Source: Patescibacteria group bacterium (GTDB lineage: Bacteria > Patescibacteriota > Microgenomatia > UBA12405). From it: DNA of 64,000 nucleotides. Below the pieces are notes generated by a model. The model made no database searches. It saw nothing but the letters and a program-made list of their open reading frames with translations, and had not been told where the DNA came from. The DNA lies in contig JAHIPV010000009.1 in the NCBI GenBank assembly GCA_018902845.1, positions 8,950-72,949 on the forward strand, written 5' to 3'. Positions 1 through 64,000 of this stretch are shown here, in pieces; position 1 is the stretch's first letter, and each line of letters begins with the position of its first letter. Both the position numbers and the translations under genes were made by a program.

Positions 1-145
1 ATGGTAATGAATAAATATAAAAACGGATTAAAAATTTTATATTGTAAAGAAAAAAGAAAAAAATAAATTGTTTTGATAGTATGACCAGAAGGGAAAGAAC
101 CGGTATCGTACCAGGACTGAACCAGGCCTTTGGGAAGTTTCATTT

Positions 146-176
146 GCCCCCCTGCGGGTGACTGCGCTGGTGCTTG
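146..176. repeat. GC-rich repeat module (CCCCTGCGGGTGACTGCGCT type)
   Basis: The same module recurs at 20874-20905, 23925-23960, 30090-30110 and 53036-53070. Confidence 0.8.
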
Positions 177-433
177 TTTTTGATACATTGGCCGTTTCCA
201 GTATGTTTTGTTTTTTAGAAACTTTTCTATAAATTCAGCCAAAACAGTTGCCAGTAAAATTTGCCAAAAAGTGTTGGCGTCTTTTTTGATAAGTAAAAAA
301 GAAATAAAAAATAGAAAAATCCAAATTAAATAGTTGAGAATGACAATGAGATTTTGGCCGAATTTAGAAGAATTAAGTTTTTCAAAAAAATCGGTTTTTG
401 ATTGCCAAAAAAAAATGTTTTTCACTGGAGTTT

Positions 434-2089
434 TTATTTTATAAAAATTAAATATTGAGTTGAAGTGTTATCTTTTGAAATATCGCTTGCTTCAGAAGCT
501 TGGCTATTTTTGTAATCATTAAAAGTATAAGGTGTTTGATCAGTTTTTGAAATTATTGAATAATCTGAATAATCGTTTGTTGTAACGTATATGACTTGAC
601 CGGAAAGAGTTTTTGTGTAATCGGTTTGTTCGAGTTTCTGCCTGTGTAAATTTGGTATAAAATATTGAAGAGAATCATTGATTGAAACAAATTCTTTATG
701 AGCTTTATCTGTAAAATATAAAGTTTTATATTTGTTTTTTGGATCGATGGCTAATATTTTTTCTAATTTTTTTATAAAATTAAAATGAAGAGTTTGTTGG
801 CCTGAAAGCTTGGTGTTTAAATACTGGTTTTGATAGATATAGCCTGTAGATAAAAAAAAGATTAAGTAAGCACAAAGAATTTTTATTATATATTTATTTT
901 TAGTTATTTTTAATTTTTTTAATATTATTACAAAATTAGTGAAAAGAATGGGAAAAATAATTAGAGCGCGATGCAGACGATAATCAACTCCATAATAGCA
1001 ATAGCCGCGAGATATAACAGCAATAACCAAGACAGCAATTGCCCAAAGAGAGGCGAGACTATTTTGCCAAAAAAGGAAAAGTGGGGATAAAATTAAAAAA
1101 ATAAAGATAAAATTGAATACCGGTGAAACAAAATTTATCCCCATGGTTTGAAAAATAAGATGTTTAAAAGCCAATAGAAGGTCACTTGTTAATTCTGTAA
1201 TGTTTTTATCTCCGGTAATCTGAATGTCATTTCTAAATCCTAGAGAAATTAAAAAAAGAAGGAGAGATGAAATAAACAAAAAAATGAAAAAATATTTTTG
1301 TTTTTTATTGATGTTTTTATTAAAAAATAAACAGAAAATAATCATTAAGGAAAAAAAGAAAAGAGATAGGCTTGGTGTGTAAGAAAAAATGAGATAGTAG
1401 AGAATAAAAGCAAAAAGAAAAAGAGGGGTATTTTTTTTATCTTTTATATAATGAAGAAATAATCCACTAATTATAAGGGCAAAAGAAAAAGGGAAAATGC
1501 TCTGTTCAAAACTAAAAAGAAGACGGTTAAAAAAGTCAATGTGAAAAAAGGAGCTTAAAATTAATGCACCGACAAGATCGCCAAAAAGAGAAAAATTAAA
1601 ATATTTTAATATTGCTGAGGAGAAAATGATAAGACCTAAAATAAAATATAAAGCTCCCCCGGTATGAAGATTAATTAGGCTACGTCCAAAGAATAAAGAT
1701 GGTAAGGTCGGTAAAAAATATTGACGAGCAGGATAACCAAAAAGACAGGTTTGACGAAAACCTTTGTCCGGTGATTGTTCAATATGATTAAGAGCGCAGG
1801 CAATTTCTTGAGGGGTTTCTCCGCTTAGGTTTGTTGCTAAAGGAATATTTTTAAAAATAATAAAAAGCAAGAAAATAATTAAGGCTGAAGTAAAAATACT
1901 TTTTTTCTTTGGAATATAAAGGATAATTTCCCAAAAGCATTTACAGGCAAAAATAGCTACATAGAGATAAGAAAAAAACCATAAATAAGTTCCAAATTTG
2001 CCAAAAGGTAAAAATTTTATAGAAAAAATATCGATTATGACCAGTAAAATAAAAGTTAGATAACCGGTAGAAAGATATAGCTTTTTCAC
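434..2089 (-). CDS. GT-C fold membrane glycosyltransferase (ArnT/PMT-like)
   Basis: 551 aa with more than 10 predicted TM helices and a long N-terminal hydrophobic core, as in the GT39/GT83 superfamily. It sits in the glycosylation locus. Confidence 0.5.
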   Translation of the reverse strand: MKKLYLSTGYLTFILLVIIDIFSIKFLPFGKFGTYLWFFSYLYVAIFACKCFWEIILYIPKKKSIFTSALIIFLLFIIFKNIPLATNLSGETPQEIACALNHIEQSPDKGFRQTCLFGYPARQYFLPTLPSLFFGRSLINLHTGGALYFILGLIIFSSAILKYFNFSLFGDLVGALILSSFFHIDFFNRLLFSFEQSIFPFSFALIISGLFLHYIKDKKNTPLFLFAFILYYLIFSYTPSLSLFFFSLMIIFCLFFNKNINKKQKYFFIFLFISSLLLFLISLGFRNDIQITGDKNITELTSDLLLAFKHLIFQTMGINFVSPVFNFIFIFLILSPLFLFWQNSLASLWAIAVLVIAVISRGYCYYGVDYRLHRALIIFPILFTNFVIILKKLKITKNKYIIKILCAYLIFFLSTGYIYQNQYLNTKLSGQQTLHFNFIKKLEKILAIDPKNKYKTLYFTDKAHKEFVSINDSLQYFIPNLHRQKLEQTDYTKTLSGQVIYVTTNDYSDYSIISKTDQTPYTFNDYKNSQASEASDISKDNTSTQYLIFIK

Positions 2090-2107
2090 TAGTCAAGTAT
2101 ACTAGAT

Positions 2108-3334
2108 GTGATGAAAAGGATTTTGATTTCTTGTACTTATTATGAACCAAATATTTCTGGAGTGACTGTATACGCCAGAATTTTGGCTGAAAAGATGGTT
2201 GGTGAAGGCTTTGACATAACCGTATTAAGTTCCAGATTTCAAAAAAACTTGGCAAAACAAAAAACAAAAAATGGAGTGAAAATAAAAAGATCTAGGGTAC
2301 TGTTTAGACTGAGCAAGGGTGTTTTTATGCCATTTTTCTGGCTGGATGCAATAAAAGAAGTTAAAAAAACGGATATTGTCAATTGTCATTTGCCACAAGT
2401 GGAATCTTTTATTTTGGCCATATTGGCAAAAATTTTTAAAAAAAGATTAATAGTAACGCATCATTGTGAATTTGGAATTGATGGGCTTTGGCACAATAAA
2501 ATAATCGGCTTAGTCACCTACCCTTTTCATTTTTTAACTTACTTATTAGCTGACAAAATCGTTTCTTATACAAAAGATTACGCTTATGTCTCAATTTTTT
2601 TGAGATTTTTTAAGAAAAAACTTATTTTTGTTTTACCACCGGCAGTGGTGGGAAAAGAAAATAAATTAAAAATCAAAGAGATCCTTCGGTCGCTAGAGCT
2701 TCCTTGGGATGACGGCGAGAGCGTCATTCTGAGCGGAAGCGAAGAATCCCAAATGAAATGCTTAACTCCCACGGGATCCCTCGACTTCGCTCGGGATGAC
2801 AGTGTCAAAATAATCGGATATGTGGGTAGAATTGGGTGGGAGAAAGGGCTAAATTTTTTGATTATGGCATGTAAAAAAATTAACGAAAAAAGAAAAGTCA
2901 AACTAGTATTGGTAGGGCCATATGAAAATGTGGCCGGAGATGGGAGTTATAAAAAATTAAGAGGATTAATCAAAAAAAATAAAGACTTGGTGGTTTTGCT
3001 TGGAGCAATAGACCATGAGGATTTGGCTAATTTTTATAAAACTTGTGATTGCTTGGTTTTGCCAAGCACTAATAATTTGGAAACTTTTGGGATTGTACAA
3101 ATTGAGGCGATGGTGTCGGGATGCGGTGTAGTGGCGTCTGATTTACCTGGGGTAAGAATGCCGGTTAAATTAACCGGAATGGGAAAAATTGCAAAAATTG
3201 GGGATAGCAATGATCTGGCAAAAAAAATAGAACAAGTTTTGGAGAGTAAGTACAGCAAAAAACAGATTAAAAAAGCTAGGGAGATTTTTAGTTCGGAAAG
3301 ATTTATTAAAGAATATAAAAAGATTTTCTGGTAA
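2108..3334 (+). CDS. Glycosyltransferase family 4 (GT-B fold). The real start is probably the ATG at 2111. Carries an in-frame repeat insertion at 2681-2803.
   Basis: N-terminal Glyco_trans_4-like region and C-terminal Glycos_transf_1 region with motif ETFGIVQIEAMVSGCGVV. The middle segment ELPWDDGESVILSGSEESQMKCLTPTGSLDFARDDS is a translated repeat element. Confidence 0.8.
   Translation: MMKRILISCTYYEPNISGVTVYARILAEKMVGEGFDITVLSSRFQKNLAKQKTKNGVKIKRSRVLFRLSKGVFMPFFWLDAIKEVKKTDIVNCHLPQVESFILAILAKIFKKRLIVTHHCEFGIDGLWHNKIIGLVTYPFHFLTYLLADKIVSYTKDYAYVSIFLRFFKKKLIFVLPPAVVGKENKLKIKEILRSLELPWDDGESVILSGSEESQMKCLTPTGSLDFARDDSVKIIGYVGRIGWEKGLNFLIMACKKINEKRKVKLVLVGPYENVAGDGSYKKLRGLIKKNKDLVVLLGAIDHEDLANFYKTCDCLVLPSTNNLETFGIVQIEAMVSGCGVVASDLPGVRMPVKLTGMGKIAKIGDSNDLAKKIEQVLESKYSKKQIKKAREIFSSERFIKEYKKIFW
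2681..2803. repeat. ~123-bp composite repeat block inserted in frame in the GT4 gene
   Basis: Contains TCCTTCGGTCGC, GTCATTCTGAGCGGAAGCGAAGAATCCC and GGGATCCCTCGACTTCGCTCGGGATGACAG. Confidence 0.85.
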
Positions 3335-3344
3335 AATTGAGTAT

Positions 3345-3551
3345 ATGTATGATTGGAGTACTGACACAACAAGGCTAATAAAGGATAAAGATGCGTGGGA
3401 GAAATGGAAATTAGAGCAAATGATTAATTTTGGTTTAAACGGCAAAAAACTCTCAAAATTAAAATTAAAAAAGTATTGGGATGAATTAGATATAGATCCT
3501 GATAAAAGAAATTATTTAAAGTTTTTGCTATGGGAAGATCCTAATTATTGA
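3345..3551 (+). CDS. Hypothetical small Trp-rich protein
   Basis: 68-aa ORF immediately downstream of the GT4 gene. No recognisable motif. Confidence 0.3.
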   Translation: MYDWSTDTTRLIKDKDAWEKWKLEQMINFGLNGKKLSKLKLKKYWDELDIDPDKRNYLKFLLWEDPNY

Positions 3552-3582
3552 CTTTTGTTAATACTGAGTATATGATATTAAT

Positions 3583-3822
3583 ATGTTGCAATTAATAACA
3601 ATAACACCAAATTGGCAATTTTATATTCCAGGAAATATTAGAAAACAAATAAAATTAAACAGACCAACAAAAGCTAAAATAAGTGTAAAGAATAAAAAAA
3701 TCGTTATTGAACCAATTAAAAGTAAAATATTGACTGGTGCCGGTATGTTTGCCGGCTCTAAGCCAAACAGAAAGATCGATGTTGATAATATCCGGGATTT
3801 TATAGATTATTCGCAATGGTGA
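3583..3822 (+). CDS. AbrB/SpoVT-family antitoxin (VapB-like)
   Basis: 79 aa with a swapped-hairpin-like N-terminus (NWQFYIPGNIRKQIKL). Overlaps the downstream PIN gene by 7 nt. Confidence 0.55.
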   Translation: MLQLITITPNWQFYIPGNIRKQIKLNRPTKAKISVKNKKIVIEPIKSKILTGAGMFAGSKPNRKIDVDNIRDFIDYSQW

Positions 3823-4235
3823 AAATAAAAAAAGTTTTTATTGATACAAATTTTTGGATTCGTTATTTTACTAAAGACAACGAAATTCAATATAAGGCAA
3901 CGGTTGATTTGGTTGAAAAAATTGAGTCTGGTAAGTTTCGTCCTTTTATTTCTGCCATTGTTTTTCTTGAAATTAACTTCGTTCTTTCTCAATTGTACGA
4001 TAAAAATTTAAAGCAAATAAATAAATGCTTTGATTTGATAATGTCATTAAGAAACCTTGTTATTGTAAATAAAACTGATTTTGAAAAAGCTTTAAAATGG
4101 CATAGGAATTTGAAAATTAAACTACCAGATTGCCTAATCGCATCTTGTCTTCCAGATAATTGTGTTTTAGTAAGTTGGGATAAAGATTTTAATAAAATAA
4201 AAGAGATTGATAGTAAAAAACCTAGCGAGTTTTAA
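3816..4235 (+). CDS. vapC: PIN-domain toxin (VapC-like)
   Basis: N-terminal FIDTNFWIRYF motif with acidic residues typical of a PIN domain. 139 aa, translationally coupled to the upstream antitoxin. Confidence 0.7.
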   Translation: MVKIKKVFIDTNFWIRYFTKDNEIQYKATVDLVEKIESGKFRPFISAIVFLEINFVLSQLYDKNLKQINKCFDLIMSLRNLVIVNKTDFEKALKWHRNLKIKLPDCLIASCLPDNCVLVSWDKDFNKIKEIDSKKPSEF

Positions 4236-5029
4236 TTCTTTGTTGCAAATAAAAAGCCTATGTTATTGTGAATTGGGTTTGGGTGAGTTTTGATTTTAAA
4301 ACCATTTTTACTAAAAGTATTGATTAAATCTTTAAGCTTGTTTGTGGGATTAAATAAATGATATTCCATGATAATATTTTCGATTTTTTGATAAGTTTCT
4401 TTGTTTAAATTAAGAAAAATATCAAATTCGGCGCCTTCACAATCACATTTAAGCAAATTACAAGTTTTGATTTTGTTAACTTGAAAATATTTTGATAATG
4501 GCATTGATTTTACTCTCTCTCTCTCTCTCTCTCTCTCGATTCCGACTTCTTGAATTGTCCTCGTGTTTAGAAAGTTGGAACTGTTTATATTCAGAGTTAT
4601 ATTATTATTTGTGGCAATGGCAAGATTGTTTGTAAAAATATTTTTTATTTTATTTTGAGTTATATTTTTTTGTAAAAGTTTACATGATTCAAAGAAAGGT
4701 TCAATTGCATAAATTGTATTAGATTTAGATTTTTTGGCGGCAAAAATTGAAAAATCCCCCACTCCCGCCCCTATGTCAATTATTATCCAGTTTTTTTTAA
4801 TTTTTATTCCAAAAACTTCATAATCTTTTTTTAGATAAGTCTCTGTTAAAACCCACAAATCCATTATGTTTCGCAGTTGGAATTTTGTTTTGTCTTTTAA
4901 AACAATGGTCGTGTTTTTGCTTGTATGAAAAATTTGATTAAAAAATAATTTTGATAGAGAAAAAGTCGGATGTTTAATGTTTGTAAACAAAACAAATAAA
5001 GTTTGAAGATAATAAAATATTTTTTTCAT
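4232..5029 (-). CDS. FkbM-family SAM-dependent methyltransferase. Contains a (CT)12 microsatellite.
   Basis: Motif IIDIGAGVGDFSIFAA and downstream KCDCEGAEFDIF resemble FkbM. The ERERERER run is encoded by (CT)12 at 4513-4537. Confidence 0.7.
   Translation of the reverse strand: MKKIFYYLQTLFVLFTNIKHPTFSLSKLFFNQIFHTSKNTTIVLKDKTKFQLRNIMDLWVLTETYLKKDYEVFGIKIKKNWIIIDIGAGVGDFSIFAAKKSKSNTIYAIEPFFESCKLLQKNITQNKIKNIFTNNLAIATNNNITLNINSSNFLNTRTIQEVGIERERERERVKSMPLSKYFQVNKIKTCNLLKCDCEGAEFDIFLNLNKETYQKIENIIMEYHLFNPTNKLKDLINTFSKNGFKIKTHPNPIHNNIGFLFATKN
4513..4537. repeat. (CT)12 dinucleotide microsatellite inside the FkbM methyltransferase CDS
   Basis: Perfect CT repeat read directly from the sequence. 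It encodes ERERERER on the minus strand. Confidence 0.9.
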
Positions 5030-6936
5030 TTTTTCTTAAAAATTAAAACTTTGGGGTGGTCGTAGACGGTGAAGGCTTCTTCGGATGTGTCGTCGCGGAT
5101 GTAAATACCGGGGTATAGGCATTGGCTATCAATAGTAAACCATTTATTTGTTTTTTCTTTGTAAGGAAAATTGGTGGGGCCGAAATAATAACATTTTTTT
5201 AAAAATGGCAGGTTTATCCCTGGGTAAGAATTAATTTCTATTAATTTTGTAAAACTTAATTTTTCATCAAAGAGGTTTTGGTAAAATTTTGATGTTTGGG
5301 GATATTTGTTTGGTACTGGCGGGATGGAACCCCAAAGACGATTTGATGACATGATCATATAATCGGCATTATTTATAATTGGACTTAATCTTTGCCATTT
5401 TTCTGGTGTGTCTGGATCGTAAAGCGATAGCATTTGACCACTGTAACTGCTGGCAGTTTGTTTTGGTAAGTTTAATGGAAGAGGATCGTCCCAATATTCA
5501 TTTGTAATTAAGGATTCAATGGGAATATTTTTGTAAATCCAGTTTGATGCCTGAACGCGGGAATGAGGGCGGGAATAGATAGATAGAAAAGAAATGCAAA
5601 ATATAAAATGGAAAATAAAAGTAGTAAAAATGAATTTTAAATTAGAGGTTGGCTTGATAGCGAGCAAACATATAAATGGGTAGATTGGTAAAAAATAACG
5701 CATAGTAGTGACAAATTGAGAGCCCTGAAAAAAGAAAAGAAGGATAATCCAAGCCAACAAGAGAAAAACAATAGGATTGTGATTTTTTAAGATTTTGAGT
5801 TTTGTTCCAAAATCAGTGGTTATAAGATTCCTCGACTTCGCTCGGAATGACACGATTGTTTTGAGAGTGAAACTGATAATTTTAAAAAGTGAAATGAAAA
5901 ATAGGATTGATAGAGGTAAACCAATGCCCCAGAAAACAAGATTTTTTAGGGGGAAAAGAATGGGAGTTTTACTTAGCCATTGAACGGCTGGTGGAAACCA
6001 AGCATCTGGATCATTAAACGACTGAAGTGTTTTTAAATTGTCAATAAACTGAGGGTTGGGTTTGATAAGGGAAACAAAAGCGTATGGCTGAACAAGACGA
6101 AAAACAAGAAAAGTAGTTAGCAAAAAGTAAGATCCGAGAAAAATTAACTTGATTAAACGAATGATATTAAAAAAGTTTTTGGTTTTAAAAAAATAAAACA
6201 AAAAGAATAAAGCAATAACTGGAGAAAAAAGAAGAGCAGAAATTTTAGATGCCATGGCAAGACCAAAAAAAATTGGCGAGAGAAGTAAACTCCAGCTCTG
6301 CTGGAGACCTCGAACAAGTCGAGAGATCCCTCGACTACGCTCGGGATGACAGTTTCTTTTTGTTAGCCAGTGAGATAATAGTGTAAAAGTGGCGAAAATA
6401 AAGAAGTTTAAGAAAGTGTCAACGGCAAAAAAATGAGAGAGCTGAATTGGAAAAATACAGGTTGCGTAGAAAAGGCTGGGAAGAAAATATAATAACGGCC
6501 AGGTGTTTTTTGACTTGGGTGAGGTTTTGTTGCGACTGTATAATGGTTGTTTCTTGAAAATTAACTTTGAAATAAGATACAAGGAAAAAATGTTTAGGGA
6601 ATCAAAAAAAGCTGAAAGTGCGCGACCCAGAAAGTGAATTTTACCGTAAGAATCGAGATTTAGTATGGTGGCTAAATATTTTGTCAAAAAAATAGGAAAG
6701 GTGCCATAAACAAAAAACTGATATTCTTTATAGTTGTATGGATTTAGCGGAGAGATATTAGTATTTAGGTATTGTGTAAAGGAAATCGGAAGTTTTATTC
6801 TTTCGGTTACCATGGTCAAAAATCTTTCGTCTGGGTGGAGATGCTGATCGTTGTCCCAATTAATACCGTAAAGACGAAGAGACAAGGCAAAGAGGAAGAT
6901 AAGGATTAAAATTATTTTGTTTTTATGATTTTTCAT
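5026..6936 (-). CDS. GT-C fold membrane glycosyltransferase (PMT/ArnT-like) with two in-frame repeat insertions
   Basis: 636 aa, polytopic, with an HPDERF loop motif after TM1. Repeat-derived segments are HPERSRGISRLVRGLQ (6309-6352) and SFRAKSRN (5827-5854). Confidence 0.55.
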   Translation of the reverse strand: MKNHKNKIILILIFLFALSLRLYGINWDNDQHLHPDERFLTMVTERIKLPISFTQYLNTNISPLNPYNYKEYQFFVYGTFPIFLTKYLATILNLDSYGKIHFLGRALSAFFDSLNIFSLYLISKLIFKKQPLYSRNKTSPKSKNTWPLLYFLPSLFYATCIFPIQLSHFFAVDTFLNFFIFATFTLLSHWLTKRNCHPERSRGISRLVRGLQQSWSLLLSPIFFGLAMASKISALLFSPVIALFFLFYFFKTKNFFNIIRLIKLIFLGSYFLLTTFLVFRLVQPYAFVSLIKPNPQFIDNLKTLQSFNDPDAWFPPAVQWLSKTPILFPLKNLVFWGIGLPLSILFFISLFKIISFTLKTIVSFRAKSRNLITTDFGTKLKILKNHNPIVFLLLAWIILLFFFQGSQFVTTMRYFLPIYPFICLLAIKPTSNLKFIFTTFIFHFIFCISFLSIYSRPHSRVQASNWIYKNIPIESLITNEYWDDPLPLNLPKQTASSYSGQMLSLYDPDTPEKWQRLSPIINNADYMIMSSNRLWGSIPPVPNKYPQTSKFYQNLFDEKLSFTKLIEINSYPGINLPFLKKCYYFGPTNFPYKEKTNKWFTIDSQCLYPGIYIRDDTSEEAFTVYDHPKVLIFKKK

Positions 6937-8660
6937 AAAATTAAGTCTTCTATTTCTTCTTTTGATAAATAATTTTGTTTTTTGTAAATTCTTATAACAG
7001 GATGATCAAATACGGAAAAGGTTTCTTCGGCATTTTCATCTGATAAAAGGAACGGAAAAACTGAAAACTGTTTTAATTTTTCAAATCCCAGTTTACCAGA
7101 AAAAAGAGTTTGGTAATATTTCTGAGAGTATGGAAAAAGGGATCCTTCTCCCGCCACGGCGGGATCAGGATGACGACGGTATTGGTTTTTGAAGATACGG
7201 CGGGATGGTATAAGTATGTAATCACTCTGATGAATCTGTTCTACTAACAGTTTTGGTGAATCAGGATCGCTGTCCAAATTGTAAAAATCAAAATTGTGTA
7301 CGTCTAACTGATGCTGATTAACCGGTACGTTTATAACATTGCCGGCTTCAGAAAGAATTTTTGTATGAGGCAAGAGGTTATTTTTAAGCCAATCAGAGGC
7401 AGTTATGCGAATATCTGGTTTTAAATAAATTGAAAAAAATATAATTCCGGGTAATATTGAAAAAATGATTAATATTTTTGATAAAAATTTGTATTTTTTG
7501 ATCTGTTGAAAAAAAACGATTGATAAAAAAGGAAAAACAAAAAAAATCGGAGACATGAAACGAGACCATTTGGTGTAAAGAAAAGAATTGTAAAAAAAAT
7601 AGACAAGAGCAGGAATGAGAACGACTAGCCAGTTAATTAATGTGTCATCCCGCTTAGCGGGACGTGGTGATCTCGTAGGAAATGTAAAAGATGTGGTTGT
7701 AACTCCGGCGGGATTGCCACGTCGTAAAACTCCTCGCAATGACAGAATTGCTCCAATTATTGCAAATAGCAATACAGGCGGGCCGACGGCGTAGGGGAAA
7801 ATTTTGGTAAATTGAAAAAGAATTGGTGTGGAGTTTAAAAACTGGTTAGTGTAGAACATTTTAGTTTTTCCCATAGCAACAGAGGTTTCATAATTTAAGG
7901 TTGATCTAAAATCAGGTCCGGCAATAAGGTTGAATGGAGAAAAAATTATGAAAAATAGAGTGCTATTGAGTAAAAGAAAAGAAGTGAGAAGAAGTAGGTA
8001 ATTTTTTTTATTTTTTTTAAAAAAAGCAAAAAAAATAGACAAAAGCATTGGACCAAGAAAAAAAAGAGAAGTGATTTTTGAAGCCAAGCCAATACCGGTG
8101 ATAATCGAGGATAAAAATATACTTACCAGAGATTGATTTTGATAAAAATTGAGAGCCAAAAATATGTTTATGGCGAAAACGAAAATAAGCAAGGATTCGG
8201 TGGTACCAAAATGAGCTAATTGTATTAAGGCCGGTGTAAAAATTAAAAATAAAAGCAATAAAACACTTTGTTTAAATGAAAAAAATAATTTTTTGGAAAT
8301 TAAATAAAAAATGAAAACTGAAATTGAAGAAAAAAGAGATGAATAAAACCTCAGCATCAAAACAGAGTTAATAAAATTATTTGGTAGTTTTAATGAATAA
8401 AGAGTGAAAAAAGCCAGATAGAGAGGAAATTGACCATAAGCAAAAAAATGAGGGTTTAAGTCCGTTATTTTTAATTTTGATATAGCAGTGGCCATATTGT
8501 TTTCATCCGGATGAAAAAAATAAGAATCCGCCCAATCAAGTTTATAAAAACGAGTGAGGATAGTAAGAAAAAAGAGAAAAAAGATTAAAAATGTTTTTTT
8601 TGAGAAAAACGCTTCGCTAGATTTTTGGGGCTGTTTTTTAAATAACATAGATAATAGCAA
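6933..8660 (-). CDS. GT-C fold membrane glycosyltransferase (paralog) with an in-frame repeat insertion
   Basis: 575 aa, polytopic, with an FHPDEN loop motif similar to the neighbouring paralog. The segment RRGNPAGVTTTSFTFPTRSPRPAKRDDT is encoded by repeat modules at 7643-7745. Confidence 0.55.
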   Translation of the reverse strand: MLLSMLFKKQPQKSSEAFFSKKTFLIFFLFFLTILTRFYKLDWADSYFFHPDENNMATAISKLKITDLNPHFFAYGQFPLYLAFFTLYSLKLPNNFINSVLMLRFYSSLFSSISVFIFYLISKKLFFSFKQSVLLLLFLIFTPALIQLAHFGTTESLLIFVFAINIFLALNFYQNQSLVSIFLSSIITGIGLASKITSLFFLGPMLLSIFFAFFKKNKKNYLLLLTSFLLLNSTLFFIIFSPFNLIAGPDFRSTLNYETSVAMGKTKMFYTNQFLNSTPILFQFTKIFPYAVGPPVLLFAIIGAILSLRGVLRRGNPAGVTTTSFTFPTRSPRPAKRDDTLINWLVVLIPALVYFFYNSFLYTKWSRFMSPIFFVFPFLSIVFFQQIKKYKFLSKILIIFSILPGIIFFSIYLKPDIRITASDWLKNNLLPHTKILSEAGNVINVPVNQHQLDVHNFDFYNLDSDPDSPKLLVEQIHQSDYILIPSRRIFKNQYRRHPDPAVAGEGSLFPYSQKYYQTLFSGKLGFEKLKQFSVFPFLLSDENAEETFSVFDHPVIRIYKKQNYLSKEEIEDLIL

Positions 8661-9573
8661 TCATCATTAGTCCCCAGGAAAGTACAGAAATCAAAATTGG
8701 TATATCGGTGGCGATTATTTTTTCTGGTCTTTCGCCTTCCTGCATTTCAAAGATTATTTGACCATATCTCATGATACCGATTATGACAGGAAACAAAGTT
8801 ATCATATACCATTTGCGATTAAGGGCTTTTGGGATGTTATTTAAAAGAAATTGATGAATTAATCCATCAAAATGAACCGGTTCTTCAAAAAAAGTGAACA
8901 TAGCGTATGTAATAAGAGTGGCAACGGCAAAAATAGATGAATAAAAATTAAGCAAAGCTTTTGTATAGCCCTGTAAGGCTGGTCTGGTTTTTTTACCGGT
9001 ACCAACCAATTCGCTCCTGCGTTTACCACTGGCGATAAAAAGAGAAAGAAAAATAACCGTAAGCATTAACCAAACCGGAAGATGATAACCAGTGGCCAAT
9101 TCACCAGCATAGACACGAATGATAAAAAATAACGATATGCCCAAAATGTCGAAAAGTGCTTTCTTTTTGAAAACAAATGAGTACATAAATTGAAGACAAA
9201 TAAATAGAAGAGAAGTCACAAAAAATGAGATATTGATTGACAAAGAAATAAAAAGACCCAAGATTGCCAAGAGAAAAGAGACAAAGATAGCTTCGTTTTT
9301 TAATAAAACACCACGAGCCAAGGGGCGGTTACATTTGGTAGGGTGCATTTTATCTTTTTCTATATCTACAATATCGTTAACCAGATAAGACGAAGACGAT
9401 AAAAAAGAAAAAGTGCAAAAAGCCAGAATTGATTTTAACAAAAGACTGGAATCTAGTAGTTGACCGTTGATAATTAAAGCGGCAAAAAGACTGAGATTTT
9501 TTATCCATTGTGTTGGCCTTAAGGCCTCAAAAACGGACAAAAACTTAGAGTTTTTATTATTTTGACCCGACAC
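8638..9573 (-). CDS. UbiA-family prenyl-phosphate phosphoribosyltransferase (decaprenyl-phosphate phosphoribosyltransferase-like)
   Basis: Motif NDIVDIEKDKMHPTKCNRPLARG matches the NDxxDxxxDxxHPxKxxRPxAxG signature of DPPR synthase-type UbiA enzymes. About 8 TM helices. Confidence 0.7.
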   Translation of the reverse strand: MSGQNNKNSKFLSVFEALRPTQWIKNLSLFAALIINGQLLDSSLLLKSILAFCTFSFLSSSSYLVNDIVDIEKDKMHPTKCNRPLARGVLLKNEAIFVSFLLAILGLFISLSINISFFVTSLLFICLQFMYSFVFKKKALFDILGISLFFIIRVYAGELATGYHLPVWLMLTVIFLSLFIASGKRRSELVGTGKKTRPALQGYTKALLNFYSSIFAVATLITYAMFTFFEEPVHFDGLIHQFLLNNIPKALNRKWYMITLFPVIIGIMRYGQIIFEMQEGERPEKIIATDIPILISVLSWGLMMIAIIYVI

Positions 9574-9574
9574 A

Positions 9575-10417
9575 TTACAATAATATCAGAAGTCCTAGCA
9601 AGGAAACAATGGATCCAAATATCATTAAGCCCTTGGTGGGGAAGTCAACACCAGCATCGGGTAGAACTATTCTGGTTGGACTTGGACCTTGGGCTATATA
9701 GACAGGTGTATCGGTTGGTCTTGGAGTGCTGGTTGGCTGTGGAGTTCCTGTGGGGGTATTGGTGGGTGTGTTGGTTGGAGTATTAGTGGGTGTGTTAGTG
9801 GGCGTATTGGTTGGAGTGCTGGTAGGAGCGGTACAGCAAGTAAGGTAAGAAGGGTTGATAATACAAGCATCTTCAAATTGAGACATAGCACAGTAAGAGT
9901 TACCGTCATCAGTATCGATACAAATTAGACCAGATTGACAAGGATTAGACGAATCGTCGCAGGGAGTATAGCCACAGGCATTTGGTTCTGGAGTTGGGGT
10001 GTTGGTTGGAGTATTAGTGGGTGTGTTAGTGGGCGTATTGGTTGGAGTGCTGGTTGGGGCGGTACAACAAGTGATATAGGAAGGGTTGATAATACAAGTG
10101 TCTTCAAATTGAGACATAGCACAGTAAGAGTTGCCATCATCAGCATCGATACAAATTAGACCAGATTGACAAGGATTGGATGAATCATCGCAGGGAGTGT
10201 AACCACAAGCATTTGGCTTTGGAGTTGGAGCGACTACGGTAAAGTTTAAACTACAGGGCAGAGGTGCTTCTTGAGCCTGCGGTCTTTCCGGTACAGTTGG
10301 CTTAACTTCTTCCTGGCTAATTTGTTTTAGCCGTTGAGCAGTCAAAATTGCCACACCGGCCAGAATAATGGTGCTAATCAGGCTAATAATGATGGTTAAT
10401 TTTTTCTTTTTATTCAT
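9575..10417 (-). CDS. Secreted/anchored Cys-rich repeat protein with Thr-Pro linkers. The start is probably the internal Met at 10417.
   Basis: N-terminal TM/signal sequence (MNKKKKLTIIISLISTIILAGV). Two near-identical ~65-aa Cys-rich modules (NACGYTPCDDSSNPCQSGLICID...CC), each followed by TPTNTPTN linkers. Confidence 0.6.
   Translation of the reverse strand: MNKKKKLTIIISLISTIILAGVAILTAQRLKQISQEEVKPTVPERPQAQEAPLPCSLNFTVVAPTPKPNACGYTPCDDSSNPCQSGLICIDADDGNSYCAMSQFEDTCIINPSYITCCTAPTSTPTNTPTNTPTNTPTNTPTPEPNACGYTPCDDSSNPCQSGLICIDTDDGNSYCAMSQFEDACIINPSYLTCCTAPTSTPTNTPTNTPTNTPTNTPTNTPTGTPQPTSTPRPTDTPVYIAQGPSPTRIVLPDAGVDFPTKGLMIFGSIVSLLGLLILL
9735..10225. repeat. Two tandem ~240-bp near-identical repeats encoding the Cys-rich module plus TPTN linker
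   Basis: Long identical stretches, e.g. GGTTGATAATACAAG..TCTTCAAATTGAGACATAGCACAGTAAGAGTT.. appears twice. Confidence 0.85.
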
Positions 10418-10419
10418 AA

Positions 10420-11946
10420 TTATTGGGCTGCCCCCCAGGTGGTACAGTTGCCTTCCTTGCAAACACGGCATTGGACACTATAGGCACCAGGAATATCAAT
10501 AGTGATTGATTGAGAATCAGCCATCCAGTGGTCAGCGCCGGCATAATCAGCAAAACGTAAACTTGTAACAACCCAAGGAATATTATTGTAGTCTCCGGCA
10601 TCAATGTTATAGCGGAAGTCGAACCGATCGGGACCGTAGTTATTGGTGCCAGTATCAACACAAGTAAAATTAACTTCATCACCTAAACTCGGAGTACCAG
10701 ACGGATCCATGGTGATGTCAACACAAGCAAGTTCAGGTAGTGGTGTTGGCGTGGGGGTGTTAGTTGGAGTGCTGGTGGGAGCGGTACAACAAGTGATATA
10801 GGAAGGGTTGATAATACAAGCGTCTTCAAATTGAGACATAGAGCAGTATGAATTGCCATTATCAGCATCGACACAAATTAGACCAGGCTGACAAGGACTG
10901 GATGAATCATCGCAGGGAGTATAGCCACAGGCATTTGGTTCTGGAGTTGGAATTTGTGTAGGAGTATTGGTGGGGGTGGGAGTGGGAGTTCTGGTGGGGG
11001 TGGGAGTTAAGGTAGGGGTGCTGACTCTGGTTGGAGTAGGTGTTGGGATTCTGGTGGGGGTAGGAGTAGTAAGTGTGATGGTTTCAGTACAAACAGAGTT
11101 TGCCTGAGACGGCCAAGAATCGTTTGAAACAGCTGGATTTTTTACAACAACAGAGATATTAGTTCCGTTTAGATTGGCTATATTTGTAAATGTGTGAGTA
11201 GCGGTACAGATAATTTTTTTGGCTCTAGGATCATGACCCATAATTGCCCATGATTGAGTGGTACCGGTAGATGAATCGGGTTGGCAAGTTGATGTAATTC
11301 CTTCGTCTCCGGAAGTCATTGTGGTTGAACCCGATAAGGCAAACTTAAATTTAACTGCACTGCTATTCATAATAATTGAGGCGCAACCTTCGCCATGTGG
11401 ATCACTGATATCACTAGGACAAGCTAGTTTGCTTGTCGCCGGCAATTCACTATAACCTGTTGCTGTTATTGTCAAATTTTCTCCATCAATACGATATTGA
11501 ACATCGATACAATCGTCACAATTTGTGTCATTGTTTCTGTATAAACTGGCGGCACCGTAACCGCTATAAAATTGGTCTTTTTGAAGGGAAGAACATTTAA
11601 CGGGATAATTACCGTAGACATCGGTTGCTTCTCCGCCAACCTGACATGATCCTGGTGGTCCAAAATTTGGACCTCCTAGCGGAGGACTATTTTCACCGTC
11701 TTTTTTTATTCTAGTAATTGAATAGAAATTTGAAGTTTCTCTGCCACAAGGGCCAGAGATATTTCCATTGCACCAGAAACACCAATCCCAGTATTGATCC
11801 AAGGCAACATCGTATGCTTTGTCACGAATATCCTGTTTCTGTTTGACTAAAACAACGCCAGCGACTAGAGATAAGAATAAAAAAAATACCGACAGGACAG
11901 GATATAATTTTTCTGCTGATTTAAATTTTTCGAGTATTTTGGCCAT
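10420..11946 (-). CDS. Secreted Cys-rich surface protein carrying one copy of the same module
   Basis: N-terminal signal/TM, many Cys, a TPTPT linker region, and one copy of the NACGYTPCDDSSSPCQPGLICVD module shared with the downstream gene. Confidence 0.6.
   Translation of the reverse strand: MAKILEKFKSAEKLYPVLSVFFLFLSLVAGVVLVKQKQDIRDKAYDVALDQYWDWCFWCNGNISGPCGRETSNFYSITRIKKDGENSPPLGGPNFGPPGSCQVGGEATDVYGNYPVKCSSLQKDQFYSGYGAASLYRNNDTNCDDCIDVQYRIDGENLTITATGYSELPATSKLACPSDISDPHGEGCASIIMNSSAVKFKFALSGSTTMTSGDEGITSTCQPDSSTGTTQSWAIMGHDPRAKKIICTATHTFTNIANLNGTNISVVVKNPAVSNDSWPSQANSVCTETITLTTPTPTRIPTPTPTRVSTPTLTPTPTRTPTPTPTNTPTQIPTPEPNACGYTPCDDSSSPCQPGLICVDADNGNSYCSMSQFEDACIINPSYITCCTAPTSTPTNTPTPTPLPELACVDITMDPSGTPSLGDEVNFTCVDTGTNNYGPDRFDFRYNIDAGDYNNIPWVVTSLRFADYAGADHWMADSQSITIDIPGAYSVQCRVCKEGNCTTWGAAQ
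10745..10950. repeat. Third copy of the Cys-rich module repeat, in the adjacent gene
   Basis: GGTTGATAATACAAGCGTCTTCAAATTGAGACATAGAGCAGTATGAATTGCC is highly similar to the copies at 9735-10225. Confidence 0.8.
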
Positions 11947-12005
11947 ACTAATAATAGTTTTTTAGATATTTTAATCTTAGATTAATATTTTTTTTAATGC
12001 AAATG

Positions 12006-13337
12006 CTAGATTAATAGTAGTGCGATAATTATTGCAGGAATTGATAAAAGAAGAGGCAGGGTGGTTGGTAAGGTAAAACCGGTAGTTGGAACTTGCGAAT
12101 CAGTACTAGGCTTGGCGGTTCTGATAGTGATGGTTGGAGTTAGACTTGGAGTCTGGGTGGGTGTGGAAGTTGAGGTTGGACTAAGAGTGAGGACAGGAGT
12201 GGGAGTAAAGGTAGAGGTGGGGGTAAGGGTAGGGATATTGGTTGGTTGGGCCGATGAGGAAGCGGTGAACCCGGGATTATCTTGGGCCGCCAAAACAACA
12301 AAACTTTTTGTAATGCTCTCCTTTAATCCAGTTTTCGGATTAAGAAAACTTATTGTCAGACTGTGTTGCCCTGGTGACAGGGACTGGGGAGAGCTCCAGC
12401 GCCAATTTCCACTAGAATCGCTTTGAATTTCTGAATCGAACTGATCGGATGAGTGAAGTTCAATTTTTAGAATAACACCTTGCGGAGCAGTCCCAAAAAA
12501 TTCCGGTTGTTGTGTAGATAAAAATTCACCGTCTTTGGGGTTGATAATATCTAGCTCTTTTTCTATGGCTTGATCTGGCTGTTGTTGTGTAACGGGCATA
12601 TTGCCAATGTCTTGTTCTCTATTGTTATTTTCATCTGAAGAAAATCCGTGACCAATAATAATATCCGGTACCGGATTATTGTTTGATGTATTGCCTGTTA
12701 CTAAAGTAACCTGACCGTCTTTAGAAAGAACGGCAATCTCTTCCTCTACATTTTCCGGTGGGACAAACCAAGAACTTTTTTGAGTGTTATAGCTGATGCT
12801 TAGTGGAATATTCCAGTTACCTTCTGACGTAACAAAAGAGGACATAGGAGCGGAAGAAGGGATATTTAGATAAAGGATGGCGATAGAAGCCGGCTGTTGA
12901 TTTGACTGTATAATTTTTCCCCAGGCTAAATTTGAATCAGGAATAGGGCCATCAAGCTTAGCTGGGGTGCTTATAACAAATTGATCGTTTTCAATTTCCT
13001 TTCCGTTGGCAATGATGGTGTATTGGTAACTTGAATTTTCCTTAAGTCCATTTACCTGAAAATAATGTATTTGGCTTTGAGGTTCAATTAATTGAAAAGA
13101 ATCTAAAACAAGCTGATTGTTTATGCCAAGGTTAACCGAGCATTTCTCTGGCGTTAAAAAAGACAAATCGACAGAGTGATCCGTTAAATTAGTAATTTGT
13201 ATACTTATCGGACTGCAACCGTTACTTGCCTTAGAAGTAAAAATTGCAGTAAGTTTGGTTAAATAGGTAGTAACAAAAACAACAATGATCAAAATGAAAA
13301 TAGCTACAATGGTTGGTATTTTTTTTTCTTTACTCAT
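12006..13337 (-). CDS. Secreted Thr/Pro-rich protein with C-terminal hydrophobic anchor
   Basis: N-terminal TM, a long TPTSTFTPTP linker, and a C-terminal LPTTLP motif followed by a hydrophobic tail. This could be a sorting signal. Confidence 0.5.
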   Translation of the reverse strand: MSKEKKIPTIVAIFILIIVVFVTTYLTKLTAIFTSKASNGCSPISIQITNLTDHSVDLSFLTPEKCSVNLGINNQLVLDSFQLIEPQSQIHYFQVNGLKENSSYQYTIIANGKEIENDQFVISTPAKLDGPIPDSNLAWGKIIQSNQQPASIAILYLNIPSSAPMSSFVTSEGNWNIPLSISYNTQKSSWFVPPENVEEEIAVLSKDGQVTLVTGNTSNNNPVPDIIIGHGFSSDENNNREQDIGNMPVTQQQPDQAIEKELDIINPKDGEFLSTQQPEFFGTAPQGVILKIELHSSDQFDSEIQSDSSGNWRWSSPQSLSPGQHSLTISFLNPKTGLKESITKSFVVLAAQDNPGFTASSSAQPTNIPTLTPTSTFTPTPVLTLSPTSTSTPTQTPSLTPTITIRTAKPSTDSQVPTTGFTLPTTLPLLLSIPAIIIALLLI

Positions 13338-13635
13338 TTGGATTTATAGTCGGCTCCTCTTCTGACCCTAGCGTTGGCTGAAGTATTGAGGACGGAGAGG
13401 CAATAATACTGGGGCGACTAATTGGAACAGAGGTAAATTCATCTCGTTTTTCAATTTCCAACAAAGTGTCGATGTTAAGGTTGGGATCAATTTTTTGCAT
13501 AACTGAACTGGTTTTGATTTGCTGAGATGGACCAATCAGATTAGAGTAACTTTTTTGTACTATCAAGAAAAAAATTAAAAAGAGAGTAAAACTACTGATA
13601 AAAATAAGATATTTAGAGATTTTTTGTTTTTTCAT
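13330..13635 (-). CDS. Small secreted/membrane protein
   Basis: 101 aa with an N-terminal hydrophobic segment, in an operon with the surface proteins. Confidence 0.3.
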   Translation of the reverse strand: MKKQKISKYLIFISSFTLFLIFFLIVQKSYSNLIGPSQQIKTSSVMQKIDPNLNIDTLLEIEKRDEFTSVPISRPSIIASPSSILQPTLGSEEEPTINPNE

Positions 13636-14299
13636 CGTTTTCTGACCAATAGTAAATATTTGTTTTTATGCTGGCATTAAAGACGGCCTCGTCCTCCTGG
13701 CCAGATTGTTTGCTTTTTTTTTGGCTAAGCTCTATCCTGTCAATTTTTATAAGACGGCGATTATTGGAAAAATCCTGAACCAAAAAAGGGATTTTGGAAA
13801 AATTGGTAGTGTTGTCGTCAATGTTGACTGAATAAAAACTAGTCATATCAAAATCAGAAGAGGAAAATTCTTTTTCATCATTTAGATCAAATTTAATCTC
13901 GTTGAGATTAATATCGGAGTTGTGGGCAATATTTTTAAGCTGAATAGCGGCATGAGCAAATCGGGGACTACTGGGAAGACTTGATTCTATCAATGAATAT
14001 TTTTCCTGAATGTCAGAAAATGCATCCTGTGCATAAACCAAATCGTTTATTTTTGAACGCATTTGATCTGAAAGAGACTGTTTGGCACGGATTTCACCAA
14101 CAAGGCTGGAAATAGTGGTAATTGCCGGCCTGACGGCAGAAAAAAGAAAAACGGAAATTAAAAAGAAGGTGGCCGAAATTTCTACTGTTTGACCAAACCT
14201 TTTGTTTTCCCTCTGTTTTGCCAAAAACTCGGTCAGCGAACTGACCTGGGCAACGATGACATTTTTTTTAAGTGGTTTTGTTATTGTTGTTTGTTTCAT
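13613..14299 (-). CDS. Bitopic membrane protein (PilO-like or FtsB-like; uncertain)
   Basis: A single TM helix after about 50 aa, followed by a coiled-coil-rich periplasmic region. Confidence 0.3.
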   Translation of the reverse strand: MKQTTITKPLKKNVIVAQVSSLTEFLAKQRENKRFGQTVEISATFFLISVFLFSAVRPAITTISSLVGEIRAKQSLSDQMRSKINDLVYAQDAFSDIQEKYSLIESSLPSSPRFAHAAIQLKNIAHNSDINLNEIKFDLNDEKEFSSSDFDMTSFYSVNIDDNTTNFSKIPFLVQDFSNNRRLIKIDRIELSQKKSKQSGQEDEAVFNASIKTNIYYWSENDEKTKNL

Positions 14300-14852
14300 T
14301 TTTGAATTCGACTAGAATATCGATGAGGTAATCTCTAGTTTTTGGTTTTTTGCTTATTTTTTCAATAGTTACACTTTTTATATCTTGATTTAGATTTAGG
14401 TTGTCGATAAAATTTGCGATTAATTCGACTTTTGTTGTTGACACAGAAACAACGGCTAAAATTTTGTTATCCTTGGTCGAAAGTGAAAGATTTTTGTATA
14501 GAATATTCGGAGGAGTGCTTTCGGACAGACTAAGCAACTTTGAAGCATAGTCAATGTTGTTGTCGCTTAGTTCTTTTATAGCCTTTAACCTGGCTTGTAG
14601 AGTCGAGTAGTCAACCTCAAAAAGAGCCGTACTTTCCAAAATGGCTTTTTGTTGTCTGATTGACTCTGACAAATCTGAATTTTTCCTGTCCAACCAAAAA
14701 CGAGATACGAAAGCAGCAATAACTATTAATTCGGTAAAAATAATAACTACGCGACCAACCGTAGTTATCCAGCGAATCAGCTTGGCAGTAGATGAGTTAT
14801 TGTCTTGATCTTTAGGTAGAAGCGAAATTTCCCTTTTAAAATTGGCAGGCAT
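14268..14852 (-). CDS. Bitopic membrane protein (PilN-like; uncertain)
   Basis: One N-terminal TM helix followed by a coiled coil. Directly downstream of murJ. Confidence 0.3.
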   Translation of the reverse strand: MPANFKREISLLPKDQDNNSSTAKLIRWITTVGRVVIIFTELIVIAAFVSRFWLDRKNSDLSESIRQQKAILESTALFEVDYSTLQARLKAIKELSDNNIDYASKLLSLSESTPPNILYKNLSLSTKDNKILAVVSVSTTKVELIANFIDNLNLNQDIKSVTIEKISKKPKTRDYLIDILVEFKNETNNNNKTT

Positions 14853-14874
14853 ATATTTTTAAGTATATATGAAT

Positions 14875-16473
14875 TTAGGCAAGACGGTGGAATAAGAACC
14901 GACTAAAATCCTTGGACTCCTTGATATTGAACAAATTACAAATAAAATAGTAAACAAGAAAACCTAAAAATGATGAGGTAAGAAAAAGAGTGGTTAAATT
15001 GAGGGTTTTACTGGTATCTAAAATAAAAAGATCTAAAACTTTCATACTAAACCAAATCGACAAGCCCATGATTAGGGAAGCAAGAAAGATTTTTGATATT
15101 CTTTGGCAAATATGTTTTAAATTAATTTCTTCTACCTTAAGATAAAACAAAGCAAAAAGACCAAAAAGTTGTATGAGGTTTGAAATGGAAGCACTAATAG
15201 CAAGACCCAAAATACCAAGGTTGGTAAACCTAACAAAAAAGAAATTAGCAAAAAGATTAAAAAATACTGATATAAAGGAAACATAGAGCGGTGTTTTTGT
15301 ATTATGCATAGCATAAAAAGATCTGGCAAGAATCTGTGTTACGGATTGAGAAACTATGGTAGGTATCAAAAAAGCCAATGTTTTGGCAGTTAGTAAGGTG
15401 GCAGACCAGGGAAATTGTTTGGCTCCAAAAACTAACCTGACTATAGCAACACGGTGCACTAGCATCAGAACACTAATTGGCAAGATCAAAAAAAGACTTT
15501 GAATGATAGTGTTGATAACAGTTTTTCTAAATGTTTTTAATTTATTTTTAGCAATATTTTTTGAAAGAATAGGTAGAGAAGCTTGGGCTATGGTACTGCC
15601 AAAAATACGACTGGGGAAAAAAACCAGTTGAAGGGCAATGCTTAAAAGGGAAAAAGAACCAGCCGGCAAAAGACTGGCCCAAAGAAGAGTGAAGGTGTTT
15701 TCTATCTCTGTTAAACCTAAACTTATGGCTCTAGGAGCCATTAATCTTAATATTCTTTTAAAACCAGAAAGTTTAGTATCAATAGAAAAAGAGTATTTGA
15801 ACCCGAGTTTTTTTACGAGTGGAATTTGTATGAAAAAATGAAGAAAAGCACCGATAACTACCGAAAAACAGACACCACGCATCCCCCAAACAGGTGAAAT
15901 AAATATGATTCCAAATATGATTGATAAGTTGTAGAGTATGGGGGAGATGGCCGGAATAAGAAAAATTTGATGGGCTTGAATAATTCCCGTTAAAAAATTA
16001 CTAAAAAGGAAGAAAATTTGGGCCGTTAGCAAGATTCTTGTAAAAGAGCTCATTAATGATATCTGCTGTTGATTAAACCCCGGGGCAATCAATCTGGAAA
16101 AAGGAACAGCAAAAATAAAAATGAGCGAGAGAAGTAAAAATAAGGTGATCAAAAGAACATTTATGGTAGTGGTGGCAATTTTGTAAGCCGTTTTTTTGTC
16201 TTTGTGTAAATATCTTGAAAAAACAGGAATGAAAGAGGCAGACAAGGCGCCTGTGACCAAAAGTTTAAAAATCAAATCCGGTAAACGAAAAGCGGCGTTA
16301 TAGGCATCAAGCTGGTCGGCACAACAGGAGAAAAAACGGGATAATAGGAACCTATTGCGTAAAAAGCCCAAAAGAGCAGAGATTGCAAAAGTAATTGACA
16401 ATATCAATGAAGCCGAAAGAATTGTATCTTGTTTTTTTAGGCTGATTTTATTGATTAACTGACTTGGTGACAT
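14875..16473 (-). CDS. murJ: Lipid II flippase MurJ (MviN family)
   Basis: 532 aa with about 14 TM helices. The N-terminus is MviN-like and the overall length and architecture match. Confidence 0.65.
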   Translation of the reverse strand: MSPSQLINKISLKKQDTILSASLILSITFAISALLGFLRNRFLLSRFFSCCADQLDAYNAAFRLPDLIFKLLVTGALSASFIPVFSRYLHKDKKTAYKIATTTINVLLITLFLLLSLIFIFAVPFSRLIAPGFNQQQISLMSSFTRILLTAQIFFLFSNFLTGIIQAHQIFLIPAISPILYNLSIIFGIIFISPVWGMRGVCFSVVIGAFLHFFIQIPLVKKLGFKYSFSIDTKLSGFKRILRLMAPRAISLGLTEIENTFTLLWASLLPAGSFSLLSIALQLVFFPSRIFGSTIAQASLPILSKNIAKNKLKTFRKTVINTIIQSLFLILPISVLMLVHRVAIVRLVFGAKQFPWSATLLTAKTLAFLIPTIVSQSVTQILARSFYAMHNTKTPLYVSFISVFFNLFANFFFVRFTNLGILGLAISASISNLIQLFGLFALFYLKVEEINLKHICQRISKIFLASLIMGLSIWFSMKVLDLFILDTSKTLNLTTLFLTSSFLGFLVYYFICNLFNIKESKDFSRFLFHRLA

Positions 16474-16532
16474 AGATCTACCATTATAATACAGAGATGT
16501 ATAGACGTTGGGAATCAGGAATTAGCAACTTA

Positions 16533-16561
16533 TTGCTTAAGGTTGGAGCTTGAGATAAAAT
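16533..16561 (+). promoter_or_regulatory. Candidate sigma70-type promoter for rpsT-metG (TTGCTT-17-TAAAAT)
   Basis: Read directly from the sequence. The -10 element ends 9 nt before the rpsT ATG. Confidence 0.35.
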
Positions 16562-16570
16562 AGTTAAATT

Positions 16571-16870
16571 ATGCCTCTTACAAAATCAGTTAAAAAAAGT
16601 TTCAGACAATCGACTAGAAATCGAGGAAGAAATAAAGTATTAAAGGAAAAATTCAAAAAAGCCGTAAAGAAGTTTTTGACTGAAACTAATGAAAAGAATT
16701 TAAAGCCGGTTTATTCCTGTTTAGATAAAATAGGCAAAAACGGACTTTTTGCTAAAAATAAAGTGTCTAGATTGAAGGCTAAGTATGCCAGAAAAGTTAA
16801 GGTAAATAATACTGAAAAAAAGATAGTAAAAAAGACTAAAGCAAAAGAAACAAAGACTAAGAAAATGTGA
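16571..16870 (+). CDS. rpsT: 30S ribosomal protein S20
   Basis: 99 aa and basic. The N-terminal KSVKKSFRQSTRNRGRNK pattern is typical of S20. Confidence 0.75.
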   Translation: MPLTKSVKKSFRQSTRNRGRNKVLKEKFKKAVKKFLTETNEKNLKPVYSCLDKIGKNGLFAKNKVSRLKAKYARKVKVNNTEKKIVKKTKAKETKTKKM

Positions 16871-16880
16871 GGGTGTTTTT

Positions 16881-18302
16881 ATGGATAAACAAAAAAAATT
16901 TTATGTTACAACCCCGATCTATTATATAAATGATGTGCCTCATATCGGACACACCTGTACTACTGTAATAGCCGATGTAATGGCTAGATATAGACGACTT
17001 AAGGGAGACAGTGTTTTTTTCTTGACAGGAACTGACGAGCATGGGCAGAAAGTGGCCGAGTCGGCAGAAAAAGATGGTTTAGAACCTCAAGTATATTGCG
17101 ATAAAATTGCCCCAAGATTTAAGAAAGCATGGGTTGATCTTAACATCGGTTTTGATTTTTTTATCAGAACTACTGATTCTAGACACAAAAAGGTAGTTTG
17201 TGATTTACTGCAGAAAGTTTACGACAATGGTGATGTTTATAGGGGAAAATACGAAGGATTGTATTGTGTCGGTTGTGAGAAGTTTCTGACTGAAAGCGAC
17301 TTGGTAGATGGGAAATGCCCTATCCATCCGCCCGAAAGAACTATAGAACAGGTGGAGGAAAATTGGTTTTTTAAATTATCAAAATACGTACCCCAACTGA
17401 TTAAACTTATAGAGAACGATAAGACTAATTACATTTTTCCTGAAGGCAAAAGAACTGAGGTATTATCAAAACTAAAGGGCGGTGTTAATGATATTTCCAT
17501 TTCTAGAGCTAATGTAAAGTGGGGGATTCCTGTGCCTTGGGACAAGACTCAAACAATTTATGTTTGGTTTGATGCTTTGATTAATTACTATAGCGCTACT
17601 CAGTTTGTGGATAAGAAAAAAGATTTTTGGCCAGCTGATTTACATTTATTAGGTAAGGAAATTTTGTGGTTCCATACAGTAATTTGGCAAGCAATGCTGC
17701 TGTCTGCCGGTTTGTTTTTACCCAAAAAAGTCTATATCCATAGTTTTTATATGATTGACGGACAAAAAATGTCAAAGTCGCTTGGAAACATGATCAGTCC
17801 TGGGCAATTGACTGATCTTTTTGGCATAGACGGGACAAAATATTTAATTATGTCTTCCTTTCCGGGTGAAAATGACAGCGATGTGGGAATTGAGAGATTT
17901 AAAGAGAAATATACGGCTGATTTGGCCAATAATTTGGGAAATTTGATATCCAGAGTGGCTAAGCTATCAGAAGGATTGAGTTTTAAAACAGAAAAAGTTG
18001 GGGTGTTTGACAAAAAATTTGATGAATTTTTTGAAAAATTCGATTTTTGTGGAGCAATTAAATATATTTTTGATAAATGGATTGATACTTCAAACGCAGA
18101 ATTAAATAAAATTCAGCCGTGGAAACTAAAAAAGGATGATAAAAAAAGAGTTGAGGTTTTGGAAAAATGTGTAAAAAACTTAAGAAAAACGGCTTTCCAT
18201 TTAAGCGTGATTATGCCAAGTACCGGTGAAAGAATTGAAGAAATTTTTGAGGGAGAAATTAAAGCCCTAAAAAATCCGTTGTTTCCGAGAATAAAAAAAT
18301 AA
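16881..18302 (+). CDS. metG: Methionine--tRNA ligase (compact form)
   Basis: Class I aminoacyl-tRNA synthetase motifs PHIGHTCT (HIGH) and KMSKSLGN (KMSKS). The N-terminus TTPIYYINDVPHIGH is MetRS-like. Confidence 0.85.
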   Translation: MDKQKKFYVTTPIYYINDVPHIGHTCTTVIADVMARYRRLKGDSVFFLTGTDEHGQKVAESAEKDGLEPQVYCDKIAPRFKKAWVDLNIGFDFFIRTTDSRHKKVVCDLLQKVYDNGDVYRGKYEGLYCVGCEKFLTESDLVDGKCPIHPPERTIEQVEENWFFKLSKYVPQLIKLIENDKTNYIFPEGKRTEVLSKLKGGVNDISISRANVKWGIPVPWDKTQTIYVWFDALINYYSATQFVDKKKDFWPADLHLLGKEILWFHTVIWQAMLLSAGLFLPKKVYIHSFYMIDGQKMSKSLGNMISPGQLTDLFGIDGTKYLIMSSFPGENDSDVGIERFKEKYTADLANNLGNLISRVAKLSEGLSFKTEKVGVFDKKFDEFFEKFDFCGAIKYIFDKWIDTSNAELNKIQPWKLKKDDKKRVEVLEKCVKNLRKTAFHLSVIMPSTGERIEEIFEGEIKALKNPLFPRIKK

Positions 18303-18349
18303 ATCTAAAATTTAAAATCTAAATTTCCAAATAAAACTAGAATAATAAC

Positions 18350-18700
18350 TTAGGGAGTTTTTGTGAAGCCTGGAGGAGCGTTAGGGTCAATAATTACTTG
18401 CTGGCCAAAAATACCTGATTCGCCACGACAAACAGCCTGTTTACCTTGGGGTGCCGATGGTTGAGCTGCTAAAGCTTTTTGCCTTTTTCTATCTTGTGTC
18501 GCTATTACATGATCTGCTCCAGCAACGACTTGTGCTCGTGGTTGAGTCGGCCTGAGCTGAGCTGTTGCTTGTCTTTGTTGATCTTGTGCTTGCATTGCTG
18601 CATCAAACTGTTCGCGTTGTTGGGCTGTAAGTGGCATGGTGATATTATAAGGTGTTGTAGATGAAAAAACCATGTTTTGTTGTTGTGAGAATATGGACAA
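18350..18700 (-). CDS. Hypothetical Gln/Ala-rich protein (GC-elevated)
   Basis: 116-aa low-complexity ORF. Local GC is clearly higher than the surrounding sequence. Confidence 0.3.
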   Translation of the reverse strand: MSIFSQQQNMVFSSTTPYNITMPLTAQQREQFDAAMQAQDQQRQATAQLRPTQPRAQVVAGADHVIATQDRKRQKALAAQPSAPQGKQAVCRGESGIFGQQVIIDPNAPPGFTKTP

Positions 18701-18715
18701 AAGACTGGACTGACT

Positions 18716-18752
18716 CCGACGGGATCCTTCGTTATACTCAGGATGACGATGA
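18716..18752. repeat. GC-rich repeat module (GGGATCCTTCG...CAGGATGACG type)
   Basis: Matches modules found at more than 30 sites in the window. Confidence 0.8.
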
Positions 18753-18777
18753 TATTGTTAAATGATAAAATTTTCAA

Positions 18778-19596
18778 ATGATTGATACCCATGCACATTT
18801 GACTGGAATGTTTTGCGACCTGCCTACCGGCAGGCAAGCTGGGAAGGGAGTGGTGGAAGAGGCGAAAATGGCAAGATTGTGGGCTATTGTGTTGGCGGCT
18901 AGTAATATAGAAGAATCCGTGGAAAATATTAAATTGGCTAAAAATTATGACGGGTTTCTGTTTGCTGCTGCCGGTATTCACCCTCAGCAAACTGATGTTG
19001 AAAATAAAGATTCTATTGATAAACAAATAGCTCATTTAGATGAGTTAATAGGCAAAAACAAGAAAAATATAGTGGCTGTTGGTGAGTGCGGACTAGATTA
19101 CTCCCCTGCTCCGGCAGGTGAAAAAGACAGAAGTAGGAGAGGTCAGGAAAAATTGTTTAGAAAACAAATTTGTTTGAGTATGAAATATAAATTGCCTTTA
19201 ATTATTCATGCCAGAAAAGCAATGGACCAAGTTATTGAAATTTTGAGTGAATATAAAAATTTAAAGGGAGTTTTTCATTGTTATGCCGGAGGGAAAAAAA
19301 GGATTAAAAAGGTGTTAGGTTTGGGAGAAGATTGGTATTTTGGAATTGACGGGAACTTGACTTATGATGATGGACTAGTGGAAGTGGTTAAAAAAATACC
19401 AAGAGACAGGTTAATTCTAGAAACGGATTCCCCTCTTTTGACGCCTGAACCTTTTAGAGGAAAGGAAAACAAACCGGCGTATGTTAAGTATGTATATAAA
19501 AAGGTAAGTGAAATATGGGGGGTGGAATTTAAAGAATGCGAGAAATTAATAGACGAGAATGCCAGAAAAATGTTTGGGATTAATCCGTCATCCTGA
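18778..19596 (+). CDS. tatD: TatD-family metal-dependent hydrolase/DNase
   Basis: N-terminal IDTHAHL and GECGLDY motifs. The stop codon lies inside a repeat module. Confidence 0.8.
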   Translation: MIDTHAHLTGMFCDLPTGRQAGKGVVEEAKMARLWAIVLAASNIEESVENIKLAKNYDGFLFAAAGIHPQQTDVENKDSIDKQIAHLDELIGKNKKNIVAVGECGLDYSPAPAGEKDRSRRGQEKLFRKQICLSMKYKLPLIIHARKAMDQVIEILSEYKNLKGVFHCYAGGKKRIKKVLGLGEDWYFGIDGNLTYDDGLVEVVKKIPRDRLILETDSPLLTPEPFRGKENKPAYVKYVYKKVSEIWGVEFKECEKLIDENARKMFGINPSS

Positions 19597-19676
19597 ATGA
19601 AATGAAGGATCCCGTTGGAGTATAACTAATCTCTTTGGGATTCTTCTCCCGCCAAAGGCGGGATCAGAATGACGAG
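19586..19676. repeat. Composite GC-rich repeat block
   Basis: Contains CGTCATCCTGA, GGATCCC and CCCGCCAAAGGCGGGATCAGAATGACG modules. Confidence 0.8.
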
Positions 19677-19693
19677 GTGTGTCAAGAATAACG

Positions 19694-19939
19694 TTATCGA
19701 TTTAGATAATCAGAAAGGATTTGTTCTAGTTCTTTGATATCCGGATATTGATCAATTAGGATTGGTTTGTTATTAATCAATAGAATGGTTTCTCCCTGTA
19801 TACCTAATTCATAGACTCTATGCATATTGGTAATGTGTTCTGGGTCTCGGTCAATTTGGTAGGATTTACATATAGTTTCTATATCTTTAAATAGTTTTTT
19901 ACCTTTGGATGTGCCTCGATCGTAAAGTTGGATATACAT
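19694..19939 (-). CDS. Small thioredoxin-fold protein lacking the CxxC motif
   Basis: 81 aa. The pattern resembles small thioredoxin-like proteins (K-I-E-V...G-V...P-A-L-V-I-N-G), but RGTSKG occupies the position where CxxC is expected. Confidence 0.35.
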   Translation of the reverse strand: MYIQLYDRGTSKGKKLFKDIETICKSYQIDRDPEHITNMHRVYELGIQGETILLINNKPILIDQYPDIKELEQILSDYLNR

Positions 19940-19991
19940 ATGATTTAAATTCTAAATTCTAATATCTAAATTCTAAACAAATTTCTAAAAT

Positions 19992-20975
19992 TTATTTTTC
20001 CGCTAGTTGGCGGAGTGGTAATCCCGACGAGATCGCCACGTCACTTCGTTCCTCGCGATGACAGGTAGAATTTTGCCAGATTTTGAATACATTGGAAAGG
20101 AGCATGGCAATAGTCATGGGGCCGACACCACCAGGAACAGGGGTGATAAAACTGCAGTTATCTGCAACTGATTTAAAATCGACGTCTCCGACTAATTTGG
20201 AAGTTTGGGGATCTTTGTTTGTACCAACATCAATAACTATAGAATTATTTTTGACATAATCGGCAGTTATGAAATTTGGTTTACCGACAGCCGAAATTAA
20301 AATATCTGCTTTTTGGCAAATTTGAATTAAATTCTTTGTATGAGAATGACAAAGGGTGCAGGTGCAATTTTCTGCGTTTAACAGAGCCAAGAGTGGCAAA
20401 CCAACCTCTAAACTTCTTCCAATAATTACCGCATTTTTACCTGATAAAGAAATTTTATAATTTTTTAGGAGTCTGATAATTCCTAATGCCGTAGCCGGGA
20501 TGATGGCGATAGGATCTTGCTGGAATAATAATCCGAGATTAGTGGAGGTCAGACCGTCAGCGTCTTTGTTTGGATTGATTGAATTTAGAATCTCTAATTT
20601 ATTTAGATATTTTGGTAAAGGAAGCTGGACCATAATGGCGGTAATAGAGGGATCTTGATTGAGTTTTTTAATAAGTTTTATGAGATTCGCTTCGCTAGAT
20701 TCTTCACATTCATTCAGAATGACGGGCTGATTGTCGGAATTGATTTGGTTTGAAAAATTATGAACTTTGGTATTTATGCCTATTTGTTTGGCATTTTTTT
20801 GTTTCATTTCAACATATTTTTTGGAAGCTGGGTCAGAGCCGACTAAAATTATGTCAAGTTTAATATTCGTTTGTCCCCCTGCGGGTGACTGCGCTGACGT
20901 TTGCTTTTTTTTAATATCAGTTTTAAGGGTTTCTAGGATTTTTTGAGATAGTTTTTGACCGTCTAGGATTTGCAT
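19992..20975 (-). CDS. folD: Bifunctional methylenetetrahydrofolate dehydrogenase/cyclohydrolase with in-frame repeat insertions
   Basis: MQILDGQKLSQKI N-terminus and FolD-like core. Repeat-encoded segments lie at 20874-20905 (SAQSPAGGQT), at 20688-20725, and in the C-terminal tail (19998-20068). Confidence 0.8.
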   Translation of the reverse strand: MQILDGQKLSQKILETLKTDIKKKQTSAQSPAGGQTNIKLDIILVGSDPASKKYVEMKQKNAKQIGINTKVHNFSNQINSDNQPVILNECEESSEANLIKLIKKLNQDPSITAIMVQLPLPKYLNKLEILNSINPNKDADGLTSTNLGLLFQQDPIAIIPATALGIIRLLKNYKISLSGKNAVIIGRSLEVGLPLLALLNAENCTCTLCHSHTKNLIQICQKADILISAVGKPNFITADYVKNNSIVIDVGTNKDPQTSKLVGDVDFKSVADNCSFITPVPGGVGPMTIAMLLSNVFKIWQNSTCHREERSDVAISSGLPLRQLAEK

Positions 20976-21011
20976 GATTTATTGTAACAGTATGGTTTTT
21001 AATCTCCATAG

Positions 21012-21170
21012 TTTGTCATTCCGACTCCTTCGACTCCGCTCAGGATAAATTCCATGGAGGAATCTCTGAACTTGTTTCAGAAATCCCGCTGTGGCGGGAT
21101 ACCTCAGACAAGCTGAGAGATCCCTCGACTTCGCTCGGGATGACAAGTGCTTCGCTGGCAATGACAAACA
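21012..21170. repeat. Dense composite repeat cluster (~160 bp). A near-identical ~115-bp copy is at 44463-44578.
   Basis: The string TTTGTCATTCCGAC...TTTCAGAAATCCCGC..GGCGGGATACCTCAGACAAGCTGAGAGATCC is shared between the two loci. Confidence 0.85.
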
Positions 21171-21172
21171 TT

Positions 21173-21949
21173 TTATAGTTTGGTTAAGGTTTCGTGACCG
21201 GTGTTGGTAATTAAAACGGTGTGCTCGAATTGAGCCGAAAGGGCATTGTCGATAGTGCGAACCGTCCAACCGTCGTTTTTGTCTATTTCTATTTGCCAAT
21301 TTAAAGAAGCGTTAATCATCGGTTCGACGGTAAAAATCATGCCCGGTTTTAGTATCGGATTTGACGTTGGGTTACTCTTTTTTTCTCGTAGCCAGTGGTG
21401 AAATACAAAAGGTTCTTCGTGAAATTCCAGCCCTACACCATGTCCTCCCAGCTGTCTGACAGAACTAAAGCCAAATTTTGATACGTAGTTTTCTATGGTT
21501 TTGCCGACACAATTATTGAGTAATTTACCTGGTTTTAGGGATTTAATAGCCAGATTCATGACCTTTTTTGTAACATTAATAAGTTTTTGAGTTTGGGGTG
21601 AAATTTTTCCAACCGGAAAAGTAATGGAAGTGTCACCATAAAAACCATTAAGAATAGTGGTAATGTCGATATTTATAATATCTCCTTTTTTTAGGATATC
21701 TTTAGATGAGGGGATGCCATGGCAAACAACGTTGTTAATAGCCACAGAAATACTTTTGGGGAAACCTTTGTAATTTAGAGGAGCTGGAATGGCCTTATTT
21801 TTGATGATAAATTTATGAGCGATCTTGTTTAATTCTTCAGTCGAAATTCCAGGTTTTATATATTTTTTGGTATGAAGTAATATTTTTCTAGCCAATTTAC
21901 AAGATTTCCTGATTTCGTCTATTTGTTTTGGTGTTTTTATAACAATCAC
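21173..21949 (-). CDS. map: Type I methionine aminopeptidase
   Basis: 258 aa with metal-binding MAP-like motifs (FHHW, VFTVEPMI) and a MIVIKTPKQIDEIRK start. Confidence 0.85.
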   Translation of the reverse strand: MIVIKTPKQIDEIRKSCKLARKILLHTKKYIKPGISTEELNKIAHKFIIKNKAIPAPLNYKGFPKSISVAINNVVCHGIPSSKDILKKGDIINIDITTILNGFYGDTSITFPVGKISPQTQKLINVTKKVMNLAIKSLKPGKLLNNCVGKTIENYVSKFGFSSVRQLGGHGVGLEFHEEPFVFHHWLREKKSNPTSNPILKPGMIFTVEPMINASLNWQIEIDKNDGWTVRTIDNALSAQFEHTVLITNTGHETLTKL

Positions 21950-22199
21950 TGGTTGAATTATACTATTTTGGTGATATAATTATTTGTATATGCGAAGACT
22001 AAGAATACCGGTGAAAGGATTTAATGAAAGATGGACGGCTGTTGGAATAGTTGCTTCTGATACAGGTGGTATGTATCCCATATTGAGATACAGTCATGCA
22101 CCAAAACTGGGCGGTGTAGGAGCAGCAATGGATATCAAAGGTGTAAAAGAGTTGATAAGACAAGGCAATGGTTTGCTGCCTGTAGCACGAAGAGGGGGC

Positions 22200-22820
22200 T
22201 TAGTTACCAAAAGAAAGGCAGACTTGGGAGATGTCAAGAAGAGCGAAGCCCTGGTGTTTTAATGTTTTTGTAATTTTTTTGAATAATTTTGACGGATTTT
22301 TTGAATCAACATTTTCGACTAATATAGATGAATTGACGTTTTTTAACAGAGGAACAGGATCGATTGGTTTTAGGGCATAACCAAATGGTGTTGATTTTGT
22401 TTTTGTACCTGTTTTGGTGGTCGGACTAGCTTGTCCAGTGGTCAAACTGTAAAGATGGTTATTGGCAACAAAAACTTTGATGTCATAATTAGCACGAACA
22501 GCAGTAATTAAATGATTGAGACCTTCTCCGTAAGCTCCCCCATCCCCTACTACAACCACAACCGTTAATTTTGGGTTAGCCAATTTAACACCAATGGCGG
22601 TAGGAATAGCCCGACCATGAAGTGAATGAATTCTGTAAGTATTTAAGAAATTGGATATATTGCCGGCACAACCGATATCAGAAACGACCACTATGTTGTG
22701 ATTGGGAATTTTTAATTTAGCAAAGGCTTGTTGAAGACCGGTTAAAAGAAGAAAATTGGGACAGCCCGGACACCAAGTAGGAACTACCTTAGATTTATAA
22801 TTGTAAATTTGGTTTTTCAT
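22200..22820 (-). CDS. 2-oxoacid:ferredoxin oxidoreductase beta (TPP-binding) subunit
   Basis: The PTWCPGCPNF and GDGGAYGEG motifs are characteristic of POR/KOR beta subunits. Confidence 0.75.
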   Translation of the reverse strand: MKNQIYNYKSKVVPTWCPGCPNFLLLTGLQQAFAKLKIPNHNIVVVSDIGCAGNISNFLNTYRIHSLHGRAIPTAIGVKLANPKLTVVVVVGDGGAYGEGLNHLITAVRANYDIKVFVANNHLYSLTTGQASPTTKTGTKTKSTPFGYALKPIDPVPLLKNVNSSILVENVDSKNPSKLFKKITKTLKHQGFALLDISQVCLSFGN

Positions 22821-24535
22821 TTTAATTTTTTAATTAACTCTTCTGGGAAGAAGGGTCGACCGTTGAATTTTAAAATAGTGGCAGTTGGGCTGAAACTGAA
22901 AAGCGACTTGAGTAAAAACCCTAGCCGTGAAGTTTGACTGTTTTCTATGATAATAGTTTTTTTGTATTTTTTGATTGTTTTTTTTATAGAATCATGAAGA
23001 GGCCAAAGAGTTCTTATTTGTAAAAAGGCAAAATTGTCTAGTTTTTTTAGGGCCTCTAAAATAATACCCTTGTTAGAACCCCAGGAAATAATAAGGCTGT
23101 CGGCTTGTTTATTGCCAAAAAGTCTTGGTTTTGGAGCCAATATCTTGGCAGTTTTTAACTTTTTGGCCCTTTTTTGTTGCATTTTGACAGCAACAATTGA
23201 ATCATCAGATGAAAAACCGAATTGGTTATGCTCGGAACTATTGGCTAAAAACTGGCCATTAGTTGTACCCGGCAGGCAACGGGGAGATACTCCTGACCGC
23301 GTAATCCAATTGTAGCGTTTAAAATTTTTTGTAACTGAATTTAAAATTTTGCCACGATTTACTATGACTTTCTCTTTTGATAAATCTGTAGTTGAAGCAC
23401 TGGATTCGGCAATGAATTTGTCGCTTAAAACAATAATTGGCGTCTGTAATTGATCAGCAAGATTCAGTCCGATATTGGCAAAATCAAAACTTTCCTGCTG
23501 ATCGCCGGGAGCGATTACAACTTTAGGGAATTCACCGTGTCCGGAAAAAATAGCATAAAGCAGGTCAGATTGACTGGTCCAAGTCGGCATACCGGTAGCG
23601 GGACCGGGGCGAGAAACCAGATAATAAAGCATGCCGATTTCACTCATTCCGCAAAAGGAAACAGTTTCGTTCATCAAAGCAAAACCTCCACCGGAAGTAC
23701 CAACTGCTGATCTGGCGCCGGCAAAAGCGGCGCCTGCGCTTAAACTGGCGGTGGCTATTTCATCTTCTGGGTGAACAACCGTAATGTTGTAATCTTTGGC
23801 CCTAGAGGCTAAAAAGTGAAGTGTCCCGCTTGATGGGGTCATGGGGTAGGCGGCATAAAAATTTCCTTTACCTTGTAAAAACCCGTAAGCAAAAGCTTGG
23901 TTGCCATCATTAAAACTAGTTAATCTTCCCCCTGCGGATGACTGTGCTTTCGCTTGGTTCGCTTGTTTGGGGATTTTTAGGGTTTGTTGATATTGTTTCA
24001 AATTTTGCTGAGCGTAAATATAACCGATATCAAAAGCGATCAAATTAGTTTTTGTGTTTTTTGAAAAAACTTTTGAAATAAGTGATGTAGCCTGACTTTT
24101 GTCTTGATTTAGAAGAAAAGCTATGATTCCGAAACAAATAATATTAGCGGACAAAGGATTACCAGCTTGAGAAGAAAGTTGAGAAAGTGGCAAATTGATA
24201 AATTTGCCTTTTGAAACTGGATTTTTTTTGTCTGAAAATACAAGAGTGTTTGGGTGAAATTCGTTTTGATGCTGTCGGCAGTGGCCCGGTTTTAACGAGA
24301 AAAAGTAATCTATTTTTTGGTGGGGAGCGTGAACTTTTTGGTATCCGTAGGTGGCTTGATATGTGTTGTGTCCGCCACGAACAAGTGATGGATATTCTGT
24401 ATAATCATGAAAATAAAAACCTAAGGATTGGAAAAATTTTGAAAATAGTTGACCGCCTGATTTGATGCCCATACCTGCCGGACCGGCAAGTTTGATGGAA
24501 AAGTCTTCTTTTATCATTTTGTTTGATTTTAACAT
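22817..24535 (-). CDS. 2-oxoacid:ferredoxin oxidoreductase fused gamma-alpha subunit, with an in-frame repeat insertion
   Basis: N-terminal gamma-like GPAGMGIKSGGQ and alpha-like YPMTPSS. The AQSSAGGRLTSF segment is encoded by a repeat at 23925-23960. Confidence 0.75.
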   Translation of the reverse strand: MLKSNKMIKEDFSIKLAGPAGMGIKSGGQLFSKFFQSLGFYFHDYTEYPSLVRGGHNTYQATYGYQKVHAPHQKIDYFFSLKPGHCRQHQNEFHPNTLVFSDKKNPVSKGKFINLPLSQLSSQAGNPLSANIICFGIIAFLLNQDKSQATSLISKVFSKNTKTNLIAFDIGYIYAQQNLKQYQQTLKIPKQANQAKAQSSAGGRLTSFNDGNQAFAYGFLQGKGNFYAAYPMTPSSGTLHFLASRAKDYNITVVHPEDEIATASLSAGAAFAGARSAVGTSGGGFALMNETVSFCGMSEIGMLYYLVSRPGPATGMPTWTSQSDLLYAIFSGHGEFPKVVIAPGDQQESFDFANIGLNLADQLQTPIIVLSDKFIAESSASTTDLSKEKVIVNRGKILNSVTKNFKRYNWITRSGVSPRCLPGTTNGQFLANSSEHNQFGFSSDDSIVAVKMQQKRAKKLKTAKILAPKPRLFGNKQADSLIISWGSNKGIILEALKKLDNFAFLQIRTLWPLHDSIKKTIKKYKKTIIIENSQTSRLGFLLKSLFSFSPTATILKFNGRPFFPEELIKKLK

Positions 24536-24540
24536 CCCAA

Positions 24541-24662
24541 CGGAATTGTTTCGTCATTCTGAGCGGGAGCGAAGAATCCCAAAGTGAGTTTTGATTCCTA
24601 TGGGATCCTTCGGTCGTAAGACTTACTCAGGATGACGGGGGTGTATTCAGGATGACGGATGG
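24541..24662. repeat. Composite GC-rich repeat block
   Basis: Contains GTCATTCTGAGCGGGAGCGAAGAATCCC, GGGATCCTTCGG and two CAGGATGACGG modules. Confidence 0.85.
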
Positions 24663-24670
24663 CAAGTTGT

Positions 24671-26401
24671 TTAATCTTTTCGTGATTGGAGTTGCCAGAA
24701 ACGGGAGTAAAGACTGTCAGGGTTTTTTAGAAGCTGGTAATGAGAACCAATTTCTTTTATTTTCCCATGCTTCATAACAACAATTTTTTCAGCTTTGATA
24801 ACAGTAGAAAGACGATGAGCAATAATAAGGGTGGTTTTGTTTTTGGTAGCTTTCCAAAAAGCATCCTGAATTTGTTTTTCCAAGACAGAATCAAGTTGGG
24901 AAGTGGCTTCATCAAAAATAACAATATCGGGATTTGACAAAATCATTCGGGCAATGGCCAATCGTTGTTTTTGACCTCCGGAAAGTTTAACACCCCTTTC
25001 CCCTACCCTGGTTTTATATTTCTTTGGCAAGGTTGAAATAAAATTGTGTAAATTGGCCATTTTGGCGGCAGAAACAACTTCTTTTTGGGTTGTTTTGTCT
25101 CTGCCATAAGCAATGTTGTAGGCAATGCTGTTGTTAAACATAATTGGTTCTTGTGGCACTACCCCTATGAAAGATCGAAGTTGATTTTTGCTAAATTTTT
25201 TTATATTAATGTTATCCAATAATATTTCTCCTTTATCCGGATCATAAAAACGCATCAAAAGCTTGATTAGGGTAGTTTTTCCCACTCCGGAACGGCCAAC
25301 AAAAGCAATAGATTGACCCTGCCGAATTTTTAAATTTATATTTTTGACGGCTTTTTTGGTGGTTTCCGGATATGTAAAAGAGAGATTTTTGAATTCGATT
25401 TCTCCTGTGGCCGATATTTTTTTGACCGGATTAACCGGATCTTTGACTAGAGTATCTTTGTCTAAAACTGAAAAATATTTCTTTAGATCGGTTTGGTCTT
25501 TGGCAATATTTCGAAATTGATAAACCAATTCAAAAAAATTCTCATAAAAAACGGTAATAAAACCAAAAATCATTAGATATTCTCCCGGTGAAATAATGGA
25601 ATTTGTTAATTGTTTTAAAGCAACTAACAATGTTAAAAAAAGCATCAGATTGCCCAAGATACCAACCGTTACTCCTATAACTCTGAAAGAATTGGCAAAA
25701 TTCCAAAACTTTTTCATCCAAGTAATATAGAGATTCTTTAATCTTTTTAACTCCCATGTTTCTTTGGCAAAGAGTTTGACTGTTTCAAAATTAATAAGAT
25801 TATCGACTATTGCATGAGAAAGACGGTCTTCTTCTTTATTAAACTCCCGTCTTGTTTTTATGTTGTGCCTAATTAATAAACGAGCCAGGAATATATTTCC
25901 AATAAATGACAGAATTAAAAAAATCGAGATTTGCCAATTGATATTAAAAAAGAAAAAAAGGACAACAAAAAATTTTATTGCTATTCTGGTTAATCTTATA
26001 TTGATACTATGGTGAAAACTCCAAAATGCGTTGTCTCCTCTTTTTATAGCGCTAATAAGTGAACCGGTGCTTTTGCTTAAGTGGAAAGCAAAGTCCAAAT
26101 CTTGGATTTTTTTGAAAACTGTTAATCTGGCATCTCTGACCGCAAGGGAAAGAAACTTGTCTCCCAACCAATAAGTGAGATTGTCAAAAAGCAGGCTTAA
26201 TAAACGAATAAAAACAAATAATATTAATGTTTTGAAAAGTATTTCAAAATTTTGACTCGAAATGTTATCAGTGAAAAGTTTTAGGAAATAAGGTTGGATA
26301 CTTTCGGTAATACTAAGACCGATTAGGGCGAAAAGAAAAAGAAAGAATTGTTTCTTGTAGCGAAAAATGAAGCGGTAGTAATTTTTGTAAACTTTGAACA
26401 T
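24671..26401 (-). CDS. ABC transporter permease/ATP-binding protein (MsbA-like exporter)
   Basis: An N-terminal 6-TM domain, then Walker A GRSGVGKTT, the signature LSGGQKQR and Walker B IVIFDEATS. Confidence 0.85.
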   Translation of the reverse strand: MFKVYKNYYRFIFRYKKQFFLFLFALIGLSITESIQPYFLKLFTDNISSQNFEILFKTLILFVFIRLLSLLFDNLTYWLGDKFLSLAVRDARLTVFKKIQDLDFAFHLSKSTGSLISAIKRGDNAFWSFHHSINIRLTRIAIKFFVVLFFFFNINWQISIFLILSFIGNIFLARLLIRHNIKTRREFNKEEDRLSHAIVDNLINFETVKLFAKETWELKRLKNLYITWMKKFWNFANSFRVIGVTVGILGNLMLFLTLLVALKQLTNSIISPGEYLMIFGFITVFYENFFELVYQFRNIAKDQTDLKKYFSVLDKDTLVKDPVNPVKKISATGEIEFKNLSFTYPETTKKAVKNINLKIRQGQSIAFVGRSGVGKTTLIKLLMRFYDPDKGEILLDNINIKKFSKNQLRSFIGVVPQEPIMFNNSIAYNIAYGRDKTTQKEVVSAAKMANLHNFISTLPKKYKTRVGERGVKLSGGQKQRLAIARMILSNPDIVIFDEATSQLDSVLEKQIQDAFWKATKNKTTLIIAHRLSTVIKAEKIVVMKHGKIKEIGSHYQLLKNPDSLYSRFWQLQSRKD

Positions 26402-26476
26402 AAGTTAGATATAAAATGTACTTTTGATAATATCATTGTTTTAGATATTTTTTGGAACGTAATAAATTTTTTGAAT

Positions 26477-27670
26477 TTAAACGTACTTTGAATTTTTTAG
26501 TTTGTCTGGTAGCAAATTGGTGTTTTTATCTGGATATTTTTTATAGCCTTTGCCATATCCGATTTCTTTCATCAGTTTAGTTGGAGCATTGCGTAAATTA
26601 AGCGGAATGGGAAGATTGCCAAAGTTTTTTACATCTTCTTGGGCGGAACGGAGGGCGTCGTAGCAGGAGCGATTTTTGGGGCTTTTGGCTAAATAGATAA
26701 CAGCATGGGCCAAATTGATAGCACACTCGGGATAACCAATTTTTTCAACAGCTTGAAAAGTTTGATTAGCAAGCATGAGAGCTGATGAATTGGCAATACC
26801 TATATCCTCTGAAGCAAAAATAATCATACGGCGGGCAATGAATTTTGGATCCTCTCCTGCGTCAACCATTCTGGCAAGGTAGTAAATGGCGGCATTACAA
26901 TCAGAAGCCCGCATGGATTTTATAAAAGCTGAAATGGTGTTGTAATGCTCCTCCCCTTTTTTATCAAAACGCAGAAACTTGTTTTGAAGAGTTGAAACAA
27001 AATTTTTTAGACTAAGATCGTTATAAAGGGTAAAAGTATTGTCAATCATGGTAATGGTTTGACGGGCGTCACCATTGGCCATTTGGATCAACCAGTCCCT
27101 GGCTGGTTTGGTTATTTTTATAGATTTTGCAGTAGCCGAATGACGGTTTATTTCTGAAATTACTCGATTTATGATTTGACCTATTTCTTTGTCAGAAAGC
27201 TGATTTAAAATAAAAACCCGACAACGAGAAAGAAGTGGAGAAATAATTTCAAAACTGGGATTTTCGGTAGTGGCACCAATTAAAGTGAGTTGACCTGACT
27301 CAACATAAGGCAAGAGAAAATCCTGCTGAGCCTTGTTAAACCGGTGGATTTCATCCAAAAATAATACTTTTGAAATGAGAGACGGCTGTGAAACCTGGTC
27401 TGAATTTAATATTTTTTTGATATCGTTTTTTCCGGCTGAAACAGCTGAAAGCTGATGGATTTGAACACCCGCATTTTTGGCCAAAATTTTGGCTAAGGTG
27501 GTCTTGCCTACTCCCGGCGGTCCCCAAAAAATCAGGGAAAATAAAAGTTGTTTGTCGTAAACGATACGGATAGGTTTATCAAGTCCAACTAAGTGTGATT
27601 GTCCTATAAATTCGTCTAAATTTTTGGGGCGGATTAAATCGGCCAAGGGCTGATGAGTATTGAGAGGCAT
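26477..27670 (-). CDS. rarA: Replication-associated recombination protein A (AAA+ ATPase)
   Basis: FWGPPGVGKTTLAKILA Walker A and an MgsA-type C-terminal domain. Confidence 0.85.
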   Translation of the reverse strand: MPLNTHQPLADLIRPKNLDEFIGQSHLVGLDKPIRIVYDKQLLFSLIFWGPPGVGKTTLAKILAKNAGVQIHQLSAVSAGKNDIKKILNSDQVSQPSLISKVLFLDEIHRFNKAQQDFLLPYVESGQLTLIGATTENPSFEIISPLLSRCRVFILNQLSDKEIGQIINRVISEINRHSATAKSIKITKPARDWLIQMANGDARQTITMIDNTFTLYNDLSLKNFVSTLQNKFLRFDKKGEEHYNTISAFIKSMRASDCNAAIYYLARMVDAGEDPKFIARRMIIFASEDIGIANSSALMLANQTFQAVEKIGYPECAINLAHAVIYLAKSPKNRSCYDALRSAQEDVKNFGNLPIPLNLRNAPTKLMKEIGYGKGYKKYPDKNTNLLPDKLKNSKYV

Positions 27671-28644
27671 TGATTAGTTTAGCATGGAGTTTGGTAAATA
27701 TTCGGGTGAGGTATAATCCCTCTATGGATATTTACTACAAGTCAGTCAACGACAAGGAGCTAAAGTCTATAGAACAGACAAGAAAGGGAGTATGGATTGA
27801 TTTTCAAAATATTTCCAAAAAAGATTTAAAGCAAATTGTTTTACTAACAGGTCTCAAGCACGAAGATGTGGATGATGCCTTGGATAGGTTTGAATTGCCA
27901 AGAATCGAAAAAAGAGGTGGCAATATTATAATTTTTTTGAGAGTTCTTGACGATAATCCGAACGACCGGGTGACTGAAACCTTTGTTGTCATTTTGACTG
28001 ATGAAATACTTATTACGGCTTGTACAGGAGAAAACGAATTGGTAAAAAGAATGCTTGAAAGAAAAGACGAGGACTTAAATACTACCCAAAAATCGAAATT
28101 GCTTTTGCAAATTTTGTCAGAATTGTCCCGAGATTACACCAAAGAAATAAAAAACATTAATAACCAAGTATTAAAGCAAAGAAAGGAAATTGAACAAGCT
28201 GATGAAAGCGACATAAAAAGACTTTTGATAAATGAAGAAAAACTAAATCAGTTGTTGTCTTCGCTGATACCGACAAAGAATGTTTTTGAGGCCATTATTC
28301 AGAAAAAATATGTCAGGTTTTATGAGTACGACAGAGATTTGTTTGAGGATGTTTTTATAAATATTAAACAATCAGTTGATACTTGTTTGGTTAATTTAAA
28401 AAGTGTGATCAGTATCAGGAGCGCTTATCAGACAATTGACAGCAATAGATTAAACCAGACAATGAAACTGCTGACTTCATTTACGATTATATTGACAATT
28501 CCGACGATATTGTCGAGTTTTTACGGAATGAATGTAAAACTGCCAGTTGATCAAAATCCGTTAGCTTGGTTGTTTTTGATGGGACTGGCTATTTTTGTGT
28601 CCTTACTGACTTATGCGGTTTTTAGATTAAAGAGGTGGTTGTAA
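27670..28644 (+). CDS. corA: CorA-family Mg/Co transporter
   Basis: C-terminal YGMN motif (FYGMNVKLP) followed by two TM helices. Confidence 0.8.
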   Translation: MISLAWSLVNIRVRYNPSMDIYYKSVNDKELKSIEQTRKGVWIDFQNISKKDLKQIVLLTGLKHEDVDDALDRFELPRIEKRGGNIIIFLRVLDDNPNDRVTETFVVILTDEILITACTGENELVKRMLERKDEDLNTTQKSKLLLQILSELSRDYTKEIKNINNQVLKQRKEIEQADESDIKRLLINEEKLNQLLSSLIPTKNVFEAIIQKKYVRFYEYDRDLFEDVFINIKQSVDTCLVNLKSVISIRSAYQTIDSNRLNQTMKLLTSFTIILTIPTILSSFYGMNVKLPVDQNPLAWLFLMGLAIFVSLLTYAVFRLKRWL

Positions 28645-28697
28645 AATTAGCTAGTTGATTTTTTCCAAAGAATTTAAGATTTTTGAGATTTGTCTTT

Positions 28698-29000
28698 TTA
28701 GTTTTGGAAGGTCTTTTTTTCATAGATAACTTTTTGCTCTTTTAATATGATATCTCTTAGCAATGGATGGATGGATTTGTATGTTAGAAGATCGACTTTT
28801 TTTCCCAATTCGTCTTCCAGGGCGAACTGTAATCTAACCAAGTCAAGCAAGCTCTTTCCATCCTCAAGTTCAACCAACAAGTCAATATCGCTGGTATTTT
28901 TTGCTTCTTTTCTGACCACAGAACCAAAGAGAGCAGCCTTTAACGCCCCTTGAGATTTTAGAATGGGAGTAATCTTATTGCTAATATCTTGGATTGTCAT
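28698..29000 (-). CDS. Nucleotidyltransferase (MNT-like), solo
   Basis: The GSVVRKEAKNTSDIDLLVE motif is of the minimal nucleotidyltransferase type. No adjacent HEPN partner of at least 60 aa was found. Confidence 0.6.
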   Translation of the reverse strand: MTIQDISNKITPILKSQGALKAALFGSVVRKEAKNTSDIDLLVELEDGKSLLDLVRLQFALEDELGKKVDLLTYKSIHPLLRDIILKEQKVIYEKKTFQN

Positions 29001-29081
29001 GATTAAATTTTAGCACGAAAGAAAGAAGAGATAGACATTAATGAGATTGGGCGGAGAATGTAAAATGTAAGATTGATTCCA

Positions 29082-29160
29082 ACGGGATTGCTACGTCGTG
29101 AGATTCCTCGCAATGACAGCAAAGGTTTTGGGGTTGGAGTTGGGTTGGAGTTGGGTTAGA
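29082..29160. repeat. GC-rich repeat module plus a short tandem GGGTTGGAGTTG repeat
   Basis: CCACGTCGTGAGATTCCTCGCAATGACAG followed by (GGTTGGAGTTGG)-like units. Confidence 0.7.
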
Positions 29161-29161
29161 G

Positions 29162-30034
29162 TTAACTGGGTATTTTTCTTTTTTGGAAGAATTTTATGAC
29201 TAGGAAAATTACTATTAGTATCGGCGAGTAGACAAGAGCCCAGATAAATAAATTGCCCAGTGATCTTAAGTTTAAAATTAGAGATCTGACGGCTGTTTTG
29301 AAAATTACTTTTGGCCTCCAAGCTTTGGTGGGACTGTAGGGCAATTCAAGTTCGTCAGTTGATAAATAAACCATGATTTTGGTTAGTTTGGCAGATTGGC
29401 TTAGATATTCCTGACGACCCCTGAGGCTGTCTATTTGCTGTTGCAGGCTAACCAATTCTCTTTGAACATTAAGAAGATCTGGAATTTTACTAGCCTGAGA
29501 AAAAATTTCTTCAAATTTTGATTTCGTTTTGTAGAGAACCTCCAACTTTGCGTCCAAATCTTCATATTCATCTGTAACATCACGGCCGTAAACTGTTTCT
29601 GAAACTACCTTTACTGCCATGGATCTGAGCTGGTCTAAAATCTGCTGGCGATTATCTGACGGAACACGAATGGTGATATTGCCTGAATCAGCGCCTTCCG
29701 GCGAAGAAAGATGGGAATCAACCATGTAGCCGTTTGTTTGTGTGGCCATGTTTTCAATTTCATCGATCGTCTGCCTGACATTTTTTACCAAAAGCGAAAG
29801 GTTGGTGTCTTTTGTAACCATCCTAGGCTGGCTTTGACTTGGGGGTGTTTCGGGAAGCATTTTTGAGGAAGATTCCAGCAAGGCAAAATTTGAGCCAGAA
29901 TCGGTTGATTGAAGTGATGAGGCTGATTGGAATGCTTGAGCTTGTTTAATTAAATAGGCGATGATAATAAGTAGTGTGAGGGTAAACCAGTTTTTTTTGA
30001 GCCATTTAATAATGGACATGTTTAAGTTTAACAC
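29162..30034 (-). CDS. DUF4349-like membrane-anchored protein
   Basis: N-terminal TM, a central coiled-coil/alpha-beta region and a C-terminal TM. The architecture matches the DUF4349 family pattern. Confidence 0.5.
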   Translation of the reverse strand: MLNLNMSIIKWLKKNWFTLTLLIIIAYLIKQAQAFQSASSLQSTDSGSNFALLESSSKMLPETPPSQSQPRMVTKDTNLSLLVKNVRQTIDEIENMATQTNGYMVDSHLSSPEGADSGNITIRVPSDNRQQILDQLRSMAVKVVSETVYGRDVTDEYEDLDAKLEVLYKTKSKFEEIFSQASKIPDLLNVQRELVSLQQQIDSLRGRQEYLSQSAKLTKIMVYLSTDELELPYSPTKAWRPKVIFKTAVRSLILNLRSLGNLFIWALVYSPILIVIFLVIKFFQKRKIPS

Positions 30035-30063
30035 ATTATTTAAATTATTAACCGAAAGTGTTT

Positions 30064-30225
30064 GGTTCCCAGGGGATCCTTCTCCCCCTGCGGGTGATCA
30101 GGATGACGGATAGCAAGCGTCATTCTGAGCGAGAGCGAAGAATCTCAAAGTAAGTTTTGAATTCTATGGGATCCTTCTCCCCCTGCGGGTGATCAGGATG
30201 ACGGGTGATTCGCAATGACAGGTAT
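30064..30225. repeat. Dense composite repeat cluster
   Basis: Two copies of GGGATCCTTCTCCCCCTGCGGGTGATCAGGATGACGG flank a GTCATTCTGAGCGAGAGCGAAGAATCTC module. Confidence 0.85.
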
Positions 30226-30379
30226 GTTAGAATATTTTATGTTTTTGAAAAACTTAAGCCCTTTGCTATCTGTTGTTTTTGGAATTTTGGTTTTATTGAA
30301 TCCAAAATTATTGTCGACTTTAATCGGAATTTATCTGATTATTGTTGGTCTTTTGGGACTTGGTTTAATTAATTTTTAG
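30224..30379 (+). CDS. Small membrane protein (DUF3096-like)
   Basis: About 51 aa (or 46 aa from the second ATG). The hydrophobic segment LIGIYLIIVGLLGL resembles DUF3096. It is below the ORF-track size cutoff. Confidence 0.4.
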   Translation: MLEYFMFLKNLSPLLSVVFGILVLLNPKLLSTLIGIYLIIVGLLGLGLINF

Positions 30380-30383
30380 TTTT

Positions 30384-30866
30384 TCAGGCGAGTTTTGACA
30401 GTGCGAGTTCGATTTTGTCTGTGGCCTTTTCTATTGAAGTATGTGATAAAAAAGCTAATTCTTCGGCAAGCTGTTTTAAGGCTAATTTAAAGATATTTTT
30501 TCTGCTGGTAGCAAAAGGCCTGGTGGGATCTTTTTGTTCTATCCAAAGTCTTTTTAAGATTGAAACGGTTTGATTGATGTCGTTGGAATCAAGTAGGTTT
30601 CTGGCTGTATTGATGTCAAGTGGCAAAGCTAATTCTCTTTTGACTGATAAAAATTTTATTGCTTCGTTTATTTCCTTTCTGGTAACAGGTTTTCTTATAT
30701 TAGTTTTGGAGATACTTGAAATGGGAATTGAAGAAGTTAAAAGCGTGTCTTTGTCTTCTTTAAAGAACGGTTCAAAAAAAATAATATCTTTTTTGATTTT
30801 GTAGATTTTGTATACCCGTCCTCCGTCGACCAGTTTATCTCCCATTTTAAACGAAATTTTGTCCAT
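30384..30866 (-). CDS. CarD/CdnL-family RNAP-binding transcription regulator
   Basis: 160 aa with an N-terminal MGDKLVDGGRVYKI Tudor-like start. The C-terminal ILKRLWIEQKD...ELAFL segment resembles the CarD C-terminal domain. Confidence 0.55.
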   Translation of the reverse strand: MDKISFKMGDKLVDGGRVYKIYKIKKDIIFFEPFFKEDKDTLLTSSIPISSISKTNIRKPVTRKEINEAIKFLSVKRELALPLDINTARNLLDSNDINQTVSILKRLWIEQKDPTRPFATSRKNIFKLALKQLAEELAFLSHTSIEKATDKIELALSKLA

Positions 30867-30886
30867 TCTTTGTTATTCTAACACAG

Positions 30887-31639
30887 TTAAACGGCCGGTC
30901 TCCAAAATTCGAAATACATTGTCGTATTTTCTGCAATTGGTTGCAAAAGATTGAGAATTTTTTCGATATTTTGCAAATAGAAAGGAGAAGATGCTCCAAA
31001 ATTATTTTTACTGAAGGCCAATCCGGGAGCAACATAAATCATGCTGTGGATACGGCAGGGGGGAATATTGTTTAAGCGGGGGTTTTCGTACTTAACAGTA
31101 AAGAAAATGTGATCGCCAAATCTTAAATTGCTGGGTCTTTTAATTTTTTGATAATTATCAATGACAAAATTGACGTGGTCTTCGTTTGTCTTTTTTAACC
31201 TATCAATATAATCCGGGTTGTGAAAAAGTATGGCCGAAGAATGAGGCCCGGTAAGAAGAGACAATTCGGCCCTAGCATAACCGTAAAGTTTCCTTAAATG
31301 TTTTGGCAATAACTCTTTGACACGAATTTTGATGTTTTTTGGTGAATTTTTACTAGCTTTTTTGACCGATAAATTGGTAATTTCCAAATTAGAACAATAT
31401 ATACCCTTAAAAAGAGGCTCATTTCTCTTGAGTAAAAGACGATCGGTGTTACTTAAAAGTTTTTCTGGTGGATTCTCAATCGCTTTAAGTTTTTGCGGTT
31501 TTATTTGTAGCTTGACAAGGCCCGGATTTTGAAGCCATTGAGATGGCAACCCCAGCTCCATTTTTTGGGCTTGGTGTTTATCAAAAGTGACAGGTTGTGA
31601 TTTGAAAGGCCTGGAGTTAAAAATAGGATCAATTGACAT
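30887..31639 (-). CDS. Hypothetical protein
   Basis: 250 aa with no recognisable motif, immediately downstream of the Cas4-like nuclease. Confidence 0.35.
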   Translation of the reverse strand: MSIDPIFNSRPFKSQPVTFDKHQAQKMELGLPSQWLQNPGLVKLQIKPQKLKAIENPPEKLLSNTDRLLLKRNEPLFKGIYCSNLEITNLSVKKASKNSPKNIKIRVKELLPKHLRKLYGYARAELSLLTGPHSSAILFHNPDYIDRLKKTNEDHVNFVIDNYQKIKRPSNLRFGDHIFFTVKYENPRLNNIPPCRIHSMIYVAPGLAFSKNNFGASSPFYLQNIEKILNLLQPIAENTTMYFEFWRPAV

Positions 31640-31674
31640 TAATGCTTATTTTAACATTTTTTTTGGCTTTTTGC

Positions 31675-32541
31675 TTAAAAAATTGTACTTTCTTTTTTGT
31701 CAGGCGTAGAAATAGGCAAAATATAGACATCGCTACCGTAATTATCGGTGGCAACAAGTTTTCCCTTCTTTTGTAAAATAGCTTCAAAGGGTTTGCAGGC
31801 AAAACAACCACCTTCTTTGTGGCATTTGAAGCTTTGCAATTGGCGAGCCAGTTTAATTTTTTTGGCAATTTGTAGAACTTTTTGTTCAGATTTTTTTAGA
31901 TTTGGCAGTTTTTTTGGCACCAGTTTATCACTTAAATCAAGATACCAATAGCTGGCTTTTTTGACTTTTCTTTTTTGGCAATTGTGAACCAAAAGATGAT
32001 AAATCGGTAATTGGAGAGAATCGGAGTCTTGCCTGCTTTTGCCGGTTTTAAAGTCAATTAAGTGAACCGAATCAATGTCAGGCAAATATTCCAACCAATC
32101 GATTTTACCGCAGAGAATAATGTTGTCTTTTTCCGATAACCAGAAATAAGGCAAATCCTCTGTGATTTTTACAGCTAGTTTTTGAATCGGCCCGGGGTTG
32201 TCAATCACCCTTTGAATCATTTTTTGGCCACGGATTTTATATTTTAGTTCAACATCAGGATCAGTAAAACCACCTTTTTCTCCAGATACCTGCTTCCATG
32301 CTTGTTCGAATTTCTCTAAAAGAGGTTGTTTGAAACGTTTATTAACAGGCAAAAGAGAAAGTGACTCTATGACTTTGTGGACTGCTTGACCCAAGCTCAT
32401 GGCCGGATTAATTATTTTAATTTTGTGGTTAGTGACAGGATCTTTGTAAACATTTTTTAGATAGTAGGCGCGGGGACATTGAAGGTAATCATTTATGGAA
32501 GAATGAGAAACCCAAACGGCAGTGTATTTGTCTTGAGGCAT
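31675..32541 (-). CDS. Cas4/RecB-like PD-(D/E)XK nuclease with Fe-S cysteines (orphan)
   Basis: One N-terminal Cys (YLQCPRAY), then a GKIDWLE Asp, an IDFKTGK E/DxK motif, a QLPIYHLL QhxxY motif, and a C-terminal CHKEGGCFAC three-Cys cluster. Confidence 0.65.
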   Translation of the reverse strand: MPQDKYTAVWVSHSSINDYLQCPRAYYLKNVYKDPVTNHKIKIINPAMSLGQAVHKVIESLSLLPVNKRFKQPLLEKFEQAWKQVSGEKGGFTDPDVELKYKIRGQKMIQRVIDNPGPIQKLAVKITEDLPYFWLSEKDNIILCGKIDWLEYLPDIDSVHLIDFKTGKSRQDSDSLQLPIYHLLVHNCQKRKVKKASYWYLDLSDKLVPKKLPNLKKSEQKVLQIAKKIKLARQLQSFKCHKEGGCFACKPFEAILQKKGKLVATDNYGSDVYILPISTPDKKESTIF

Positions 32542-32584
32542 GAGTTTATATTAACATGACTGGTTTGTTGATTTTGATGTAATA

Positions 32585-33835
32585 TTGGACATTGATATGA
32601 CTAAAAAATCCGATGAGTTTTTAAATTTTGCCGATATTTTAAACAACAAAGAAACTGATGAATTGTTAAGAAAAATTAAGCTTGGTCGCAAAGATGATTC
32701 TGCTAGTAAGAAAAAAATAAAAATTAAAGATTTATGCAGAATGAGGGATTATAGATTACAGGCGCTGGTGAATTGGGTTAAGTTGTTTGGTAAAAAGGGG
32801 TATTGGGATTATAAGTGGTTGCTGAGATATGGATGGGAATGGATAAGACCAAAGTGGATAAACAAAAATGGTAGAGAAATTTCTTGGCGATTGATATTGT
32901 TTCCAAATTCAGAGGTCAGGAGATTCCTCCACTTCGGTCGGAATGACAAGATTAATAAATTTTCTCGGATTTTTGATTTAAGGGATATTGGGAGGGTTAG
33001 GAAAGAAGTACTAAAATTGGGTAAATTTGATCCTCTGTGGTTTGCCAGAATTTTTGAGCCAGAAACTAAGGGAATCAGAGCTTGGGAATATGGAATGTTG
33101 TTAAATTATTTCAAAAAGAAAAACAAAAAGATATTAGATATCGGTAGTGGCGGAAGTTTACTGCCTGATTTTTTGGCTAGTAGCGGGGCGAAGGTGACCA
33201 GTATTGATATTGAGAAACCAATGGAAAAAAGACCCGTCTTTGCCAAAGGCTACGACGAGGCAAAGGAAAAAAAACTGGCGAAGGTGGAGTTTGTGGTTGG
33301 GGATATGACGAAATTACCATTTAAAAAAAATAGTTTTGATGCAGTAATTTGCATTTCGGCTATCGAACATTTGGACACAAAAATGGAAGGTGGTTTTTAT
33401 TCCAAAAAAGAATATTGGAATAGGACAATAAGAGCATTGAGAGAAATGGCGAGAGTGACTAAAAAAAATGGGTTGTTTTATTTGACAACTGATTTTTATT
33501 TAAAAAGACAGAAGACGGACAATTGGAGTGATTTAAATAAATTGATGAATAAAGATGATTTTGATTACGACGGGATCCTTCTCCGCCAACTGGCGGATCA
33601 GGATGACGGTGTGAAAAGACAGGGTGACGGTGTGAAAAGACAGGGTGACGGTGTGAAAATTAGAGGGGCGTATGAGTGGAAGAGATTAAAAATGTTTTTG
33701 AGTGAATTAAATAAAGCAGAGTTAAAAATTAAGACAGATGTTGATAAATATAAAAAATTATTAATGAAAGATAAAAATAGATCGAATTATAGAGGCAGGT
33801 ATTTTACTACCGTAGCTTTTGTTGGCCTAGGATGA
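32585..33835 (+). CDS. Class I SAM-dependent methyltransferase with in-frame repeat insertions
   Basis: ILDIGSGGSLLPDFLA motif I and a VVGDMTKLPF..FDAVICISAIEHL segment. Inserted segments are EVRRFLHFGRNDK (32912-32950) and DGILLRQLADQDDGVKRQGDGVKRQGDGVK (33568-33668). Confidence 0.65.
   Translation: MDIDMTKKSDEFLNFADILNNKETDELLRKIKLGRKDDSASKKKIKIKDLCRMRDYRLQALVNWVKLFGKKGYWDYKWLLRYGWEWIRPKWINKNGREISWRLILFPNSEVRRFLHFGRNDKINKFSRIFDLRDIGRVRKEVLKLGKFDPLWFARIFEPETKGIRAWEYGMLLNYFKKKNKKILDIGSGGSLLPDFLASSGAKVTSIDIEKPMEKRPVFAKGYDEAKEKKLAKVEFVVGDMTKLPFKKNSFDAVICISAIEHLDTKMEGGFYSKKEYWNRTIRALREMARVTKKNGLFYLTTDFYLKRQKTDNWSDLNKLMNKDDFDYDGILLRQLADQDDGVKRQGDGVKRQGDGVKIRGAYEWKRLKMFLSELNKAELKIKTDVDKYKKLLMKDKNRSNYRGRYFTTVAFVGLG
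32912..32950. repeat. 39-bp repeat element, in frame in the methyltransferase (same element as 53611-53650)
   Basis: GAGGTCAGGAGATTCCTCCACTTCGGTCGGAATGACAAG against GAGGTCAGGAGATCCCTCGACTTCGCTCGGGATGACAAG. Confidence 0.85.
33606..33668. repeat. Three 21-bp tandem repeats (GACGGTGTGAAAAGACAGGGT), in frame
   Basis: Read directly from the sequence. Encodes three DGVKRQG heptads. Confidence 0.85.
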
Positions 33836-34373
33836 TGATGATGTCGCTGGTGTTACTGTCGGGCAGTGTTTCTTTTTGATTAATTAAAAAGTTTTTTTCT
33901 ATTATTTGATAAATCGAAGTTTTTAGGTTTTCGGGTATAAAGCTTTTACTTTTGACTATAGTATTTTGAGAATTATCGGTGTTGCCAATTTGAGTAACAA
34001 GGATTTGCTGGTTTTTTTCTAGTTCTTCTTTTAGCCCGGAAGCAATACCGGAAATGCCACTGGCATTAAAAATTTGAACAGTAAACTGAACGGTTTTGCT
34101 TGTGACGGTTGGAGTGGTTATTTTATCAGAATCGGGTTGGACGGATGCCTGTTCTGTGTTGTTGTTTTCGAAACTAAAAGGAGTTTTGGATTCCGAAAAT
34201 TCAATGGCCTTTTTGAATAAAGACAGGTCTATATCTATGCCGTTTTCTTCAAATATTTTTTTATTTGTAGGTTTTCTTTCTATGGAAAAATAATAAAAGA
34301 ACATAAAAATATTGAAAATAATAGTAAAAGATCCAAAAGCAGTTATTATCAATAATTTAAGTCTGGTATTCAT
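33807..34373 (-). CDS. LytR_C-domain protein (cell envelope-related)
   Basis: N-terminal TM. The C-terminal VQIFNASGISGIASGL...IIILGQ segment matches the LytR C-terminal domain pattern. Confidence 0.5.
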   Translation of the reverse strand: MNTRLKLLIITAFGSFTIIFNIFMFFYYFSIERKPTNKKIFEENGIDIDLSLFKKAIEFSESKTPFSFENNNTEQASVQPDSDKITTPTVTSKTVQFTVQIFNASGISGIASGLKEELEKNQQILVTQIGNTDNSQNTIVKSKSFIPENLKTSIYQIIEKNFLINQKETLPDSNTSDIIIILGQQKLR

Positions 34374-35017
34374 TAATAAAAACTGTCATTAACATATAAA
34401 TTGGCTTTTATAATGAGGTCAGCGTTTGATACAAAAGAATCGGTGCTTTTTAGTGATATATTTTCTATTTCAATTAAAAAATCAGCATCTAAAAAAGATT
34501 CTAAAAAAGAAATAATTTTGGTTGGTTTGGCTGTGGCTTCCAAAATAAAGGGGAGATATTTTTGTTTTTTATTAGCAATCGGCTCATCTGACTCAAAACT
34601 CAATTCCAATTTTTCAAAGGAAGAAGAAGCCTTGTTTATGGAGCTAATGAGGTCAATTAATTTTTCTTGATTAGGAAAAAGCTTGTCTAGGCCGTCAGTT
34701 TTTTTCAAAAATTCTTTTGAAAAACCATTTTTGCTTAATTCCTGCTGAAAATCAAAGGCTGATTTTGTTTGGGCATAATCATCTAAGACTCTTTTGGAAA
34801 TAAGGACGAAAACAATGTTAAGAAAAATGATTAAAAATAAAGTGATGAATGTGAAAAATGAATGTTTGGCTGATTTTACTATTGACTGATTTTGTTTTAT
34901 TTTGTTGGCAACTTTAACAGGACTATTATCTGTTAATTTTATCGACGGTTCCGTTGTTGTTTTGGCGGAATCATTGTTAGTAGTTACCGATTGAACTGGT
35001 TTTATTTTTTGGATCAT
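34373..35017 (-). CDS. PilO-like bitopic membrane protein
   Basis: One TM helix at about residue 55 and a periplasmic domain. Adjacent to pilM. Confidence 0.4.
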   Translation of the reverse strand: MIQKIKPVQSVTTNNDSAKTTTEPSIKLTDNSPVKVANKIKQNQSIVKSAKHSFFTFITLFLIIFLNIVFVLISKRVLDDYAQTKSAFDFQQELSKNGFSKEFLKKTDGLDKLFPNQEKLIDLISSINKASSSFEKLELSFESDEPIANKKQKYLPFILEATAKPTKIISFLESFLDADFLIEIENISLKSTDSFVSNADLIIKANLYVNDSFY

Positions 35018-35020
35018 TTT

Positions 35021-36421
35021 TTACAATGTTTTTAATACTAACTTCATTCTAAACTCTACCTGGGAAGCTTTTTCTAAAGAGGAAACCGGAAGAGTAACTT
35101 GATTGATAAAATCTTTTTCTTCCAAGGTTTCTTTTAATTTAAGTAGATCTAGTCTTGTTTTGGCTCTTCCCGTAAATATAAATTCTTTTTTGGCAGAGTC
35201 AAAGTTAATACCAGTGATCTCTATGTTGTCAAAAGAAGATGCTAAAAATTCTTTTATTGTTTGGATCAAAAGGTTGTTTTGATCCGAAATTTGATTAACA
35301 AGAGATATTTTGTTTTTGTAAAAAGAAAATTTGTCAATACTAGCTGTAACAGAAGAATAGACTGGGTCCAGATTTTCTTTCAGGTTTTTGTTTTTGTTTT
35401 GGCAATTGAAATAAAGAAAAAGCAGAAAAAAACTCAAGAAAGAAACGGAGACGATAAAAAAGAGAGAAAAACTGTTTATAAGCCTATCTTTGGATAAATT
35501 TTTGTATTTTTGAGAAAGTGAATATGGCAAGATGTTAATAGTTTTTGTATCTTCAGGAAGAGTAACGTTTTTTTGGGCTAAAGAAATTAAAACTGCCAGT
35601 TCGGATTCTCTATTACTGGGGATGTTTTTTATTTTATTGGAAAGAAGAATGGTTTCCAGATTTAGTTTTTCTTTAATTTCTTTTAGAAGTGAATCAGAAC
35701 ACTTTTTGCCACAGAGATAGATTTTAGGAGGATTTTGTTTCCTTTTTTTTAGGTAAAAATTTTTCATTTCCTGAATAGTGTCCATGAAATGATTGTTTTT
35801 TCCAACCACAGAACAAGCCTTGATACTTGTTTTGCTACCTAAAACCAAAACCGTAGAAATTTCGTCAATTTCGGCAACAAAACTTAGTTTTTGATTTTCT
35901 TTTGGCAAAAGTCGAAAAAGAGAAATCGCGGTGCTTTCAAAGGCTACCGGCTTTAAACCTGCTTTGATAAGAATTTTGGTAAAGGCATTAATTATTTTTT
36001 TGGGAACAGCACTAACAACAATGTTTAGCTTGTTTTCTTTTTTTTTGGTCAACATCCAGTCAAGATACAGTTTTTGATATGAAATAGGCAAAAAAGTATC
36101 TGCCTGAAATTTGATAGCCTGATCAATTTCTGATAGTTCAATATCCGGCAGAGTTAAAGTGTGGACAAAGGCCTTGACTTCCGAAATACCAACAATAACG
36201 GAGGCATCGTCAATTTTTAGTTGGGACTTAATTTGTTCCAAAACAGAAAGAAGCTGAACGCTATCTTTTATTTGACCATTTTGGATGGTTTGTTCGGATA
36301 AGGGAAATTCGTAAAAAAGCTCCAGACTGTCCCCTCTTTTGTTTAATTTGGCAACTTTTATGTTTTGATCCGTAAAAAGAAAGGCTAAATATCTTTTTTG
36401 GGCTCCCCTAAATGCATCCAT
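35021..36421 (-). CDS. pilM: Type IV pilus assembly protein PilM fused to a PilN-like C-terminal segment
   Basis: An actin-like ATPase-fold N-terminal ~300 aa is followed by a TM helix and a ~130-aa periplasmic tail. Confidence 0.65.
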   Translation of the reverse strand: MDAFRGAQKRYLAFLFTDQNIKVAKLNKRGDSLELFYEFPLSEQTIQNGQIKDSVQLLSVLEQIKSQLKIDDASVIVGISEVKAFVHTLTLPDIELSEIDQAIKFQADTFLPISYQKLYLDWMLTKKKENKLNIVVSAVPKKIINAFTKILIKAGLKPVAFESTAISLFRLLPKENQKLSFVAEIDEISTVLVLGSKTSIKACSVVGKNNHFMDTIQEMKNFYLKKRKQNPPKIYLCGKKCSDSLLKEIKEKLNLETILLSNKIKNIPSNRESELAVLISLAQKNVTLPEDTKTINILPYSLSQKYKNLSKDRLINSFSLFFIVSVSFLSFFLLFLYFNCQNKNKNLKENLDPVYSSVTASIDKFSFYKNKISLVNQISDQNNLLIQTIKEFLASSFDNIEITGINFDSAKKEFIFTGRAKTRLDLLKLKETLEEKDFINQVTLPVSSLEKASQVEFRMKLVLKTL

Positions 36422-36446
36422 GGTAGATAAATCTTAACACGCGCAA

Positions 36447-36830
36447 CTAGTTTAGTTTTTTAAAGTCTTTGTCAAAGGAGAAAACTTCGGCTTGGTTAGT
36501 CTGGGCGCAGACAAAAAGATATGCATCTACTAAATCAATATTTTTGTTTTGATAAATAACCGTAGCTTGTTTTAACTCTTCTTTGTTATTAATTACCAAA
36601 AAATTCATACTCAAAATGATTTTTAGATGAGTAACAACATCCTTTTTGTTTCTTTTGTAAACACTTTTTAATACGTAAGCGAATTCAAAAAGAATTTGTG
36701 GAATTGTAAATAATTTACAATTATTTTTTTGGGCTTGCAAAAAATATTTTCGGGCTAAATTGGATTGTCTTGTATTGTCGTTTAAAAAATATCTTAAAAA
36801 AACGTTAGTATCCACGTATAGCTTTTTCAT
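36447..36830 (-). CDS. vapC: PIN-domain toxin (VapC-like), paralog of 3816-4235
   Basis: MKKLYVDTNVFLRYF N-terminus; 127 aa. Confidence 0.7.
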   Translation of the reverse strand: MKKLYVDTNVFLRYFLNDNTRQSNLARKYFLQAQKNNCKLFTIPQILFEFAYVLKSVYKRNKKDVVTHLKIILSMNFLVINNKEELKQATVIYQNKNIDLVDAYLFVCAQTNQAEVFSFDKDFKKLN

Positions 36831-37102
36831 TTTTGCTTATTGGAAAATTTCTTTAAAACATAGTTTTGAGCGGCCGTTTCTTCGATTTTGATTACCTGAT
36901 CTGTAGATTTGTTTTTTATTGCTAAACCGGATAAAGATCCCTGCATGTCTAATAAATTTGGAATTGGCTGAATAATAATCTTTCCATCAAGAATTGTCAT
37001 AAAAAAATTCGATGGAATTTTTATGCCTAATTTTTTCCTGATTTTGGCTGGAATACTGATTTGTCCTTGCCTGGTAATTCTGCCTGTACTTACTGCGATC
37101 AT
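36827..37102 (-). CDS. AbrB/SpoVT-family antitoxin
   Basis: The GRITRQGQISIPAKIRKKLGI segment is a swapped-hairpin motif. Overlaps the PIN gene by 4 nt. Confidence 0.6.
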   Translation of the reverse strand: MIAVSTGRITRQGQISIPAKIRKKLGIKIPSNFFMTILDGKIIIQPIPNLLDMQGSLSGLAIKNKSTDQVIKIEETAAQNYVLKKFSNKQK

Positions 37103-37148
37103 GTAATGAGTTTACATAAATTTAATGCGTTTGTCAAGTTGCATTAAA

Positions 37149-37529
37149 TTATCTTTCTTCTATTGGTGAGAATTGGTAGGTGCCGGAGGAGAAGGTAACC
37201 GTAAGACCAACCATGCGAGAACGTTGGTTTTGCTGACAAAATGAATTAATGTCTTTACCTCCTGTTATGTCGCTAACTTGAGTGGTGCAAGAGATATTGT
37301 CTTCATTAATAGTTTCCCCTGCAAAAGTAGGATCGCGAAGACTCCTTAGGGCGGCGTTTTCTAGATGACCCTCGGCTCTATTTAATAAAATCAAGCCTTG
37401 ACTGTATTCGTTGTCAAGGCTTAACGAAGAAAGACTAAAAGCTGAAGTTTGAAGAATCAAGGAGGTAATAATGGCACTAACAAAAACAAGAATAATCATT
37501 GCCTGTCCCGATTGTTTTTTGTATTTCAT
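37149..37529 (-). CDS. Minor pilin/pseudopilin-like protein
   Basis: N-terminal hydrophobic helix following GQAMIILVF. 126 aa, in the pilin gene run. Confidence 0.4.
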   Translation of the reverse strand: MKYKKQSGQAMIILVFVSAIITSLILQTSAFSLSSLSLDNEYSQGLILLNRAEGHLENAALRSLRDPTFAGETINEDNISCTTQVSDITGGKDINSFCQQNQRSRMVGLTVTFSSGTYQFSPIEER

Positions 37530-37990
37530 GGTAAGGTGGTGGCACTTTGAAAGTGATAGGAGTAAGTTCTGCCTGTCAGATCAAAGCTAATTTTAACAGT
37601 AGGGTGATTTGCGGAAGGACCAAAATGAGTAAAGGTAAGATTTTTGACTTGAACCAAGCTGTCGGTGAGTTTAAAAGTTTGGCCATCTTCGGTTTTTTCT
37701 AAGGCATTGTCGTCGTCTAATTGATAAGTAGTGGCGCCGGCGTTGAGAAAAAGATAGTCGTCACTCTCCCCAATAGTTGGGTAATTTACAGAATTGGCTT
37801 TTTTGACTGTTTGGTGAAAATCAAAAAGAATTCTTTGTCCATTAGTGTAAATTTCAGCCCGAGCTAATTGATTAACTCTCTGTATGGTGATTTGAGAGTA
37901 AAAAGAGTAAAGAGCTACCATGATCGTTACTAACAGGGCAGAGTAGATTATCATTTCGATGATGGTAGTACCTTTGTTTTTATAGCTCAT
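37526..37990 (-). CDS. Type IV pilin-like protein
   Basis: Prepilin-like N-terminus KGTTIIEMIIYSALL with Glu at +5. Confidence 0.55.
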   Translation of the reverse strand: MSYKNKGTTIIEMIIYSALLVTIMVALYSFYSQITIQRVNQLARAEIYTNGQRILFDFHQTVKKANSVNYPTIGESDDYLFLNAGATTYQLDDDNALEKTEDGQTFKLTDSLVQVKNLTFTHFGPSANHPTVKISFDLTGRTYSYHFQSATTLP

Positions 37991-39540
37991 GGTGAATAGT
38001 TGACTGAAAAATCATAAAGAATGGGGGTGTTTTGGCCATCAATACTTTTTAAAAATGCCTTATATCTAAAATAGCGACCAATATTGGCACCTAAATAAAT
38101 CCCCTGCCCCTCTGAATCAGTATAAAGATCGTCGGAAAGATCAGTGCCGGCAGGACCATGATAAAGCCATGGACCATCTGCGTTTTCAGAGATAGCCGTT
38201 TGGAAACCGATCAAGGTATTTGGAAATGTTTGGCCAGAAAAACTGATTCTATTAAAAGCAGAAGATTGATTGGTATCCAAAACTGAAGAAATTAAGGTGC
38301 CTTCTGTAAAAAATCCTCCAACCCCGCCGGTTAAATCCATGGCATCAACATAAAAAATAAGAGTTGGGTCTGAATGATCCATTATTTTGGAAAAATATAT
38401 GGCTTCTAAATTATTTTCATAATCTTCCCCTATTTGTTCGTAATCTAAGCTGATTTCTGTCCAAGTTACAGGGGGTATAGTGATAGTCCTCTCGTCCCAT
38501 TGGCCATAAACAGCCGTAACATCTATTTCAATTTCATCTGGAGTGGGATTATAGGCATAAAAATGAAGATTGCGAAAACCGATGGTACAGATCTCATCAT
38601 AATTAAAAATTTTTACCCACGATCGCCATGAACCGGAACTGGGGGAATAAAGTTGGATTTTCATGGAATAACTTGATTCATTGTAAGTAAAATCGGCGGA
38701 GTTGGTGGATATAACACCATTAGAAAAAAATGTTAAAAATTTACACAAAAGCCATTCCCAAAAACCAAGTCCGCTACAATTGGTGCGCCAACCGTTTTGT
38801 AATTGGTCATCATAGATAAGAGATTCAGGTGAACCTCCCTGGCAACCTCCAAGAAGTTCTATTTCCCCGTTATTTATTGTGGGATCAGTGATTTTTACCA
38901 GATCCATTTGACCACCTTCGAAATCGGAAACCGTGCTTTGCTGCCAGGATAAATTATCGTAATAGCGAGTTAAATATTTACTTTGGGTAATTTGACTCGG
39001 ATGTAAACCTGTCCACGAACAGGTGGCTGCTATTTTTTTTGTTGACAAATCAAGGGTTCCGGAAGAATCAACAATGTCACCATTTTGATTGCGATAAACA
39101 GGACTAATGTCTATATAACGGGTAAAATTATCGACAAGCTCCCCGCTGGTAGTAGAGACAAGAGATAAAATTCCACCATCTTCATTAATAATGTAACGAC
39201 CGTTATTTAACAAATTCCAGTCAGCGTGTTGAATATTTTTTGTTTTTTCTAAATATTCAAGATTTAGAGCCGTGGCTTTGGTTTTTTCTTTACCAATCTC
39301 GGCAGTTTCTTGAGAGACAAAAAATAGTCTGGTGACGGCAAAAATAATTGTTGATAAAACTCCTATACATACAAGTATTTCTACTATTGAAAAAGCAAAT
39401 TGCTTGTCATTGCGAGGTAGTCTTTTAGTTCGTTTCAGAAATCCGCCTTTGGCGGATACTTCGCATTCGCGAGAGATCCCTCGACTTCGCTCGGGATGAC
39501 AGAATGGTTTGCTCGGGATGACACTAGTTTTATTTTTCAT
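37987..39540 (-). CDS. Large pilin-like protein whose leader region is encoded by repeat elements
   Basis: FAFSIVEILVCIGVL is a prepilin-like helix. The preceding ~45 aa (HPERSRGISRECEVSAKGGF...) are a translation of repeat modules at 39406-39525. Confidence 0.5.
   Translation of the reverse strand: MKNKTSVIPSKPFCHPERSRGISRECEVSAKGGFLKRTKRLPRNDKQFAFSIVEILVCIGVLSTIIFAVTRLFFVSQETAEIGKEKTKATALNLEYLEKTKNIQHADWNLLNNGRYIINEDGGILSLVSTTSGELVDNFTRYIDISPVYRNQNGDIVDSSGTLDLSTKKIAATCSWTGLHPSQITQSKYLTRYYDNLSWQQSTVSDFEGGQMDLVKITDPTINNGEIELLGGCQGGSPESLIYDDQLQNGWRTNCSGLGFWEWLLCKFLTFFSNGVISTNSADFTYNESSYSMKIQLYSPSSGSWRSWVKIFNYDEICTIGFRNLHFYAYNPTPDEIEIDVTAVYGQWDERTITIPPVTWTEISLDYEQIGEDYENNLEAIYFSKIMDHSDPTLIFYVDAMDLTGGVGGFFTEGTLISSVLDTNQSSAFNRISFSGQTFPNTLIGFQTAISENADGPWLYHGPAGTDLSDDLYTDSEGQGIYLGANIGRYFRYKAFLKSIDGQNTPILYDFSVNYSP
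39406..39525. repeat. Composite GC-rich repeat block inside the 5-prime end of a pilin-like gene
   Basis: Contains GTCATTGCGAGG, AAATCCGCCTTTGGCGGAT and GAGATCCCTCGACTTCGCTCGGGATGACAG modules. Confidence 0.85.
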
Positions 39541-40001
39541 TCTATATTTACAATTCCTAATTTATTAATTGATATTAATTTACTTTGGCCAGTGGTTATA
39601 TCCCGTAAAGTAAAATTTGACGGAGAAGAGTAATTATTTAAATAACCGCTTACTTTGACAAAGGTGGCTGTTTGGTTTGGTAAATTTATATCGACTATTT
39701 GAAGTGTAGAAGGCAGTGTTTTTTCTTGATTCTCGGGATCTGTGGGGGAAAAAGTTTCCCCCCTAAAAAGAACGTAACGACTGGAATCTAAATAAAGGGC
39801 GGACTGGATGCCATTAATTGTCTGGCTTTTGGCCTGATAAATAGTAGACTTGATTTCTGTAGCAAAAAGCTCCAGTTGGTTTTTTCTTTCTAGATTAGAA
39901 AAAGAAAGAATACTAATACCAAAAAGAACGGCCATAAATGACATGACCAGAACAACTTCAACCATGGTAACTCCTCTGTTTTTATTTATTTTAATTTTCA
40001 T
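39537..40001 (-). CDS. Type IV pilin-like protein
   Basis: RGVTMVEVVLVMSFMAVL is a class III signal sequence with Glu at +5. Confidence 0.6.
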   Translation of the reverse strand: MKIKINKNRGVTMVEVVLVMSFMAVLFGISILSFSNLERKNQLELFATEIKSTIYQAKSQTINGIQSALYLDSSRYVLFRGETFSPTDPENQEKTLPSTLQIVDINLPNQTATFVKVSGYLNNYSSPSNFTLRDITTGQSKLISINKLGIVNIE

Positions 40002-40020
40002 TGGTCATTATGAATTATTG

Positions 40021-40101
40021 CCGTCATCCTGAATTTAATTCAGGATCCTTTCGAGATCAAAACTTCCCTTGGGATCCTTCACTGTGTTCAGGATGACGTT
40101 G
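40021..40101. repeat. GC-rich repeat block
   Basis: CGTCATCCTGAATTTAATTCAGGATCC plus GGGATCCTTCAC..TTCAGGATGACG. Confidence 0.8.
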
Positions 40102-40111
40102 TAATTTTGTT

Positions 40112-41326
40112 TTAGTTGGGTTGCAGTTTGCCAATAAGGCTATAAATTGGCGAAATAAATGTTAGAACCATAAAGCCAACGGCAATGCCAACAATAATCA
40201 TCAAAATAGGTTCGAGAAGAGTGATGAAATTCTTTAAGGAATTTTCTACTTCCTCCTGATAAAAAGTAGCAGTGTCTAGCAAAGTTTTTTCTAGGGTTCC
40301 GGTTTTTTCTCCAACGGCAACCATTTGGGTCATTAATGAAGGAAAAATTTTTGCCCGCAAAAAAACTTCGGTGAGAGAAGTTCCTTGTGAAATTTCTTTG
40401 GCAAATTGGTCGGCTAGTTTTTTTTTGCCAGGAAGAATCAAGGACTGACAAGCAATTTCCAGTGATTCCCCTATAGAAACGCCCCCTTTAAGCAGGGCAG
40501 AAAGGCTTTGGTTAAAACGAGTTAGGTTGTAATGAAGCAGAATATCCTTAAGGACGGGCAACTTGCTGGTTATCAAATAGATTAATCTTCCTCCTTTTTT
40601 GCTTCTGAAAAAAAGTGTTAGAAGAAATATTAATACAGGAACAGAAAGAAGAACAGCGAGACTGTTTTTTTGCATAAAAAGGCTGATGTTTAATAAAAGC
40701 TTAGTTAAAGGAGGAAGCTCTACATTAAGATTAGTAAAAACCTTGCCAAGTCGGGGAAGAACAAAAGTTAGCATGAGCAGACCAATGGCAAGCATAAGGC
40801 TGATAATTATGGCCGGATAAAGAAGAGAGCCTATAACTTTTTTGCGTAAATCTTCTTCCCTTTTGAATTGAATGGATAAATGGTTAAAAGACTGGTCTAA
40901 TGTCCCAGATATTTCACCTGTTTTAACCATGGCAAGAAATATATCGTCAAAAAACTTTGGATATTTTCCGAAACTGGAATGAAGGGAAGAACCTTTTCTG
41001 ATAGAAAAACTTATATCTTGAAGTACTTTTTTGACAGTTTTGTTTTCTGTACCCTTGATTAAAAGATTGACCGATTCTTCCAAAGGTAGGCCGGCATTCA
41101 TCATGGTGGAAAGATAGCGACAAATAGAGATTTTTTCTTTAACAGGAAATTTACCCGAAATTTTTATGTCTGCTGACAGAGAGCCTTCTTTTTGTTCTTT
41201 TAAAACAAGGACCTGATAACCTTTGTCCTTGAGGAGGGACTCGGCTTCTTTTTCCGATGAAGCATTGATGATATCGGCGATCAATTTTCCTTTTTTGTCA
41301 GTGGCTTTGTACTTAAAAAGGGGCAT
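40112..41326 (-). CDS. pilC: Type IV pilus assembly platform protein PilC (GspF family). The start is probably the internal Met at 41326.
   Basis: MPLFKYKATDKKGK N-terminus, two T2SSF-like repeats and three TM helices. The track ORF extends 25 codons further upstream. Confidence 0.85.
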   Translation of the reverse strand: MPLFKYKATDKKGKLIADIINASSEKEAESLLKDKGYQVLVLKEQKEGSLSADIKISGKFPVKEKISICRYLSTMMNAGLPLEESVNLLIKGTENKTVKKVLQDISFSIRKGSSLHSSFGKYPKFFDDIFLAMVKTGEISGTLDQSFNHLSIQFKREEDLRKKVIGSLLYPAIIISLMLAIGLLMLTFVLPRLGKVFTNLNVELPPLTKLLLNISLFMQKNSLAVLLSVPVLIFLLTLFFRSKKGGRLIYLITSKLPVLKDILLHYNLTRFNQSLSALLKGGVSIGESLEIACQSLILPGKKKLADQFAKEISQGTSLTEVFLRAKIFPSLMTQMVAVGEKTGTLEKTLLDTATFYQEEVENSLKNFITLLEPILMIIVGIAVGFMVLTFISPIYSLIGKLQPN

Positions 41327-41362
41327 TAAATAAGAATAGCATGGGAATAAGTTTTTTGGGTG

Positions 41363-41391
41363 TTGACTAAGAATACGGATTGTTGTAGAAT
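41363..41391 (+). promoter_or_regulatory. Candidate promoter TTGACT-17-TAGAAT with a TTGTACAA palindrome, upstream of abiEi
   Basis: Read directly from the sequence. The AbiEi ATG at 41403 is about 12 nt from the -10 element. Confidence 0.4.
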
Positions 41392-41402
41392 TGTACAACA
41401 AA

Positions 41403-42002
41403 ATGAAATATATAGATTTTTTAAGACATTTTGATAAGAGACAAATAATATCTACCCAAAATGTTAGAAATAAATTTGGAAATATAGATAGGCATCATTT
41501 TAGCGTTTGGGTTAAAAAAGGCTGGCTTGTTGCAATTAAAAAAGGTTTTTATGCTTTACCGCAGAAAGATTTAGACGTGCATTTAATTGCAAACAGAGTC
41601 AATAAATCATATATATCTTTGGAATATGCTTTGTCTTTTTACCAAATAATTCCCGAAATAACTCGCGTGATTACCAGTGTTTCTTGCGAAAGAGCAGAAA
41701 AATTTGAAAATGATTTTGGGACTTTCAGTTATTATAAAATTAAGTCTGATTTGTTTACCGGTTATGTAAAGAGAGAGTCAAAACTTAAGGATGTGTTTTT
41801 TAAAATAGCAAGCCCTGAAAAGGCGTTGTTTGATTTGGTTTATTTTAGGGACGATTTAAGAAGTAAAAATGACTTAATAGAATTAAGGTTAAATTTAGAA
41901 AAAAAAATAGATTTGAGAAAAGTCTATAGTTATGTTGAATTAATTCAATCAAAAATAATAAAAAAACGATTATTAAATTTTTTTGATTACTTAAATGCTT
42001 GA
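41403..42002 (+). CDS. AbiEi-family antitoxin/transcriptional regulator
   Basis: N-terminal wHTH-like region and the segment NRVNKSYISLEYALSFYQIIPE. Paired with the downstream AbiEii gene. The track start at 41391 is a TTG. Confidence 0.55.
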   Translation: MKYIDFLRHFDKRQIISTQNVRNKFGNIDRHHFSVWVKKGWLVAIKKGFYALPQKDLDVHLIANRVNKSYISLEYALSFYQIIPEITRVITSVSCERAEKFENDFGTFSYYKIKSDLFTGYVKRESKLKDVFFKIASPEKALFDLVYFRDDLRSKNDLIELRLNLEKKIDLRKVYSYVELIQSKIIKKRLLNFFDYLNA

Positions 42003-42834
42003 TTTTAAAGAGATAAAAAAATATTTTCCTTTAAATGAGTCCCGTTTAGACAGGGCGGTATTAGTGGAATATTTGCAATACAAAATATTAGAGATTTTGT
42101 TTGAATCTAAATTTGGTGAAAAATTGGTTTTTATGGGTGGAACTAGCGCGAGAATTATTTATGGAAATGATAGATTTTCTGAAGATTTGGATTTAGACGG
42201 ATATGCTTTAAAAAAAGATGATTTTGGTTTGATGATAAAAAATTTAGCGTTGAATTTAAAAAGAGAAGCCTTTGAAGTTGAATATAGAAATGTTTATAAA
42301 GGAGTGTTTAGGTGCTATTTAAAATTTCTAAATTTATTGCAAAAATTTAATTTGACAGATTATGAAACTGAAAAAATATTGATACAACTTGATATTAATC
42401 AAAAAAAGGGAAAAGTAAAATTTGAAACAAGAATTATTAATAAATTTGATGTTTTTGCTGAAATTAGAGTATATCCAATAGACATGCTTTTATCTCAAAA
42501 AATAATTGCACTTTTAAACAGAAAGCGACCTAAAGGCAGAGATATTTATGATATTGTTTTTTTGTTTTCAAAAACACAACCTGAGTGGAATTTATTGAAA
42601 AAAGAAATTGGTATAGAAGGAAAGTCAGAATTGAAAGAAAAATTTGAAATTTTTTGTGAAAAAAATGATTTGAAAAAATTGGCTAGAGATGTAGAGCCTT
42701 TTTTGATTAAATCAAAAAAAATTATTCAGGTGGAAAAATTTAGAGATTGGGTAAAAACAAGTTATTCTTTGGTGGCGGCGAAGATTTCTTCGATAGTAGT
42801 AAATCCAGAGGCAATTTTGTCAAAACCGTCTTGA
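41995..42834 (+). CDS. AbiEii/AbiGii-family nucleotidyltransferase toxin (DUF1814)
   Basis: The motif MGGTSARIIYGNDRFSEDLDLD is typical of AbiEii. The 3-prime end overlaps the pilB 3-prime end by 73 nt on the opposite strand. Confidence 0.7.
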   Translation: MLDFKEIKKYFPLNESRLDRAVLVEYLQYKILEILFESKFGEKLVFMGGTSARIIYGNDRFSEDLDLDGYALKKDDFGLMIKNLALNLKREAFEVEYRNVYKGVFRCYLKFLNLLQKFNLTDYETEKILIQLDINQKKGKVKFETRIINKFDVFAEIRVYPIDMLLSQKIIALLNRKRPKGRDIYDIVFLFSKTQPEWNLLKKEIGIEGKSELKEKFEIFCEKNDLKKLARDVEPFLIKSKKIIQVEKFRDWVKTSYSLVAAKISSIVVNPEAILSKPS

Positions 42835-44456
42835 AGCATGGTTACCATACCAGCCTTGACAGCGGCTTTTTTGATTTCTTCTTCGTTGGTCATTTTGAGA
42901 GTAAGTTGGCGAATCTCATCGTTAACTTCCATAACCTCGTAAATACCGACCCGCCCCCTGTATCCAGTTTGATTACATTTTTCACAACCCTTGCCTTTGT
43001 AAAACTTTTGTTTGTCAAAATTTTTACCAAGAGATTTATTGATATGGTCTAATGTTTCTTGACTGGGTTTGAATTCTCCAACACAAGCGGGACAAATACG
43101 GCGGACAAGTCTTTGGGCAATAACTATATTGATAGTGGAAGATAGTAAATATCCTTCGGTACCCATATCCAAAAAACGGGGAATTGCGCCAGGAGCAGAA
43201 TTAGTGTGAAGTGTAGAAAGAACCAGATGGCCGGTAAGAGCCGAATGGACGGCCATATTGGCAGTTTCGGTATCTCTAATTTCACCGACCATGATAATGT
43301 CAGGATCGTGCCTAAGTAAAGATCTAAGACCAACATTAAAATCTAAACCTGTTTTGTGATTGACCTGGATTTGACTGATACGAGGCATACTATACTCAAC
43401 CGGATCCTCAATGGTACAAATTTTGACCTTGATTGTATTAAGAATGTTTAAAATACTATAAAGAGTAGTGGTTTTGCCTGATCCTGTGGGTCCGGTAACC
43501 AGAATCATACCGTTAGGTTTTTTGATGTTTCTTTTGACTATTTCCAAACTAACTGCCGATAAACCGAGTTCTTCTAAATTTAAGGGGCGCGAAGAGGTTG
43601 GTAGAAGTCTTAAAACAATATTTTCTCCAAAAAAACTGGGTATAATAGAAACACGTATACCTATTGAGATTTCATCTACCTTGAATTTGAAACGACCATC
43701 TTGAGGCACCCTATGTTCGTCAATTTTTAGATTAGATAAAACTTTTATTCTGGCAACTATAGCCGGCTGAATGTCTTTGGGAAGAATCAAAACATCAGAC
43801 AATACACCGTCAACTCTCAATCTAACAATAAGAGAGTCTGATTGGGTTTCAAAATGAAGGTCGGAAGCATTTTCGGCGGCAGCATATTCAAGTATGGCAT
43901 CTAAAATTTTTACTACCGGCAAATTGGTAGCTACTTTAAGCAACTTTTCTACCGTGTCTTTTTCTGTAACAGAACCGGCTTTTTTTATATTTTGGGTAAT
44001 AATATCTTTAAACTTTTTTTTGATGTCACGCTTATATTGGTTTAAAGCTCTGGCAAGGTCAGCCGGACTGGTAAAAAAAACAGAAACAGGAAGGTCAACT
44101 TGACGTTTGGCGGTTTCTAGGGCTTCAAAGTTTTGCGGATCTTCCATGGCCAAAGACAGTCCCTTGTCGGTTTTTTCAAATGGAATCATGCGATAACGAC
44201 GGGCTAGGTTTTCCGGTATCAGATCTAATATTTCATCAGGGATTAAGTAGTTTTTTAGCGGTACATAGGGAAGATTTAAGCTTTCTGCGACAAGACGGGT
44301 CAAAACCTCTTCTGACAAAAGACCCCTAAAAACAAGCGTATCGGCCAAAGATCTGTCTAAATCCTTGGAGGCTTTATAGGCTTCTTCCAAATCTTGACTT
44401 GAAAGAAACTTGTTTTTTTTTAAAATTTCGTAAAGTGTTTCTTCGTATTTTTTCAT
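42762..44456 (-). CDS. pilB: Type IV pilus assembly ATPase PilB (GspE family)
   Basis: GSPII_E N-terminal domain, Walker A VTGPTGSGKTTT, Asp box, and a C-terminal CxxC zinc motif pair (CPAC, CEKC). Confidence 0.9.
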   Translation of the reverse strand: MKKYEETLYEILKKNKFLSSQDLEEAYKASKDLDRSLADTLVFRGLLSEEVLTRLVAESLNLPYVPLKNYLIPDEILDLIPENLARRYRMIPFEKTDKGLSLAMEDPQNFEALETAKRQVDLPVSVFFTSPADLARALNQYKRDIKKKFKDIITQNIKKAGSVTEKDTVEKLLKVATNLPVVKILDAILEYAAAENASDLHFETQSDSLIVRLRVDGVLSDVLILPKDIQPAIVARIKVLSNLKIDEHRVPQDGRFKFKVDEISIGIRVSIIPSFFGENIVLRLLPTSSRPLNLEELGLSAVSLEIVKRNIKKPNGMILVTGPTGSGKTTTLYSILNILNTIKVKICTIEDPVEYSMPRISQIQVNHKTGLDFNVGLRSLLRHDPDIIMVGEIRDTETANMAVHSALTGHLVLSTLHTNSAPGAIPRFLDMGTEGYLLSSTINIVIAQRLVRRICPACVGEFKPSQETLDHINKSLGKNFDKQKFYKGKGCEKCNQTGYRGRVGIYEVMEVNDEIRQLTLKMTNEEEIKKAAVKAGMVTMLQDGFDKIASGFTTIEEIFAATKE

Positions 44457-44462
44457 GATAGT

Positions 44463-44578
44463 TTGTCATTCCGACCGAAGTGGAGGAATCCCTGAATTTA
44501 TTTCAGAAATCCCGCCATAGGCGGGATACCTCAGACAAGCTGAGAGATCCTTCGGCTACGCTCAGGATGACGGAGGCA
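44463..44578. repeat. Composite repeat element, second copy of the 21012-21170 family
   Basis: Near-identical string shared with 21012-21170. Confidence 0.85.
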
Positions 44579-44930
44579 GGTAATTTTTGATTTTTTCCAA
44601 CAGTTCAAGCGGATTTAAGTCTGCTTTTAATATAAATTCTTTGGCTCCGTTTTCTAGAGCCTCTTTTTTGGCATCTTGGCTCATTAGATTAGTATAAAGC
44701 AGGACGGTTGTATTTTTGTTTATTCCTTTTTTGATTTCTTTAAGAAGATTTAAGCCGTCAATTTTTGGAAGCATGATATCAAGCAAGATCAGATCAAACT
44801 TATCCTTTATTTTTTCTAAAGCATCTTGTCCGTCTAAAGACAAGTGAACTTGGTGCTGATCTTTTTGCAATTTGGTGGAATATATTTTGGAATTAAGCAT
44901 GTCGTCGTCGACGATAAGGAGTTTAGCCAT
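44562..44930 (-). CDS. Single-domain response regulator (REC only)
   Basis: LLIVDDD...LILLDIMLPKIDGLNLLKEIKK receiver motifs; 122 aa. Confidence 0.75.
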   Translation of the reverse strand: MAKLLIVDDDMLNSKIYSTKLQKDQHQVHLSLDGQDALEKIKDKFDLILLDIMLPKIDGLNLLKEIKKGINKNTTVLLYTNLMSQDAKKEALENGAKEFILKADLNPLELLEKIKNYLPPSS

Positions 44931-45111
44931 GAATTGTGGTGTTTTTTATTAAATTAATTAAATCCTGATTAGAATCATAGGCTTTTTGAAGTAGATTGGA
45001 GTTTTTGTCTGATTGTTTTTTGTCATCCAAAATAAGAGCCAAGCAATTTTTTATAATAGATAATTTTCCCAAAAAATCGTGAGAGTTTACTTTTATATTC
45101 ATGTTGTTTCT

Positions 45112-45177
45112 AAAATCCGCCCTTGGCGGATATCTCGCATTCGCGAGAGATCCCTCCGCTACGGTCGGGATGACAAT
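45112..45177. repeat. GC-rich repeat block
   Basis: AAATCCGCCCTTGGCGGAT plus GAGATCCCTCCGCTACGGTCGGGATGACA. Confidence 0.8.
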
Positions 45178-45179
45178 AA

Positions 45180-45572
45180 CTAATTAATTTTTAAAAAACG
45201 GTTAACATTTTCGATAAACTCACCTGGAGTTAGGTCGCTTTTGATAAGATAGCCGGCTACTCCCATAGCAACACTATCTGCAATGGCGGTATCTTTGCTC
45301 AGGTTGGTTAAAACCACAATTTTGCCATTGGCTTTTTTTGGTTTGGGATCATTTTTTAACTTTTTTAAGATTTCTAGGCCATCGATTTTGGGAAGCATGA
45401 TATCAAGTAAGATCAGATCATAACCACCTTTTAAAATAGCCAAATAACCATCGTAGCCATTGGCAGCTTGATCAACGGAAAAACCTTCTTCGGTCAAAAT
45501 GTCAACATAAAGCTCCCTTAAATAAATTTCATCTTCAACAACTAGTATTTTTTTGTTTGATAAGTTAGTCAT
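45180..45572 (-). CDS. Single-domain response regulator (REC only)
   Basis: KILVVEDE...LILLDIMLPKIDGLEILKKLK; 130 aa. Confidence 0.75.
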   Translation of the reverse strand: MTNLSNKKILVVEDEIYLRELYVDILTEEGFSVDQAANGYDGYLAILKGGYDLILLDIMLPKIDGLEILKKLKNDPKPKKANGKIVVLTNLSKDTAIADSVAMGVAGYLIKSDLTPGEFIENVNRFLKIN

Positions 45573-47709
45573 TGTATTTTGGAAGAGAAAAAATAAAAGT
45601 GCTTCCTTCGCCTACTTTTGATTGTACCCATATTCTACCCTTATGCAAACCAATGATTTGTTTTGCTATATAAAGACCCAGTCCAGTACCGGGAGTTTCG
45701 GCTAGTTTGGCAAACGAGCCACCAAGGCGTCCAAATTTTTTGAAAAGGTTTGGCATGCTTCTTTTGGGAATTCCGGGGCCGGTATCCTTGATACTGGTTT
45801 CTATTTTGCCATTTTTGTCTTGGAAAAAAATCTGGACAGAGCCTTTTGGCGGGGTGAATTTAATGGCATTGCTGATTATGTTTTGGAGGACTTCTGTTAT
45901 TTTGTGTTCGTCGGCTCTGGTAAAAGATTTAAACTCTGGTTTTTCAAAAGAGAATTTTATTTGCTTTTCGTCGGCTTTTATTTTTAGTTCATCAAAAACT
46001 TGCTTGGCCAATAAGGCAAGATCTAATTTGACAAAGTTAAGATCAAGACGACGGCCTTCGATTCTGGAAATAGTAAGCATATCTTTAACTAGGGTTATTG
46101 TTCTTTCGGTTGATATATAAGCCCTGTTTAGATTTGTTGTGAGTTTTTGGCTGAGTTCTTTTTTGTGTTTATTAAGCGCCAGCCATAAGTAGCTTTTTAT
46201 GGCGGTCATTGGAGTTCGAAGTTCATGAGAAGCAATTGAAACAAATTCGTCTTTTAGAGAAGATAATTCTTTTAATCTTAAATTGGCTTTTTTAAGCTTA
46301 AGAGTAGCTTTGTCGATTTCTCCTCTAAGGGTTTCACTAAATTGCTGAATTTCGTAATAAGCCAGTGAGTTTTGGATAGCTACTGCCATTTGAGAAGCCA
46401 AAATTTCTAAAATCTCTATATCTTGTGATGAGTAAATATCACCAGAAGATTTTTCTCCTAAAAGTAAAAGTCCTATTTTCTTGTTTTCGATTTTTAAGGA
46501 AATTGAAAAAGCAGTTTGGGTCTGGTACATGGCTTTTTTACTTGATGTTTCATCCAGTTCTTCTAAAACGATGACATTTTTGGGAGATTTGTAAAGGGTT
46601 AATATGCTTTTTTCATTAAGATTTATATTATCAGGATAAGTGTGAAGAGATAACTTCTTGGATAGGTTTTTATTTTTAAGAAAAATAGCTCCGTAAGAAA
46701 TTTTCATTTCTTCAGTTAGTTTCTGTAAAAAAAATTGATTTAAATCTTTTAGAAGAATGGTAGAAGACATGAGTTTTCCCATGTTTTTTAAAAGTTTTTC
46801 CGGGTGATACCTTTTTTTATAAAATATCTCATCGGTGTTTTTTTCTAAGTAGCTTCTTAGTGGTTGAAAAGAGAAAGCCATTATTAGAGATAAAAAGGTG
46901 GAAAGTATAAACTCTTGTTTACTGGTCATATTGACCATAAGAAAATTACCAAGAATAGAAAAGGTTCCGGCATAAAGACCGGCGAGAATGGTTAAAAGGA
47001 GAAAATAAATGAGAAGTTTGACAAAGATAAGGCGAATATCAAGAAGCCTGTGTTTAATTATGGCATAGCTAATAATGGCGATCATAAAGGTGATAAATAT
47101 AGGGCCTATGTGAATATATTTGTAGTTACCAAAAAGAGGAAGAAAAATATTAAAAGGAAGAGCACCTATTAAAGGAAAAAAAACAGACAAAAGAATAAGA
47201 CGAAGTTGAGCTTTTTGAAAACCTCGAGAATTAAGGAATTTTTTAACAAGTTTGATTACAGCCCAAGCAAAAAAAATACAAAAATAAAGAATCCAAAAAG
47301 GATAGATTGGCCCAAGAGAAACTACTGGGCCGTGAGGACTTGGATTTATTTTTTGAATAAAAAAATTTGAAAAGATGAGAAGATAGATTATAAAAGTGGG
47401 TATGCCGGCAAATACAAGGTTTTGGTTTTTTGAAGGTAGTTTTTTTTCAGTAAGAATATGAGCGAAATAAACAAAAGAAGACGGAACTAAAGTGCCTGAA
47501 ATATAAATAAGTCGATCCCAAAACAGAGCCACGGGGATGTTGGTAGAAGCGCGAAAAAAGGCAATGGAAAGTGGCCAAAGAGAAGCATTAAGAATAAAAA
47601 TAGCAAAGGAACTATTGGTGGTATTTTTTTGATTACGAAAATATACGATAAAAGCAAGGACTAGGTTAACGAAACTAATGAAAAGAAGAAAAAGACTAAT
47701 AAAATCCAT
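45565..47709 (-). CDS. Sensor histidine kinase with a polytopic N-terminal sensor domain and a GAF-like region
   Basis: About 8 N-terminal TM helices, a central GAF-like region, the HisKA H-box SHELRTPMTAI, and HATPase_c with G-boxes. Confidence 0.8.
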   Translation of the reverse strand: MDFISLFLLFISFVNLVLAFIVYFRNQKNTTNSSFAIFILNASLWPLSIAFFRASTNIPVALFWDRLIYISGTLVPSSFVYFAHILTEKKLPSKNQNLVFAGIPTFIIYLLIFSNFFIQKINPSPHGPVVSLGPIYPFWILYFCIFFAWAVIKLVKKFLNSRGFQKAQLRLILLSVFFPLIGALPFNIFLPLFGNYKYIHIGPIFITFMIAIISYAIIKHRLLDIRLIFVKLLIYFLLLTILAGLYAGTFSILGNFLMVNMTSKQEFILSTFLSLIMAFSFQPLRSYLEKNTDEIFYKKRYHPEKLLKNMGKLMSSTILLKDLNQFFLQKLTEEMKISYGAIFLKNKNLSKKLSLHTYPDNINLNEKSILTLYKSPKNVIVLEELDETSSKKAMYQTQTAFSISLKIENKKIGLLLLGEKSSGDIYSSQDIEILEILASQMAVAIQNSLAYYEIQQFSETLRGEIDKATLKLKKANLRLKELSSLKDEFVSIASHELRTPMTAIKSYLWLALNKHKKELSQKLTTNLNRAYISTERTITLVKDMLTISRIEGRRLDLNFVKLDLALLAKQVFDELKIKADEKQIKFSFEKPEFKSFTRADEHKITEVLQNIISNAIKFTPPKGSVQIFFQDKNGKIETSIKDTGPGIPKRSMPNLFKKFGRLGGSFAKLAETPGTGLGLYIAKQIIGLHKGRIWVQSKVGEGSTFIFSLPKYND

Positions 47710-47744
47710 TAAGAAATTTTAGCATGAGAAGAAAATAACTTGCC

Positions 47745-48707
47745 TTAACTCAATGTAACTCTAGCTACAACGGATTGGTCAAAAAGGGTTTTGCCGACTT
47801 CTTCTACTTTTAAGCCTCTTTGTCCGAGTTCTTCTTTAAGTTCTGCAACCGTCCACAAAGGTGAATATCGTTGAAATTTTTCGCCAAAATTAATCATTGC
47901 GGGAACAGCAAATAACGCTCGCAAAGTTTGTCTTGTTTTACCGGGTTTGGCTATATCTCTAGGAAAAATTTGGGTCATAAATGCAATACCGAGTGCTTTT
48001 GAATCAAACTTGCCGGCTTCAAGCATGTGGAGCCAAAATTCCTCCGCAGTACTGCCGTTTTTGATTGCACCTTTAATAATTCTTGTCATAGTCTCTGGAT
48101 CAGTGTAGGTTAATGCCCAACTGCTATAATCGAGTGCTGGCGCCCCTGGGTGTTGCTCTGAAATTCTTCTGCGCTTTTCTACTGGAAATGGATCATAGAA
48201 ATTATAATCGACAATTTCATGTGGCATTCCAAGTCTATCAAGTCTTGTTCTCGCCAAGCCATTGGCTCCTCTGCTATCATCGTAGCTCAAATATTTAACT
48301 GGCTGAGATTTTCTAAAATATCTGGCGTCAAAACCACCTCCATCTCCCCAAGAAGAAACAATGCTTCCTTTTCTTGGTTTAATGTGTCCAACCATTTGAG
48401 CTCCTACCCCAAGAACCTGCATCATATCTGCAAATTTCGGTTTACCTTGACCCTCTTCACCCATTCTAAATCCAACGATATCTTGGTTCCAAAATTGACG
48501 AGTTTCTGCTCTAATTCTGGCTTCGACAAGTTCCCTATCTCCCCCAACCAGATGGTGAATTTTAGACAGCTCTCCTACACCAAGACCGTCAATTCCTTTT
48601 GTATTATAAAGCCTAAGCAATCCTTGTACGTCTGTTGGTCTGGGTGGTAGTGTTGTTTTTTCTTTTCCGAACATCAGCTTATAGCTAAGATTATAGCACA
48701 GCCCCAA
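47745..48707 (-). CDS. Hypothetical protein, GC-elevated (~42% against ~32% locally)
   Basis: 320 aa with no recognisable motif. Composition is atypical relative to its neighbours. Confidence 0.35.
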   Translation of the reverse strand: MGLCYNLSYKLMFGKEKTTLPPRPTDVQGLLRLYNTKGIDGLGVGELSKIHHLVGGDRELVEARIRAETRQFWNQDIVGFRMGEEGQGKPKFADMMQVLGVGAQMVGHIKPRKGSIVSSWGDGGGFDARYFRKSQPVKYLSYDDSRGANGLARTRLDRLGMPHEIVDYNFYDPFPVEKRRRISEQHPGAPALDYSSWALTYTDPETMTRIIKGAIKNGSTAEEFWLHMLEAGKFDSKALGIAFMTQIFPRDIAKPGKTRQTLRALFAVPAMINFGEKFQRYSPLWTVAELKEELGQRGLKVEEVGKTLFDQSVVARVTLS

Positions 48708-48735
48708 AAAAGCGAGGCGATTGAAATAAGAAACC

Positions 48736-48765
48736 GAAAAGAGAGGATTACTCCTCTCTTTTTAA
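48736..48765. terminator. Bidirectional rho-independent terminator hairpin downstream of the major pilin gene
   Basis: AAAGAGAGGA-TTAC-TCCTCTCTTT is a 10-bp stem, flanked by T-runs on both strands. Confidence 0.55.
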
Positions 48766-48806
48766 AGTCTAGACAGCCACGGAGGACTATCCCTACATTG
48801 TCTTCT

Positions 48807-49259
48807 TTATCTGGTAGCACTAATAGTGGTTGTGGCCAATTCTGTTCCTGGTGCGCTGACTGTAATACGATTTGCAGTAGCATCGGCTATACAAATATCA
48901 TACAAAGTATCAGCGGCAGTACCATTAACCGGATCCATTGGAATATCGGCAACGTAAGTTGGGGCTACAACAGCACCTAAATCAGCGCCTCCCACGGCTG
49001 TACCAATATTATCGGCTCCAACGGAACAAAGTGTAGCAATTCCGGCTGGAAGAGCACCGTTGTTGACCGGATCAGCCATATAAGCACTGACTGCAGTGAT
49101 AATAGTGTTAACGTCGGCTCTTCTTTGTGTGTCTCTGGCTTGAGCCATTTGTCTAGCTGGATTGACAGCTACTAAAACAACGGCGGCTAAAATTCCCAAG
49201 ATACCAATAACAACCAAAAGTTCAACTAATGTAAAAGCTTTTTGTTTTTTTATAATCAT
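48807..49259 (-). CDS. pilA: Type IV major pilin (PilA-like)
   Basis: KAFTLVELLVVIGILGILAAVVLVAV is a class III signal sequence and N-terminal helix with Glu at +5. 150 aa, with a GGAGGTG RBS 8 nt upstream. Confidence 0.8.
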   Translation of the reverse strand: MIIKKQKAFTLVELLVVIGILGILAAVVLVAVNPARQMAQARDTQRRADVNTIITAVSAYMADPVNNGALPAGIATLCSVGADNIGTAVGGADLGAVVAPTYVADIPMDPVNGTAADTLYDICIADATANRITVSAPGTELATTTISATR

Positions 49260-49370
49260 AATCTAAGAATTTTCACCTCCCTTTATATATTTTTAAGCAA
49301 ACGGAAATGTTAAAAAAGTTTGCGGGTCTGTATTTAGAGTAAAGCCAAGAAGGGTAGGTTGTCAAGGGTT

Positions 49371-49820
49371 TTATAGGTTTAGTGACTGTTCTTTTTCTAT
49401 TCTTTGATGAATTTTGATTAGTTTTTCTGGAATTTTTTGGTTGGATTTGGAAAGATAATCGTAAACGGCTTGGGCAAAGGCGTCAATGGCCAGCAGAGAA
49501 CAATGAATTTTAATCGGAGGAAGACCACCGAGTGATTTTACGATAGTGGATTTGTTGATTTTTAGGGCCTGATTGACGGTTTTGTTTTTGGCAAGTTCGG
49601 TTATGATACTGCTGTTGGCAATGGCGGCAGCGCAACCAAGAGTCTGGAATTTTATGTCTTTAATGATGGGTTGATTTTTTTTGTTTTTGGCTATTTTTAT
49701 ATAAAGGTACATGACGTCGCCACAAACTATATTACCAACCTTACCTATCCCGTCTGGATTTTTTATTTGACCACGATTGCGTGGGTTTTGAAAATGGTCT
49801 AAAACTTTTTTTGAATACAT
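49371..49820 (-). CDS. iscU: Fe-S cluster scaffold protein IscU/NifU-like
   Basis: YSKKVLDHFQNPRNRGQI, GDVMYLYI and three conserved Cys positions (CGD, C, C). Confidence 0.8.
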   Translation of the reverse strand: MYSKKVLDHFQNPRNRGQIKNPDGIGKVGNIVCGDVMYLYIKIAKNKKNQPIIKDIKFQTLGCAAAIANSSIITELAKNKTVNQALKINKSTIVKSLGGLPPIKIHCSLLAIDAFAQAVYDYLSKSNQKIPEKLIKIHQRIEKEQSLNL

Positions 49821-49839
49821 ATATTTAAAATTTAAAAAA

Positions 49840-50107
49840 CGCTTCGCTAGATCCTTCGATCGTAAAACTCACTCAGGATGACGAAATTTTGTCATTGCGA
49901 GGATCCGCTAGCTGGCGGAGACGTGGCAATCCCCGCCTGCAACGCTGTAGCAACTGCGGGCAGGCCGTTGGGATTTTGATCACGTTTTTTTACATTTCCG
50001 ACGGGATCACCACGTCACTTCGTTCCTCGTGATGACAGCGGCTTGTCATTGCTACGTCTACGGGCGACCGCAAGGGTCGCCCCTACAAAGGGTCGGCAAT
50101 GACAGCT
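49840..50107. repeat. Dense array of at least 8 concatenated GC-rich repeat modules (~270 bp) between iscU and iscS
   Basis: Contains GCTTCGCTAGATCCTTCG, CAGGATGACG, GTCATTGCGAGG, CCACGTCACTTCGTTCCTCGTGATGACAG, GGGCGACCGCAAGGGTCGCCCC and others. Confidence 0.85.
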
Positions 50108-51249
50108 TAAAAAGGGGAAAGCCGGCGGAGGTCTTTGATTATTTTTGGTAAAACTTTGATTAAATAATTAATTTCTTTTTTGGTAGTCCAACGACCAAAA
50201 CTGATTCTTATTGATCCGTGAGTTTGAGAAGGTTTCAGTCCACAAGCAAGAAGGACGTGAGAAGGTTTTAAATTATTTGAAGAACAGGCAGAACCGGTTG
50301 AAACAGCGATTCCCAGCTGATCAAGTTTTAACAAAATTGATTCGCCTTCAACGTTATCGAAACGAAAACTGGCAATGTTTGGGAGAGAGAATTTGAGATG
50401 GCCATTAAGATGAGAATTGGGAATTTTTTTGAGAATATTTTTTATAAGATGATGGCGGAGTTTGAACAATCTTTGGGATTCTGAAACAAGTTCAGAATGA
50501 CGAATGGTTGCTGTTTTGGCAAAGGCCGAAACAAGAGGAAGATTTACAGTTGAAGACCTTAAGGTATTTTCGTGACCGCCACCGTGTAAAAGTGGGGTAA
50601 TATTGGTTCCTTTTTTGATATAAAGCAGGGCAATTCCTTTGGGGCCATAAACTTTGTGAGATGAAGCTGTCAAAAGATCAATATTCATTTTTTTTACATT
50701 TATGGGAATTTTGCCAAAAGTCTGAGAGGCGTCGGTGTGAAAATATATATTAAGTTTGCAACAAATTTTTCCAATTTCTTCTATAGGCTCTATGGTTCCA
50801 ATTTCGTTATTGGCGTGCATGATAGAAACTAAAATTGTCTTTTTGGTGATAGATTTTTTAACATCACTAGGATTAACCCGACCAAATTTATCAACGGGAA
50901 TTTTGGTAATTTTGAATCCTTGAGTTTTTAGCCAATCGGCTGAGTTTAAAATACAGTCATGTTCGATAGAAGAAATGATGATGTGATTGCCTTTGTTTTT
51001 GTTGGCAAAAGCAATGCCCTTTAGAACAGTATTATTTGACTCGGTGGCCGAAGAAGTAAAAATTATCTCCGATGGGTCTGCTTTAATAAATTTGGCTATA
51101 TTTTTGCGATTTTTTTCTAAGATTTTTTTGGCTTTTTGACCAGATTGGTGCAAAGAAGAAGTGTTGGCAAAGTTGGAAAAATATGAAGAAAGGTGTTTTA
51201 TGATAATTGGATCAATTGGGGTGGTGGAAGCGTAATCTAAGTAAATCAT
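50107..51249 (-). CDS. iscS: Cysteine desulfurase (IscS/NifS family)
   Basis: MIYLDYASTTP N-terminus, the PLP-lysine region SSHKVYGPKG, and the active-site GSACSS. Confidence 0.85.
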   Translation of the reverse strand: MIYLDYASTTPIDPIIIKHLSSYFSNFANTSSLHQSGQKAKKILEKNRKNIAKFIKADPSEIIFTSSATESNNTVLKGIAFANKNKGNHIIISSIEHDCILNSADWLKTQGFKITKIPVDKFGRVNPSDVKKSITKKTILVSIMHANNEIGTIEPIEEIGKICCKLNIYFHTDASQTFGKIPINVKKMNIDLLTASSHKVYGPKGIALLYIKKGTNITPLLHGGGHENTLRSSTVNLPLVSAFAKTATIRHSELVSESQRLFKLRHHLIKNILKKIPNSHLNGHLKFSLPNIASFRFDNVEGESILLKLDQLGIAVSTGSACSSNNLKPSHVLLACGLKPSQTHGSIRISFGRWTTKKEINYLIKVLPKIIKDLRRLSPF

Positions 51250-51623
51250 GCGTCAGCTAGAGTCAATGAATTAAGAGAAGAAAACCAAGTTTTGTAAATT
51301 TTGAACCAAATTTTTTTGGCTTTACAGACTGATTGTTTAGGGCAGATATTTTCCATACAAGCAACCGGAAGAATTTTTTTTTCTAGGGCTTTGATTATTT
51401 GTCCAATTTTTATTTGATTGGCCGGTTTAGACAAAAAATAGCCACCCGTAGTTCCCCTTTTTACTTTTAACAAACCAGCTTTTTTGAGTGTGAGGAAAAT
51501 TTTGGCCAAATAATTTTCCGGAATTTTTTCTTCTTTTGAAATTTTTTTTATAGAAGAAAGTTTATTGTCTTTTAGATAAATCATGGCTATAAGGCCATAA
51601 CGGGTTTTGGTTGATATTTTCAT
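51246..51623 (-). CDS. iscR: Rrf2-family transcriptional regulator (IscR-like)
   Basis: KISTKTRYGLIAMIYL N-terminal wHTH and three Cys near the C-terminus (CMENICPKQSVC). Confidence 0.75.
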   Translation of the reverse strand: MKISTKTRYGLIAMIYLKDNKLSSIKKISKEEKIPENYLAKIFLTLKKAGLLKVKRGTTGGYFLSKPANQIKIGQIIKALEKKILPVACMENICPKQSVCKAKKIWFKIYKTWFSSLNSLTLADA

Positions 51624-51696
51624 ATATTTGAATTACGACTATTTTTGTCAGGATTAGTTTAGCAAAGACGACTGTTTTGGTCAAGTATTGACTGAT

Positions 51697-53178
51697 TTAT
51701 TCTGAAAAAAGTTGGACGGTGTAGATAAAGATTTCTGTTTTAGGATCAAGATAACAGTCTGAGCGCAGACCCATTTTTTGAGAGCAAAGCTGGGAGAGAA
51801 ATTCTTTTTTTGTCCAGCCGGTTTCTGTGGCCACTTGGGGCAAAAAAGTACCGGTACAATTGACATACTTTAGATAAACTCCGTGTTTGCCCATTTTAAT
51901 CTGCTTAATAGAATTAATTTTTTTTAGAGGTGAGAGAATAGAAATTTCTATTTTTATATCTTTTAGCTCTTGTTTTGTTAACGGAGGAAAACGAGGATCA
52001 TGAAAAGCCGAAGCTATGGTCGTTTTGGCTATTGTAGGCAGGAGTGTTCGATTAGCGACAAAACTGCCTATACAGCCTCTTAGTTGGCCATGTTTTTTTA
52101 GAGTAATAAAGATTCCTCTTTTTTTGGAACGTAATAAATTCTTCGAATTTAAACGTTCCTTTGGGGTTTTCCCTGTTTTTGTATAAGTTTCCAGGACTTG
52201 GCGGGAGTAATTTAAAAGAAATTTTTGTTCTTGAGAGGAGAGTTCGTGGGATTTATGTTCCGATGGGATTGCCGCGTCGTTGCGGGCGACCGCAAGGGTC
52301 GCCCCTACAGAAGACTGACTACTGCTCTTGTAAAAAGCGATAGAGGCGTAGCCGACTACCCTGTTTCCGTCCCCTGTTATTTTTCCGGAATTAGTGAGAT
52401 GCAGTAATTTACTTTTATTTATTTTTAAATTCTTGGCTACCAGTAAAGCAACCTCTATAGGTTGGCTGGCACAGGCGAAAGTATCAACATTTGGATAAGT
52501 TTGTTTTAGTTGAGAGAGTGTGTTTACGAATCGTTTGTGTTTAAGAGTCAGAATTGCATCAGTGGTTTTTTTGTCTACAATTTGGGCGGTTTTTTGTTTA
52601 GGATAATGAGAAAGATCGGAGGAAATAATTAAGAGGGTATTGTTGTTCAAATTGTCTGAAATTTTTTGAGCTAGTAATTTAAGATCTTTTTGGCTGGCTT
52701 GGCCGATTAGGATGGGAATGATTTGGAAATTTTTTAATACTTCTTGCAAAAAAGGTAGTTGAACTTCCAAAGAATGTTCTTGTTGATGGGCTTGTTTATC
52801 AACAAAAATGTTTTTGTCTGTAAGCTTGGCAATAAAATTTTTGCTGATTTTGATTTTGCCTAGTGGCGTTTGCCAAAAATCACTGTCATCTATGGCAATT
52901 CCTCTGAAAAAAGCTGAATGACTAACACCTAGAAGAACAATGTGCTTAAAATTATAGTTTTCGATTTGACGAAAGGCATGAGCCGCCACTTGGCCGGAAT
53001 AATCATAGCCGGCGTGAGGGACTATAAGAATTTTGGGGGGCTTCCCCCTCCGGGTGACTGCGCCAAGGCTTGTGTTTTTGATATTAACTTTATTTAAAAA
53101 TTTTTGAATAGTGGAAGAAAGTTTTTTGGCCGAATTGGGATAAAACTGGCCGGCAACAACAGGCTGACGAATTAGCAT
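51697..53178 (-). CDS. AmmeMemoRadiSam system fusion: Memo-like protein B N-terminal domain plus AMMECR1 protein A C-terminal domain, with in-frame repeat insertions
   Basis: ILIVPHAGYDYSG is Memo-like. GCIGSF...DPRFPPLT is the AMMECR1 signature. The linker SSVGATLAVARNDAAIPS is encoded by the repeat at 52262-52320. The N-terminal SLGAVTRRGKPPK is encoded by the repeat at 53036-53070. Confidence 0.7.
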   Translation of the reverse strand: MLIRQPVVAGQFYPNSAKKLSSTIQKFLNKVNIKNTSLGAVTRRGKPPKILIVPHAGYDYSGQVAAHAFRQIENYNFKHIVLLGVSHSAFFRGIAIDDSDFWQTPLGKIKISKNFIAKLTDKNIFVDKQAHQQEHSLEVQLPFLQEVLKNFQIIPILIGQASQKDLKLLAQKISDNLNNNTLLIISSDLSHYPKQKTAQIVDKKTTDAILTLKHKRFVNTLSQLKQTYPNVDTFACASQPIEVALLVAKNLKINKSKLLHLTNSGKITGDGNRVVGYASIAFYKSSSQSSVGATLAVARNDAAIPSEHKSHELSSQEQKFLLNYSRQVLETYTKTGKTPKERLNSKNLLRSKKRGIFITLKKHGQLRGCIGSFVANRTLLPTIAKTTIASAFHDPRFPPLTKQELKDIKIEISILSPLKKINSIKQIKMGKHGVYLKYVNCTGTFLPQVATETGWTKKEFLSQLCSQKMGLRSDCYLDPKTEIFIYTVQLFSE

Positions 53179-53215
53179 ATGATAATAGTATAGTTGAATT
53201 CTGCAAAGCAGAATA

Positions 53216-53260
53216 TCTCGAACAAGTCGAGAGATCCCTCCGCTTCGGTCGGGATGACAA
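53216..53260. repeat. GC-rich repeat module in the divergent promoter region of the AmmeMemoRadiSam genes
   Basis: CTCGAACAAGTCGAGAGATCCCTCCGCTTCGGTCGGGATGACAAT; compare 6309-6352. Confidence 0.85.
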
Positions 53261-53280
53261 TAATATCTGTATTAAAAAAA

Positions 53281-54330
53281 ATGAAAAAAGCAAAGACATT
53301 GTACAAAAAATTAGATAAGAATACGGTGCAGTGCAGGGCTTGCAATTGGTATTGCAAGATTAAAGAAGGAAATGTGGGGATATGTGGAGTAAGGCAAAAC
53401 AATAGTGGAGAGTTGTGTTTGTTGGTGGATGGAAAAATAATTAGCTTAGCGGTAGATCCGATTGAAAAAAAGCCTTTGTTTCATTTTTTGCCGGCAAGTA
53501 AAACTTTATCTTTTGGAACTTTGGGGTGTAATTTTGGTTGCGCTTTTTGCCAGAATTGGCAACAATCGCAAGGAATAAAGGGGAAATTATGGTTGCTTTT
53601 AAATTATTCAGAGGTCAGGAGATCCCTCGACTTCGCTCGGGATGACAAGACTCCTAAAGAGATTGTAGAAAAAGCCGAGAAATTGGGGTGTGAGTCAATT
53701 GCTTATACCTACAACGAGCCAACGATTTTTGTTGAATATGCTTATGAAACGATGAAGCTGGCAAAAAAGGCGGGTATAAAAAATGTATGGGTGTCTAATG
53801 GATTCATGTCAGATGAGAGTTTTGAGCTAATAAAAGATTTGATTGACGGCATTAATATTGATTTAAAAAGTATAAATAGTGACTTTTATAGAAAAATTTG
53901 TAAAGGAAAATTAGAACCGGTTTTGAAAAATATTAAGAAATTTTATAAGGCTGGAATTTGGATAGAGTTGACTACTATGATAATTGCCGGCGAAAACGAC
54001 TCCCCTGCTGAGTTAAAAAAAATTGCTGAGTTTATTGCTAATCTTTCTTGCGACATTCCTTGGCACGTAACCGCTTTTCATCCTGATTATAAAATGATGG
54101 ACAAAGAAGCTACTAGCTTGGAAAAATTGGAAGAGGCATGGCAAATTGGTAAAAAATCTGGCTTAAAGTATATTTATACCGGCAATGTTTGGGGTGGAAA
54201 AAATTCAACATATTGTGTGGAATGTGGAAATTTGCTAATAGATAGGGGGGATTATGGATCAGGAAAAGTTTTGGGGTTGGCAGATGGAAAATGTGAAGAG
54301 TGTGGCCAGAAAATTAGTGGAGCGTGGTAG
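53281..54330 (+). CDS. AmmeMemoRadiSam system radical SAM enzyme, with an in-frame repeat insertion. The ATG at 53281 is preferred over the TTG at 53194.
   Basis: GTLGCNFGCAFCQNW is a radical-SAM Cys motif. The segment EVRRSLDFARDDK is encoded by the repeat at 53611-53650. The upstream extension from 53194 only reads through a repeat. Confidence 0.75.
   Translation: MKKAKTLYKKLDKNTVQCRACNWYCKIKEGNVGICGVRQNNSGELCLLVDGKIISLAVDPIEKKPLFHFLPASKTLSFGTLGCNFGCAFCQNWQQSQGIKGKLWLLLNYSEVRRSLDFARDDKTPKEIVEKAEKLGCESIAYTYNEPTIFVEYAYETMKLAKKAGIKNVWVSNGFMSDESFELIKDLIDGINIDLKSINSDFYRKICKGKLEPVLKNIKKFYKAGIWIELTTMIIAGENDSPAELKKIAEFIANLSCDIPWHVTAFHPDYKMMDKEATSLEKLEEAWQIGKKSGLKYIYTGNVWGGKNSTYCVECGNLLIDRGDYGSGKVLGLADGKCEECGQKISGAW
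53611..53650. repeat. 39-bp repeat element, in frame in the radical SAM gene
   Basis: See 32912-32950. Confidence 0.85.
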
Positions 54331-54742
54331 AAAGTAATTTTTCTAATTTGTTTATACAAGATTGGGTGTTGATAAAAAGAATGGTGGTTATGCCAAGTTC
54401 TTGGGCTGAGTCAATGTTTCGAGTTATGTCATCAACAAAAATACATTGATCTGGACTAAGATTGAGCTTGTTTAGGGCTAGTTGAAAAATTTTGTGATTT
54501 GGTTTAAAAAGACCGGTTTCTTGGGAGATAAAAATTTGATCAAAAAGATCATCTAGGGAAAAATTTGAAAGTCGTTTGAATTTTTGCCTAATGGTGGATG
54601 AAGTGTTTGATATGACAACGGTTTTTACACTGGCCTTCTTTAGTTTTTTTATTGTTTGTATTAATTCTAAATTAGGACGGGAATTTGGCAAAATCAAAAC
54701 ATTGCTAATATCAAAAATAACGGCCTTGTAGTCTGTTTTCAT
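54314..54742 (-). CDS. HAD-superfamily hydrolase (small)
   Basis: AVIFDISNVLI motif I-like start and VDD near the C-terminus; 142 aa. Confidence 0.5.
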   Translation of the reverse strand: MKTDYKAVIFDISNVLILPNSRPNLELIQTIKKLKKASVKTVVISNTSSTIRQKFKRLSNFSLDDLFDQIFISQETGLFKPNHKIFQLALNKLNLSPDQCIFVDDITRNIDSAQELGITTILFINTQSCINKLEKLLSTTLH

Positions 54743-54744
54743 TA

Positions 54745-55086
54745 AAAAATTAAAAATACTTTGACAAAACGATCCAGAAAAGAATTATAAAAATATAGGC
54801 TATTAGCCAGATGGTAGTGCTGATAACCAGTTTTATGGCTTTGACAGTCTGCTTTTTTTTCCAAAAAAGAATGAATGGATAGCCTAAGGTTAACAGGGCT
54901 GAAATTAAAGCGGAGACGACAAAAAGAATAAGAAATAGAAGCGGGCCAAGAAAATTTGGTGCTTTGCCAAAAAGGTTGTTTCCGTATAAAAAAAGAAGAC
55001 CGATTAAAGAACAGTAGGCAAATAGTCCAGTAGCTTGTAAAAAAGCAATGAGATTTAAAGACAGTTTCTTTTTGTTTCTGATAAGT
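54745..55086 (-). pseudogene. Polytopic membrane protein ORF (~113 codons) with no in-frame ATG/GTG start. Possible pseudogene or fragment.
   Basis: The open frame LIRNKKKLSLNLIAFLQATGLF...IILFWIVLSKYF contains no Met. It lies between the HAD gene and the left boundary of the insertion cassette. Confidence 0.25.
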
Positions 55087-55132
55087 TATGATAACAAATA
55101 TTGAGCTGAAAGGCTGTTTTATAGGAAAAAGG

Positions 55133-55190
55133 AATAACGCTTCGCTAGATCCTTCGTCCGATCAATCGGACTCAGGATGACAAATAGGGG
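55133..55190. repeat. GC-rich repeat block abutting the left direct repeat of the cassette
   Basis: GCTTCGCTAGATCCTTCGTCCGATCAATCGGACTCAGGATGACA. Confidence 0.8.
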
Positions 55191-55193
55191 TTG

Positions 55194-55220
55194 TTCGTAA
55201 CGGAGGGCGTCGATGGGATT
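55194..55220. repeat. Left 27-bp direct repeat (TTCGTAACGGAGGGCGTCGATGGGATT), copy of the FtsX permease 3-prime end
   Basis: Identical to 57982-58008. The reverse complement encodes NPIDALRYE but lacks the stop codon. Confidence 0.9.
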
Positions 55221-55235
55221 ACTCTGATTTTAAGC

Positions 55236-55526
55236 TTAAAATTGTACTGAAGCCTTACCCTGTACAAACTGGCGAATTAAAGCATTTAACAATGTTTGAT
55301 ATGGAACATTGTTTCTTTTCGCTTTTGCCTTTACTTTGATTAAGTCTCCTTGATTAACACGGATTGTTATTCTTTTTGATTTTTGCAATTCTTCGTAATT
55401 TTTGACTGCTTCTTTAAAAAGATTTTTAGCATGACTTAGATTAGAAGTACTGACAAATTCTTCTCTTTGTAAGGCTTTTTCGATTCTTTTTTCTTGTTTG
55501 TCTAATTTTGGATTAATTTTTTTCAT
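55236..55526 (-). CDS. BrnA-like antitoxin (CopG/RHH-like)
   Basis: C-terminal ITIRVNQGDLIKVKAKAKRNNVPYQTLLNALIRQ resembles BrnA; compare DVPYQSLLKIFL in 61840-62118. Confidence 0.5.
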   Translation of the reverse strand: MKKINPKLDKQEKRIEKALQREEFVSTSNLSHAKNLFKEAVKNYEELQKSKRITIRVNQGDLIKVKAKAKRNNVPYQTLLNALIRQFVQGKASVQF

Positions 55527-55531
55527 GATTT

Positions 55532-55816
55532 TTATTTCCTTTTTAAATATTTATTTGTTAATACTCTACTCGGATAAACTGTCTTTAAGAAAATTGTTTT
55601 TTTTCTTTTATCGATTACATAAGGTACAGCATAAATATAATTTTTAATCTTAATTATTAATATTCTTTGTTTTGGATACTTTTTTTTATTTTTGTGTTTT
55701 AAGTTATCGAGAATTTTATTATTCTTAATGGCGTTAATTACTTGATCAAAACCAACGCCTCGAGTTTGTTGAAGTAATAAATTTTTTTCTTCACTAAACT
55801 CTATACTTAAATTCAC
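55532..55816 (-). CDS. BrnT-like toxin (DUF497-like), GTG start
   Basis: IEFSEEKNLLLQQTRGVGFDQV resembles the BrnT N-terminal FEWDxxKxxxNxxKHGVxFEE. Gene order is toxin first, then antitoxin. Confidence 0.45.
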   Translation of the reverse strand: MNLSIEFSEEKNLLLQQTRGVGFDQVINAIKNNKILDNLKHKNKKKYPKQRILIIKIKNYIYAVPYVIDKRKKTIFLKTVYPSRVLTNKYLKRK

Positions 55817-55823
55817 TGTTTAT

Positions 55824-55852
55824 ATTTTAGCATTGTGTACATCCGTTGTCAA
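55824..55852 (-). promoter_or_regulatory. Candidate promoter TTGACA-17-TAAAAT (minus strand) for the BrnT-like gene, with a TGTGTACA palindrome in the spacer
   Basis: Read directly from the sequence. Confidence 0.4.
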
Positions 55853-55921
55853 TACGTTAAATAAATTAAAAAGAGAAGTTGAAAAAACTAAAGTTTTTTT
55901 TTAGTTGAGTTAAAATAGGTT

Positions 55922-56746
55922 ATGTTAATGGACGTTAAAGAAGGATTGAAAAACTTAAAAGAACAAGAGAGACAGATACCTGAAATTGAAAGAAAAGCAG
56001 TGGTAGGTTTAGTTAGAGAAATGACTATGCCCTTGAACCTAAGAGATGGTCTTTTTGATACAGCCGTAACGAGATTTACAGACGTGTGTGACCATTTGAG
56101 AGTTGTTTTTGTTTTTCCTGTTCCTGGTGAAGTGCCGGACTTAACGATAGTTGAAGATGATGGGTTATCAAAAATTGTAGTGGAAGAACATAAAATAGCA
56201 AAATCCCAAGTGGAAACAAACAATCTTTTTGGGCCTAAGGTTGATGAAGTAATAACGTTAATTAAGATTAGAGATGATTTATCATTAGCTGAACTTGGGA
56301 AATTGATAAAAACTATTAGAGAACTAAGCAAGTCTCCTTTGTGGAGTGGAAAAGATCAACAGCAGGCTGATGAATGGCAGGAGGGAGTTAGAGAGTATAG
56401 CTCAAACTTGAGATGGGCCGGATTGGCCATGATGGAGGTACAAAAACAAGCAAATGGAAAACAAGCAAAAGAAACGAGCGATTTTGACGATTTTTATCGT
56501 AAATCAGTTGAGATTGTTTTTAAATTAGGCCAAGCTATTGATTTAGATCGAAGGAACGGTTCAGTCCCGACCTTGGATGAAGCTTGTGAAGAATTAAAGA
56601 GAAATAAAACGGATGAATATGGAGAAGCATTGCAACAGGGTTTGCAATATGCCAGATATGCGGGTAAATCAAAAAGACAATTAGAGTTTGCTGATATGGC
56701 TAGGCTTTATCAGAGAGTAAAGAAGAATAAAAGAATTGCCTGTTGA
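55922..56746 (+). CDS. Hypothetical protein (cassette gene 1)
   Basis: 274 aa, acidic, no TM and no recognisable motif. Overlaps the next gene by 11 nt. Confidence 0.4.
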   Translation: MLMDVKEGLKNLKEQERQIPEIERKAVVGLVREMTMPLNLRDGLFDTAVTRFTDVCDHLRVVFVFPVPGEVPDLTIVEDDGLSKIVVEEHKIAKSQVETNNLFGPKVDEVITLIKIRDDLSLAELGKLIKTIRELSKSPLWSGKDQQQADEWQEGVREYSSNLRWAGLAMMEVQKQANGKQAKETSDFDDFYRKSVEIVFKLGQAIDLDRRNGSVPTLDEACEELKRNKTDEYGEALQQGLQYARYAGKSKRQLEFADMARLYQRVKKNKRIAC

Positions 56747-57401
56747 TTTTGCAGAAGCTGTGGTTTTGCGAGGAATAGAACAGATGTATCAAGAGTTGCC
56801 AGTACCAAAATGGGTTAAGGCTTTAATAAGGGCTGATTTAGAAGATGAAAATCAACTAAAACAAATTACTCAAGCAATTGATCAGGAACTTGGATCAGGA
56901 GTGGTTGGACAAATAATTCACGAGTTTTTGAGTTATGAAAAGTATCAACGGTATTGTTTTGATGAAAATGAGAAAAAAAAAGAAGACGTAAAATTAATGG
57001 AGTTACTAATAAAAAATGAAAGTAAAAAAGATATCAAGGCGTTGTTAATTAGATATCAAGACCACTTACAAAGCCTGGGATTAGGTAAAGATAATATTGT
57101 CCGGTTTAGCGACTGGCTAGAAGACCCTGAGTTTTTTGATAAAGAGAAGAAAGCCAAATTATTAAGAGAGTCGAGTAAAAAGTTTGGATGGGAAAAAGAT
57201 AAGAATGTTAGAAACCTCGATGATGTGAATGGTTATTATCAAAATCTCTTAAAAACAGCGGATGAAGAAGAAATAAGAGAGTTATTAAAGGAACAAACTC
57301 GCTTTCAAAAAACCATGATGATTATGATTGTTGATGAAATGAGAATTAATTATGGTGGCTGGGAAGGACTTTGTTGTTGGCTAGGTCTGCTATGGCATTA
57401 G
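56736..57401 (+). CDS. Hypothetical protein (cassette gene 2)
   Basis: 221 aa with no recognisable motif. Overlaps the next gene by 31 nt. Confidence 0.4.
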   Translation: MPVDFAEAVVLRGIEQMYQELPVPKWVKALIRADLEDENQLKQITQAIDQELGSGVVGQIIHEFLSYEKYQRYCFDENEKKKEDVKLMELLIKNESKKDIKALLIRYQDHLQSLGLGKDNIVRFSDWLEDPEFFDKEKKAKLLRESSKKFGWEKDKNVRNLDDVNGYYQNLLKTADEEEIRELLKEQTRFQKTMMIMIVDEMRINYGGWEGLCCWLGLLWH

Positions 57402-57988
57402 GGATAAATCTTGAAAAAATTAGTGGTGCTGATACTTTTGGTCACACGACGCTATCTGTTAAATGGGCTGATGGTGATGAAAATGTTGTGGAGGCAAGTG
57501 CTTATAAAGGAAGTGAGCTGGTTGATATAAAAGAAGTTGCAGATCCAAATGGACTACTGCAAAAAGGAGAAAGAGTCGTAAAAAGATTGAGTGGTAAAAG
57601 ATATCTTTTGGTTGATATTCGAAAATATCTTGCTTCTCGTGTTTTAGTAAATTTACAAATTTGCTTGGATACGAATTCTTTGTTGAAAAAATTTCAGCAA
57701 GAAATTTTTTTCAACTCAGCTGATATAAATAATTGGTTCGCCGATAGACACAGTCAGGGACATAAAACTATGGCGAGTATTACCAGAGCTACTGGTAAAA
57801 AGAAAGATGAAATCGATCGGATGCTTGATAGATTAACGTTTTTGTGTCCAAATTATTATAGAGCCAGTGGAGAAGGAGATGAATTATCTGGAGAGTATTC
57901 TGATTACCCTGATTTCCAGAAAATGATGAGAAGGTTGTTTAAAGAAAGAAGTGAGGAGAAAGGAGAAAAGAATAGGTTTTATTCGTAA
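57371..57988 (+). CDS. Hypothetical protein (cassette gene 3)
   Basis: 205 aa with no recognisable motif. Its stop codon lies inside the right direct repeat. Confidence 0.4.
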   Translation: MLLARSAMALGINLEKISGADTFGHTTLSVKWADGDENVVEASAYKGSELVDIKEVADPNGLLQKGERVVKRLSGKRYLLVDIRKYLASRVLVNLQICLDTNSLLKKFQQEIFFNSADINNWFADRHSQGHKTMASITRATGKKKDEIDRMLDRLTFLCPNYYRASGEGDELSGEYSDYPDFQKMMRRLFKERSEEKGEKNRFYS

Positions 57989-59166
57989 CGGAGGGCGTCG
58001 ATGGGATTTAGCTCTGAAGCTTTTTTGGCTGGATACCAGCCAAAAAGCAGACCGACGGCGGCCGATACACCGACAGCCAAAAGAATTGATTTTAGACTAA
58101 CTATAAAATGTATACCCATAGCGGTAGAAGCAAAATATGTCAAAACCGCTCCGATTATGACTCCAAATATTCCTCCAAACAAAGTTAAAACCAGCGATTC
58201 GATTAAGAATTGAGATAAAATATCTTTTCTTTTGGCTCCGATGGCCTTAAGAAGGCCAATGTCTTTGGTCCTTTCTGTGACAGTAACCAGCATTATATTC
58301 ATAATTCCGATTCCTCCGACCAAGAGCGATATGGCGGCAATTCCGGATAATACGGTGGTCAAAACTCCGGTAACACTACTCATTGATTCAATCATTTGCT
58401 GAGGACTTCTAAGATCAAAGTCTGCATTATCAGGATCACTTATTTCATGTCTTTCCAGAAGTAAGTTTTCAATATTTGTTAAAGTTTGCTCCATTATTTG
58501 GTTGTCAATTACTCTGACGGAAATACTACTGTAGTAATCGTGTCCAAATAATATTTTTTGAGCTGTAGATATGGGTATTATGACACTGGAGCTGTCTTTG
58601 ATAACTCCTACAATTTTGAAAGTCTTGCCGTCAATTCTGATTTTTTGGCCAACTACCATAGCTCCTTGGCCAAATAAATCTTCAACAAGCTCATCGCCCA
58701 GTACTACACTTCTGGTCATACTATATATACTACTTTGATTCAAAAAATCGCCCTGAGAAAACTCTAATGATTGAATTTGAGCATAGTCGTATTCGACTCC
58801 ATTTATGGAAGAAGAGGTGGAATTTTCTTCAAAAACTAGATTTTTTTGACCACTGACTATTCCACTGACCGCTTCTATGTTTGGCAATTCTAAAATAGCC
58901 GTAGTATCTTCTTTTACCAATGTATCAAAGGTTCCGCCTGTCATGCCCGGTCCCCTTCTGGCTCTACCCGGAGATACGGTTATGACATTGGTTCCAAAAG
59001 TAGAAATTTGATCAACAATTGACTGAGTGGAACCTTCTCCCAGGGACATAATGGTAATGACAGATCCAATGCCGATAACAATTCCCAACATTGTCAGCAT
59101 GGTTCGGGCAAGGTTGCTTTTGAGTTCGGTTAAAGCCAATATTATTAATTCTTTTATATCAATCAT
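57979..59166 (-). CDS. ABC transporter permease (MacB/FtsX family)
   Basis: N-terminal TM, a large periplasmic domain and a C-terminal FtsX-like 3-TM bundle; 395 aa. Confidence 0.8.
   Translation of the reverse strand: MIDIKELIILALTELKSNLARTMLTMLGIVIGIGSVITIMSLGEGSTQSIVDQISTFGTNVITVSPGRARRGPGMTGGTFDTLVKEDTTAILELPNIEAVSGIVSGQKNLVFEENSTSSSINGVEYDYAQIQSLEFSQGDFLNQSSIYSMTRSVVLGDELVEDLFGQGAMVVGQKIRIDGKTFKIVGVIKDSSSVIIPISTAQKILFGHDYYSSISVRVIDNQIMEQTLTNIENLLLERHEISDPDNADFDLRSPQQMIESMSSVTGVLTTVLSGIAAISLLVGGIGIMNIMLVTVTERTKDIGLLKAIGAKRKDILSQFLIESLVLTLFGGIFGVIIGAVLTYFASTAMGIHFIVSLKSILLAVGVSAAVGLLFGWYPAKKASELNPIDALRYE
57982..58008. repeat. Right 27-bp direct repeat, the native 3-prime end of the FtsX permease gene
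   Basis: The reverse complement encodes PIDALRYE followed by a stop. Confidence 0.9.
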
Positions 59167-59887
59167 GTGTAATAAAACTGGCGGTTTTTAATTTATAATC
59201 ACGGCTCTCGACTAGTCCGTCTGTAATTTTTATTATTCTTTTGGCAAAGGCAGCAATGTCATCTTCGTGTGTAATTACAACAACAGTACTGCCTTTTTTG
59301 TTTAATTGAACAAGAAATTTCATAACTTCATGAGCCGTCTTTGTATCTAAATTACCTGTTGGCTCATCGGCCAAGATTATGGATGGATTCATGGTTAAGG
59401 CTCTGGCTATAGCTACTCTTTGTATTTGTCCTCCTGATATATGATTGGATAAATTGGAAGCCTTGTCTGCTAGACCTACAATTTTTAGCACTTCCATAGC
59501 TCTTTTTTTTCTTTTTTCTTCCGGGTATCCGGCATAAAGCATGGGCCTTTCTACATTTTTTAATACTGTAGTTCTGGGCAGGAGGTTATAAGATTGAAAA
59601 ATGAAACCTATTTGTTTGTTTCTAATTTCAGCTAATTCGTCAGGGTTATAATGAGAAATATTTTTTCCATTTAAAAAGTATTTTCCTGAAGTTGGAGAAT
59701 CAAGAGCTCCCATCAAATTCATAATGGTTGATTTGCCCGAGCCTGAGTGTCCGATGATAGCCACAAATTCCCCTTTGTTGATTTTTATATCTATTCCTTT
59801 TAATGCCTGATATTTAACTGGTCCGGTTATATAAGTTTTTGTTATTTGTTCAAACTTAATGATTGGATTGTTTTTGTTTTTTTTCAT
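59159..59887 (-). CDS. ABC transporter ATP-binding protein (MacB/LolD-like)
   Basis: Walker A GHSGSGKST, signature ISGGQIQR, Walker B ILADEPTGNLD. Confidence 0.85.
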   Translation of the reverse strand: MKKNKNNPIIKFEQITKTYITGPVKYQALKGIDIKINKGEFVAIIGHSGSGKSTIMNLMGALDSPTSGKYFLNGKNISHYNPDELAEIRNKQIGFIFQSYNLLPRTTVLKNVERPMLYAGYPEEKRKKRAMEVLKIVGLADKASNLSNHISGGQIQRVAIARALTMNPSIILADEPTGNLDTKTAHEVMKFLVQLNKKGSTVVVITHEDDIAAFAKRIIKITDGLVESRDYKLKTASFITHD

Positions 59888-61077
59888 CTCATTCCGCCCA
59901 TGGGCAATATCCCTCCGCTACTGCCGGAGTCTTGGGATGAATCAGTTGTTTGGCTTGTAATTATTTCATCTCCCTCGGATATGCCTTTTAGTATTTCTGT
60001 TTTGCTATCACCCACTATGCCTATTTCAACGGGTATATATAACAATTCTCCGCTTTTTTTGTCCAAAACTTGGACGGCTTTTTCACCTTGATAAGTTTTT
60101 ATAGCGCTATTGGTGACAGCCAGAACATCTTGGGCACTTTTTGTTTCTATATCAATCTGAACCGTCATACCAGCTTTTATATTTTCTTCAACTTGGCCCA
60201 AATTTACATAAATATTATAGGTAATAATACCCGATGTGTCAGTGCCAATATCGTCAACTCTGTCAACTATGCCTTCAATTTCGGATCCCTTTAAGGCGTC
60301 AACAATGACAGTGGCTTTTTGGCCGGCTTGAATATCGCTTATGTCACTTTCAGATACTGCTAGTTTTGCCCAAGAATCAGAGTTGTTTTTTATCATTAGG
60401 GCTATGGTTTCAGGGTTAACTTCCTGTCCGGCTGAAAGAGCTAAATTAGCTATTGTTCCGCTTATTGGCGATTTTATTATTCCGCTGGTTACCTCCTGAT
60501 AGCTTAGCCAAGCTGCGCTTAGGGCCACTTGGGCTTTTTTTATAACTTGCTGTTGATTAAGATAATTGGCTTCTGCGGCCAGCCAATCGGCATGTTGTTG
60601 AATGTAAGTGGGATCATTTTCCAATAAATCACGAGCAACGGCATCGTTTATAAATTTTTGGTTGGCTGAAAAAGAATTTGATTGAAGTGTATATTGAGCA
60701 GACTTGGCTGATTCCAGAGTATTTTTGGCTCCCAGGTAAGACGAATAAGCCGTGCTTTTTTCGGCTTGACTAGCGGTACTTTTTACTTTGAACAATGATT
60801 GTCCGCTTTTTACCATGTCTTGATTTTTTACATATACTTCTTCCACCACACCGGTGATAGTTGAGTTGATATCCGCTTTACCGCTGGTTAAAATTTCACC
60901 AGTTTCAGACACTAGGCTAACTACATTGCCTTTTTTAACTTTTTCAGTTTTGTAAGTTACCGCTTCTTTTTTGCTACCTAAGGTTTTGCTTAGCAAAATT
61001 GCTATTAACACTAAGCCGATTAGCAGTAATATTTTGTTTCTTTTTGATAGCTTTTTGAATTTTTCAATTATTTTCAT
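59884..61077 (-). CDS. HlyD/MacA-family periplasmic adaptor subunit
   Basis: N-terminal TM, coiled-coil hairpin, and biotinyl/lipoyl-like and beta-barrel domains; 397 aa. Confidence 0.7.
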   Translation of the reverse strand: MKIIEKFKKLSKRNKILLLIGLVLIAILLSKTLGSKKEAVTYKTEKVKKGNVVSLVSETGEILTSGKADINSTITGVVEEVYVKNQDMVKSGQSLFKVKSTASQAEKSTAYSSYLGAKNTLESAKSAQYTLQSNSFSANQKFINDAVARDLLENDPTYIQQHADWLAAEANYLNQQQVIKKAQVALSAAWLSYQEVTSGIIKSPISGTIANLALSAGQEVNPETIALMIKNNSDSWAKLAVSESDISDIQAGQKATVIVDALKGSEIEGIVDRVDDIGTDTSGIITYNIYVNLGQVEENIKAGMTVQIDIETKSAQDVLAVTNSAIKTYQGEKAVQVLDKKSGELLYIPVEIGIVGDSKTEILKGISEGDEIITSQTTDSSQDSGSSGGILPMGGMR

Positions 61078-61111
61078 GTTTGATTTTGAGACTGTTAAGA
61101 TACGGCGCTTT

Positions 61112-61157
61112 GCGCCTAGATTCTTCCCCCGCCATGGCGGGGTCAGAATGACGTAGA
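61112..61157. repeat. GC-rich repeat module
   Basis: CGCCTAGATTCTTCCCCCGCCATGGCGGGGTCAGAATGACG. Confidence 0.8.
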
Positions 61158-61158
61158 G

Positions 61159-61476
61159 TTATGGATGCATTCGCATTATACCCCTGCCCATCGGAAACAT
61201 ACCGGATCCTTCCGAAGGCCTTTCTCCGCTATCCATTCTTTGTTGACGCATGTCCTGCATTTTTTGGTTGATTTCTTCTTCCGTTAATCCATCTTCTCGC
61301 CACTTTTCCATCATTATATCTCTTTGCTTTTGCATCAACTCCCTTCTGGCTGCCAAAATTTTTTTGGATTTATAAAATTTGTAGCCTGCTAAAACCGTTA
61401 ATACAATAAGCCCTGTTAATAGCCATTTTAACCAAGGTTTTTTTGTGCTTTTTTCTTTTGTCATAATTTGAATCAT
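61159..61476 (-). CDS. Small membrane-anchored periplasmic protein, possible Spy/CpxP-like (LTXXQ-like motif)
   Basis: N-terminal TM, Gln/Met-rich, and an LTEEEINQKMQDMRQQ segment. Confidence 0.35.
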   Translation of the reverse strand: MIQIMTKEKSTKKPWLKWLLTGLIVLTVLAGYKFYKSKKILAARRELMQKQRDIMMEKWREDGLTEEEINQKMQDMRQQRMDSGERPSEGSGMFPMGRGIMRMHP

Positions 61477-61522
61477 TTTATCACTAAAAAACTGAGAAAA
61501 AGCTGAAAGATTTTCTTACTTG

Positions 61523-61560
61523 TTGACAACACTTGTTTTGTATATTATGATAATATACAA
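61523..61560 (+). promoter_or_regulatory. brnTA promoter TTGACA-17-TATGAT with an overlapping 8-bp inverted repeat operator (TTGTATAT-N7-ATATACAA)
   Basis: Read directly from the sequence. The palindrome spans the -10 element and reaches the start codon. Confidence 0.55.
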
Positions 61561-61853
61561 TGGATTTGTTAAGTAAACTAGAAGGTTTCGACTGGAACAG
61601 AGGAAATGTTAAAAAAAATTGGATAAAACATAAAGTAAATGCAAAAGAAGCTGAAGAAGTTTTTTTTAATAAACCATTGCTTGTTAATTTTGATCAAGAA
61701 CATTCGAAAAAAGAAAAAAGATTTCGAGTGCTTGGCAGAACCAATAAGAAAAGAAGATTATTTATTTCTTTTACTTTAAGAAAGAAAAAAATTAGAATTA
61801 TTTCTGCTCGAGATATGAGCAAGAAAGAAAGGATAAATTATGAAAAAGTTTAA
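61560..61853 (+). CDS. brnT: BrnT toxin (DUF497)
   Basis: FDWNRGNVKKNWIKHKVNAKEAEEVF and IRIISARDMSKKER are the hallmark BrnT motifs. Confidence 0.75.
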   Translation: MDLLSKLEGFDWNRGNVKKNWIKHKVNAKEAEEVFFNKPLLVNFDQEHSKKEKRFRVLGRTNKKRRLFISFTLRKKKIRIISARDMSKKERINYEKV

Positions 61854-62118
61854 AAAGATACCAAAATTTAAAAATGAGAATGAAGAAAGAGAGTTTTGGG
61901 CGACTCATGATTCTACTGAATATGTTGACTGGAGTAAGGCTGTTAAAAATCCGGTTTTCCCCAATCTCAAGCCTTCTACTGAAACTATTTCTTTGAGACT
62001 GCCAAAATATTTATTAGCAAGGCTCAAAGAATTGGCCAATTCTAAAGATGTTCCCTATCAATCATTGTTGAAAATATTTTTGTCTGAAAGAATAGATAAA
62101 GAAATCCAGACGGCCTGA
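61840..62118 (+). CDS. brnA: BrnA antitoxin
   Basis: ISLRLPKYLLARLKELANSKDVPYQSLLKIFL is a BrnA-type RHH C-terminus. Overlaps brnT by 14 nt. Confidence 0.7.
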   Translation: MKKFKKIPKFKNENEEREFWATHDSTEYVDWSKAVKNPVFPNLKPSTETISLRLPKYLLARLKELANSKDVPYQSLLKIFLSERIDKEIQTA

Positions 62119-62169
62119 AAAAACAAAAACACCCTCATTGAAAGAGAGTGTTTTTGTTAGAGACAGGTA

Positions 62170-62607
62170 TTATTTGAAAAATTTTCTTCCTCTGTTACCA
62201 AAGGAATGAAATAATTCCATATCAATACCATTTTCTTCTGCCCATGTACGCATTTCTTGTTGATGCTGTTTTCCGGCTTCGCCACATTCGGCCATAAGTT
62301 CTTCCTTTTTGGCTAGAAAAGCTTCTTTTTGTTCCTGAGTAATTTTGCCGTCAGAGACAGCTTGGTCTAGTCTTTCTTCTAAACCGGCTCTCATCTGTTG
62401 TTGTCTTTGTTGTCTGTGCTCATCAAAAACCTGTTTAACTTCATCTCCGTTTAAATTGAAACGATCGATAAGTTTTTGGACTAATGGCGGATAGGTGCTG
62501 TCGTCGTTGGCGTTAACTACTTTGATTCCAAAAACCATGACTGAAACTAAAAGGGCTAAAACCAAAGTTGTAATAGCGAGTTTCTTTGTGTTCATTTGTT
62601 CCCTCAC
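62170..62607 (-). CDS. Periplasmic LTXXQ-motif (Spy/CpxP-like) protein
   Basis: Signal/TM, Gln-rich helices and a KITQEQKEAFLAKKEEL segment; 145 aa. Confidence 0.4.
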   Translation of the reverse strand: MREQMNTKKLAITTLVLALLVSVMVFGIKVVNANDDSTYPPLVQKLIDRFNLNGDEVKQVFDEHRQQRQQQMRAGLEERLDQAVSDGKITQEQKEAFLAKKEELMAECGEAGKQHQQEMRTWAEENGIDMELFHSFGNRGRKFFK

Positions 62608-62666
62608 CTCCTTTTATTTATTAATTGCTAATAAGAGGATGATAGGAAAGGAAACTGAGAAGAGGC

Positions 62667-63668
62667 TTAAGAAAGCGGGAGGCGGAGGGTGAAGGTGGAG
62701 CCGTGACGGATTTCGCTTTTTACACTAATTGAGCCTTGGTGTTGGGTGATTATTTTTTTTGCTAATGATAAGCCTAATCCAAAACCCATTTGTTTTGATC
62801 GTGAAACGTCTACACGATAAAAACGATCGAAAATGTGAGGAATATGTTGTTTTGAAATTCCAATACCAGTATCTTTGATTTTTAATATTAAGTATTTTTT
62901 GGTCGTTTGGGTTGCGACAAGGACTGAGCCTTTTTTTGGCGTATATTTTATGGCATTGTCCAGCAATATTATTAAGAGTTCTGTTAGCAAATCGCTATCT
63001 CCTCTTACTGTTTGGTTTTTTGGTTCTGGGCTTATACGGACTTTAATTTTTTTCTGTTTGGCTAAAGGATCAATGCTTTTTAAGGCTTTGTTGACAACAT
63101 CGGCGATTTTTGTTGTTTTTAATTTTAGGTTGTTACTATTATCATCCTGTTTGGCAAGACGCAAAAGATTGTTTGTTAAAGAATTTAAATTATTTACATC
63201 ACTTAAATTACTTTTTAATATTTCTTTGGTTTGTTTTGAAAGTTTTTTGGTTCGTAAATCTACCTCCATGGAAGTTTTTAGAGCTGTTAAGGGAGTACGA
63301 AGTTCGTGGGAAGCGTCGGCTATAAATGTTTTTTGTTTTTTCATTGCTTTTTCTATTGGCTTTAGAGTTTTGCCTGCCAAAAAATAACCGGCAGTAGCAG
63401 AAAAAAACAATATGACTCCGTTGGTGTAGATCAAAAGAAAAAGGAGACTTTTTTGGGCATTTTTTAAATCCTGATCCAAAAGGCTGTGCAAAGGCGGAGG
63501 GACTCTTTCTGTGTTAAATCTTCTTTCGATATTGGTAAGGCTTCTTTTGAGTTGAAAATTGACTCTGGTGTAAATGAACAAGGAAAAAACACCCGAAATA
63601 ATCATGATGATGACTAGATAGTAGATGGTTAGTTTGATTCTGGCTGATTTAAACATTCTGTTTATCAC
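62667..63668 (-). CDS. Sensor histidine kinase (two TM helices, HisKA, HATPase_c)
   Basis: SHELRTPLTAL H-box, N-box LDNAIKYTP, and G-boxes DTGIGI and GFGLGLSLAKKI. Confidence 0.8.
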   Translation of the reverse strand: MINRMFKSARIKLTIYYLVIIMIISGVFSLFIYTRVNFQLKRSLTNIERRFNTERVPPPLHSLLDQDLKNAQKSLLFLLIYTNGVILFFSATAGYFLAGKTLKPIEKAMKKQKTFIADASHELRTPLTALKTSMEVDLRTKKLSKQTKEILKSNLSDVNNLNSLTNNLLRLAKQDDNSNNLKLKTTKIADVVNKALKSIDPLAKQKKIKVRISPEPKNQTVRGDSDLLTELLIILLDNAIKYTPKKGSVLVATQTTKKYLILKIKDTGIGISKQHIPHIFDRFYRVDVSRSKQMGFGLGLSLAKKIITQHQGSISVKSEIRHGSTFTLRLPLS

Positions 63669-64000
63669 TAATTTTGTAACCGAAACCTCTGATGGTGTGA
63701 ATTAGGGGTTTTTTGTTTTTAAAGGCCTTGTCGAGCTTATTTCTCAAATAACCGACATAAACTTCGACCGTATTGGGTAAAACATCGGCATCATAATTCC
63801 AAACATGATTAATAATTTGGTCTTTGCTTAAAATTTGTTCTTTGTGCTGTAAAAAATATTGTAATAAGGCGAATTCTTTTTTTGATAAATTTATGTTTTT
63901 TTGTCCGCGTTTTACTTGGTAAGTTATTGTATTAAGTGTCAGGTCAGATACTGAAAGTATGGATCCTGTATTGTTTTTTGGTCTTCTGGATAGGGCCTTG
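63649..64000 (-). CDS. OmpR-family response regulator (C-terminal part only; the start lies beyond the window end)
   Basis: Reverse translation gives ...LSKDQIINHVWNYDADVLPNTVEVYVGYLRNKLDKAFKNKKPLIHTIRGFGYKISDK, a winged-helix DNA-binding domain. Overlaps the kinase start. Confidence 0.7.
   Translation of the reverse strand, partial: KALSRRPKNNTGSILSVSDLTLNTITYQVKRGQKNINLSKKEFALLQYFLQHKEQILSKDQIINHVWNYDADVLPNTVEVYVGYLRNKLDKAFKNKKPLIHTIRGFGYKISDKQNV

Follow-up and report, generated by a model that had tools for sequence, protein, structure and literature searches.

The analysed window, a 64,000-nt stretch of contig JAHIPV010000009.1 from a Patescibacteria group bacterium, carries 29 repeat loci with approximately 40 genuine hairpin units, which total 2336 bp (3.65%). 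A structural scan, requiring YGTC followed by AT and a stem of at least 5 bp, recovered 45 tagged hairpins, whereas composition-matched shuffles gave 7.0 on average and never more than 15. The GC content is 35.4% for the window and mostly about 40–65% for the repeat segments. The host is a tiny groundwater bacterium.

Repeat loci in the window

In each unit, an unpaired CGTC or TGTC tag precedes an AT-starting stem that encloses either an inner hairpin or a loop that varies, and a short tail follows; units are arranged as singles, tag-outward doublets and mosaic arrays. The loci are as follows, with the strand given where one applies:

139–181: untagged palindromic module CCCCCTGCGGGTGACTGCGCT (four copies), in frame in the PAP2 gene, encoding AQSPAGGQ
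2678–2806: trimer (structural scan) of a single unit (2678–2714, tag on the minus strand) and a tag-outward doublet (2722–2801), in frame in the inter-domain linker of a plus-strand GT4 glycosyltransferase
5795–5861, minus: single unit tgtcATTCC..GGAAT (5827–5852) with shared 5' extension, in frame in the gene for a 636-aa PMT-like membrane protein (VSFRAKSRNL)
6285–6358, minus: half-composite of hairpin modules and unit 6326–6351, in frame in the same 636-aa PMT-like gene (CHPERSRGIS)
7139–7176, minus: single unit cgtcATCCT-ga-[CCCGCC..GGCGGG]-ga-AGGAT, in frame in the PMT_2 gene (RRHPDPAVAGEGS); fold −9.5 kcal/mol, z = −2.6
7643–7745: tag-outward doublet, 103 nt, in frame in the PMT_2 gene; fold z = −2.6
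18713–18748, minus: single unit with tail CCCGTCGGAGT, divergent intergenic region upstream of tatD
19586–19675: tag-outward doublet, 89 nt, between convergent tatD and an 81-aa ORF; fold z = −5.5
20024–20064, minus: single unit tgtcATCGC..GCGAT, folD 3' end
20683–20725, minus: single unit with tail CTAGCGAAGCG, folD in-frame insertion 2 (45 nt, QPVILNECEESSEA)
20866–20908: untagged module, folD in-frame insertion 1 (30 nt, TSAQSPAGGQ)
21012–21176: composite tag-outward doublet (21014–21145, three inner hairpins) and partial unit (21146–21170), between M24 and folD; fold z = −2.8
23919–23961: untagged module copy, in frame in the POR alpha gene (AKAQSSAGGRL), common to L002 and L003
24552–24662: tag-outward doublet (24552–24637) and partial unit, between POR and ABC genes; fold z = −4.5
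29057–29119, minus: single unit tgtcATTGC..GCAAT (29087–29118) with tail CCCGTTGG, intergenic
30061–30225: array of single unit (30076–30108), tag-outward doublet (30118–30203) and partial unit
32891–32959, minus: single unit (32923–32948) with shared 5' extension, divergent region between PDDEXK and methyltransferase genes
33559–33609, minus: single unit, in frame within, and antisense to, the plus-strand methyltransferase gene, adjoining a variable 21-nt tandem repeat
39402–39533: composite of degenerate left unit (TGTCATTGCGAGG), intact right unit (39476–39501) and partial unit, read as 45 N-terminal aa of a 517-aa pilin-like ORF
40022–40111: tag-outward doublet, 77 nt, between a 154-aa ORF and pilC; fold z = −4.0
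44463–44579: composite tag-outward doublet (44464–44572, three inner hairpins), between pilB and a response-regulator gene; fold z = −4.3
45104–45179, minus: half-composite and unit 45150–45175, intergenic
49835–50107: array of single unit (49851–49883), 148-nt doublet (49890–50037) and 61-nt doublet (50044–50104), within the isc operon; fold z = −8.1 and −4.0
52283–52309: hairpin CGGGCGACCGCAAGGGTCGCCCCTACA, identical to the core of 50061–50087, in frame in the Memo/AMMECR1 inter-domain linker
53035–53077: untagged module copy near the Memo/AMMECR1 N-terminus, in a different frame (GAVTRRGK)
53190–53266, minus: half-composite and unit 53234–53259, divergent intergenic region
53606–53658, minus: single unit (53622–53647), in frame within, and antisense to, a plus-strand radical SAM gene
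55133–55182, minus: single unit with tail CTAGCGAAGCGTT, intergenic
61117–61153, minus: single unit cgtcATTCT-ga-[CCCCGCC..GGCGGGG]-ga-AGAAT, intergenic, upstream of an RND-adaptor gene; fold z = −3.1

All five arrays named in the sequence-only reading lie where it had placed them (21012–21176, 24552–24662, 30061–30225, 44463–44579 and 49835–50107), and nine of the ten modules that it quoted recur far above chance. For instance, TTCGCTCGGGATGACA has 11 matches at up to two mismatches and none in shuffles, and CGTCATCCTGA has 20 matches in the window vs 0.5 in shuffles; CCCCTGCGGGTGACTGCGCT and GGGCGACCGCAAGGGTCGCCCC match four times and twice, respectively, in the window. The tenth module, GTCATTCTGAGCGnAGCGAAGAATC, has no match at three mismatches and had been mis-transcribed by one base; its real counterpart, GCGNNAGC, contains two variable bases and is present in three copies. 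The same reading overestimated intergenic occupancy, placing repeats in nearly every gap larger than 60 bp, whereas 14 of 24 such gaps (58%) are occupied. Its view of the repeats as a source of spurious ORFs was partly right, but 14 of the 29 loci lie wholly, and in frame, within called genes with Pfam domains, including those for FolD, the GT4 glycosyltransferase, POR, the radical SAM protein and Memo/AMMECR1.

Unit anatomy and relationship to known repeats

The stem comprises five Watson–Crick pairs, a tandem G.A/A.G pair and further pairs, and the loop can enclose a nested hairpin. All stem variants are complementary (ATCCT/AGGAT, ATCCC/GGGAT, ATTCC/GGAAT, ATTCT/AGAAT, ATCGC/GCGAT, ATTGC/GCAAT and ATCAC/GTGAT). 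A core 27-mer was found in at least 13 phyla, and in 160 copies from 143 loci the pair S12–S19 is G–C in 137 and C–G in 23, with no mismatches, and Y7–R24 is Watson–Crick in 157, G.T in two and C.A in one. Folding of the composite units bore out the expectation of stable hairpins: tag-outward doublets are present at 10 loci, are 61–148 nt long and each folds as a long hairpin (z from −2.6 to −8.1). The canonical 27-mer alone has no unusual predicted stability (z = 0.2).

This anatomy corresponds to that of the CGTC-tagged REPs (Di Nocera, De Gregorio and Rocco, 2013, BMC Genomics 14:522, PMC3733652), defined by an unpaired CGTC or TGTC tag, an AT-starting stem, a short tail and mostly tag-outward (HH) dimers, with intragenic copies and no adjacent transposase. 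Matching of the units to this verbal definition indicates that the modules very probably constitute one superfamily of non-autonomous palindromic repeats of the CGTC-tagged REP class, in keeping with the earlier proposal of REP- or MITE-like elements analogous to those of Rickettsia. Shared features include the canonical unit, with an 8–9-position stem, a 4–6-nt loop and a short tail, often CCC(A), the tag and stem start, the predominance of HH dimers, intragenic in-frame copies and the absence of an adjacent transposase. By contrast, Patescibacteria are outside the five phyla covered in PMC3733652, and arrays are common in the window, whereas clusters were termed rare there. The window units also differ in that, in many of them, the loop is long and contains nested hairpins and the tail is longer (e.g. 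18713–18748 and 20683–20725), and about half of the loci are coding. Such repeats appear, in dense and coding-invasive copies, in a phylum without a prior report of them.

Rickettsia palindromic elements (RPE) were reportedly described by Ogata et al. in 2000 and 2002. Compared by description, RPE and the window elements are both palindromes in frame within functional genes, tolerated in loops, with no known transposase, and both reside in reduced-genome symbionts. The CGTC tag is common to the window elements, RPE-4 and RPE-6, the latter two of which are, in R. conorii, members of CGTC-4 and CGTC-1, respectively (PMC3733652). The hosts differ, however, being a CPR bacterium and an alphaproteobacterium, and the window elements are shorter and more modular than RPE-1 (roughly 100–150 bp).

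In Neisseria, NIMEs are mosaic intergenic arrays with different repeat modules interleaved between units; the units are mostly intergenic and are targets of IS110-type and phage integration. Mosaic intergenic arrays with interleaved modules are also found in the window, but no IS110-type or phage integrase was seen there. CGTC-1 has been equated with the Neisseria dRS3 (PMC3733652), and the ATTCC(C)..(G)GGAAT units of the window are dRS3-like. A further parallel is offered by REPINs and RAYTs (Bertels and Rainey, 2011; Nunvar et al., 2010): a pair of REPs in inverted orientation makes up a long hairpin doublet, apparently the replicating unit, singletons resemble decayed doublets and stems covary. 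REPINs, however, bear the tag GTAG and lie on either side of a RAYT gene present in one copy, whereas the window units have a YGTC tag, and no RAYT or Y1 transposase was found in 76 kb.

Variation among related strains and tolerance by proteins

Copies have been gained, lost and swapped among related strains (L002, L165 and L167), as revealed by comparing copy positions across genomes, a check that the sequence-only reading had suggested for recent mobility. L167 and L002 are 99.4% identical across 2717 nt, and each carries a 109–120-nt doublet insertion missing in the other. L002 holds a unit of a different subfamily at 18713–18748, lacks the doublet at 19586–19675, for which L167 has a different left unit, and has no counterpart of 21012–21176, where its spacer is unrelated sequence. 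One site shows a swap of units, and the window and L165 differ by a compensatory change in the stem. These differences support mobility, or at the very least gains and losses of recent date. The segment that distinguishes a filled from an empty site does not run from tag to tag but includes 5–25 additional bases, which is not the precise excision and insertion expected of IS200/IS605-type chemistry. Furthermore, at one polymorphic element L167–L002 identity is 88%, down from 99%, so that allelic homologous recombination, rather than transposition, could explain some of the presence/absence differences. No element polymorphism was found among near-identical assemblies.

Surviving copies reside in intergenic DNA or in frame at tolerant parts of genes, namely, loops, inter-domain linkers and termini. 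The window FolD, 327 aa long, contains the 30-nt and 45-nt in-frame blocks, both of which are absent in the L002 orthologue (79% identical) and in 117 of 120 homologues; neither L002 nor L167 has insertion 2, for which L165 has a canonical variant. None of the inserts was found in solved FolD structures. In the AF2 model of FolD, the stretches with pLDDT <50 (30–34, 77–79, 82–91, 307–314 and 318–327) are all within element-encoded residues, with 30–34 belonging to insertion 1 and insertion 2 likewise scoring <50, and pLDDT elsewhere is mostly >90; the element-encoded peptides are predicted to be disordered loops. The 31-aa block PWDDGESVILSGSEESQMKCLTPTGSLDFAR encoded by the GT4 trimer is absent in 10 homologues. 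Certain copies contribute a stop codon or shift the reading frame of a C-terminus: the tatD stop codon (19594–19596) comes from CGTCATCCTGA of the adjoining doublet, the TGA of the response-regulator gene (44562–44564) is provided by the doublet at 44463–44579, and the window folD reads through unit 20024–20064, gaining 24 aa, whereas L002 and L165 end at an internal TGA and L167 is devoid of the unit.

Mode of spread and alternative explanations

The elements are probably best explained as CGTC-tagged REPs that are gained and lost, spread in trans and are sieved by selection. An enzyme encoded elsewhere would recognise the tagged hairpin, and selection would then purge all insertions that disrupt a reading frame or a fold. 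The enzyme might work on single-stranded DNA, as do IS200/IS605 TnpA or, on REPs, RAYT; such a step, which we advance tentatively, would explain both the one-strand orientation of singletons and the strict conservation of pairing. All 18 genuine singletons (our count from the structural scan) and three more in the contig flanks have tags on the minus strand, although only three window cases, minus-strand-tagged singletons within plus-strand genes, separate strand from transcription. Independent metagenome loci favoured the C-rich strand (42 vs 19, p = 0.004), and no link between orientation and GC skew was seen in the cross-phylum 27-mer loci (40 vs 35). The cognate transposase (IS200/IS605 TnpA or similar) that the earlier reading had proposed to seek did not surface: no annotated gene in contig positions 3782–79812 (~76 kb) has a transposase Pfam hit, of the IS200/IS605 type or other, and ten window ORFs without a recorded hit, when scanned directly against Pfam, yielded none.

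Alternatively, the hairpins could be host-selected structures, useful for mRNA stability, cistron separation, protein binding or nucleoid organisation, with spread being secondary, which we regard as rather unlikely. Of the 14 intergenic loci, nine are flanked by genes that run in the same direction, some of them within the isc and pil operons, and two genes owe their stop codons to elements, as would suit such roles; the pairing conservation across at least 13 phyla is also compatible with them but fails to discriminate, because mobilisation requires pairing as well. Against host selection stand the 14 loci within coding sequence and the presence/absence differences between 99.4%-identical strains. 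Moreover, no T-run follows any element, the window has no excess of terminator-like sites (16 vs 12.3 expected), none of which coincides with an element, and no Rfam family matches the elements.

It is likewise unlikely that the doublets are classical MITEs, that is, deletion derivatives of IS moved by a DDE transposase through cut-and-paste at terminal inverted repeats, with target-site duplications. Their inverted termini (YGTCAT...ATGACR) and 61–148-nt length resemble those of MITEs, and short direct repeats reminiscent of target-site duplications, CAAACG (6 nt) and AATCCAAC (8 nt), flank two polymorphic insertions, but the ten doublets inspected lack a consistent duplication. Singletons and half-elements, not predicted by a terminal-inverted-repeat model, make up about half of the units, and what is conserved is a tag plus a hairpin with covarying stems rather than a fixed terminal repeat. 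No DDE transposase is annotated in the 76 kb or was detected in the ten ORFs, nor was such a transposase found for CGTC-tagged REPs in the literature (PMC3733652).

That the repeats are ordinary conserved or low-complexity coding motifs, with intergenic copies being decayed gene pieces, is very improbable: although three of the four untagged module copies encode the flexible peptide AQS(P/S)AGG, the same DNA units occur in all reading frames, in both coding orientations and in non-coding DNA, and the reading is refuted by the absence of the folD and GT4 blocks from homologues, including close orthologues, as well as being at odds with the lack of inserts in solved homologues and with the AF2-predicted disorder. 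Chimeric joins at repeats during assembly or binning are scarcely credible, despite two folD alleles in one MAG (GCA_018817965.1) that reflect strains mixed in binning, and are refuted by 5–22 kb stretches, elements included, that recur unchanged in assemblies made independently (NCBI, ENA, JGI and Logan), where the insert-carrying proteins also match at 100% identity.

The anatomy of the tagged repeats

All ~40 genuine hairpin units of the window, distributed over 29 catalogued loci that sum to 2336 bp (3.65% of the window), carry CGTC or TGTC directly before the stem, and these tagged modules share one grammar in which the hairpins are under pairing constraint. The stem base is AT...AT in every unit and comes in seven variants (ATCCT/AGGAT, ATCCC/GGGAT, ATTCC/GGAAT, ATTCT/AGAAT, ATCGC/GCGAT, ATTGC/GCAAT and ATCAC/GTGAT), usually adjoined by GA...GA. 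The loop is short in some units (GCGAAGTC) and in others encloses a nested hairpin (CCCGCC...GGCGGG, CACCCGCAGGGGG or GTCCGAT..ATCGGAC), most non-canonical units having loops of 11–25 nt of the latter kind, and the tails read CCCA, cccg, CTCT, ctag, CCCGTCGGAGT or CTAGCGAAGCG. The canonical 27-mer combines five Watson–Crick pairs, two G.A pairs and one covarying S-S pair around a loop of 4–6 nt. Across 160 copies of the 27-mer pattern, the two free pairs covary perfectly or nearly so: one is G-C in 137 and C-G in 23 with zero mismatches, and the other is Watson–Crick in 157, G.T in two and C.A in one.

Units are further assembled into larger structures. Doublets, in which two units are joined with all tags outside, occupy ten loci of 61–148 nt, some with three inner hairpins; on folding, a check put forward in the sequence-only reading for the composite units, each forms one long hairpin as single-stranded DNA (z −2.6 to −8.1), and 0–4 of 200 shuffles fold equally well. 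Arrays consist of singles, doublets and partial units joined end to end. Small untagged palindromes, namely CCCCCTGCGGGTGACTGCGCT (four copies) and GGGCGACCGCAAGGGTCGCCCC (two copies), belong to the same system, given that two tagged units have a near-identical CACCCGCAGGGGG core as their inner hairpin and that GGGCGACCGCAAGGGTCGCCCC is nested within a tagged doublet.

Comparison of the window, which has 35.4% GC, with itself returned ~30 GC-rich repeated segments, and a structural scan for YGTC followed by AT and a stem of at least 5 bp returned 45 tagged hairpins, compared with 7.0 expected (maximum 15) in shuffled controls; as AT is required, the scan is no unbiased test of the AT base. Its AT-rich hits at 1225, 20331, 36995, 54427 and 58548 were set aside as chance, which fits the expected number, as was a hit within iscS (50478–50502), dropped from the catalogue of insertions upon gap-free alignment to solved IscS. 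This iscS hairpin, CGTCATTCTGAACTTGTTTCAGAATCCCA, is perfect and CGTC-tagged, with an 8-bp stem, and either occurs by chance or is an element-like sequence that originated at this site. Nine of the ten modules quoted in the sequence-only reading do recur, with none or almost none in shuffled sequence, and all five of its arrays lie where it had placed them. The tenth, GTCATTCTGAGCGnAGCGAAGAATC, had been quoted one base short, the true module having two variable bases and three copies, and the claim that the repeats fill nearly every gap longer than 60 bp went too far: elements are present in only 14 of 24 intergenic gaps.

Copies within genes persist in frame

Within genes, the copies that persist are all in frame and confined to loops, linkers and termini. 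FolD has 327 residues in the window and 286 in its 79%-identical orthologue at the related-strain locus L002. Two internal blocks, of 30 nt (TSAQSPAGGQ) and 45 nt (..QPVILNECEESSEA), together with read-through of a third element at the 3' end, account for the difference; one of the predicted element-junction peptides is ...KKQTSAQSPAGGQTNIK.... Among the 120 best homologues, both internal blocks occur in just two close relatives (97% and 92% identical), nearly all of the others being 275–290 residues long, and the blocks are missing from solved FolD structures. The AlphaFold model of the protein has a mean pLDDT of 86.9, with values below 50 solely at the element-encoded residues 30–34, 77–79, 82–91, 307–314 and 318–327. 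In a GT4 glycosyltransferase whose closest named relatives are from Candidatus Shapirobacteria, a trimer of units is placed in the inter-domain linker (predicted junction peptide ...PWDDGESVILSG...), and the resulting 31-residue block is missing in ten homologues of 51–64% identity. The other host genes are as follows:

PAP2
two PMT-type proteins, with two elements each
POR alpha
a methyltransferase
a radical SAM protein
Memo/AMMECR1, with two elements
a pilin-like ORF, at its N-terminus

An identical DNA unit is read in differing frames and on either strand; accordingly, the unit is inserted DNA on which selection then acted as a filter rather than a protein motif, and coding motifs are refuted as an explanation. 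Elements also donate stop codons, as in tatD (19594–19596) and a response-regulator gene (44562–44564), both inside CGTCATCCTGA, and folD of L002 and of another related-strain locus, L165, terminates within the 3' element. The elements remodel core enzymes such as FolD, POR, radical SAM proteins and glycosyltransferases, providing loops, new C-termini and stop codons. The peptides CHPERSRGIS, VILSEAKNL and AQSPAGG are indeed repeat-derived, and should be recognized as such by annotators of metagenomic proteins; the view that ORFs of this kind are spurious does not necessarily follow, with 14 of the 29 loci lying wholly within called genes.

In the methyltransferase gene, a 21-nt tandem repeat, TGACGGTGTGAAAAGACAGGG (33597–33660; DGVKRQG), begins at the GACG tag of the element.

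Turnover between strains and strand orientation

Comparison of positions across related genomes, put forward in the sequence-only reading as a way of detecting mobility, revealed gain, loss and swapping of elements between strains. The alignment of the folD locus comprised five versions. Two of them, the related-strain loci L167 and L002, are 99.4% identical across 2717 nt; where folD ends, L002 has a doublet insertion of 109 nt that is missing from L167, and before tatD, L167 has an insertion of ~120 nt with a doublet that is missing from L002. At the latter site, the right unit of the window is that of L167 and the left unit differs. The second folD insert is the canonical CGTCATCCTGAGCGAAGTCGAAGGAT in L165, from which the window copy differs at seven positions, including the compensatory change of ATCCT/AGGAT to ATTCT/AGAAT, within flanking folD sequence that is nearly identical between the two. 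The composite element between the M24 peptidase gene and folD in the window has no counterpart in L002, which has an unrelated spacer there.

In the polymorphic strain pairs, the inserted segments are not bounded tag to tag, and two insertion events are edged by direct repeats, one of 6 nt and one of 8 nt. Across one polymorphic element, identity between L167 and L002 falls from 99% to 88%, so that allelic recombination may move elements between strains. Near-identical assemblies displayed no element polymorphism; over 21.7 kb, the sole difference between the window and contig JAHIMY010000014.1 of the metagenome-assembled genome GCA_018895715.1 is one extra 21-nt copy, in the window, of the methyltransferase-gene tandem repeat. 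A 237-nt segment (21959–22199) that separates the M24 peptidase gene from the POR gamma gene is missing in L002; free of palindromic elements, it may represent a small unannotated ORF. The metagenome-assembled genome GCA_018817965.1, source of both L002 and L165, holds on two contigs two folD alleles, 79% and 92% identical to the window protein, and thus mixes strains.

The orientation of the units in the window is biased, GGATGACR and GAATGACR together occurring 29 times on the + strand and nine times on the − strand. All ~18 genuine singletons, and three more in the contig flanks, have their tag on the − strand, including three within + strand genes (GT4, methyltransferase and radical SAM). 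Because GC skew is positive almost throughout (29 of 32 2-kb bins), the tags lie on the C-rich strand. In independent metagenome loci with the CTAGCGAAGCG-tail pattern, singletons likewise favour the locally C-rich strand (42 vs 19, p = 0.004) and favour neither the sense nor the antisense direction (11 vs 10); at the cross-phylum 27-mer loci, tag strand and local GC skew are not significantly associated (40 vs 35). The orientation pattern suggests strand-specific insertion. As a separate observation, 57 of the 75 genes in the window are on the − strand despite the positive skew; if the G-rich strand is the leading one, most genes here would run head-on to replication.

Class membership, distribution and proposed mobilisation

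The elements are a real, dense and well-structured case of a known class, the CGTC-tagged REPs, in a phylum without an earlier description, and they invade coding sequences in the manner of Rickettsia palindromic elements (RPE). Di Nocera et al. (2013; PMC3733652) describe REPs from five phyla with a CGTC tag (variants TGTC and CCTC) at one end of the palindrome, stems of 8–9 bp in which A and T almost always hold the first two positions, loops of 4–5 nt with exceptions and a short unpaired tail with the consensus CCA; dimers are mostly tag-outward, some copies are intragenic, no dedicated transposase was known, and RPE-4 and RPE-6 of R. conorii are members. With this definition, the window units agree in the tag, the AT stem, the tag-outward dimers, the intragenic copies and the lack of a transposase (over 76 kb of contig). 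Agreement is partial for loops and tails, some of the tails (ccca, cccg, ctct, ctag) fitting CCA, and the canonical 27-mer reaches eight pairs only if G.A/A.G are counted; Patescibacteria lies outside the phyla named there.

With RPEs, which the sequence-only reading had invoked as an analogy, the elements share in-frame insertion into genes that stay intact (FolD, GT4 and others), and the link to their sequences is through the shared CGTC tag. With REPIN/RAYT systems they share the inverted doublet folding as a long hairpin, but the tag is GTAG there and YGTC here. In the 76 kb searched, no RAYT (Y1 or HUH transposase) flanked by repeats was found. Among its listed hits, a literature search gave no work linking RPEs with the Candidate Phyla Radiation, to which this known but poorly understood class is hereby extended at 3.65% of the sequence, and searches with the literal module sequences retrieved unrelated primers only.

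At least 120 species-representative genomes match the canonical unit TGTCATYCCGASCGWAGYSGAGGRATC exactly, and they represent at least 13 phyla (Verrucomicrobiota, Acidobacteriota, Patescibacteria, Bacillota, Chloroflexota, Bacteroidota, Planctomycetota, Bdellovibrionota, Pseudomonadota, Nitrospirota, Gemmatimonadota, Abditibacteriota and Armatimonadota); among the matches listed, the unit often makes up the left half of a doublet with outward tags. It is also present in 23 IMG/VR contigs classed as viral, some with two or three copies per 5 kb, and a blastn search of a composite element against 72,556 plasmids gave no match.

We tentatively propose mobilisation in trans, in which an enzyme with its gene elsewhere would recognize the tagged hairpin and move the copies, probably acting on single-stranded DNA; our reserve stems from the imprecise junctions and from the searches, which returned no enzyme. 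The cognate transposase envisaged in the sequence-only reading was not found among the annotated genes (Pfam hits) of contig positions 3782–79812 or in a direct Pfam scan of ten previously no-hit window ORFs, and a search for RAYT-like genes in 143 loci of other organisms yielded 23 ORFs bracketed by inverted units, all ordinary-looking genes. DDE-type MITEs are a possible partial contributor; two direct repeats (6 nt and 8 nt) occur in isolation, whereas the ten doublets show no consistent, fixed-length target-site duplication. Structures in RNA or DNA that are selected by the host might also contribute in part. An Rfam search (gathering and E-value thresholds) returned no family and two chance-level hits only, a tRNA/tmRNA scan returned none, and none of the 16 terminator-like sites (GC-rich hairpin plus T-run) in 18000–34000 coincides with an element, which speaks against intrinsic terminators. 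Assembly artefact is refuted by the identity of element-bearing stretches in independent NCBI, ENA, JGI and Logan assemblies.

We know of no mobiliser of CGTC REPs and RPEs, from 2000–2013 onwards. The near-invariant 27-mer across phyla, the gains and losses in populations and the strand-uniform orientation serve as handles on the mover. The broader proposition, that the CGTC hairpin is among the most widespread bacterial mobile DNA and is moved by a broadly distributed putative enzyme, which would work at the replication fork on single-stranded DNA of one specific strand, seems to us unlikely; if true, it would make this ~1-Mb Patescibacteria lineage, in which 99.4%-identical strains differ in their elements and singletons keep to one strand, a minimal natural system for finding the enzyme.

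The gene map of contig positions 3782–79812 (gene calls and Pfam) includes type IV pilus genes, PMT-type glycosyltransferases, POR, FolD, the isc operon and several toxin-antitoxin pairs. Toxin-antitoxin and abortive-infection modules are abundant (3816–4235, 36447–37102, 41403–42834, 55236–55526 and 61560–62118), the types in the window being PIN, PIN/MazE, AbiEii with a partner, CopG-type and BrnT/CopG. Two paralogous single-domain response-regulator genes (44562–45572), 74% identical over 82 nt (44728–44809 vs 45352–45433), are split by elements and a 59-residue ORF. At 9700–12300, three successive − strand ORFs (280, 508 and 443 residues) with no Pfam hit have Pro/Thr-rich linkers that are encoded by long tandem repeats, G/T-rich on the + strand (periods of 12–18 nt, three 261-nt copies). 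Three overlapping + strand ORFs at 55922–57988 (274, 221 and 198 residues) match no Pfam family, the 198-residue ORF having a weak, below-threshold hit (E = 0.004) to PC4, a single-stranded-DNA-binding fold.

Follow-up and report, generated by a model that had tools for sequence, protein, structure and literature searches.

The window, a 64-kb stretch of DNA from Candidatus Shapirobacteria, a tiny-genome bacterium, carries the following genes in its left part:

1..425 (-): PAP2-family phosphatase, N-terminal 141 codons; an open frame from a GTG start at 425 that runs off the left edge
434..2089 (-): accessory (cassette) glycosyltransferase of predicted GT-C fold, a 551-aa polytopic membrane protein (AF2 model, Foldseek)
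2108..3334 (+): GT4 Leloir (cytoplasmic) glycosyltransferase, a cassette gene (Glycos_transf_1, 1.4e-30; Glyco_transf_4, 5e-10)
4232..5029 (-): FkbM-family SAM methyltransferase, a cassette gene (TIGR01444, 1.6e-26; PF05050, 7e-14)
5026..6936 (-): GT-C2, a 636-aa predicted core GT-C-type glycosyltransferase, paralogue of GT-C1
6933..8660 (-): GT-C1, a 575-aa predicted core GT-C-type glycosyltransferase, PMT_2/ArnT-like (PMT_2 match, AF2 model)
8638..9573 (-): predicted UbiA-superfamily polyprenyl-phosphate 5-phosphoribosyltransferase, PPPRS/DPPRS type (HMM scores, Rv3806c match, conserved ligands)
9575..10471 (-): TP298, a Thr/Pro-rich surface protein, 280 aa from a likely MNKKKK start at 10417
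10420..11946 (-): 508-aa secreted or membrane-anchored Thr/Pro-rich protein with an N-terminal transmembrane segment (TM), a single Cys module and two TP linkers
12006..13337 (-): surface protein, 443 aa (weak Ig-like Big_13 match, 1.6e-4, below gathering score)
13330..16473 (-): upstream neighbours, namely a 101-aa single-TM protein, PilO-like, PilN-like and MurJ, in an order conserved in about 80 loci

Every reading frame named in an earlier sequence-only reading is present, and its clustering of a GT4 enzyme, an FkbM methyltransferase and a UbiA-family enzyme with GT-C proteins agrees with the family matches. It missed the PAP2 gene, with which the locus extends left of 434, from 425 off the window edge. 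It also placed the cluster upstream of the Thr/Pro-rich genes, but on the coding (minus) strand those genes lie 5' of UbiA. The packing is operon-like; the stop codon of TP298 and the start of UbiA are 1 nt apart, and the reading frames overlap by 11-23 nt (UbiA/GT-C1), 4 nt (GT-C1/GT-C2) and 4 nt (GT-C2/FkbM), suggesting co-translation of these four genes. The upstream neighbours run in the same direction and are tightly packed with the locus. For the PilO-like gene the match is weak (8.9e-4) and falls under the gathering score, and MurJ passes its NCBIfam equivalog cut-off (257.7 > 235.55) and is therefore an ordinary lipid II flippase.

The UbiA homologue contains NDIVDIEKDKMHPTKCNRPLARG, which fits the DPPRS signature NDxxDxxxDxxHPxKxxRPxAxG, as had been noticed earlier, and its description as DPPR-synthase-like is borne out by profile searches. 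It scores 163-197 bits against the NCBIfam DPPRS models and at most 52 bits against all other UbiA families, and matches Rv3806c in the PDB (8j8j) at E = 1.4e-35, compared with 5e-8 for other UbiA-family structures (prenyltransferases). The score against NF008978 (DPPRS) is 197.1 bits, just below the equivalog cut-off of 207. The PRPP, Mg and 5-phosphate ligands of Rv3806c have been defined (PMC10994848). Across 81 sequences the counterparts of its R22, K28, Y70, N73, D77, K87, R90, Y138 and K143 do not vary, and the window protein keeps them; that of Q135 is kept in 75/81, that of Y157 is always F, and K208 is not conserved. JGI and NCBI apply the name DPPRS to the closest homologues from beyond the clade. 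Comparison at the sequence level thus gives good support to 8638-9573 as a predicted polyprenyl-phosphate phosphoribosyltransferase of the Rv3806c type, which would use PRPP to make a lipid-linked pentose donor. On the same scores it is not a prenyltransferase of the quinone or heme type.

NCBI labels this gene simply 'UbiA prenyltransferase family protein', and some Patescibacteria homologues already carry the name DPPR synthase at JGI and NCBI. In our literature searches no paper connected Patescibacteria/CPR with a DPPRS-type pathway, so the earlier remark that such a gene is notable in this kind of organism seems fair.

The PAP2 fragment is 53% identical (E = 1e-53) to a gene of a related locus (L001) that carries Pfam PAP2, and has the KxxxxxxRP and PSGH motifs. 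PAP2 is found downstream of UbiA, after the cassette, in 53 related loci, and is missing from two others (L069 and L078). As Rv3807c belongs to the same enzyme family (PMC11127046), the PAP2 protein is a candidate 5-phosphatase, converting polyprenyl-P-ribose-5-P to polyprenyl-P-ribose. It could merely recycle the lipid carrier, since its best NCBIfam matches are weak and to undecaprenyl-diphosphate (Und-PP) phosphatases. Nevertheless, this neighbour and its conserved synteny strengthen the reading of the locus as a donor pathway.

The three polytopic proteins earlier taken for GT-C enzymes hold up as such, two by AF2 and Foldseek models and the third (5026-6936) as a paralogue. GT-C1, whose real start is probably the ATG at 8648, matches PMT_2 (9.4e-8, 32.9 bits > gathering score 26.1) and has 956 homologues, called Shapirobacteria GT39 where a source name is given. 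GT-C2 aligns with it over its full length by BLASTP (25% identity, E = 1e-26). The accessory protein 434-2089 shows no Pfam, NCBIfam or PDB sequence match and no similarity to GT-C1 or GT-C2. It belongs to a small family of 55 members with no Pfam model, recognised by BLAST among the related loci in L069 only. Sequence-profile searches of the GT-Cs against the PDB also gave no match. The models (pLDDT 85.7 for GT-C1; pLDDT 89.3 and pTM 0.91 for 434-2089) were compared with the PDB using Foldseek. At fold level only (TM 0.42-0.51), and with no special closeness to arabinofuranosyl- or ribofuranosyltransferases, the top 37 matches of GT-C1 are all GT-C enzymes (STT3 at 3.5e-7, ALG12, PglB, AglB, DPY19, ArnT, Pmt), as are ranks 1-15 and 17-19 for 434-2089 (PglB 1.7e-4, ArnT 2.3e-4, AftA, STT3, DPY19, EmbB), with a GPI-transamidase chain at rank 16. 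The HPDE motif previously seen in both core proteins lies at residues 50-53 of GT-C1 and 34-37 of GT-C2; PDE, including D52 and E53, is invariant in 69 GT-C1 homologues, and P35, D36 and E37, together with a C-terminal EE.F.VYDHP motif, in 59 GT-C2 homologues. In 434-2089, E91 of the first loop is invariant. GT-C1 and 434-2089 are thus predicted by their models, and GT-C2 by paralogy with GT-C1, to adopt the GT-C fold, and presumably act as glycosyltransferases.

The core order UbiA, GT-C, GT-C, (variable cassette), PAP2, DUF2298 is kept in about 80 Shapirobacteria species; the conserved DUF2298 protein lies just outside the window, beyond the PAP2 side of the core. UbiA, GT-C1, GT-C2, the cassette position and PAP2 recur in 51/53 related loci, GT-C2 accompanies GT-C1 in 51/53, and at least 7/53 are minimal loci with no gene between the GT-C pair and PAP2. 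We surveyed the UbiA-PAP2 cassettes of these 53 loci, recognising known families by BLAST against a reference set and sampling unknown genes by Pfam or by eye. GT4 genes occur in 26/53 cassettes, FkbM-type genes in about 10/53 and SDR epimerases in 11/53. The window's GT4 gene has an in-frame GC-rich repeat insertion (about 2690-2806). Its FkbM gene, which probably encodes a sugar O-methyltransferase, has a (GA)n tract at 4513-4537 and is split into 181-aa and 90-aa forms in another assembly.

These genes could also be neighbours through inherited order alone, with UbiA serving another lipid pathway and the GT-Cs using a different donor. Synteny in this lineage is indeed conserved well past any single pathway, and the NCBI annotation of UbiA goes no further than the family name quoted above. 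We consider this very improbable, given the overlapping UbiA, GT-C1, GT-C2 and FkbM frames, the invariant PRPP-binding residues and the recurrence of UbiA beside GT-C/PMT_2 genes in unrelated genomic contexts. Family searches of the window locus also found no donor synthase other than UbiA, and no GT2/GtrB/Ppm-type gene was among the cassette families identified in the related loci. The region 434-13337 is supported as a lipid-linked, extracytoplasmic glycosylation locus, and a polyprenyl-phosphate-pentofuranose system is its likely identity.

The sequence-only reading had proposed a pentose donor as in mycobacterial DPA. However, family and similarity searches found no DprE1 (FAD_binding_4/ALO) or DprE2-type gene in the 64-kb window, and none was seen in the 53 related cassettes. 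Published systems without an epimerase transfer ribofuranose from polyprenyl-P-ribofuranose (PMC11127046), which makes ribofuranose, rather than arabinose, the default and most likely sugar in this genome. The donor might instead be polyprenyl-P-D-arabinofuranose, as in mycobacteria and P. aeruginosa, with epimerases encoded elsewhere in the genome. DPPRS and the PAP2 phosphatase catalyse the two opening steps of the DPA route (PMC11127046), and epimerase-like genes do occur in relatives' loci, including the SDR genes above and an FAD oxidoreductase gene that adjoins UbiA on its 5' side in L075-L079 and L082 and lies one gene further off in L087. These epimerases belong to other families than DprE1/DprE2, and we regard an arabinofuranose donor as improbable here. 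In the relatives that carry them, the SDR epimerases or the UbiA-adjacent oxidoreductase probably convert ribofuranose to another pentofuranose.

With ribofuranose as the sugar, the pathway would begin at the cytoplasmic face, where UbiA is strongly supported by its sequence as moving ribose-5-phosphate from PRPP to polyprenyl phosphate. PAP2, judging from its family and conserved position, would then strip the 5-phosphate to give polyprenyl-P-ribofuranose, which a putative flippase would turn to the outer face; we found no candidate for this step, since there are no GtrA, SMR or MATE genes and the neighbouring MurJ is a true MurJ. Outside the membrane, GT-C1 and GT-C2 would pass the pentofuranose to a cell-surface acceptor using the invariant PDE motif of their first outer loop, with 434-2089 and the DUF2298 protein also participating in this genome. 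Finally, the cassette GT4 and FkbM enzymes may tailor the glycan in a species-variable manner.

We also investigated the Thr/Pro-rich proteins as possible acceptors. In TP298 an N-terminal TM precedes two eight-Cys modules of 48 aa (10064-10207 and 9833-9976), each followed by a (TPTN)n linker (9983-10066 and 9701-9835); the protein ends in a C-terminal 'RIVLPDAGVDFP + TM' signal kept in most of 39 family members, with a few lacking it. The 508-aa protein has no Pfam or NCBIfam match and no C-terminal anchor; its linkers (10942-11088 and 10732-10788) reach 80% T+P in 30 residues. The 443-aa protein combines a Thr/Pro/Ser-rich stalk (12126-12245) with a C-terminal 'VPTTG + hydrophobic' sortase-type signal, which in its relatives reads [VI]P[KT][TS]G + TM + KK. 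Virtually all loci reaching that far have a gene of this last type 5' of UbiA; a TP459-type gene stands between the two in about half of them, and an FAD oxidoreductase gene in one subclade. The long TP linkers reported earlier are real: only these three of the 70 window ORFs reach at least 63% T+P in 30 residues (next best 40%), and at the DNA level the linkers are 12-nt tandem arrays. In related loci, 8/1035 other ORFs reach a T+P of at least 0.5.

The GT-Cs may thus O-glycosylate the Thr/Pro stalks of these three proteins (9575-13337) with pentofuranose, similar to TfpW pilin arabinosylation in P. aeruginosa or protein glycosylation by actinobacterial PMT. About 80 species encode a Thr/Pro-rich protein with a sortase-type signal 5' of UbiA, mostly as its immediate neighbour, with a gap of a single nucleotide in the window, and such linkers are confined to these families. 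The minimal loci lack WecA, a polymer exporter and any Leloir glycosyltransferase that would build a backbone. The PMT_2-like GT-C1 has the protein-modifying STT3, PglB, AglB, DPY19 and Pmt among its best structural matches; TfpW also sets a precedent for a GT-C that modifies Ser/Thr using polyprenyl-P-pentofuranose. However, the lineage keeps a rigid gene order across the whole region, with unrelated genes (MetRS, TatD, UvrD) holding equally conserved positions, making the adjacency to UbiA weak evidence. A Thr/Pro-rich stretch just ahead of a sortase signal is what one would expect of a wall-spanning stalk, glycosylated or not; about half of the loci lack the TP459-type gene, and at least three GT-Cs per locus exceed the need of a simple O-transferase. 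We hold this acceptor tentatively, somewhat below an even chance.

Sister lineages point instead to a wall glycan. The nearest UbiA homologues outside the clade (37-46% identity) overlap a PF00953 gene that is WecA-like (84-94 bits) rather than MraY-like (45-51 bits). Sister Patescibacteria loci have PMT_2 or unknown 500-aa membrane proteins nearby, a PEGA/SH3_3 wall protein in 3/5, and, with one exception (L089), no Thr/Pro protein beside UbiA. Such a set of WecA, DPPRS and GT-C follows the logic of mycobacterial arabinogalactan. Perhaps, then, the pentofuranose goes onto a glycan linked to the cell wall or anchored in a lipid, comparable to arabinogalactan, lipoarabinomannan or a decorated teichoic acid, with primer and backbone genes elsewhere and the Thr/Pro proteins as unrelated neighbours. 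The multiple GT-Cs per locus suit this, and the variable cassette (GT4, methyltransferases, epimerases, extra GT-Cs) resembles a polysaccharide serotype locus. On the other hand, WecA, a backbone glycosyltransferase, a Wzx/ABC exporter and an LCP catalytic domain are absent from the window, and the related Shapirobacteria loci showed none that we could recognise within 10 kb. The Shapirobacteria GT-Cs also show no BLAST similarity to those of the sister loci, bar one weak cassette-type match, so the systems may have diverged in acceptor. A glycan acceptor seems to us a serious possibility, if a little short of even.

Published pentofuranose systems combine a PPPRS, a phosphatase, a flippase and a GT-C, with optional epimerases deciding the pentose, and all act on glycans except P. 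aeruginosa pilin arabinosylation (PMC11127046); this too favours a glycan acceptor. Of known systems, those closest to the Shapirobacteria locus, and matched by it, are the published three-component pentofuranose systems (PMC11127046) and the mycobacterial DPR/DPA route, from which it differs in that no DprE1/DprE2 was seen. Candidatus Shapirobacteria carries conserved genes whose products probably form a five-carbon sugar on a lipid carrier, in the way the tuberculosis bacterium builds its cell wall, and attach it to a cell-surface acceptor.

The window is AT-rich (~35% GC), with the gene content of a Patescibacterium. Where a source is named, close homologues of the locus proteins come from Candidatus Shapirobacteria, and for several window proteins NCBI has identical entries from MAGs labelled 'Patescibacteria group bacterium'. 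Read along the minus strand from 16473 to 1, the locus is a run of tightly packed genes, the exceptions being the GT4 and PIN genes on the plus strand:

Genes of the locus, in window positions
14875-16473, minus strand: MurJ (NCBIfam equivalog)
14268-14852, minus strand: PilN-like protein
13613-14299, minus strand: PilO-like protein
13330-13635, minus strand: single-TM protein of 101 aa
12006-13337, minus strand: Thr/Pro-rich protein (the Big_13 protein)
10420-11946, minus strand: Thr/Pro-rich protein
9575-10471, minus strand: Thr/Pro-rich protein (TP459 family)
8638-9573, minus strand: UbiA-family enzyme
6933-8660, minus strand: large membrane protein GT-C1
5026-6936, minus strand: large membrane protein GT-C2
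4232-5029, minus strand: FkbM methyltransferase
3816-4235, plus strand: PIN/VapC gene
2108-3334, plus strand: GT4
434-2089, minus strand: third large membrane protein
1-425, minus strand: start of a PAP2 phosphatase gene, absent from the sequence-only reading

The spacing is operon-like; the last Thr/Pro gene ends 1 nt before UbiA begins, the UbiA and GT-C1 frames overlap, and the GT-C1/GT-C2 and GT-C2/FkbM overlaps are 4 nt each. A scan of the window found no excess of promoter-like sites (59 vs 57.1 ± 7.4 in shuffled sequence) and only a modest enrichment of terminator-like sites, and was left unused. The PIN/VapC toxin gene lies within the window's variable cassette and has no BLAST counterpart in related loci; a second PIN gene is found at 36447-36830. 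Type IV pilus genes are dispersed (13613-14852, 35021-36421, 37149-41401, 42762-44456 and 48807-49259), with the PilN/O-like genes adjoining the locus and PilM, PilC, PilB, an N-methyl pilin and possible minor pilins (no family match) elsewhere.

From the sequence alone, the UbiA-family enzyme had been proposed to carry the signature of the Rv3806c-type polyprenyl-phosphate 5-phosphoribosyltransferases (DPPRS, or PPPRS). This signature is indeed present (NDIVDIEKDKMHPTKCNRPLARG), and the enzyme scores best against the DPPRS models and Rv3806c rather than falling with the quinone or heme prenyltransferases. Three NCBIfam DPPRS models gave 197.1 (NF008978), 171.5 (NF008977) and 162.6 bits (NF008976), compared with at most 52 bits for the heme O, MenA/UbiA, GGGP and ChlG models. 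All three scores are below the respective equivalog cut-offs (197.1 vs 207 for NF008978), and because even the best one is, the NCBI name is only 'UbiA prenyltransferase family protein'. Among PDB structures, Rv3806c (8j8j) matched with 126.6 bits (E = 1.4e-35), and other UbiA-family structures with 36 bits (5e-8).

The cryo-EM structure of Rv3806c defines the residues binding Mg and the ribose, 5-phosphate and pyrophosphate of PRPP, a phosphoribose site that is not common to other UbiA enzymes (PMC10994848). We compared twelve of these ligands (R22, K28, Y70, N73, D77, K87, R90, Q135, Y138, K143, Y157 and K208) through the PDB alignment. Ten are identical in the window enzyme, and an F stands in for Y157, as it does in some mycobacteria. 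K208 is the sole non-conserved ligand, and the counterpart of the adjoining R207 (R197) is invariant. In 81 Shapirobacteria UbiA sequences, the F and all but one of the ten identical ligands are invariant; the exception, Q135, is kept in 75/81. The family is large (705 clusters at E <= 1e-30), and JGI and NCBI already give the name DPPR synthase to its closest homologues beyond the clade, including one from a Patescibacterium. Model scores and ligands together place UbiA in the DPPRS/PPPRS type, with a predicted transfer of ribose-5-phosphate from PRPP to polyprenyl phosphate. As UbiA is the sole lipid-sugar donor synthase found in the window locus, the GT-Cs are tied to its product.

To compare this locus across genomes, we took 80 related loci from GTDB species representatives and 4 from assemblies; their ORFs were called by our own procedure and annotated by BLAST searches of a reference set. 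They share a common order: MetRS, S20, MurJ, PilN-like, PilO-like, small protein, Big_13 protein, (TP459-type protein) and UbiA, followed by GT-C1, GT-C2, (cassette), PAP2, DUF2298 and UvrD, the cassette being the species-variable genes between GT-C2 and PAP2. Fifty-three loci span UbiA to PAP2; 51 of them have both GT-C paralogues, and at least 7 have nothing else in between. Loss of the GT-Cs is seen, for example, in L064 and L074. The cassettes of these 53 loci contain GT4 (26), methyltransferases (~20), extended SDR epimerases (PF01370; 11), extra PMT_2-type GT-Cs (~10) and DUF362 (3). A literature search on the function of DUF2298 found nothing. Many species-representative records, including those behind loci L006, L008, L010 and L011, are titled 'uncultured Gammaproteobacteria', 'Candidatus Methanoperedens' or 'Parcubacteria' despite Shapirobacteria-type synteny; these titles appear to be taxonomic mislabels of deposited MAGs.

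The 1-425 reading frame shares 53% identity with the PAP2 gene closing the locus in related genomes, and carries the KxxxxxxRP and PSGH motifs. A stop-riddled PAP2 pseudogene left of 434 was considered and rejected, as this frame is open. Rv3807c, the DPPR phosphatase of mycobacteria, is also a PAP2 protein. It is described as a phosphatase unrelated to the HAD family (PMC11127046). The weak NCBIfam matches of the 1-425 family are undecaprenyl-diphosphate phosphatases, and we infer phosphoribose phosphatase as its candidate specificity. A protein family of 180 aa, which has HAD-like motifs (DxDG and DDD) and matches no Pfam or NCBIfam model, adjoins the GT4 in five related loci (L046 at 15308-15850, L057, L069, L078 and L081). 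PAP2 is missing from L069 and L078, where the 180-aa protein could replace it, and both are present in the other three. No dedicated flippase was found in the locus, neither MATE nor the GtrA/SMR types of the mycobacterial and Pseudomonas versions. The adjacent MOP-family protein was considered as the donor flippase and rejected; it passes the MurJ equivalog cut-off (257.7 > 235.55), and is therefore the lipid II flippase.

Three GT-C glycosyltransferases had been proposed here. The protein at 434-2089 (551 aa) lacks sequence matches in Pfam, NCBIfam and the PDB and is unrelated in sequence to GT-C1 and GT-C2, so this call needed a structural test. PDB searches with all three proteins, by single sequence and by profile, returned nothing, and only structure prediction resolved the matter. 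The AlphaFold2 model of 434-2089 (37 homologues; pLDDT 89.3, pTM 0.91) has GT-C enzymes as its best Foldseek matches in the PDB (PglB, ArnT, AftA, STT3, DPY19 and EmbB). For GT-C1 (pLDDT 85.7), the first match was STT3 (3.5e-7), followed by ALG12, PglB, AglB, DPY19, ArnT and Pmt. These models identify both as predicted GT-C fold glycosyltransferases, and GT-C2 joins them by paralogy only, aligning with GT-C1 over its full length (25% identity, E = 1e-26). The HPDE motif noted in the two paralogues also held up; it occurs once in each, directly after the first TM helix, and its P, D and E do not vary across 69 and 59 homologues. In the 551-aa family, E91 is invariant. We also considered this protein as the counterpart of the 505-aa membrane protein or the DUF2298 protein of related loci, and rejected this on zero similarity.

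Against Pfam, GT-C1 passes PMT_2 and falls short of PF02366 (PMT; 19.9, gathering 22.7), and the window locus has no GT2 gene of the Ppm/DPMS type (polyprenyl-P-mannose synthase). GT-C1 also contains two in-frame GC-rich insertions, at 7653-7718 (residues 315-336; 52% GC) and 7149-7181 (residues 494-504; 67% GC), in a genome of ~35% GC. They are lineage-specific, being absent from more than 80% of aligned homologues, and correspond to low-confidence loops in the model.

The sequence-only reading likened the donor to mycobacterial DPA. The system works like the three-component pentofuranose systems and like the first half of the DPA pathway. The DprE1/DprE2 pair is absent from the window: neither DprE1 (FAD, PCMH type) nor DprE2 (SDR) was found among window ORFs of at least 120 aa, and no genes of these types were seen in the cassettes of the 53 related loci. 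Uncharacterised flanking ORFs of related loci were considered as hidden DprE1/E2 and rejected; by their N-terminal sequences, those inspected resemble TsaD, uracil-DNA glycosylases and a membrane protein. With the epimerase absent at the window locus, ribofuranose is the default sugar. In a deeper Shapirobacteria subclade (loci L075-L079 and L082), a gene of the FAD amine-oxidase family (PF01593; NF005560 363.8 bits) lies directly 5' of UbiA or overlaps it, and the same family is found one gene from UbiA on an unrelated Patescibacteria contig (L087, 7636-8901). The encoded enzyme could oxidise the lipid-linked pentose without being a DprE1.

For the acceptor of this sugar there are two candidates. 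The long Thr/Pro linkers noted beside the locus are real; they are encoded by 12-nt tandem DNA arrays and are unique among the 70 window ORFs. That the neighbouring Thr/Pro-rich proteins are the acceptors seems possible to us, if somewhat doubtful. They are extracytoplasmic, with N-terminal TM segments, Thr/Pro richness is confined to these families, and one such protein lies 5' of UbiA, usually directly, in ~80 species. Both the TP459 and Big_13 families also end in sorting-type signals. Relatives of the Big_13 protein have [VI]P[KT][TS]G, a TM segment and KK, and the window copy has VPTTG and a TM segment without the charged tail. Most of the 39 TP459 homologues (L001-L083) end in GPSPTRI(V/I)LPxAG(V/I)DFP and ~20 hydrophobic residues ending LILL, with no charged tail, a signal for which NCBIfam has no model. 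No sortase gene was found in the window. However, the synteny of the whole region, housekeeping genes included, is lineage-wide, and the adjacency of Thr/Pro proteins and UbiA is therefore little proof, while the stretch before the sortase signal resembles a wall-spanning stalk regardless of glycosylation. The window Thr/Pro proteins also contain three copies of a 48-aa module with eight cysteines (CGYTPCDDSSNPCQSGLICID...CC). Pilins were considered as TfpW-style acceptors and rejected; the window pilin (48807-49259) is not Thr/Pro-rich, with a T+P maximum of 27%.

A wall or lipid glycan is the other candidate acceptor, which we regard as plausible, though short of an even chance. The five nearest UbiA loci outside the clade lack adjoining Thr/Pro proteins, bar one Thr/Pro tail (L089), which speaks against the Thr/Pro proteins. 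In three of these sister loci, UbiA overlaps a PF00953 gene that scores as WecA, not MraY; a fourth (L088) has a larger PF00953 gene one gene away, and PMT_2 or uncharacterised membrane proteins flank UbiA. The WecA pairing points to a WecA-primed lipid-linked glycan, following the logic of arabinogalactan. However, the Shapirobacteria GT-Cs have no BLAST similarity to those of the sister loci, and the acceptor may therefore have changed. The WecA-like genes are located at 8967-10055 (L085), 8947-10008 (L086) and 8961-10028 (L089), overlapping UbiA by 8-55 nt, and the L088 gene at 8026-9540. In these non-Shapirobacteria loci, a conserved membrane protein of 115-121 aa and others of ~500 aa come before the WecA-like gene, and a PEGA/SH3_3 wall protein adjoins in 3/5. 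A more specific version of the Thr/Pro reading is that Shapirobacteria coat the stalks of sortase-anchored proteins with oligomers of ribofuranose or another pentofuranose, using a polyprenyl-P-ribose donor and the paired PMT_2-like GT-Cs. We consider this full version rather unlikely.

Inside the FkbM gene (4232-5029, minus strand) lies a perfect (CT)12.5/(GA)n tract (4513-4537), translated as ERERERER. Another assembly of this population has the gene broken at the tract, as MBU1088317.1 (181 aa, with a frameshifted tail after a shorter repeat) and MBU1088318.1 (90 aa). The intact 265-aa form is found in at least 4 assemblies. A split exactly at the (GA) tract suggests on/off switching, and the data fit either phase variation by strand slippage in an enzyme that modifies glycans, or a misassembly of the repeat. 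A GC-rich palindromic repeat (CCTCGACTWCGCTCGGRATGAC) has 11 window copies vs 0 expected, at 2779, 5830, 6329, 21123, 32926, 39479, 44465 (minus strand), 44550, 45153, 53237 and 53625. Copies lie in frame within the GT4, GT-C2 (two), a methyltransferase (32585-33835), an ORF at 37987-39540 and a radical SAM gene (53194-54330; two). The GT4 copy forms a hairpin with an inverted copy, with a fold z-score of only -1.7. The repeat is absent from the 84 related Shapirobacteria loci, and its exact 22-mer is found in at least 120 contigs from metagenomes. In character it resembles palindromic elements read in frame, for example those of Rickettsia.

To our knowledge, almost nothing is known of envelope chemistry in the Candidate Phyla Radiation (CPR), although CPR surfaces mediate host attachment and phage exposure. 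A conserved PRPP-consuming pathway in a ~1 Mb genome implies that its product is important, and a cassette that varies in every species, together with a possibly phase-variable methyltransferase, suggests diversifying selection on this product. The locus yields a chemical prediction, namely ribofuranose or an epimer on either a glycan of the wall or the wall-anchored proteins rich in Thr/Pro, from key genes publicly annotated only as 'UbiA family' or 'hypothetical'. With it, the DPPRS and GT-C logic known from the mycobacterial wall and O-antigen side chains would extend to a new phylum and a different GT-C family. If true, pentofuranosylation of the Thr/Pro stalks would give an episymbiotic small-genome lineage a surface coat that is conserved, varies by species and may be phase-variable.

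Our literature search on Patescibacteria or CPR with decaprenyl, GT-C or O-glycosylation found no relevant paper. Of the closest known systems, the GT39/PMT enzymes, such as Rv1002c acting on Thr/Pro-rich secreted proteins, share the PMT_2 match, homologues that NCBI names 'GT39', a DE pair of acidic residues in outer loop 1 and Thr/Pro-rich candidate acceptors. Here, however, PF02366 is below gathering, there is no MIR domain and no GT2 polyprenyl-P-mannose synthase, and the only donor synthase at the locus is a PRPP-dependent UbiA enzyme. Protein O-pentofuranosylation is, as far as we know, so far known only from P. aeruginosa pilins, where group IV pilin O-arabinosylation combines the GT-C TfpW with a D-Araf pathway (PsPA7_6245-6249). 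Both systems have a polyprenyl-P-pentofuranose donor, predicted in our case, made via a DPPRS homologue, a GT-C gene adjoining the gene of a Ser/Thr-bearing protein, and type IV pilus genes nearby. TfpW has a C-terminal TPR domain and a DDX motif, whereas here the motif is PDE, with an alpha/beta domain at the C-terminus; its substrate is a pilin, whereas the candidate substrates here are sortase-type surface proteins, and DprE1/E2 are lacking.

The mycobacterial and corynebacterial DPR/DPA route comprises Rv3806c (DPPRS), Rv3807c (PAP2), DprE1/DprE2 and the Emb/Aft GT-C arabinofuranosyltransferases. Our locus resembles it in the homologous DPPRS with PRPP ligands, the separate PAP2, the several GT-Cs clustered with donor genes and, in sister CPR lineages, the adjacent WecA-like primer enzyme that arabinogalactan synthesis requires. 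It differs in lacking DprE1/DprE2, for which reason ribofuranose is expected rather than arabinofuranose, and its GT-Cs are not detectably closer to Emb/Aft than to STT3, ArnT or PMT. A GtrA-like Rv3789 and genes for galactan or mycolate are absent here as well, and the organism is a small-genome Patescibacterium.

The Citrobacter youngae O1/O2 systems consist of a PPPRS-phosphatase (ORF15), a MATE flippase (ORF14) and a GT-C of family GT136 (ORF12) (Kelly et al. 2024, PMC11127046). In that scheme, a UbiA-type synthase makes polyprenyl-P-ribose-5-P from PRPP, the 5-phosphate is cleaved off by a dedicated phosphatase to give polyprenyl-P-Ribf, the product is carried across the membrane by a flippase and a GT-C transfers the pentofuranose outside, while an optional epimerase turns ribose into another pentose; further systems are predicted in Gram-positive bacteria, with unknown glycans (PMC11127046). 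The mycobacterial DPA route follows this scheme too, using DprE1/DprE2 and many GT-Cs. The anatomy of the window locus matches this three-component scheme: synthase, putative phosphatase and GT-Cs are present and conserved, although a flippase is missing. PPPRS, phosphatase and GT-C are encoded together, with the UbiA-(GT-C1 + GT-C2)-PAP2 arrangement in 51/53 loci, and optional SDR epimerases occur here too (11/53). Citrobacter has a fused HAD phosphatase domain, a MATE flippase and one GT136 with a CBM, whereas we found a separate PAP2 protein, no MATE or GtrA, and two core GT-Cs placed by Pfam in the PMT_2 type, along with DUF2298. The Citrobacter genes are a serotype add-on to an O-antigen cluster, while the window locus belongs to the conserved core of a CPR lineage.
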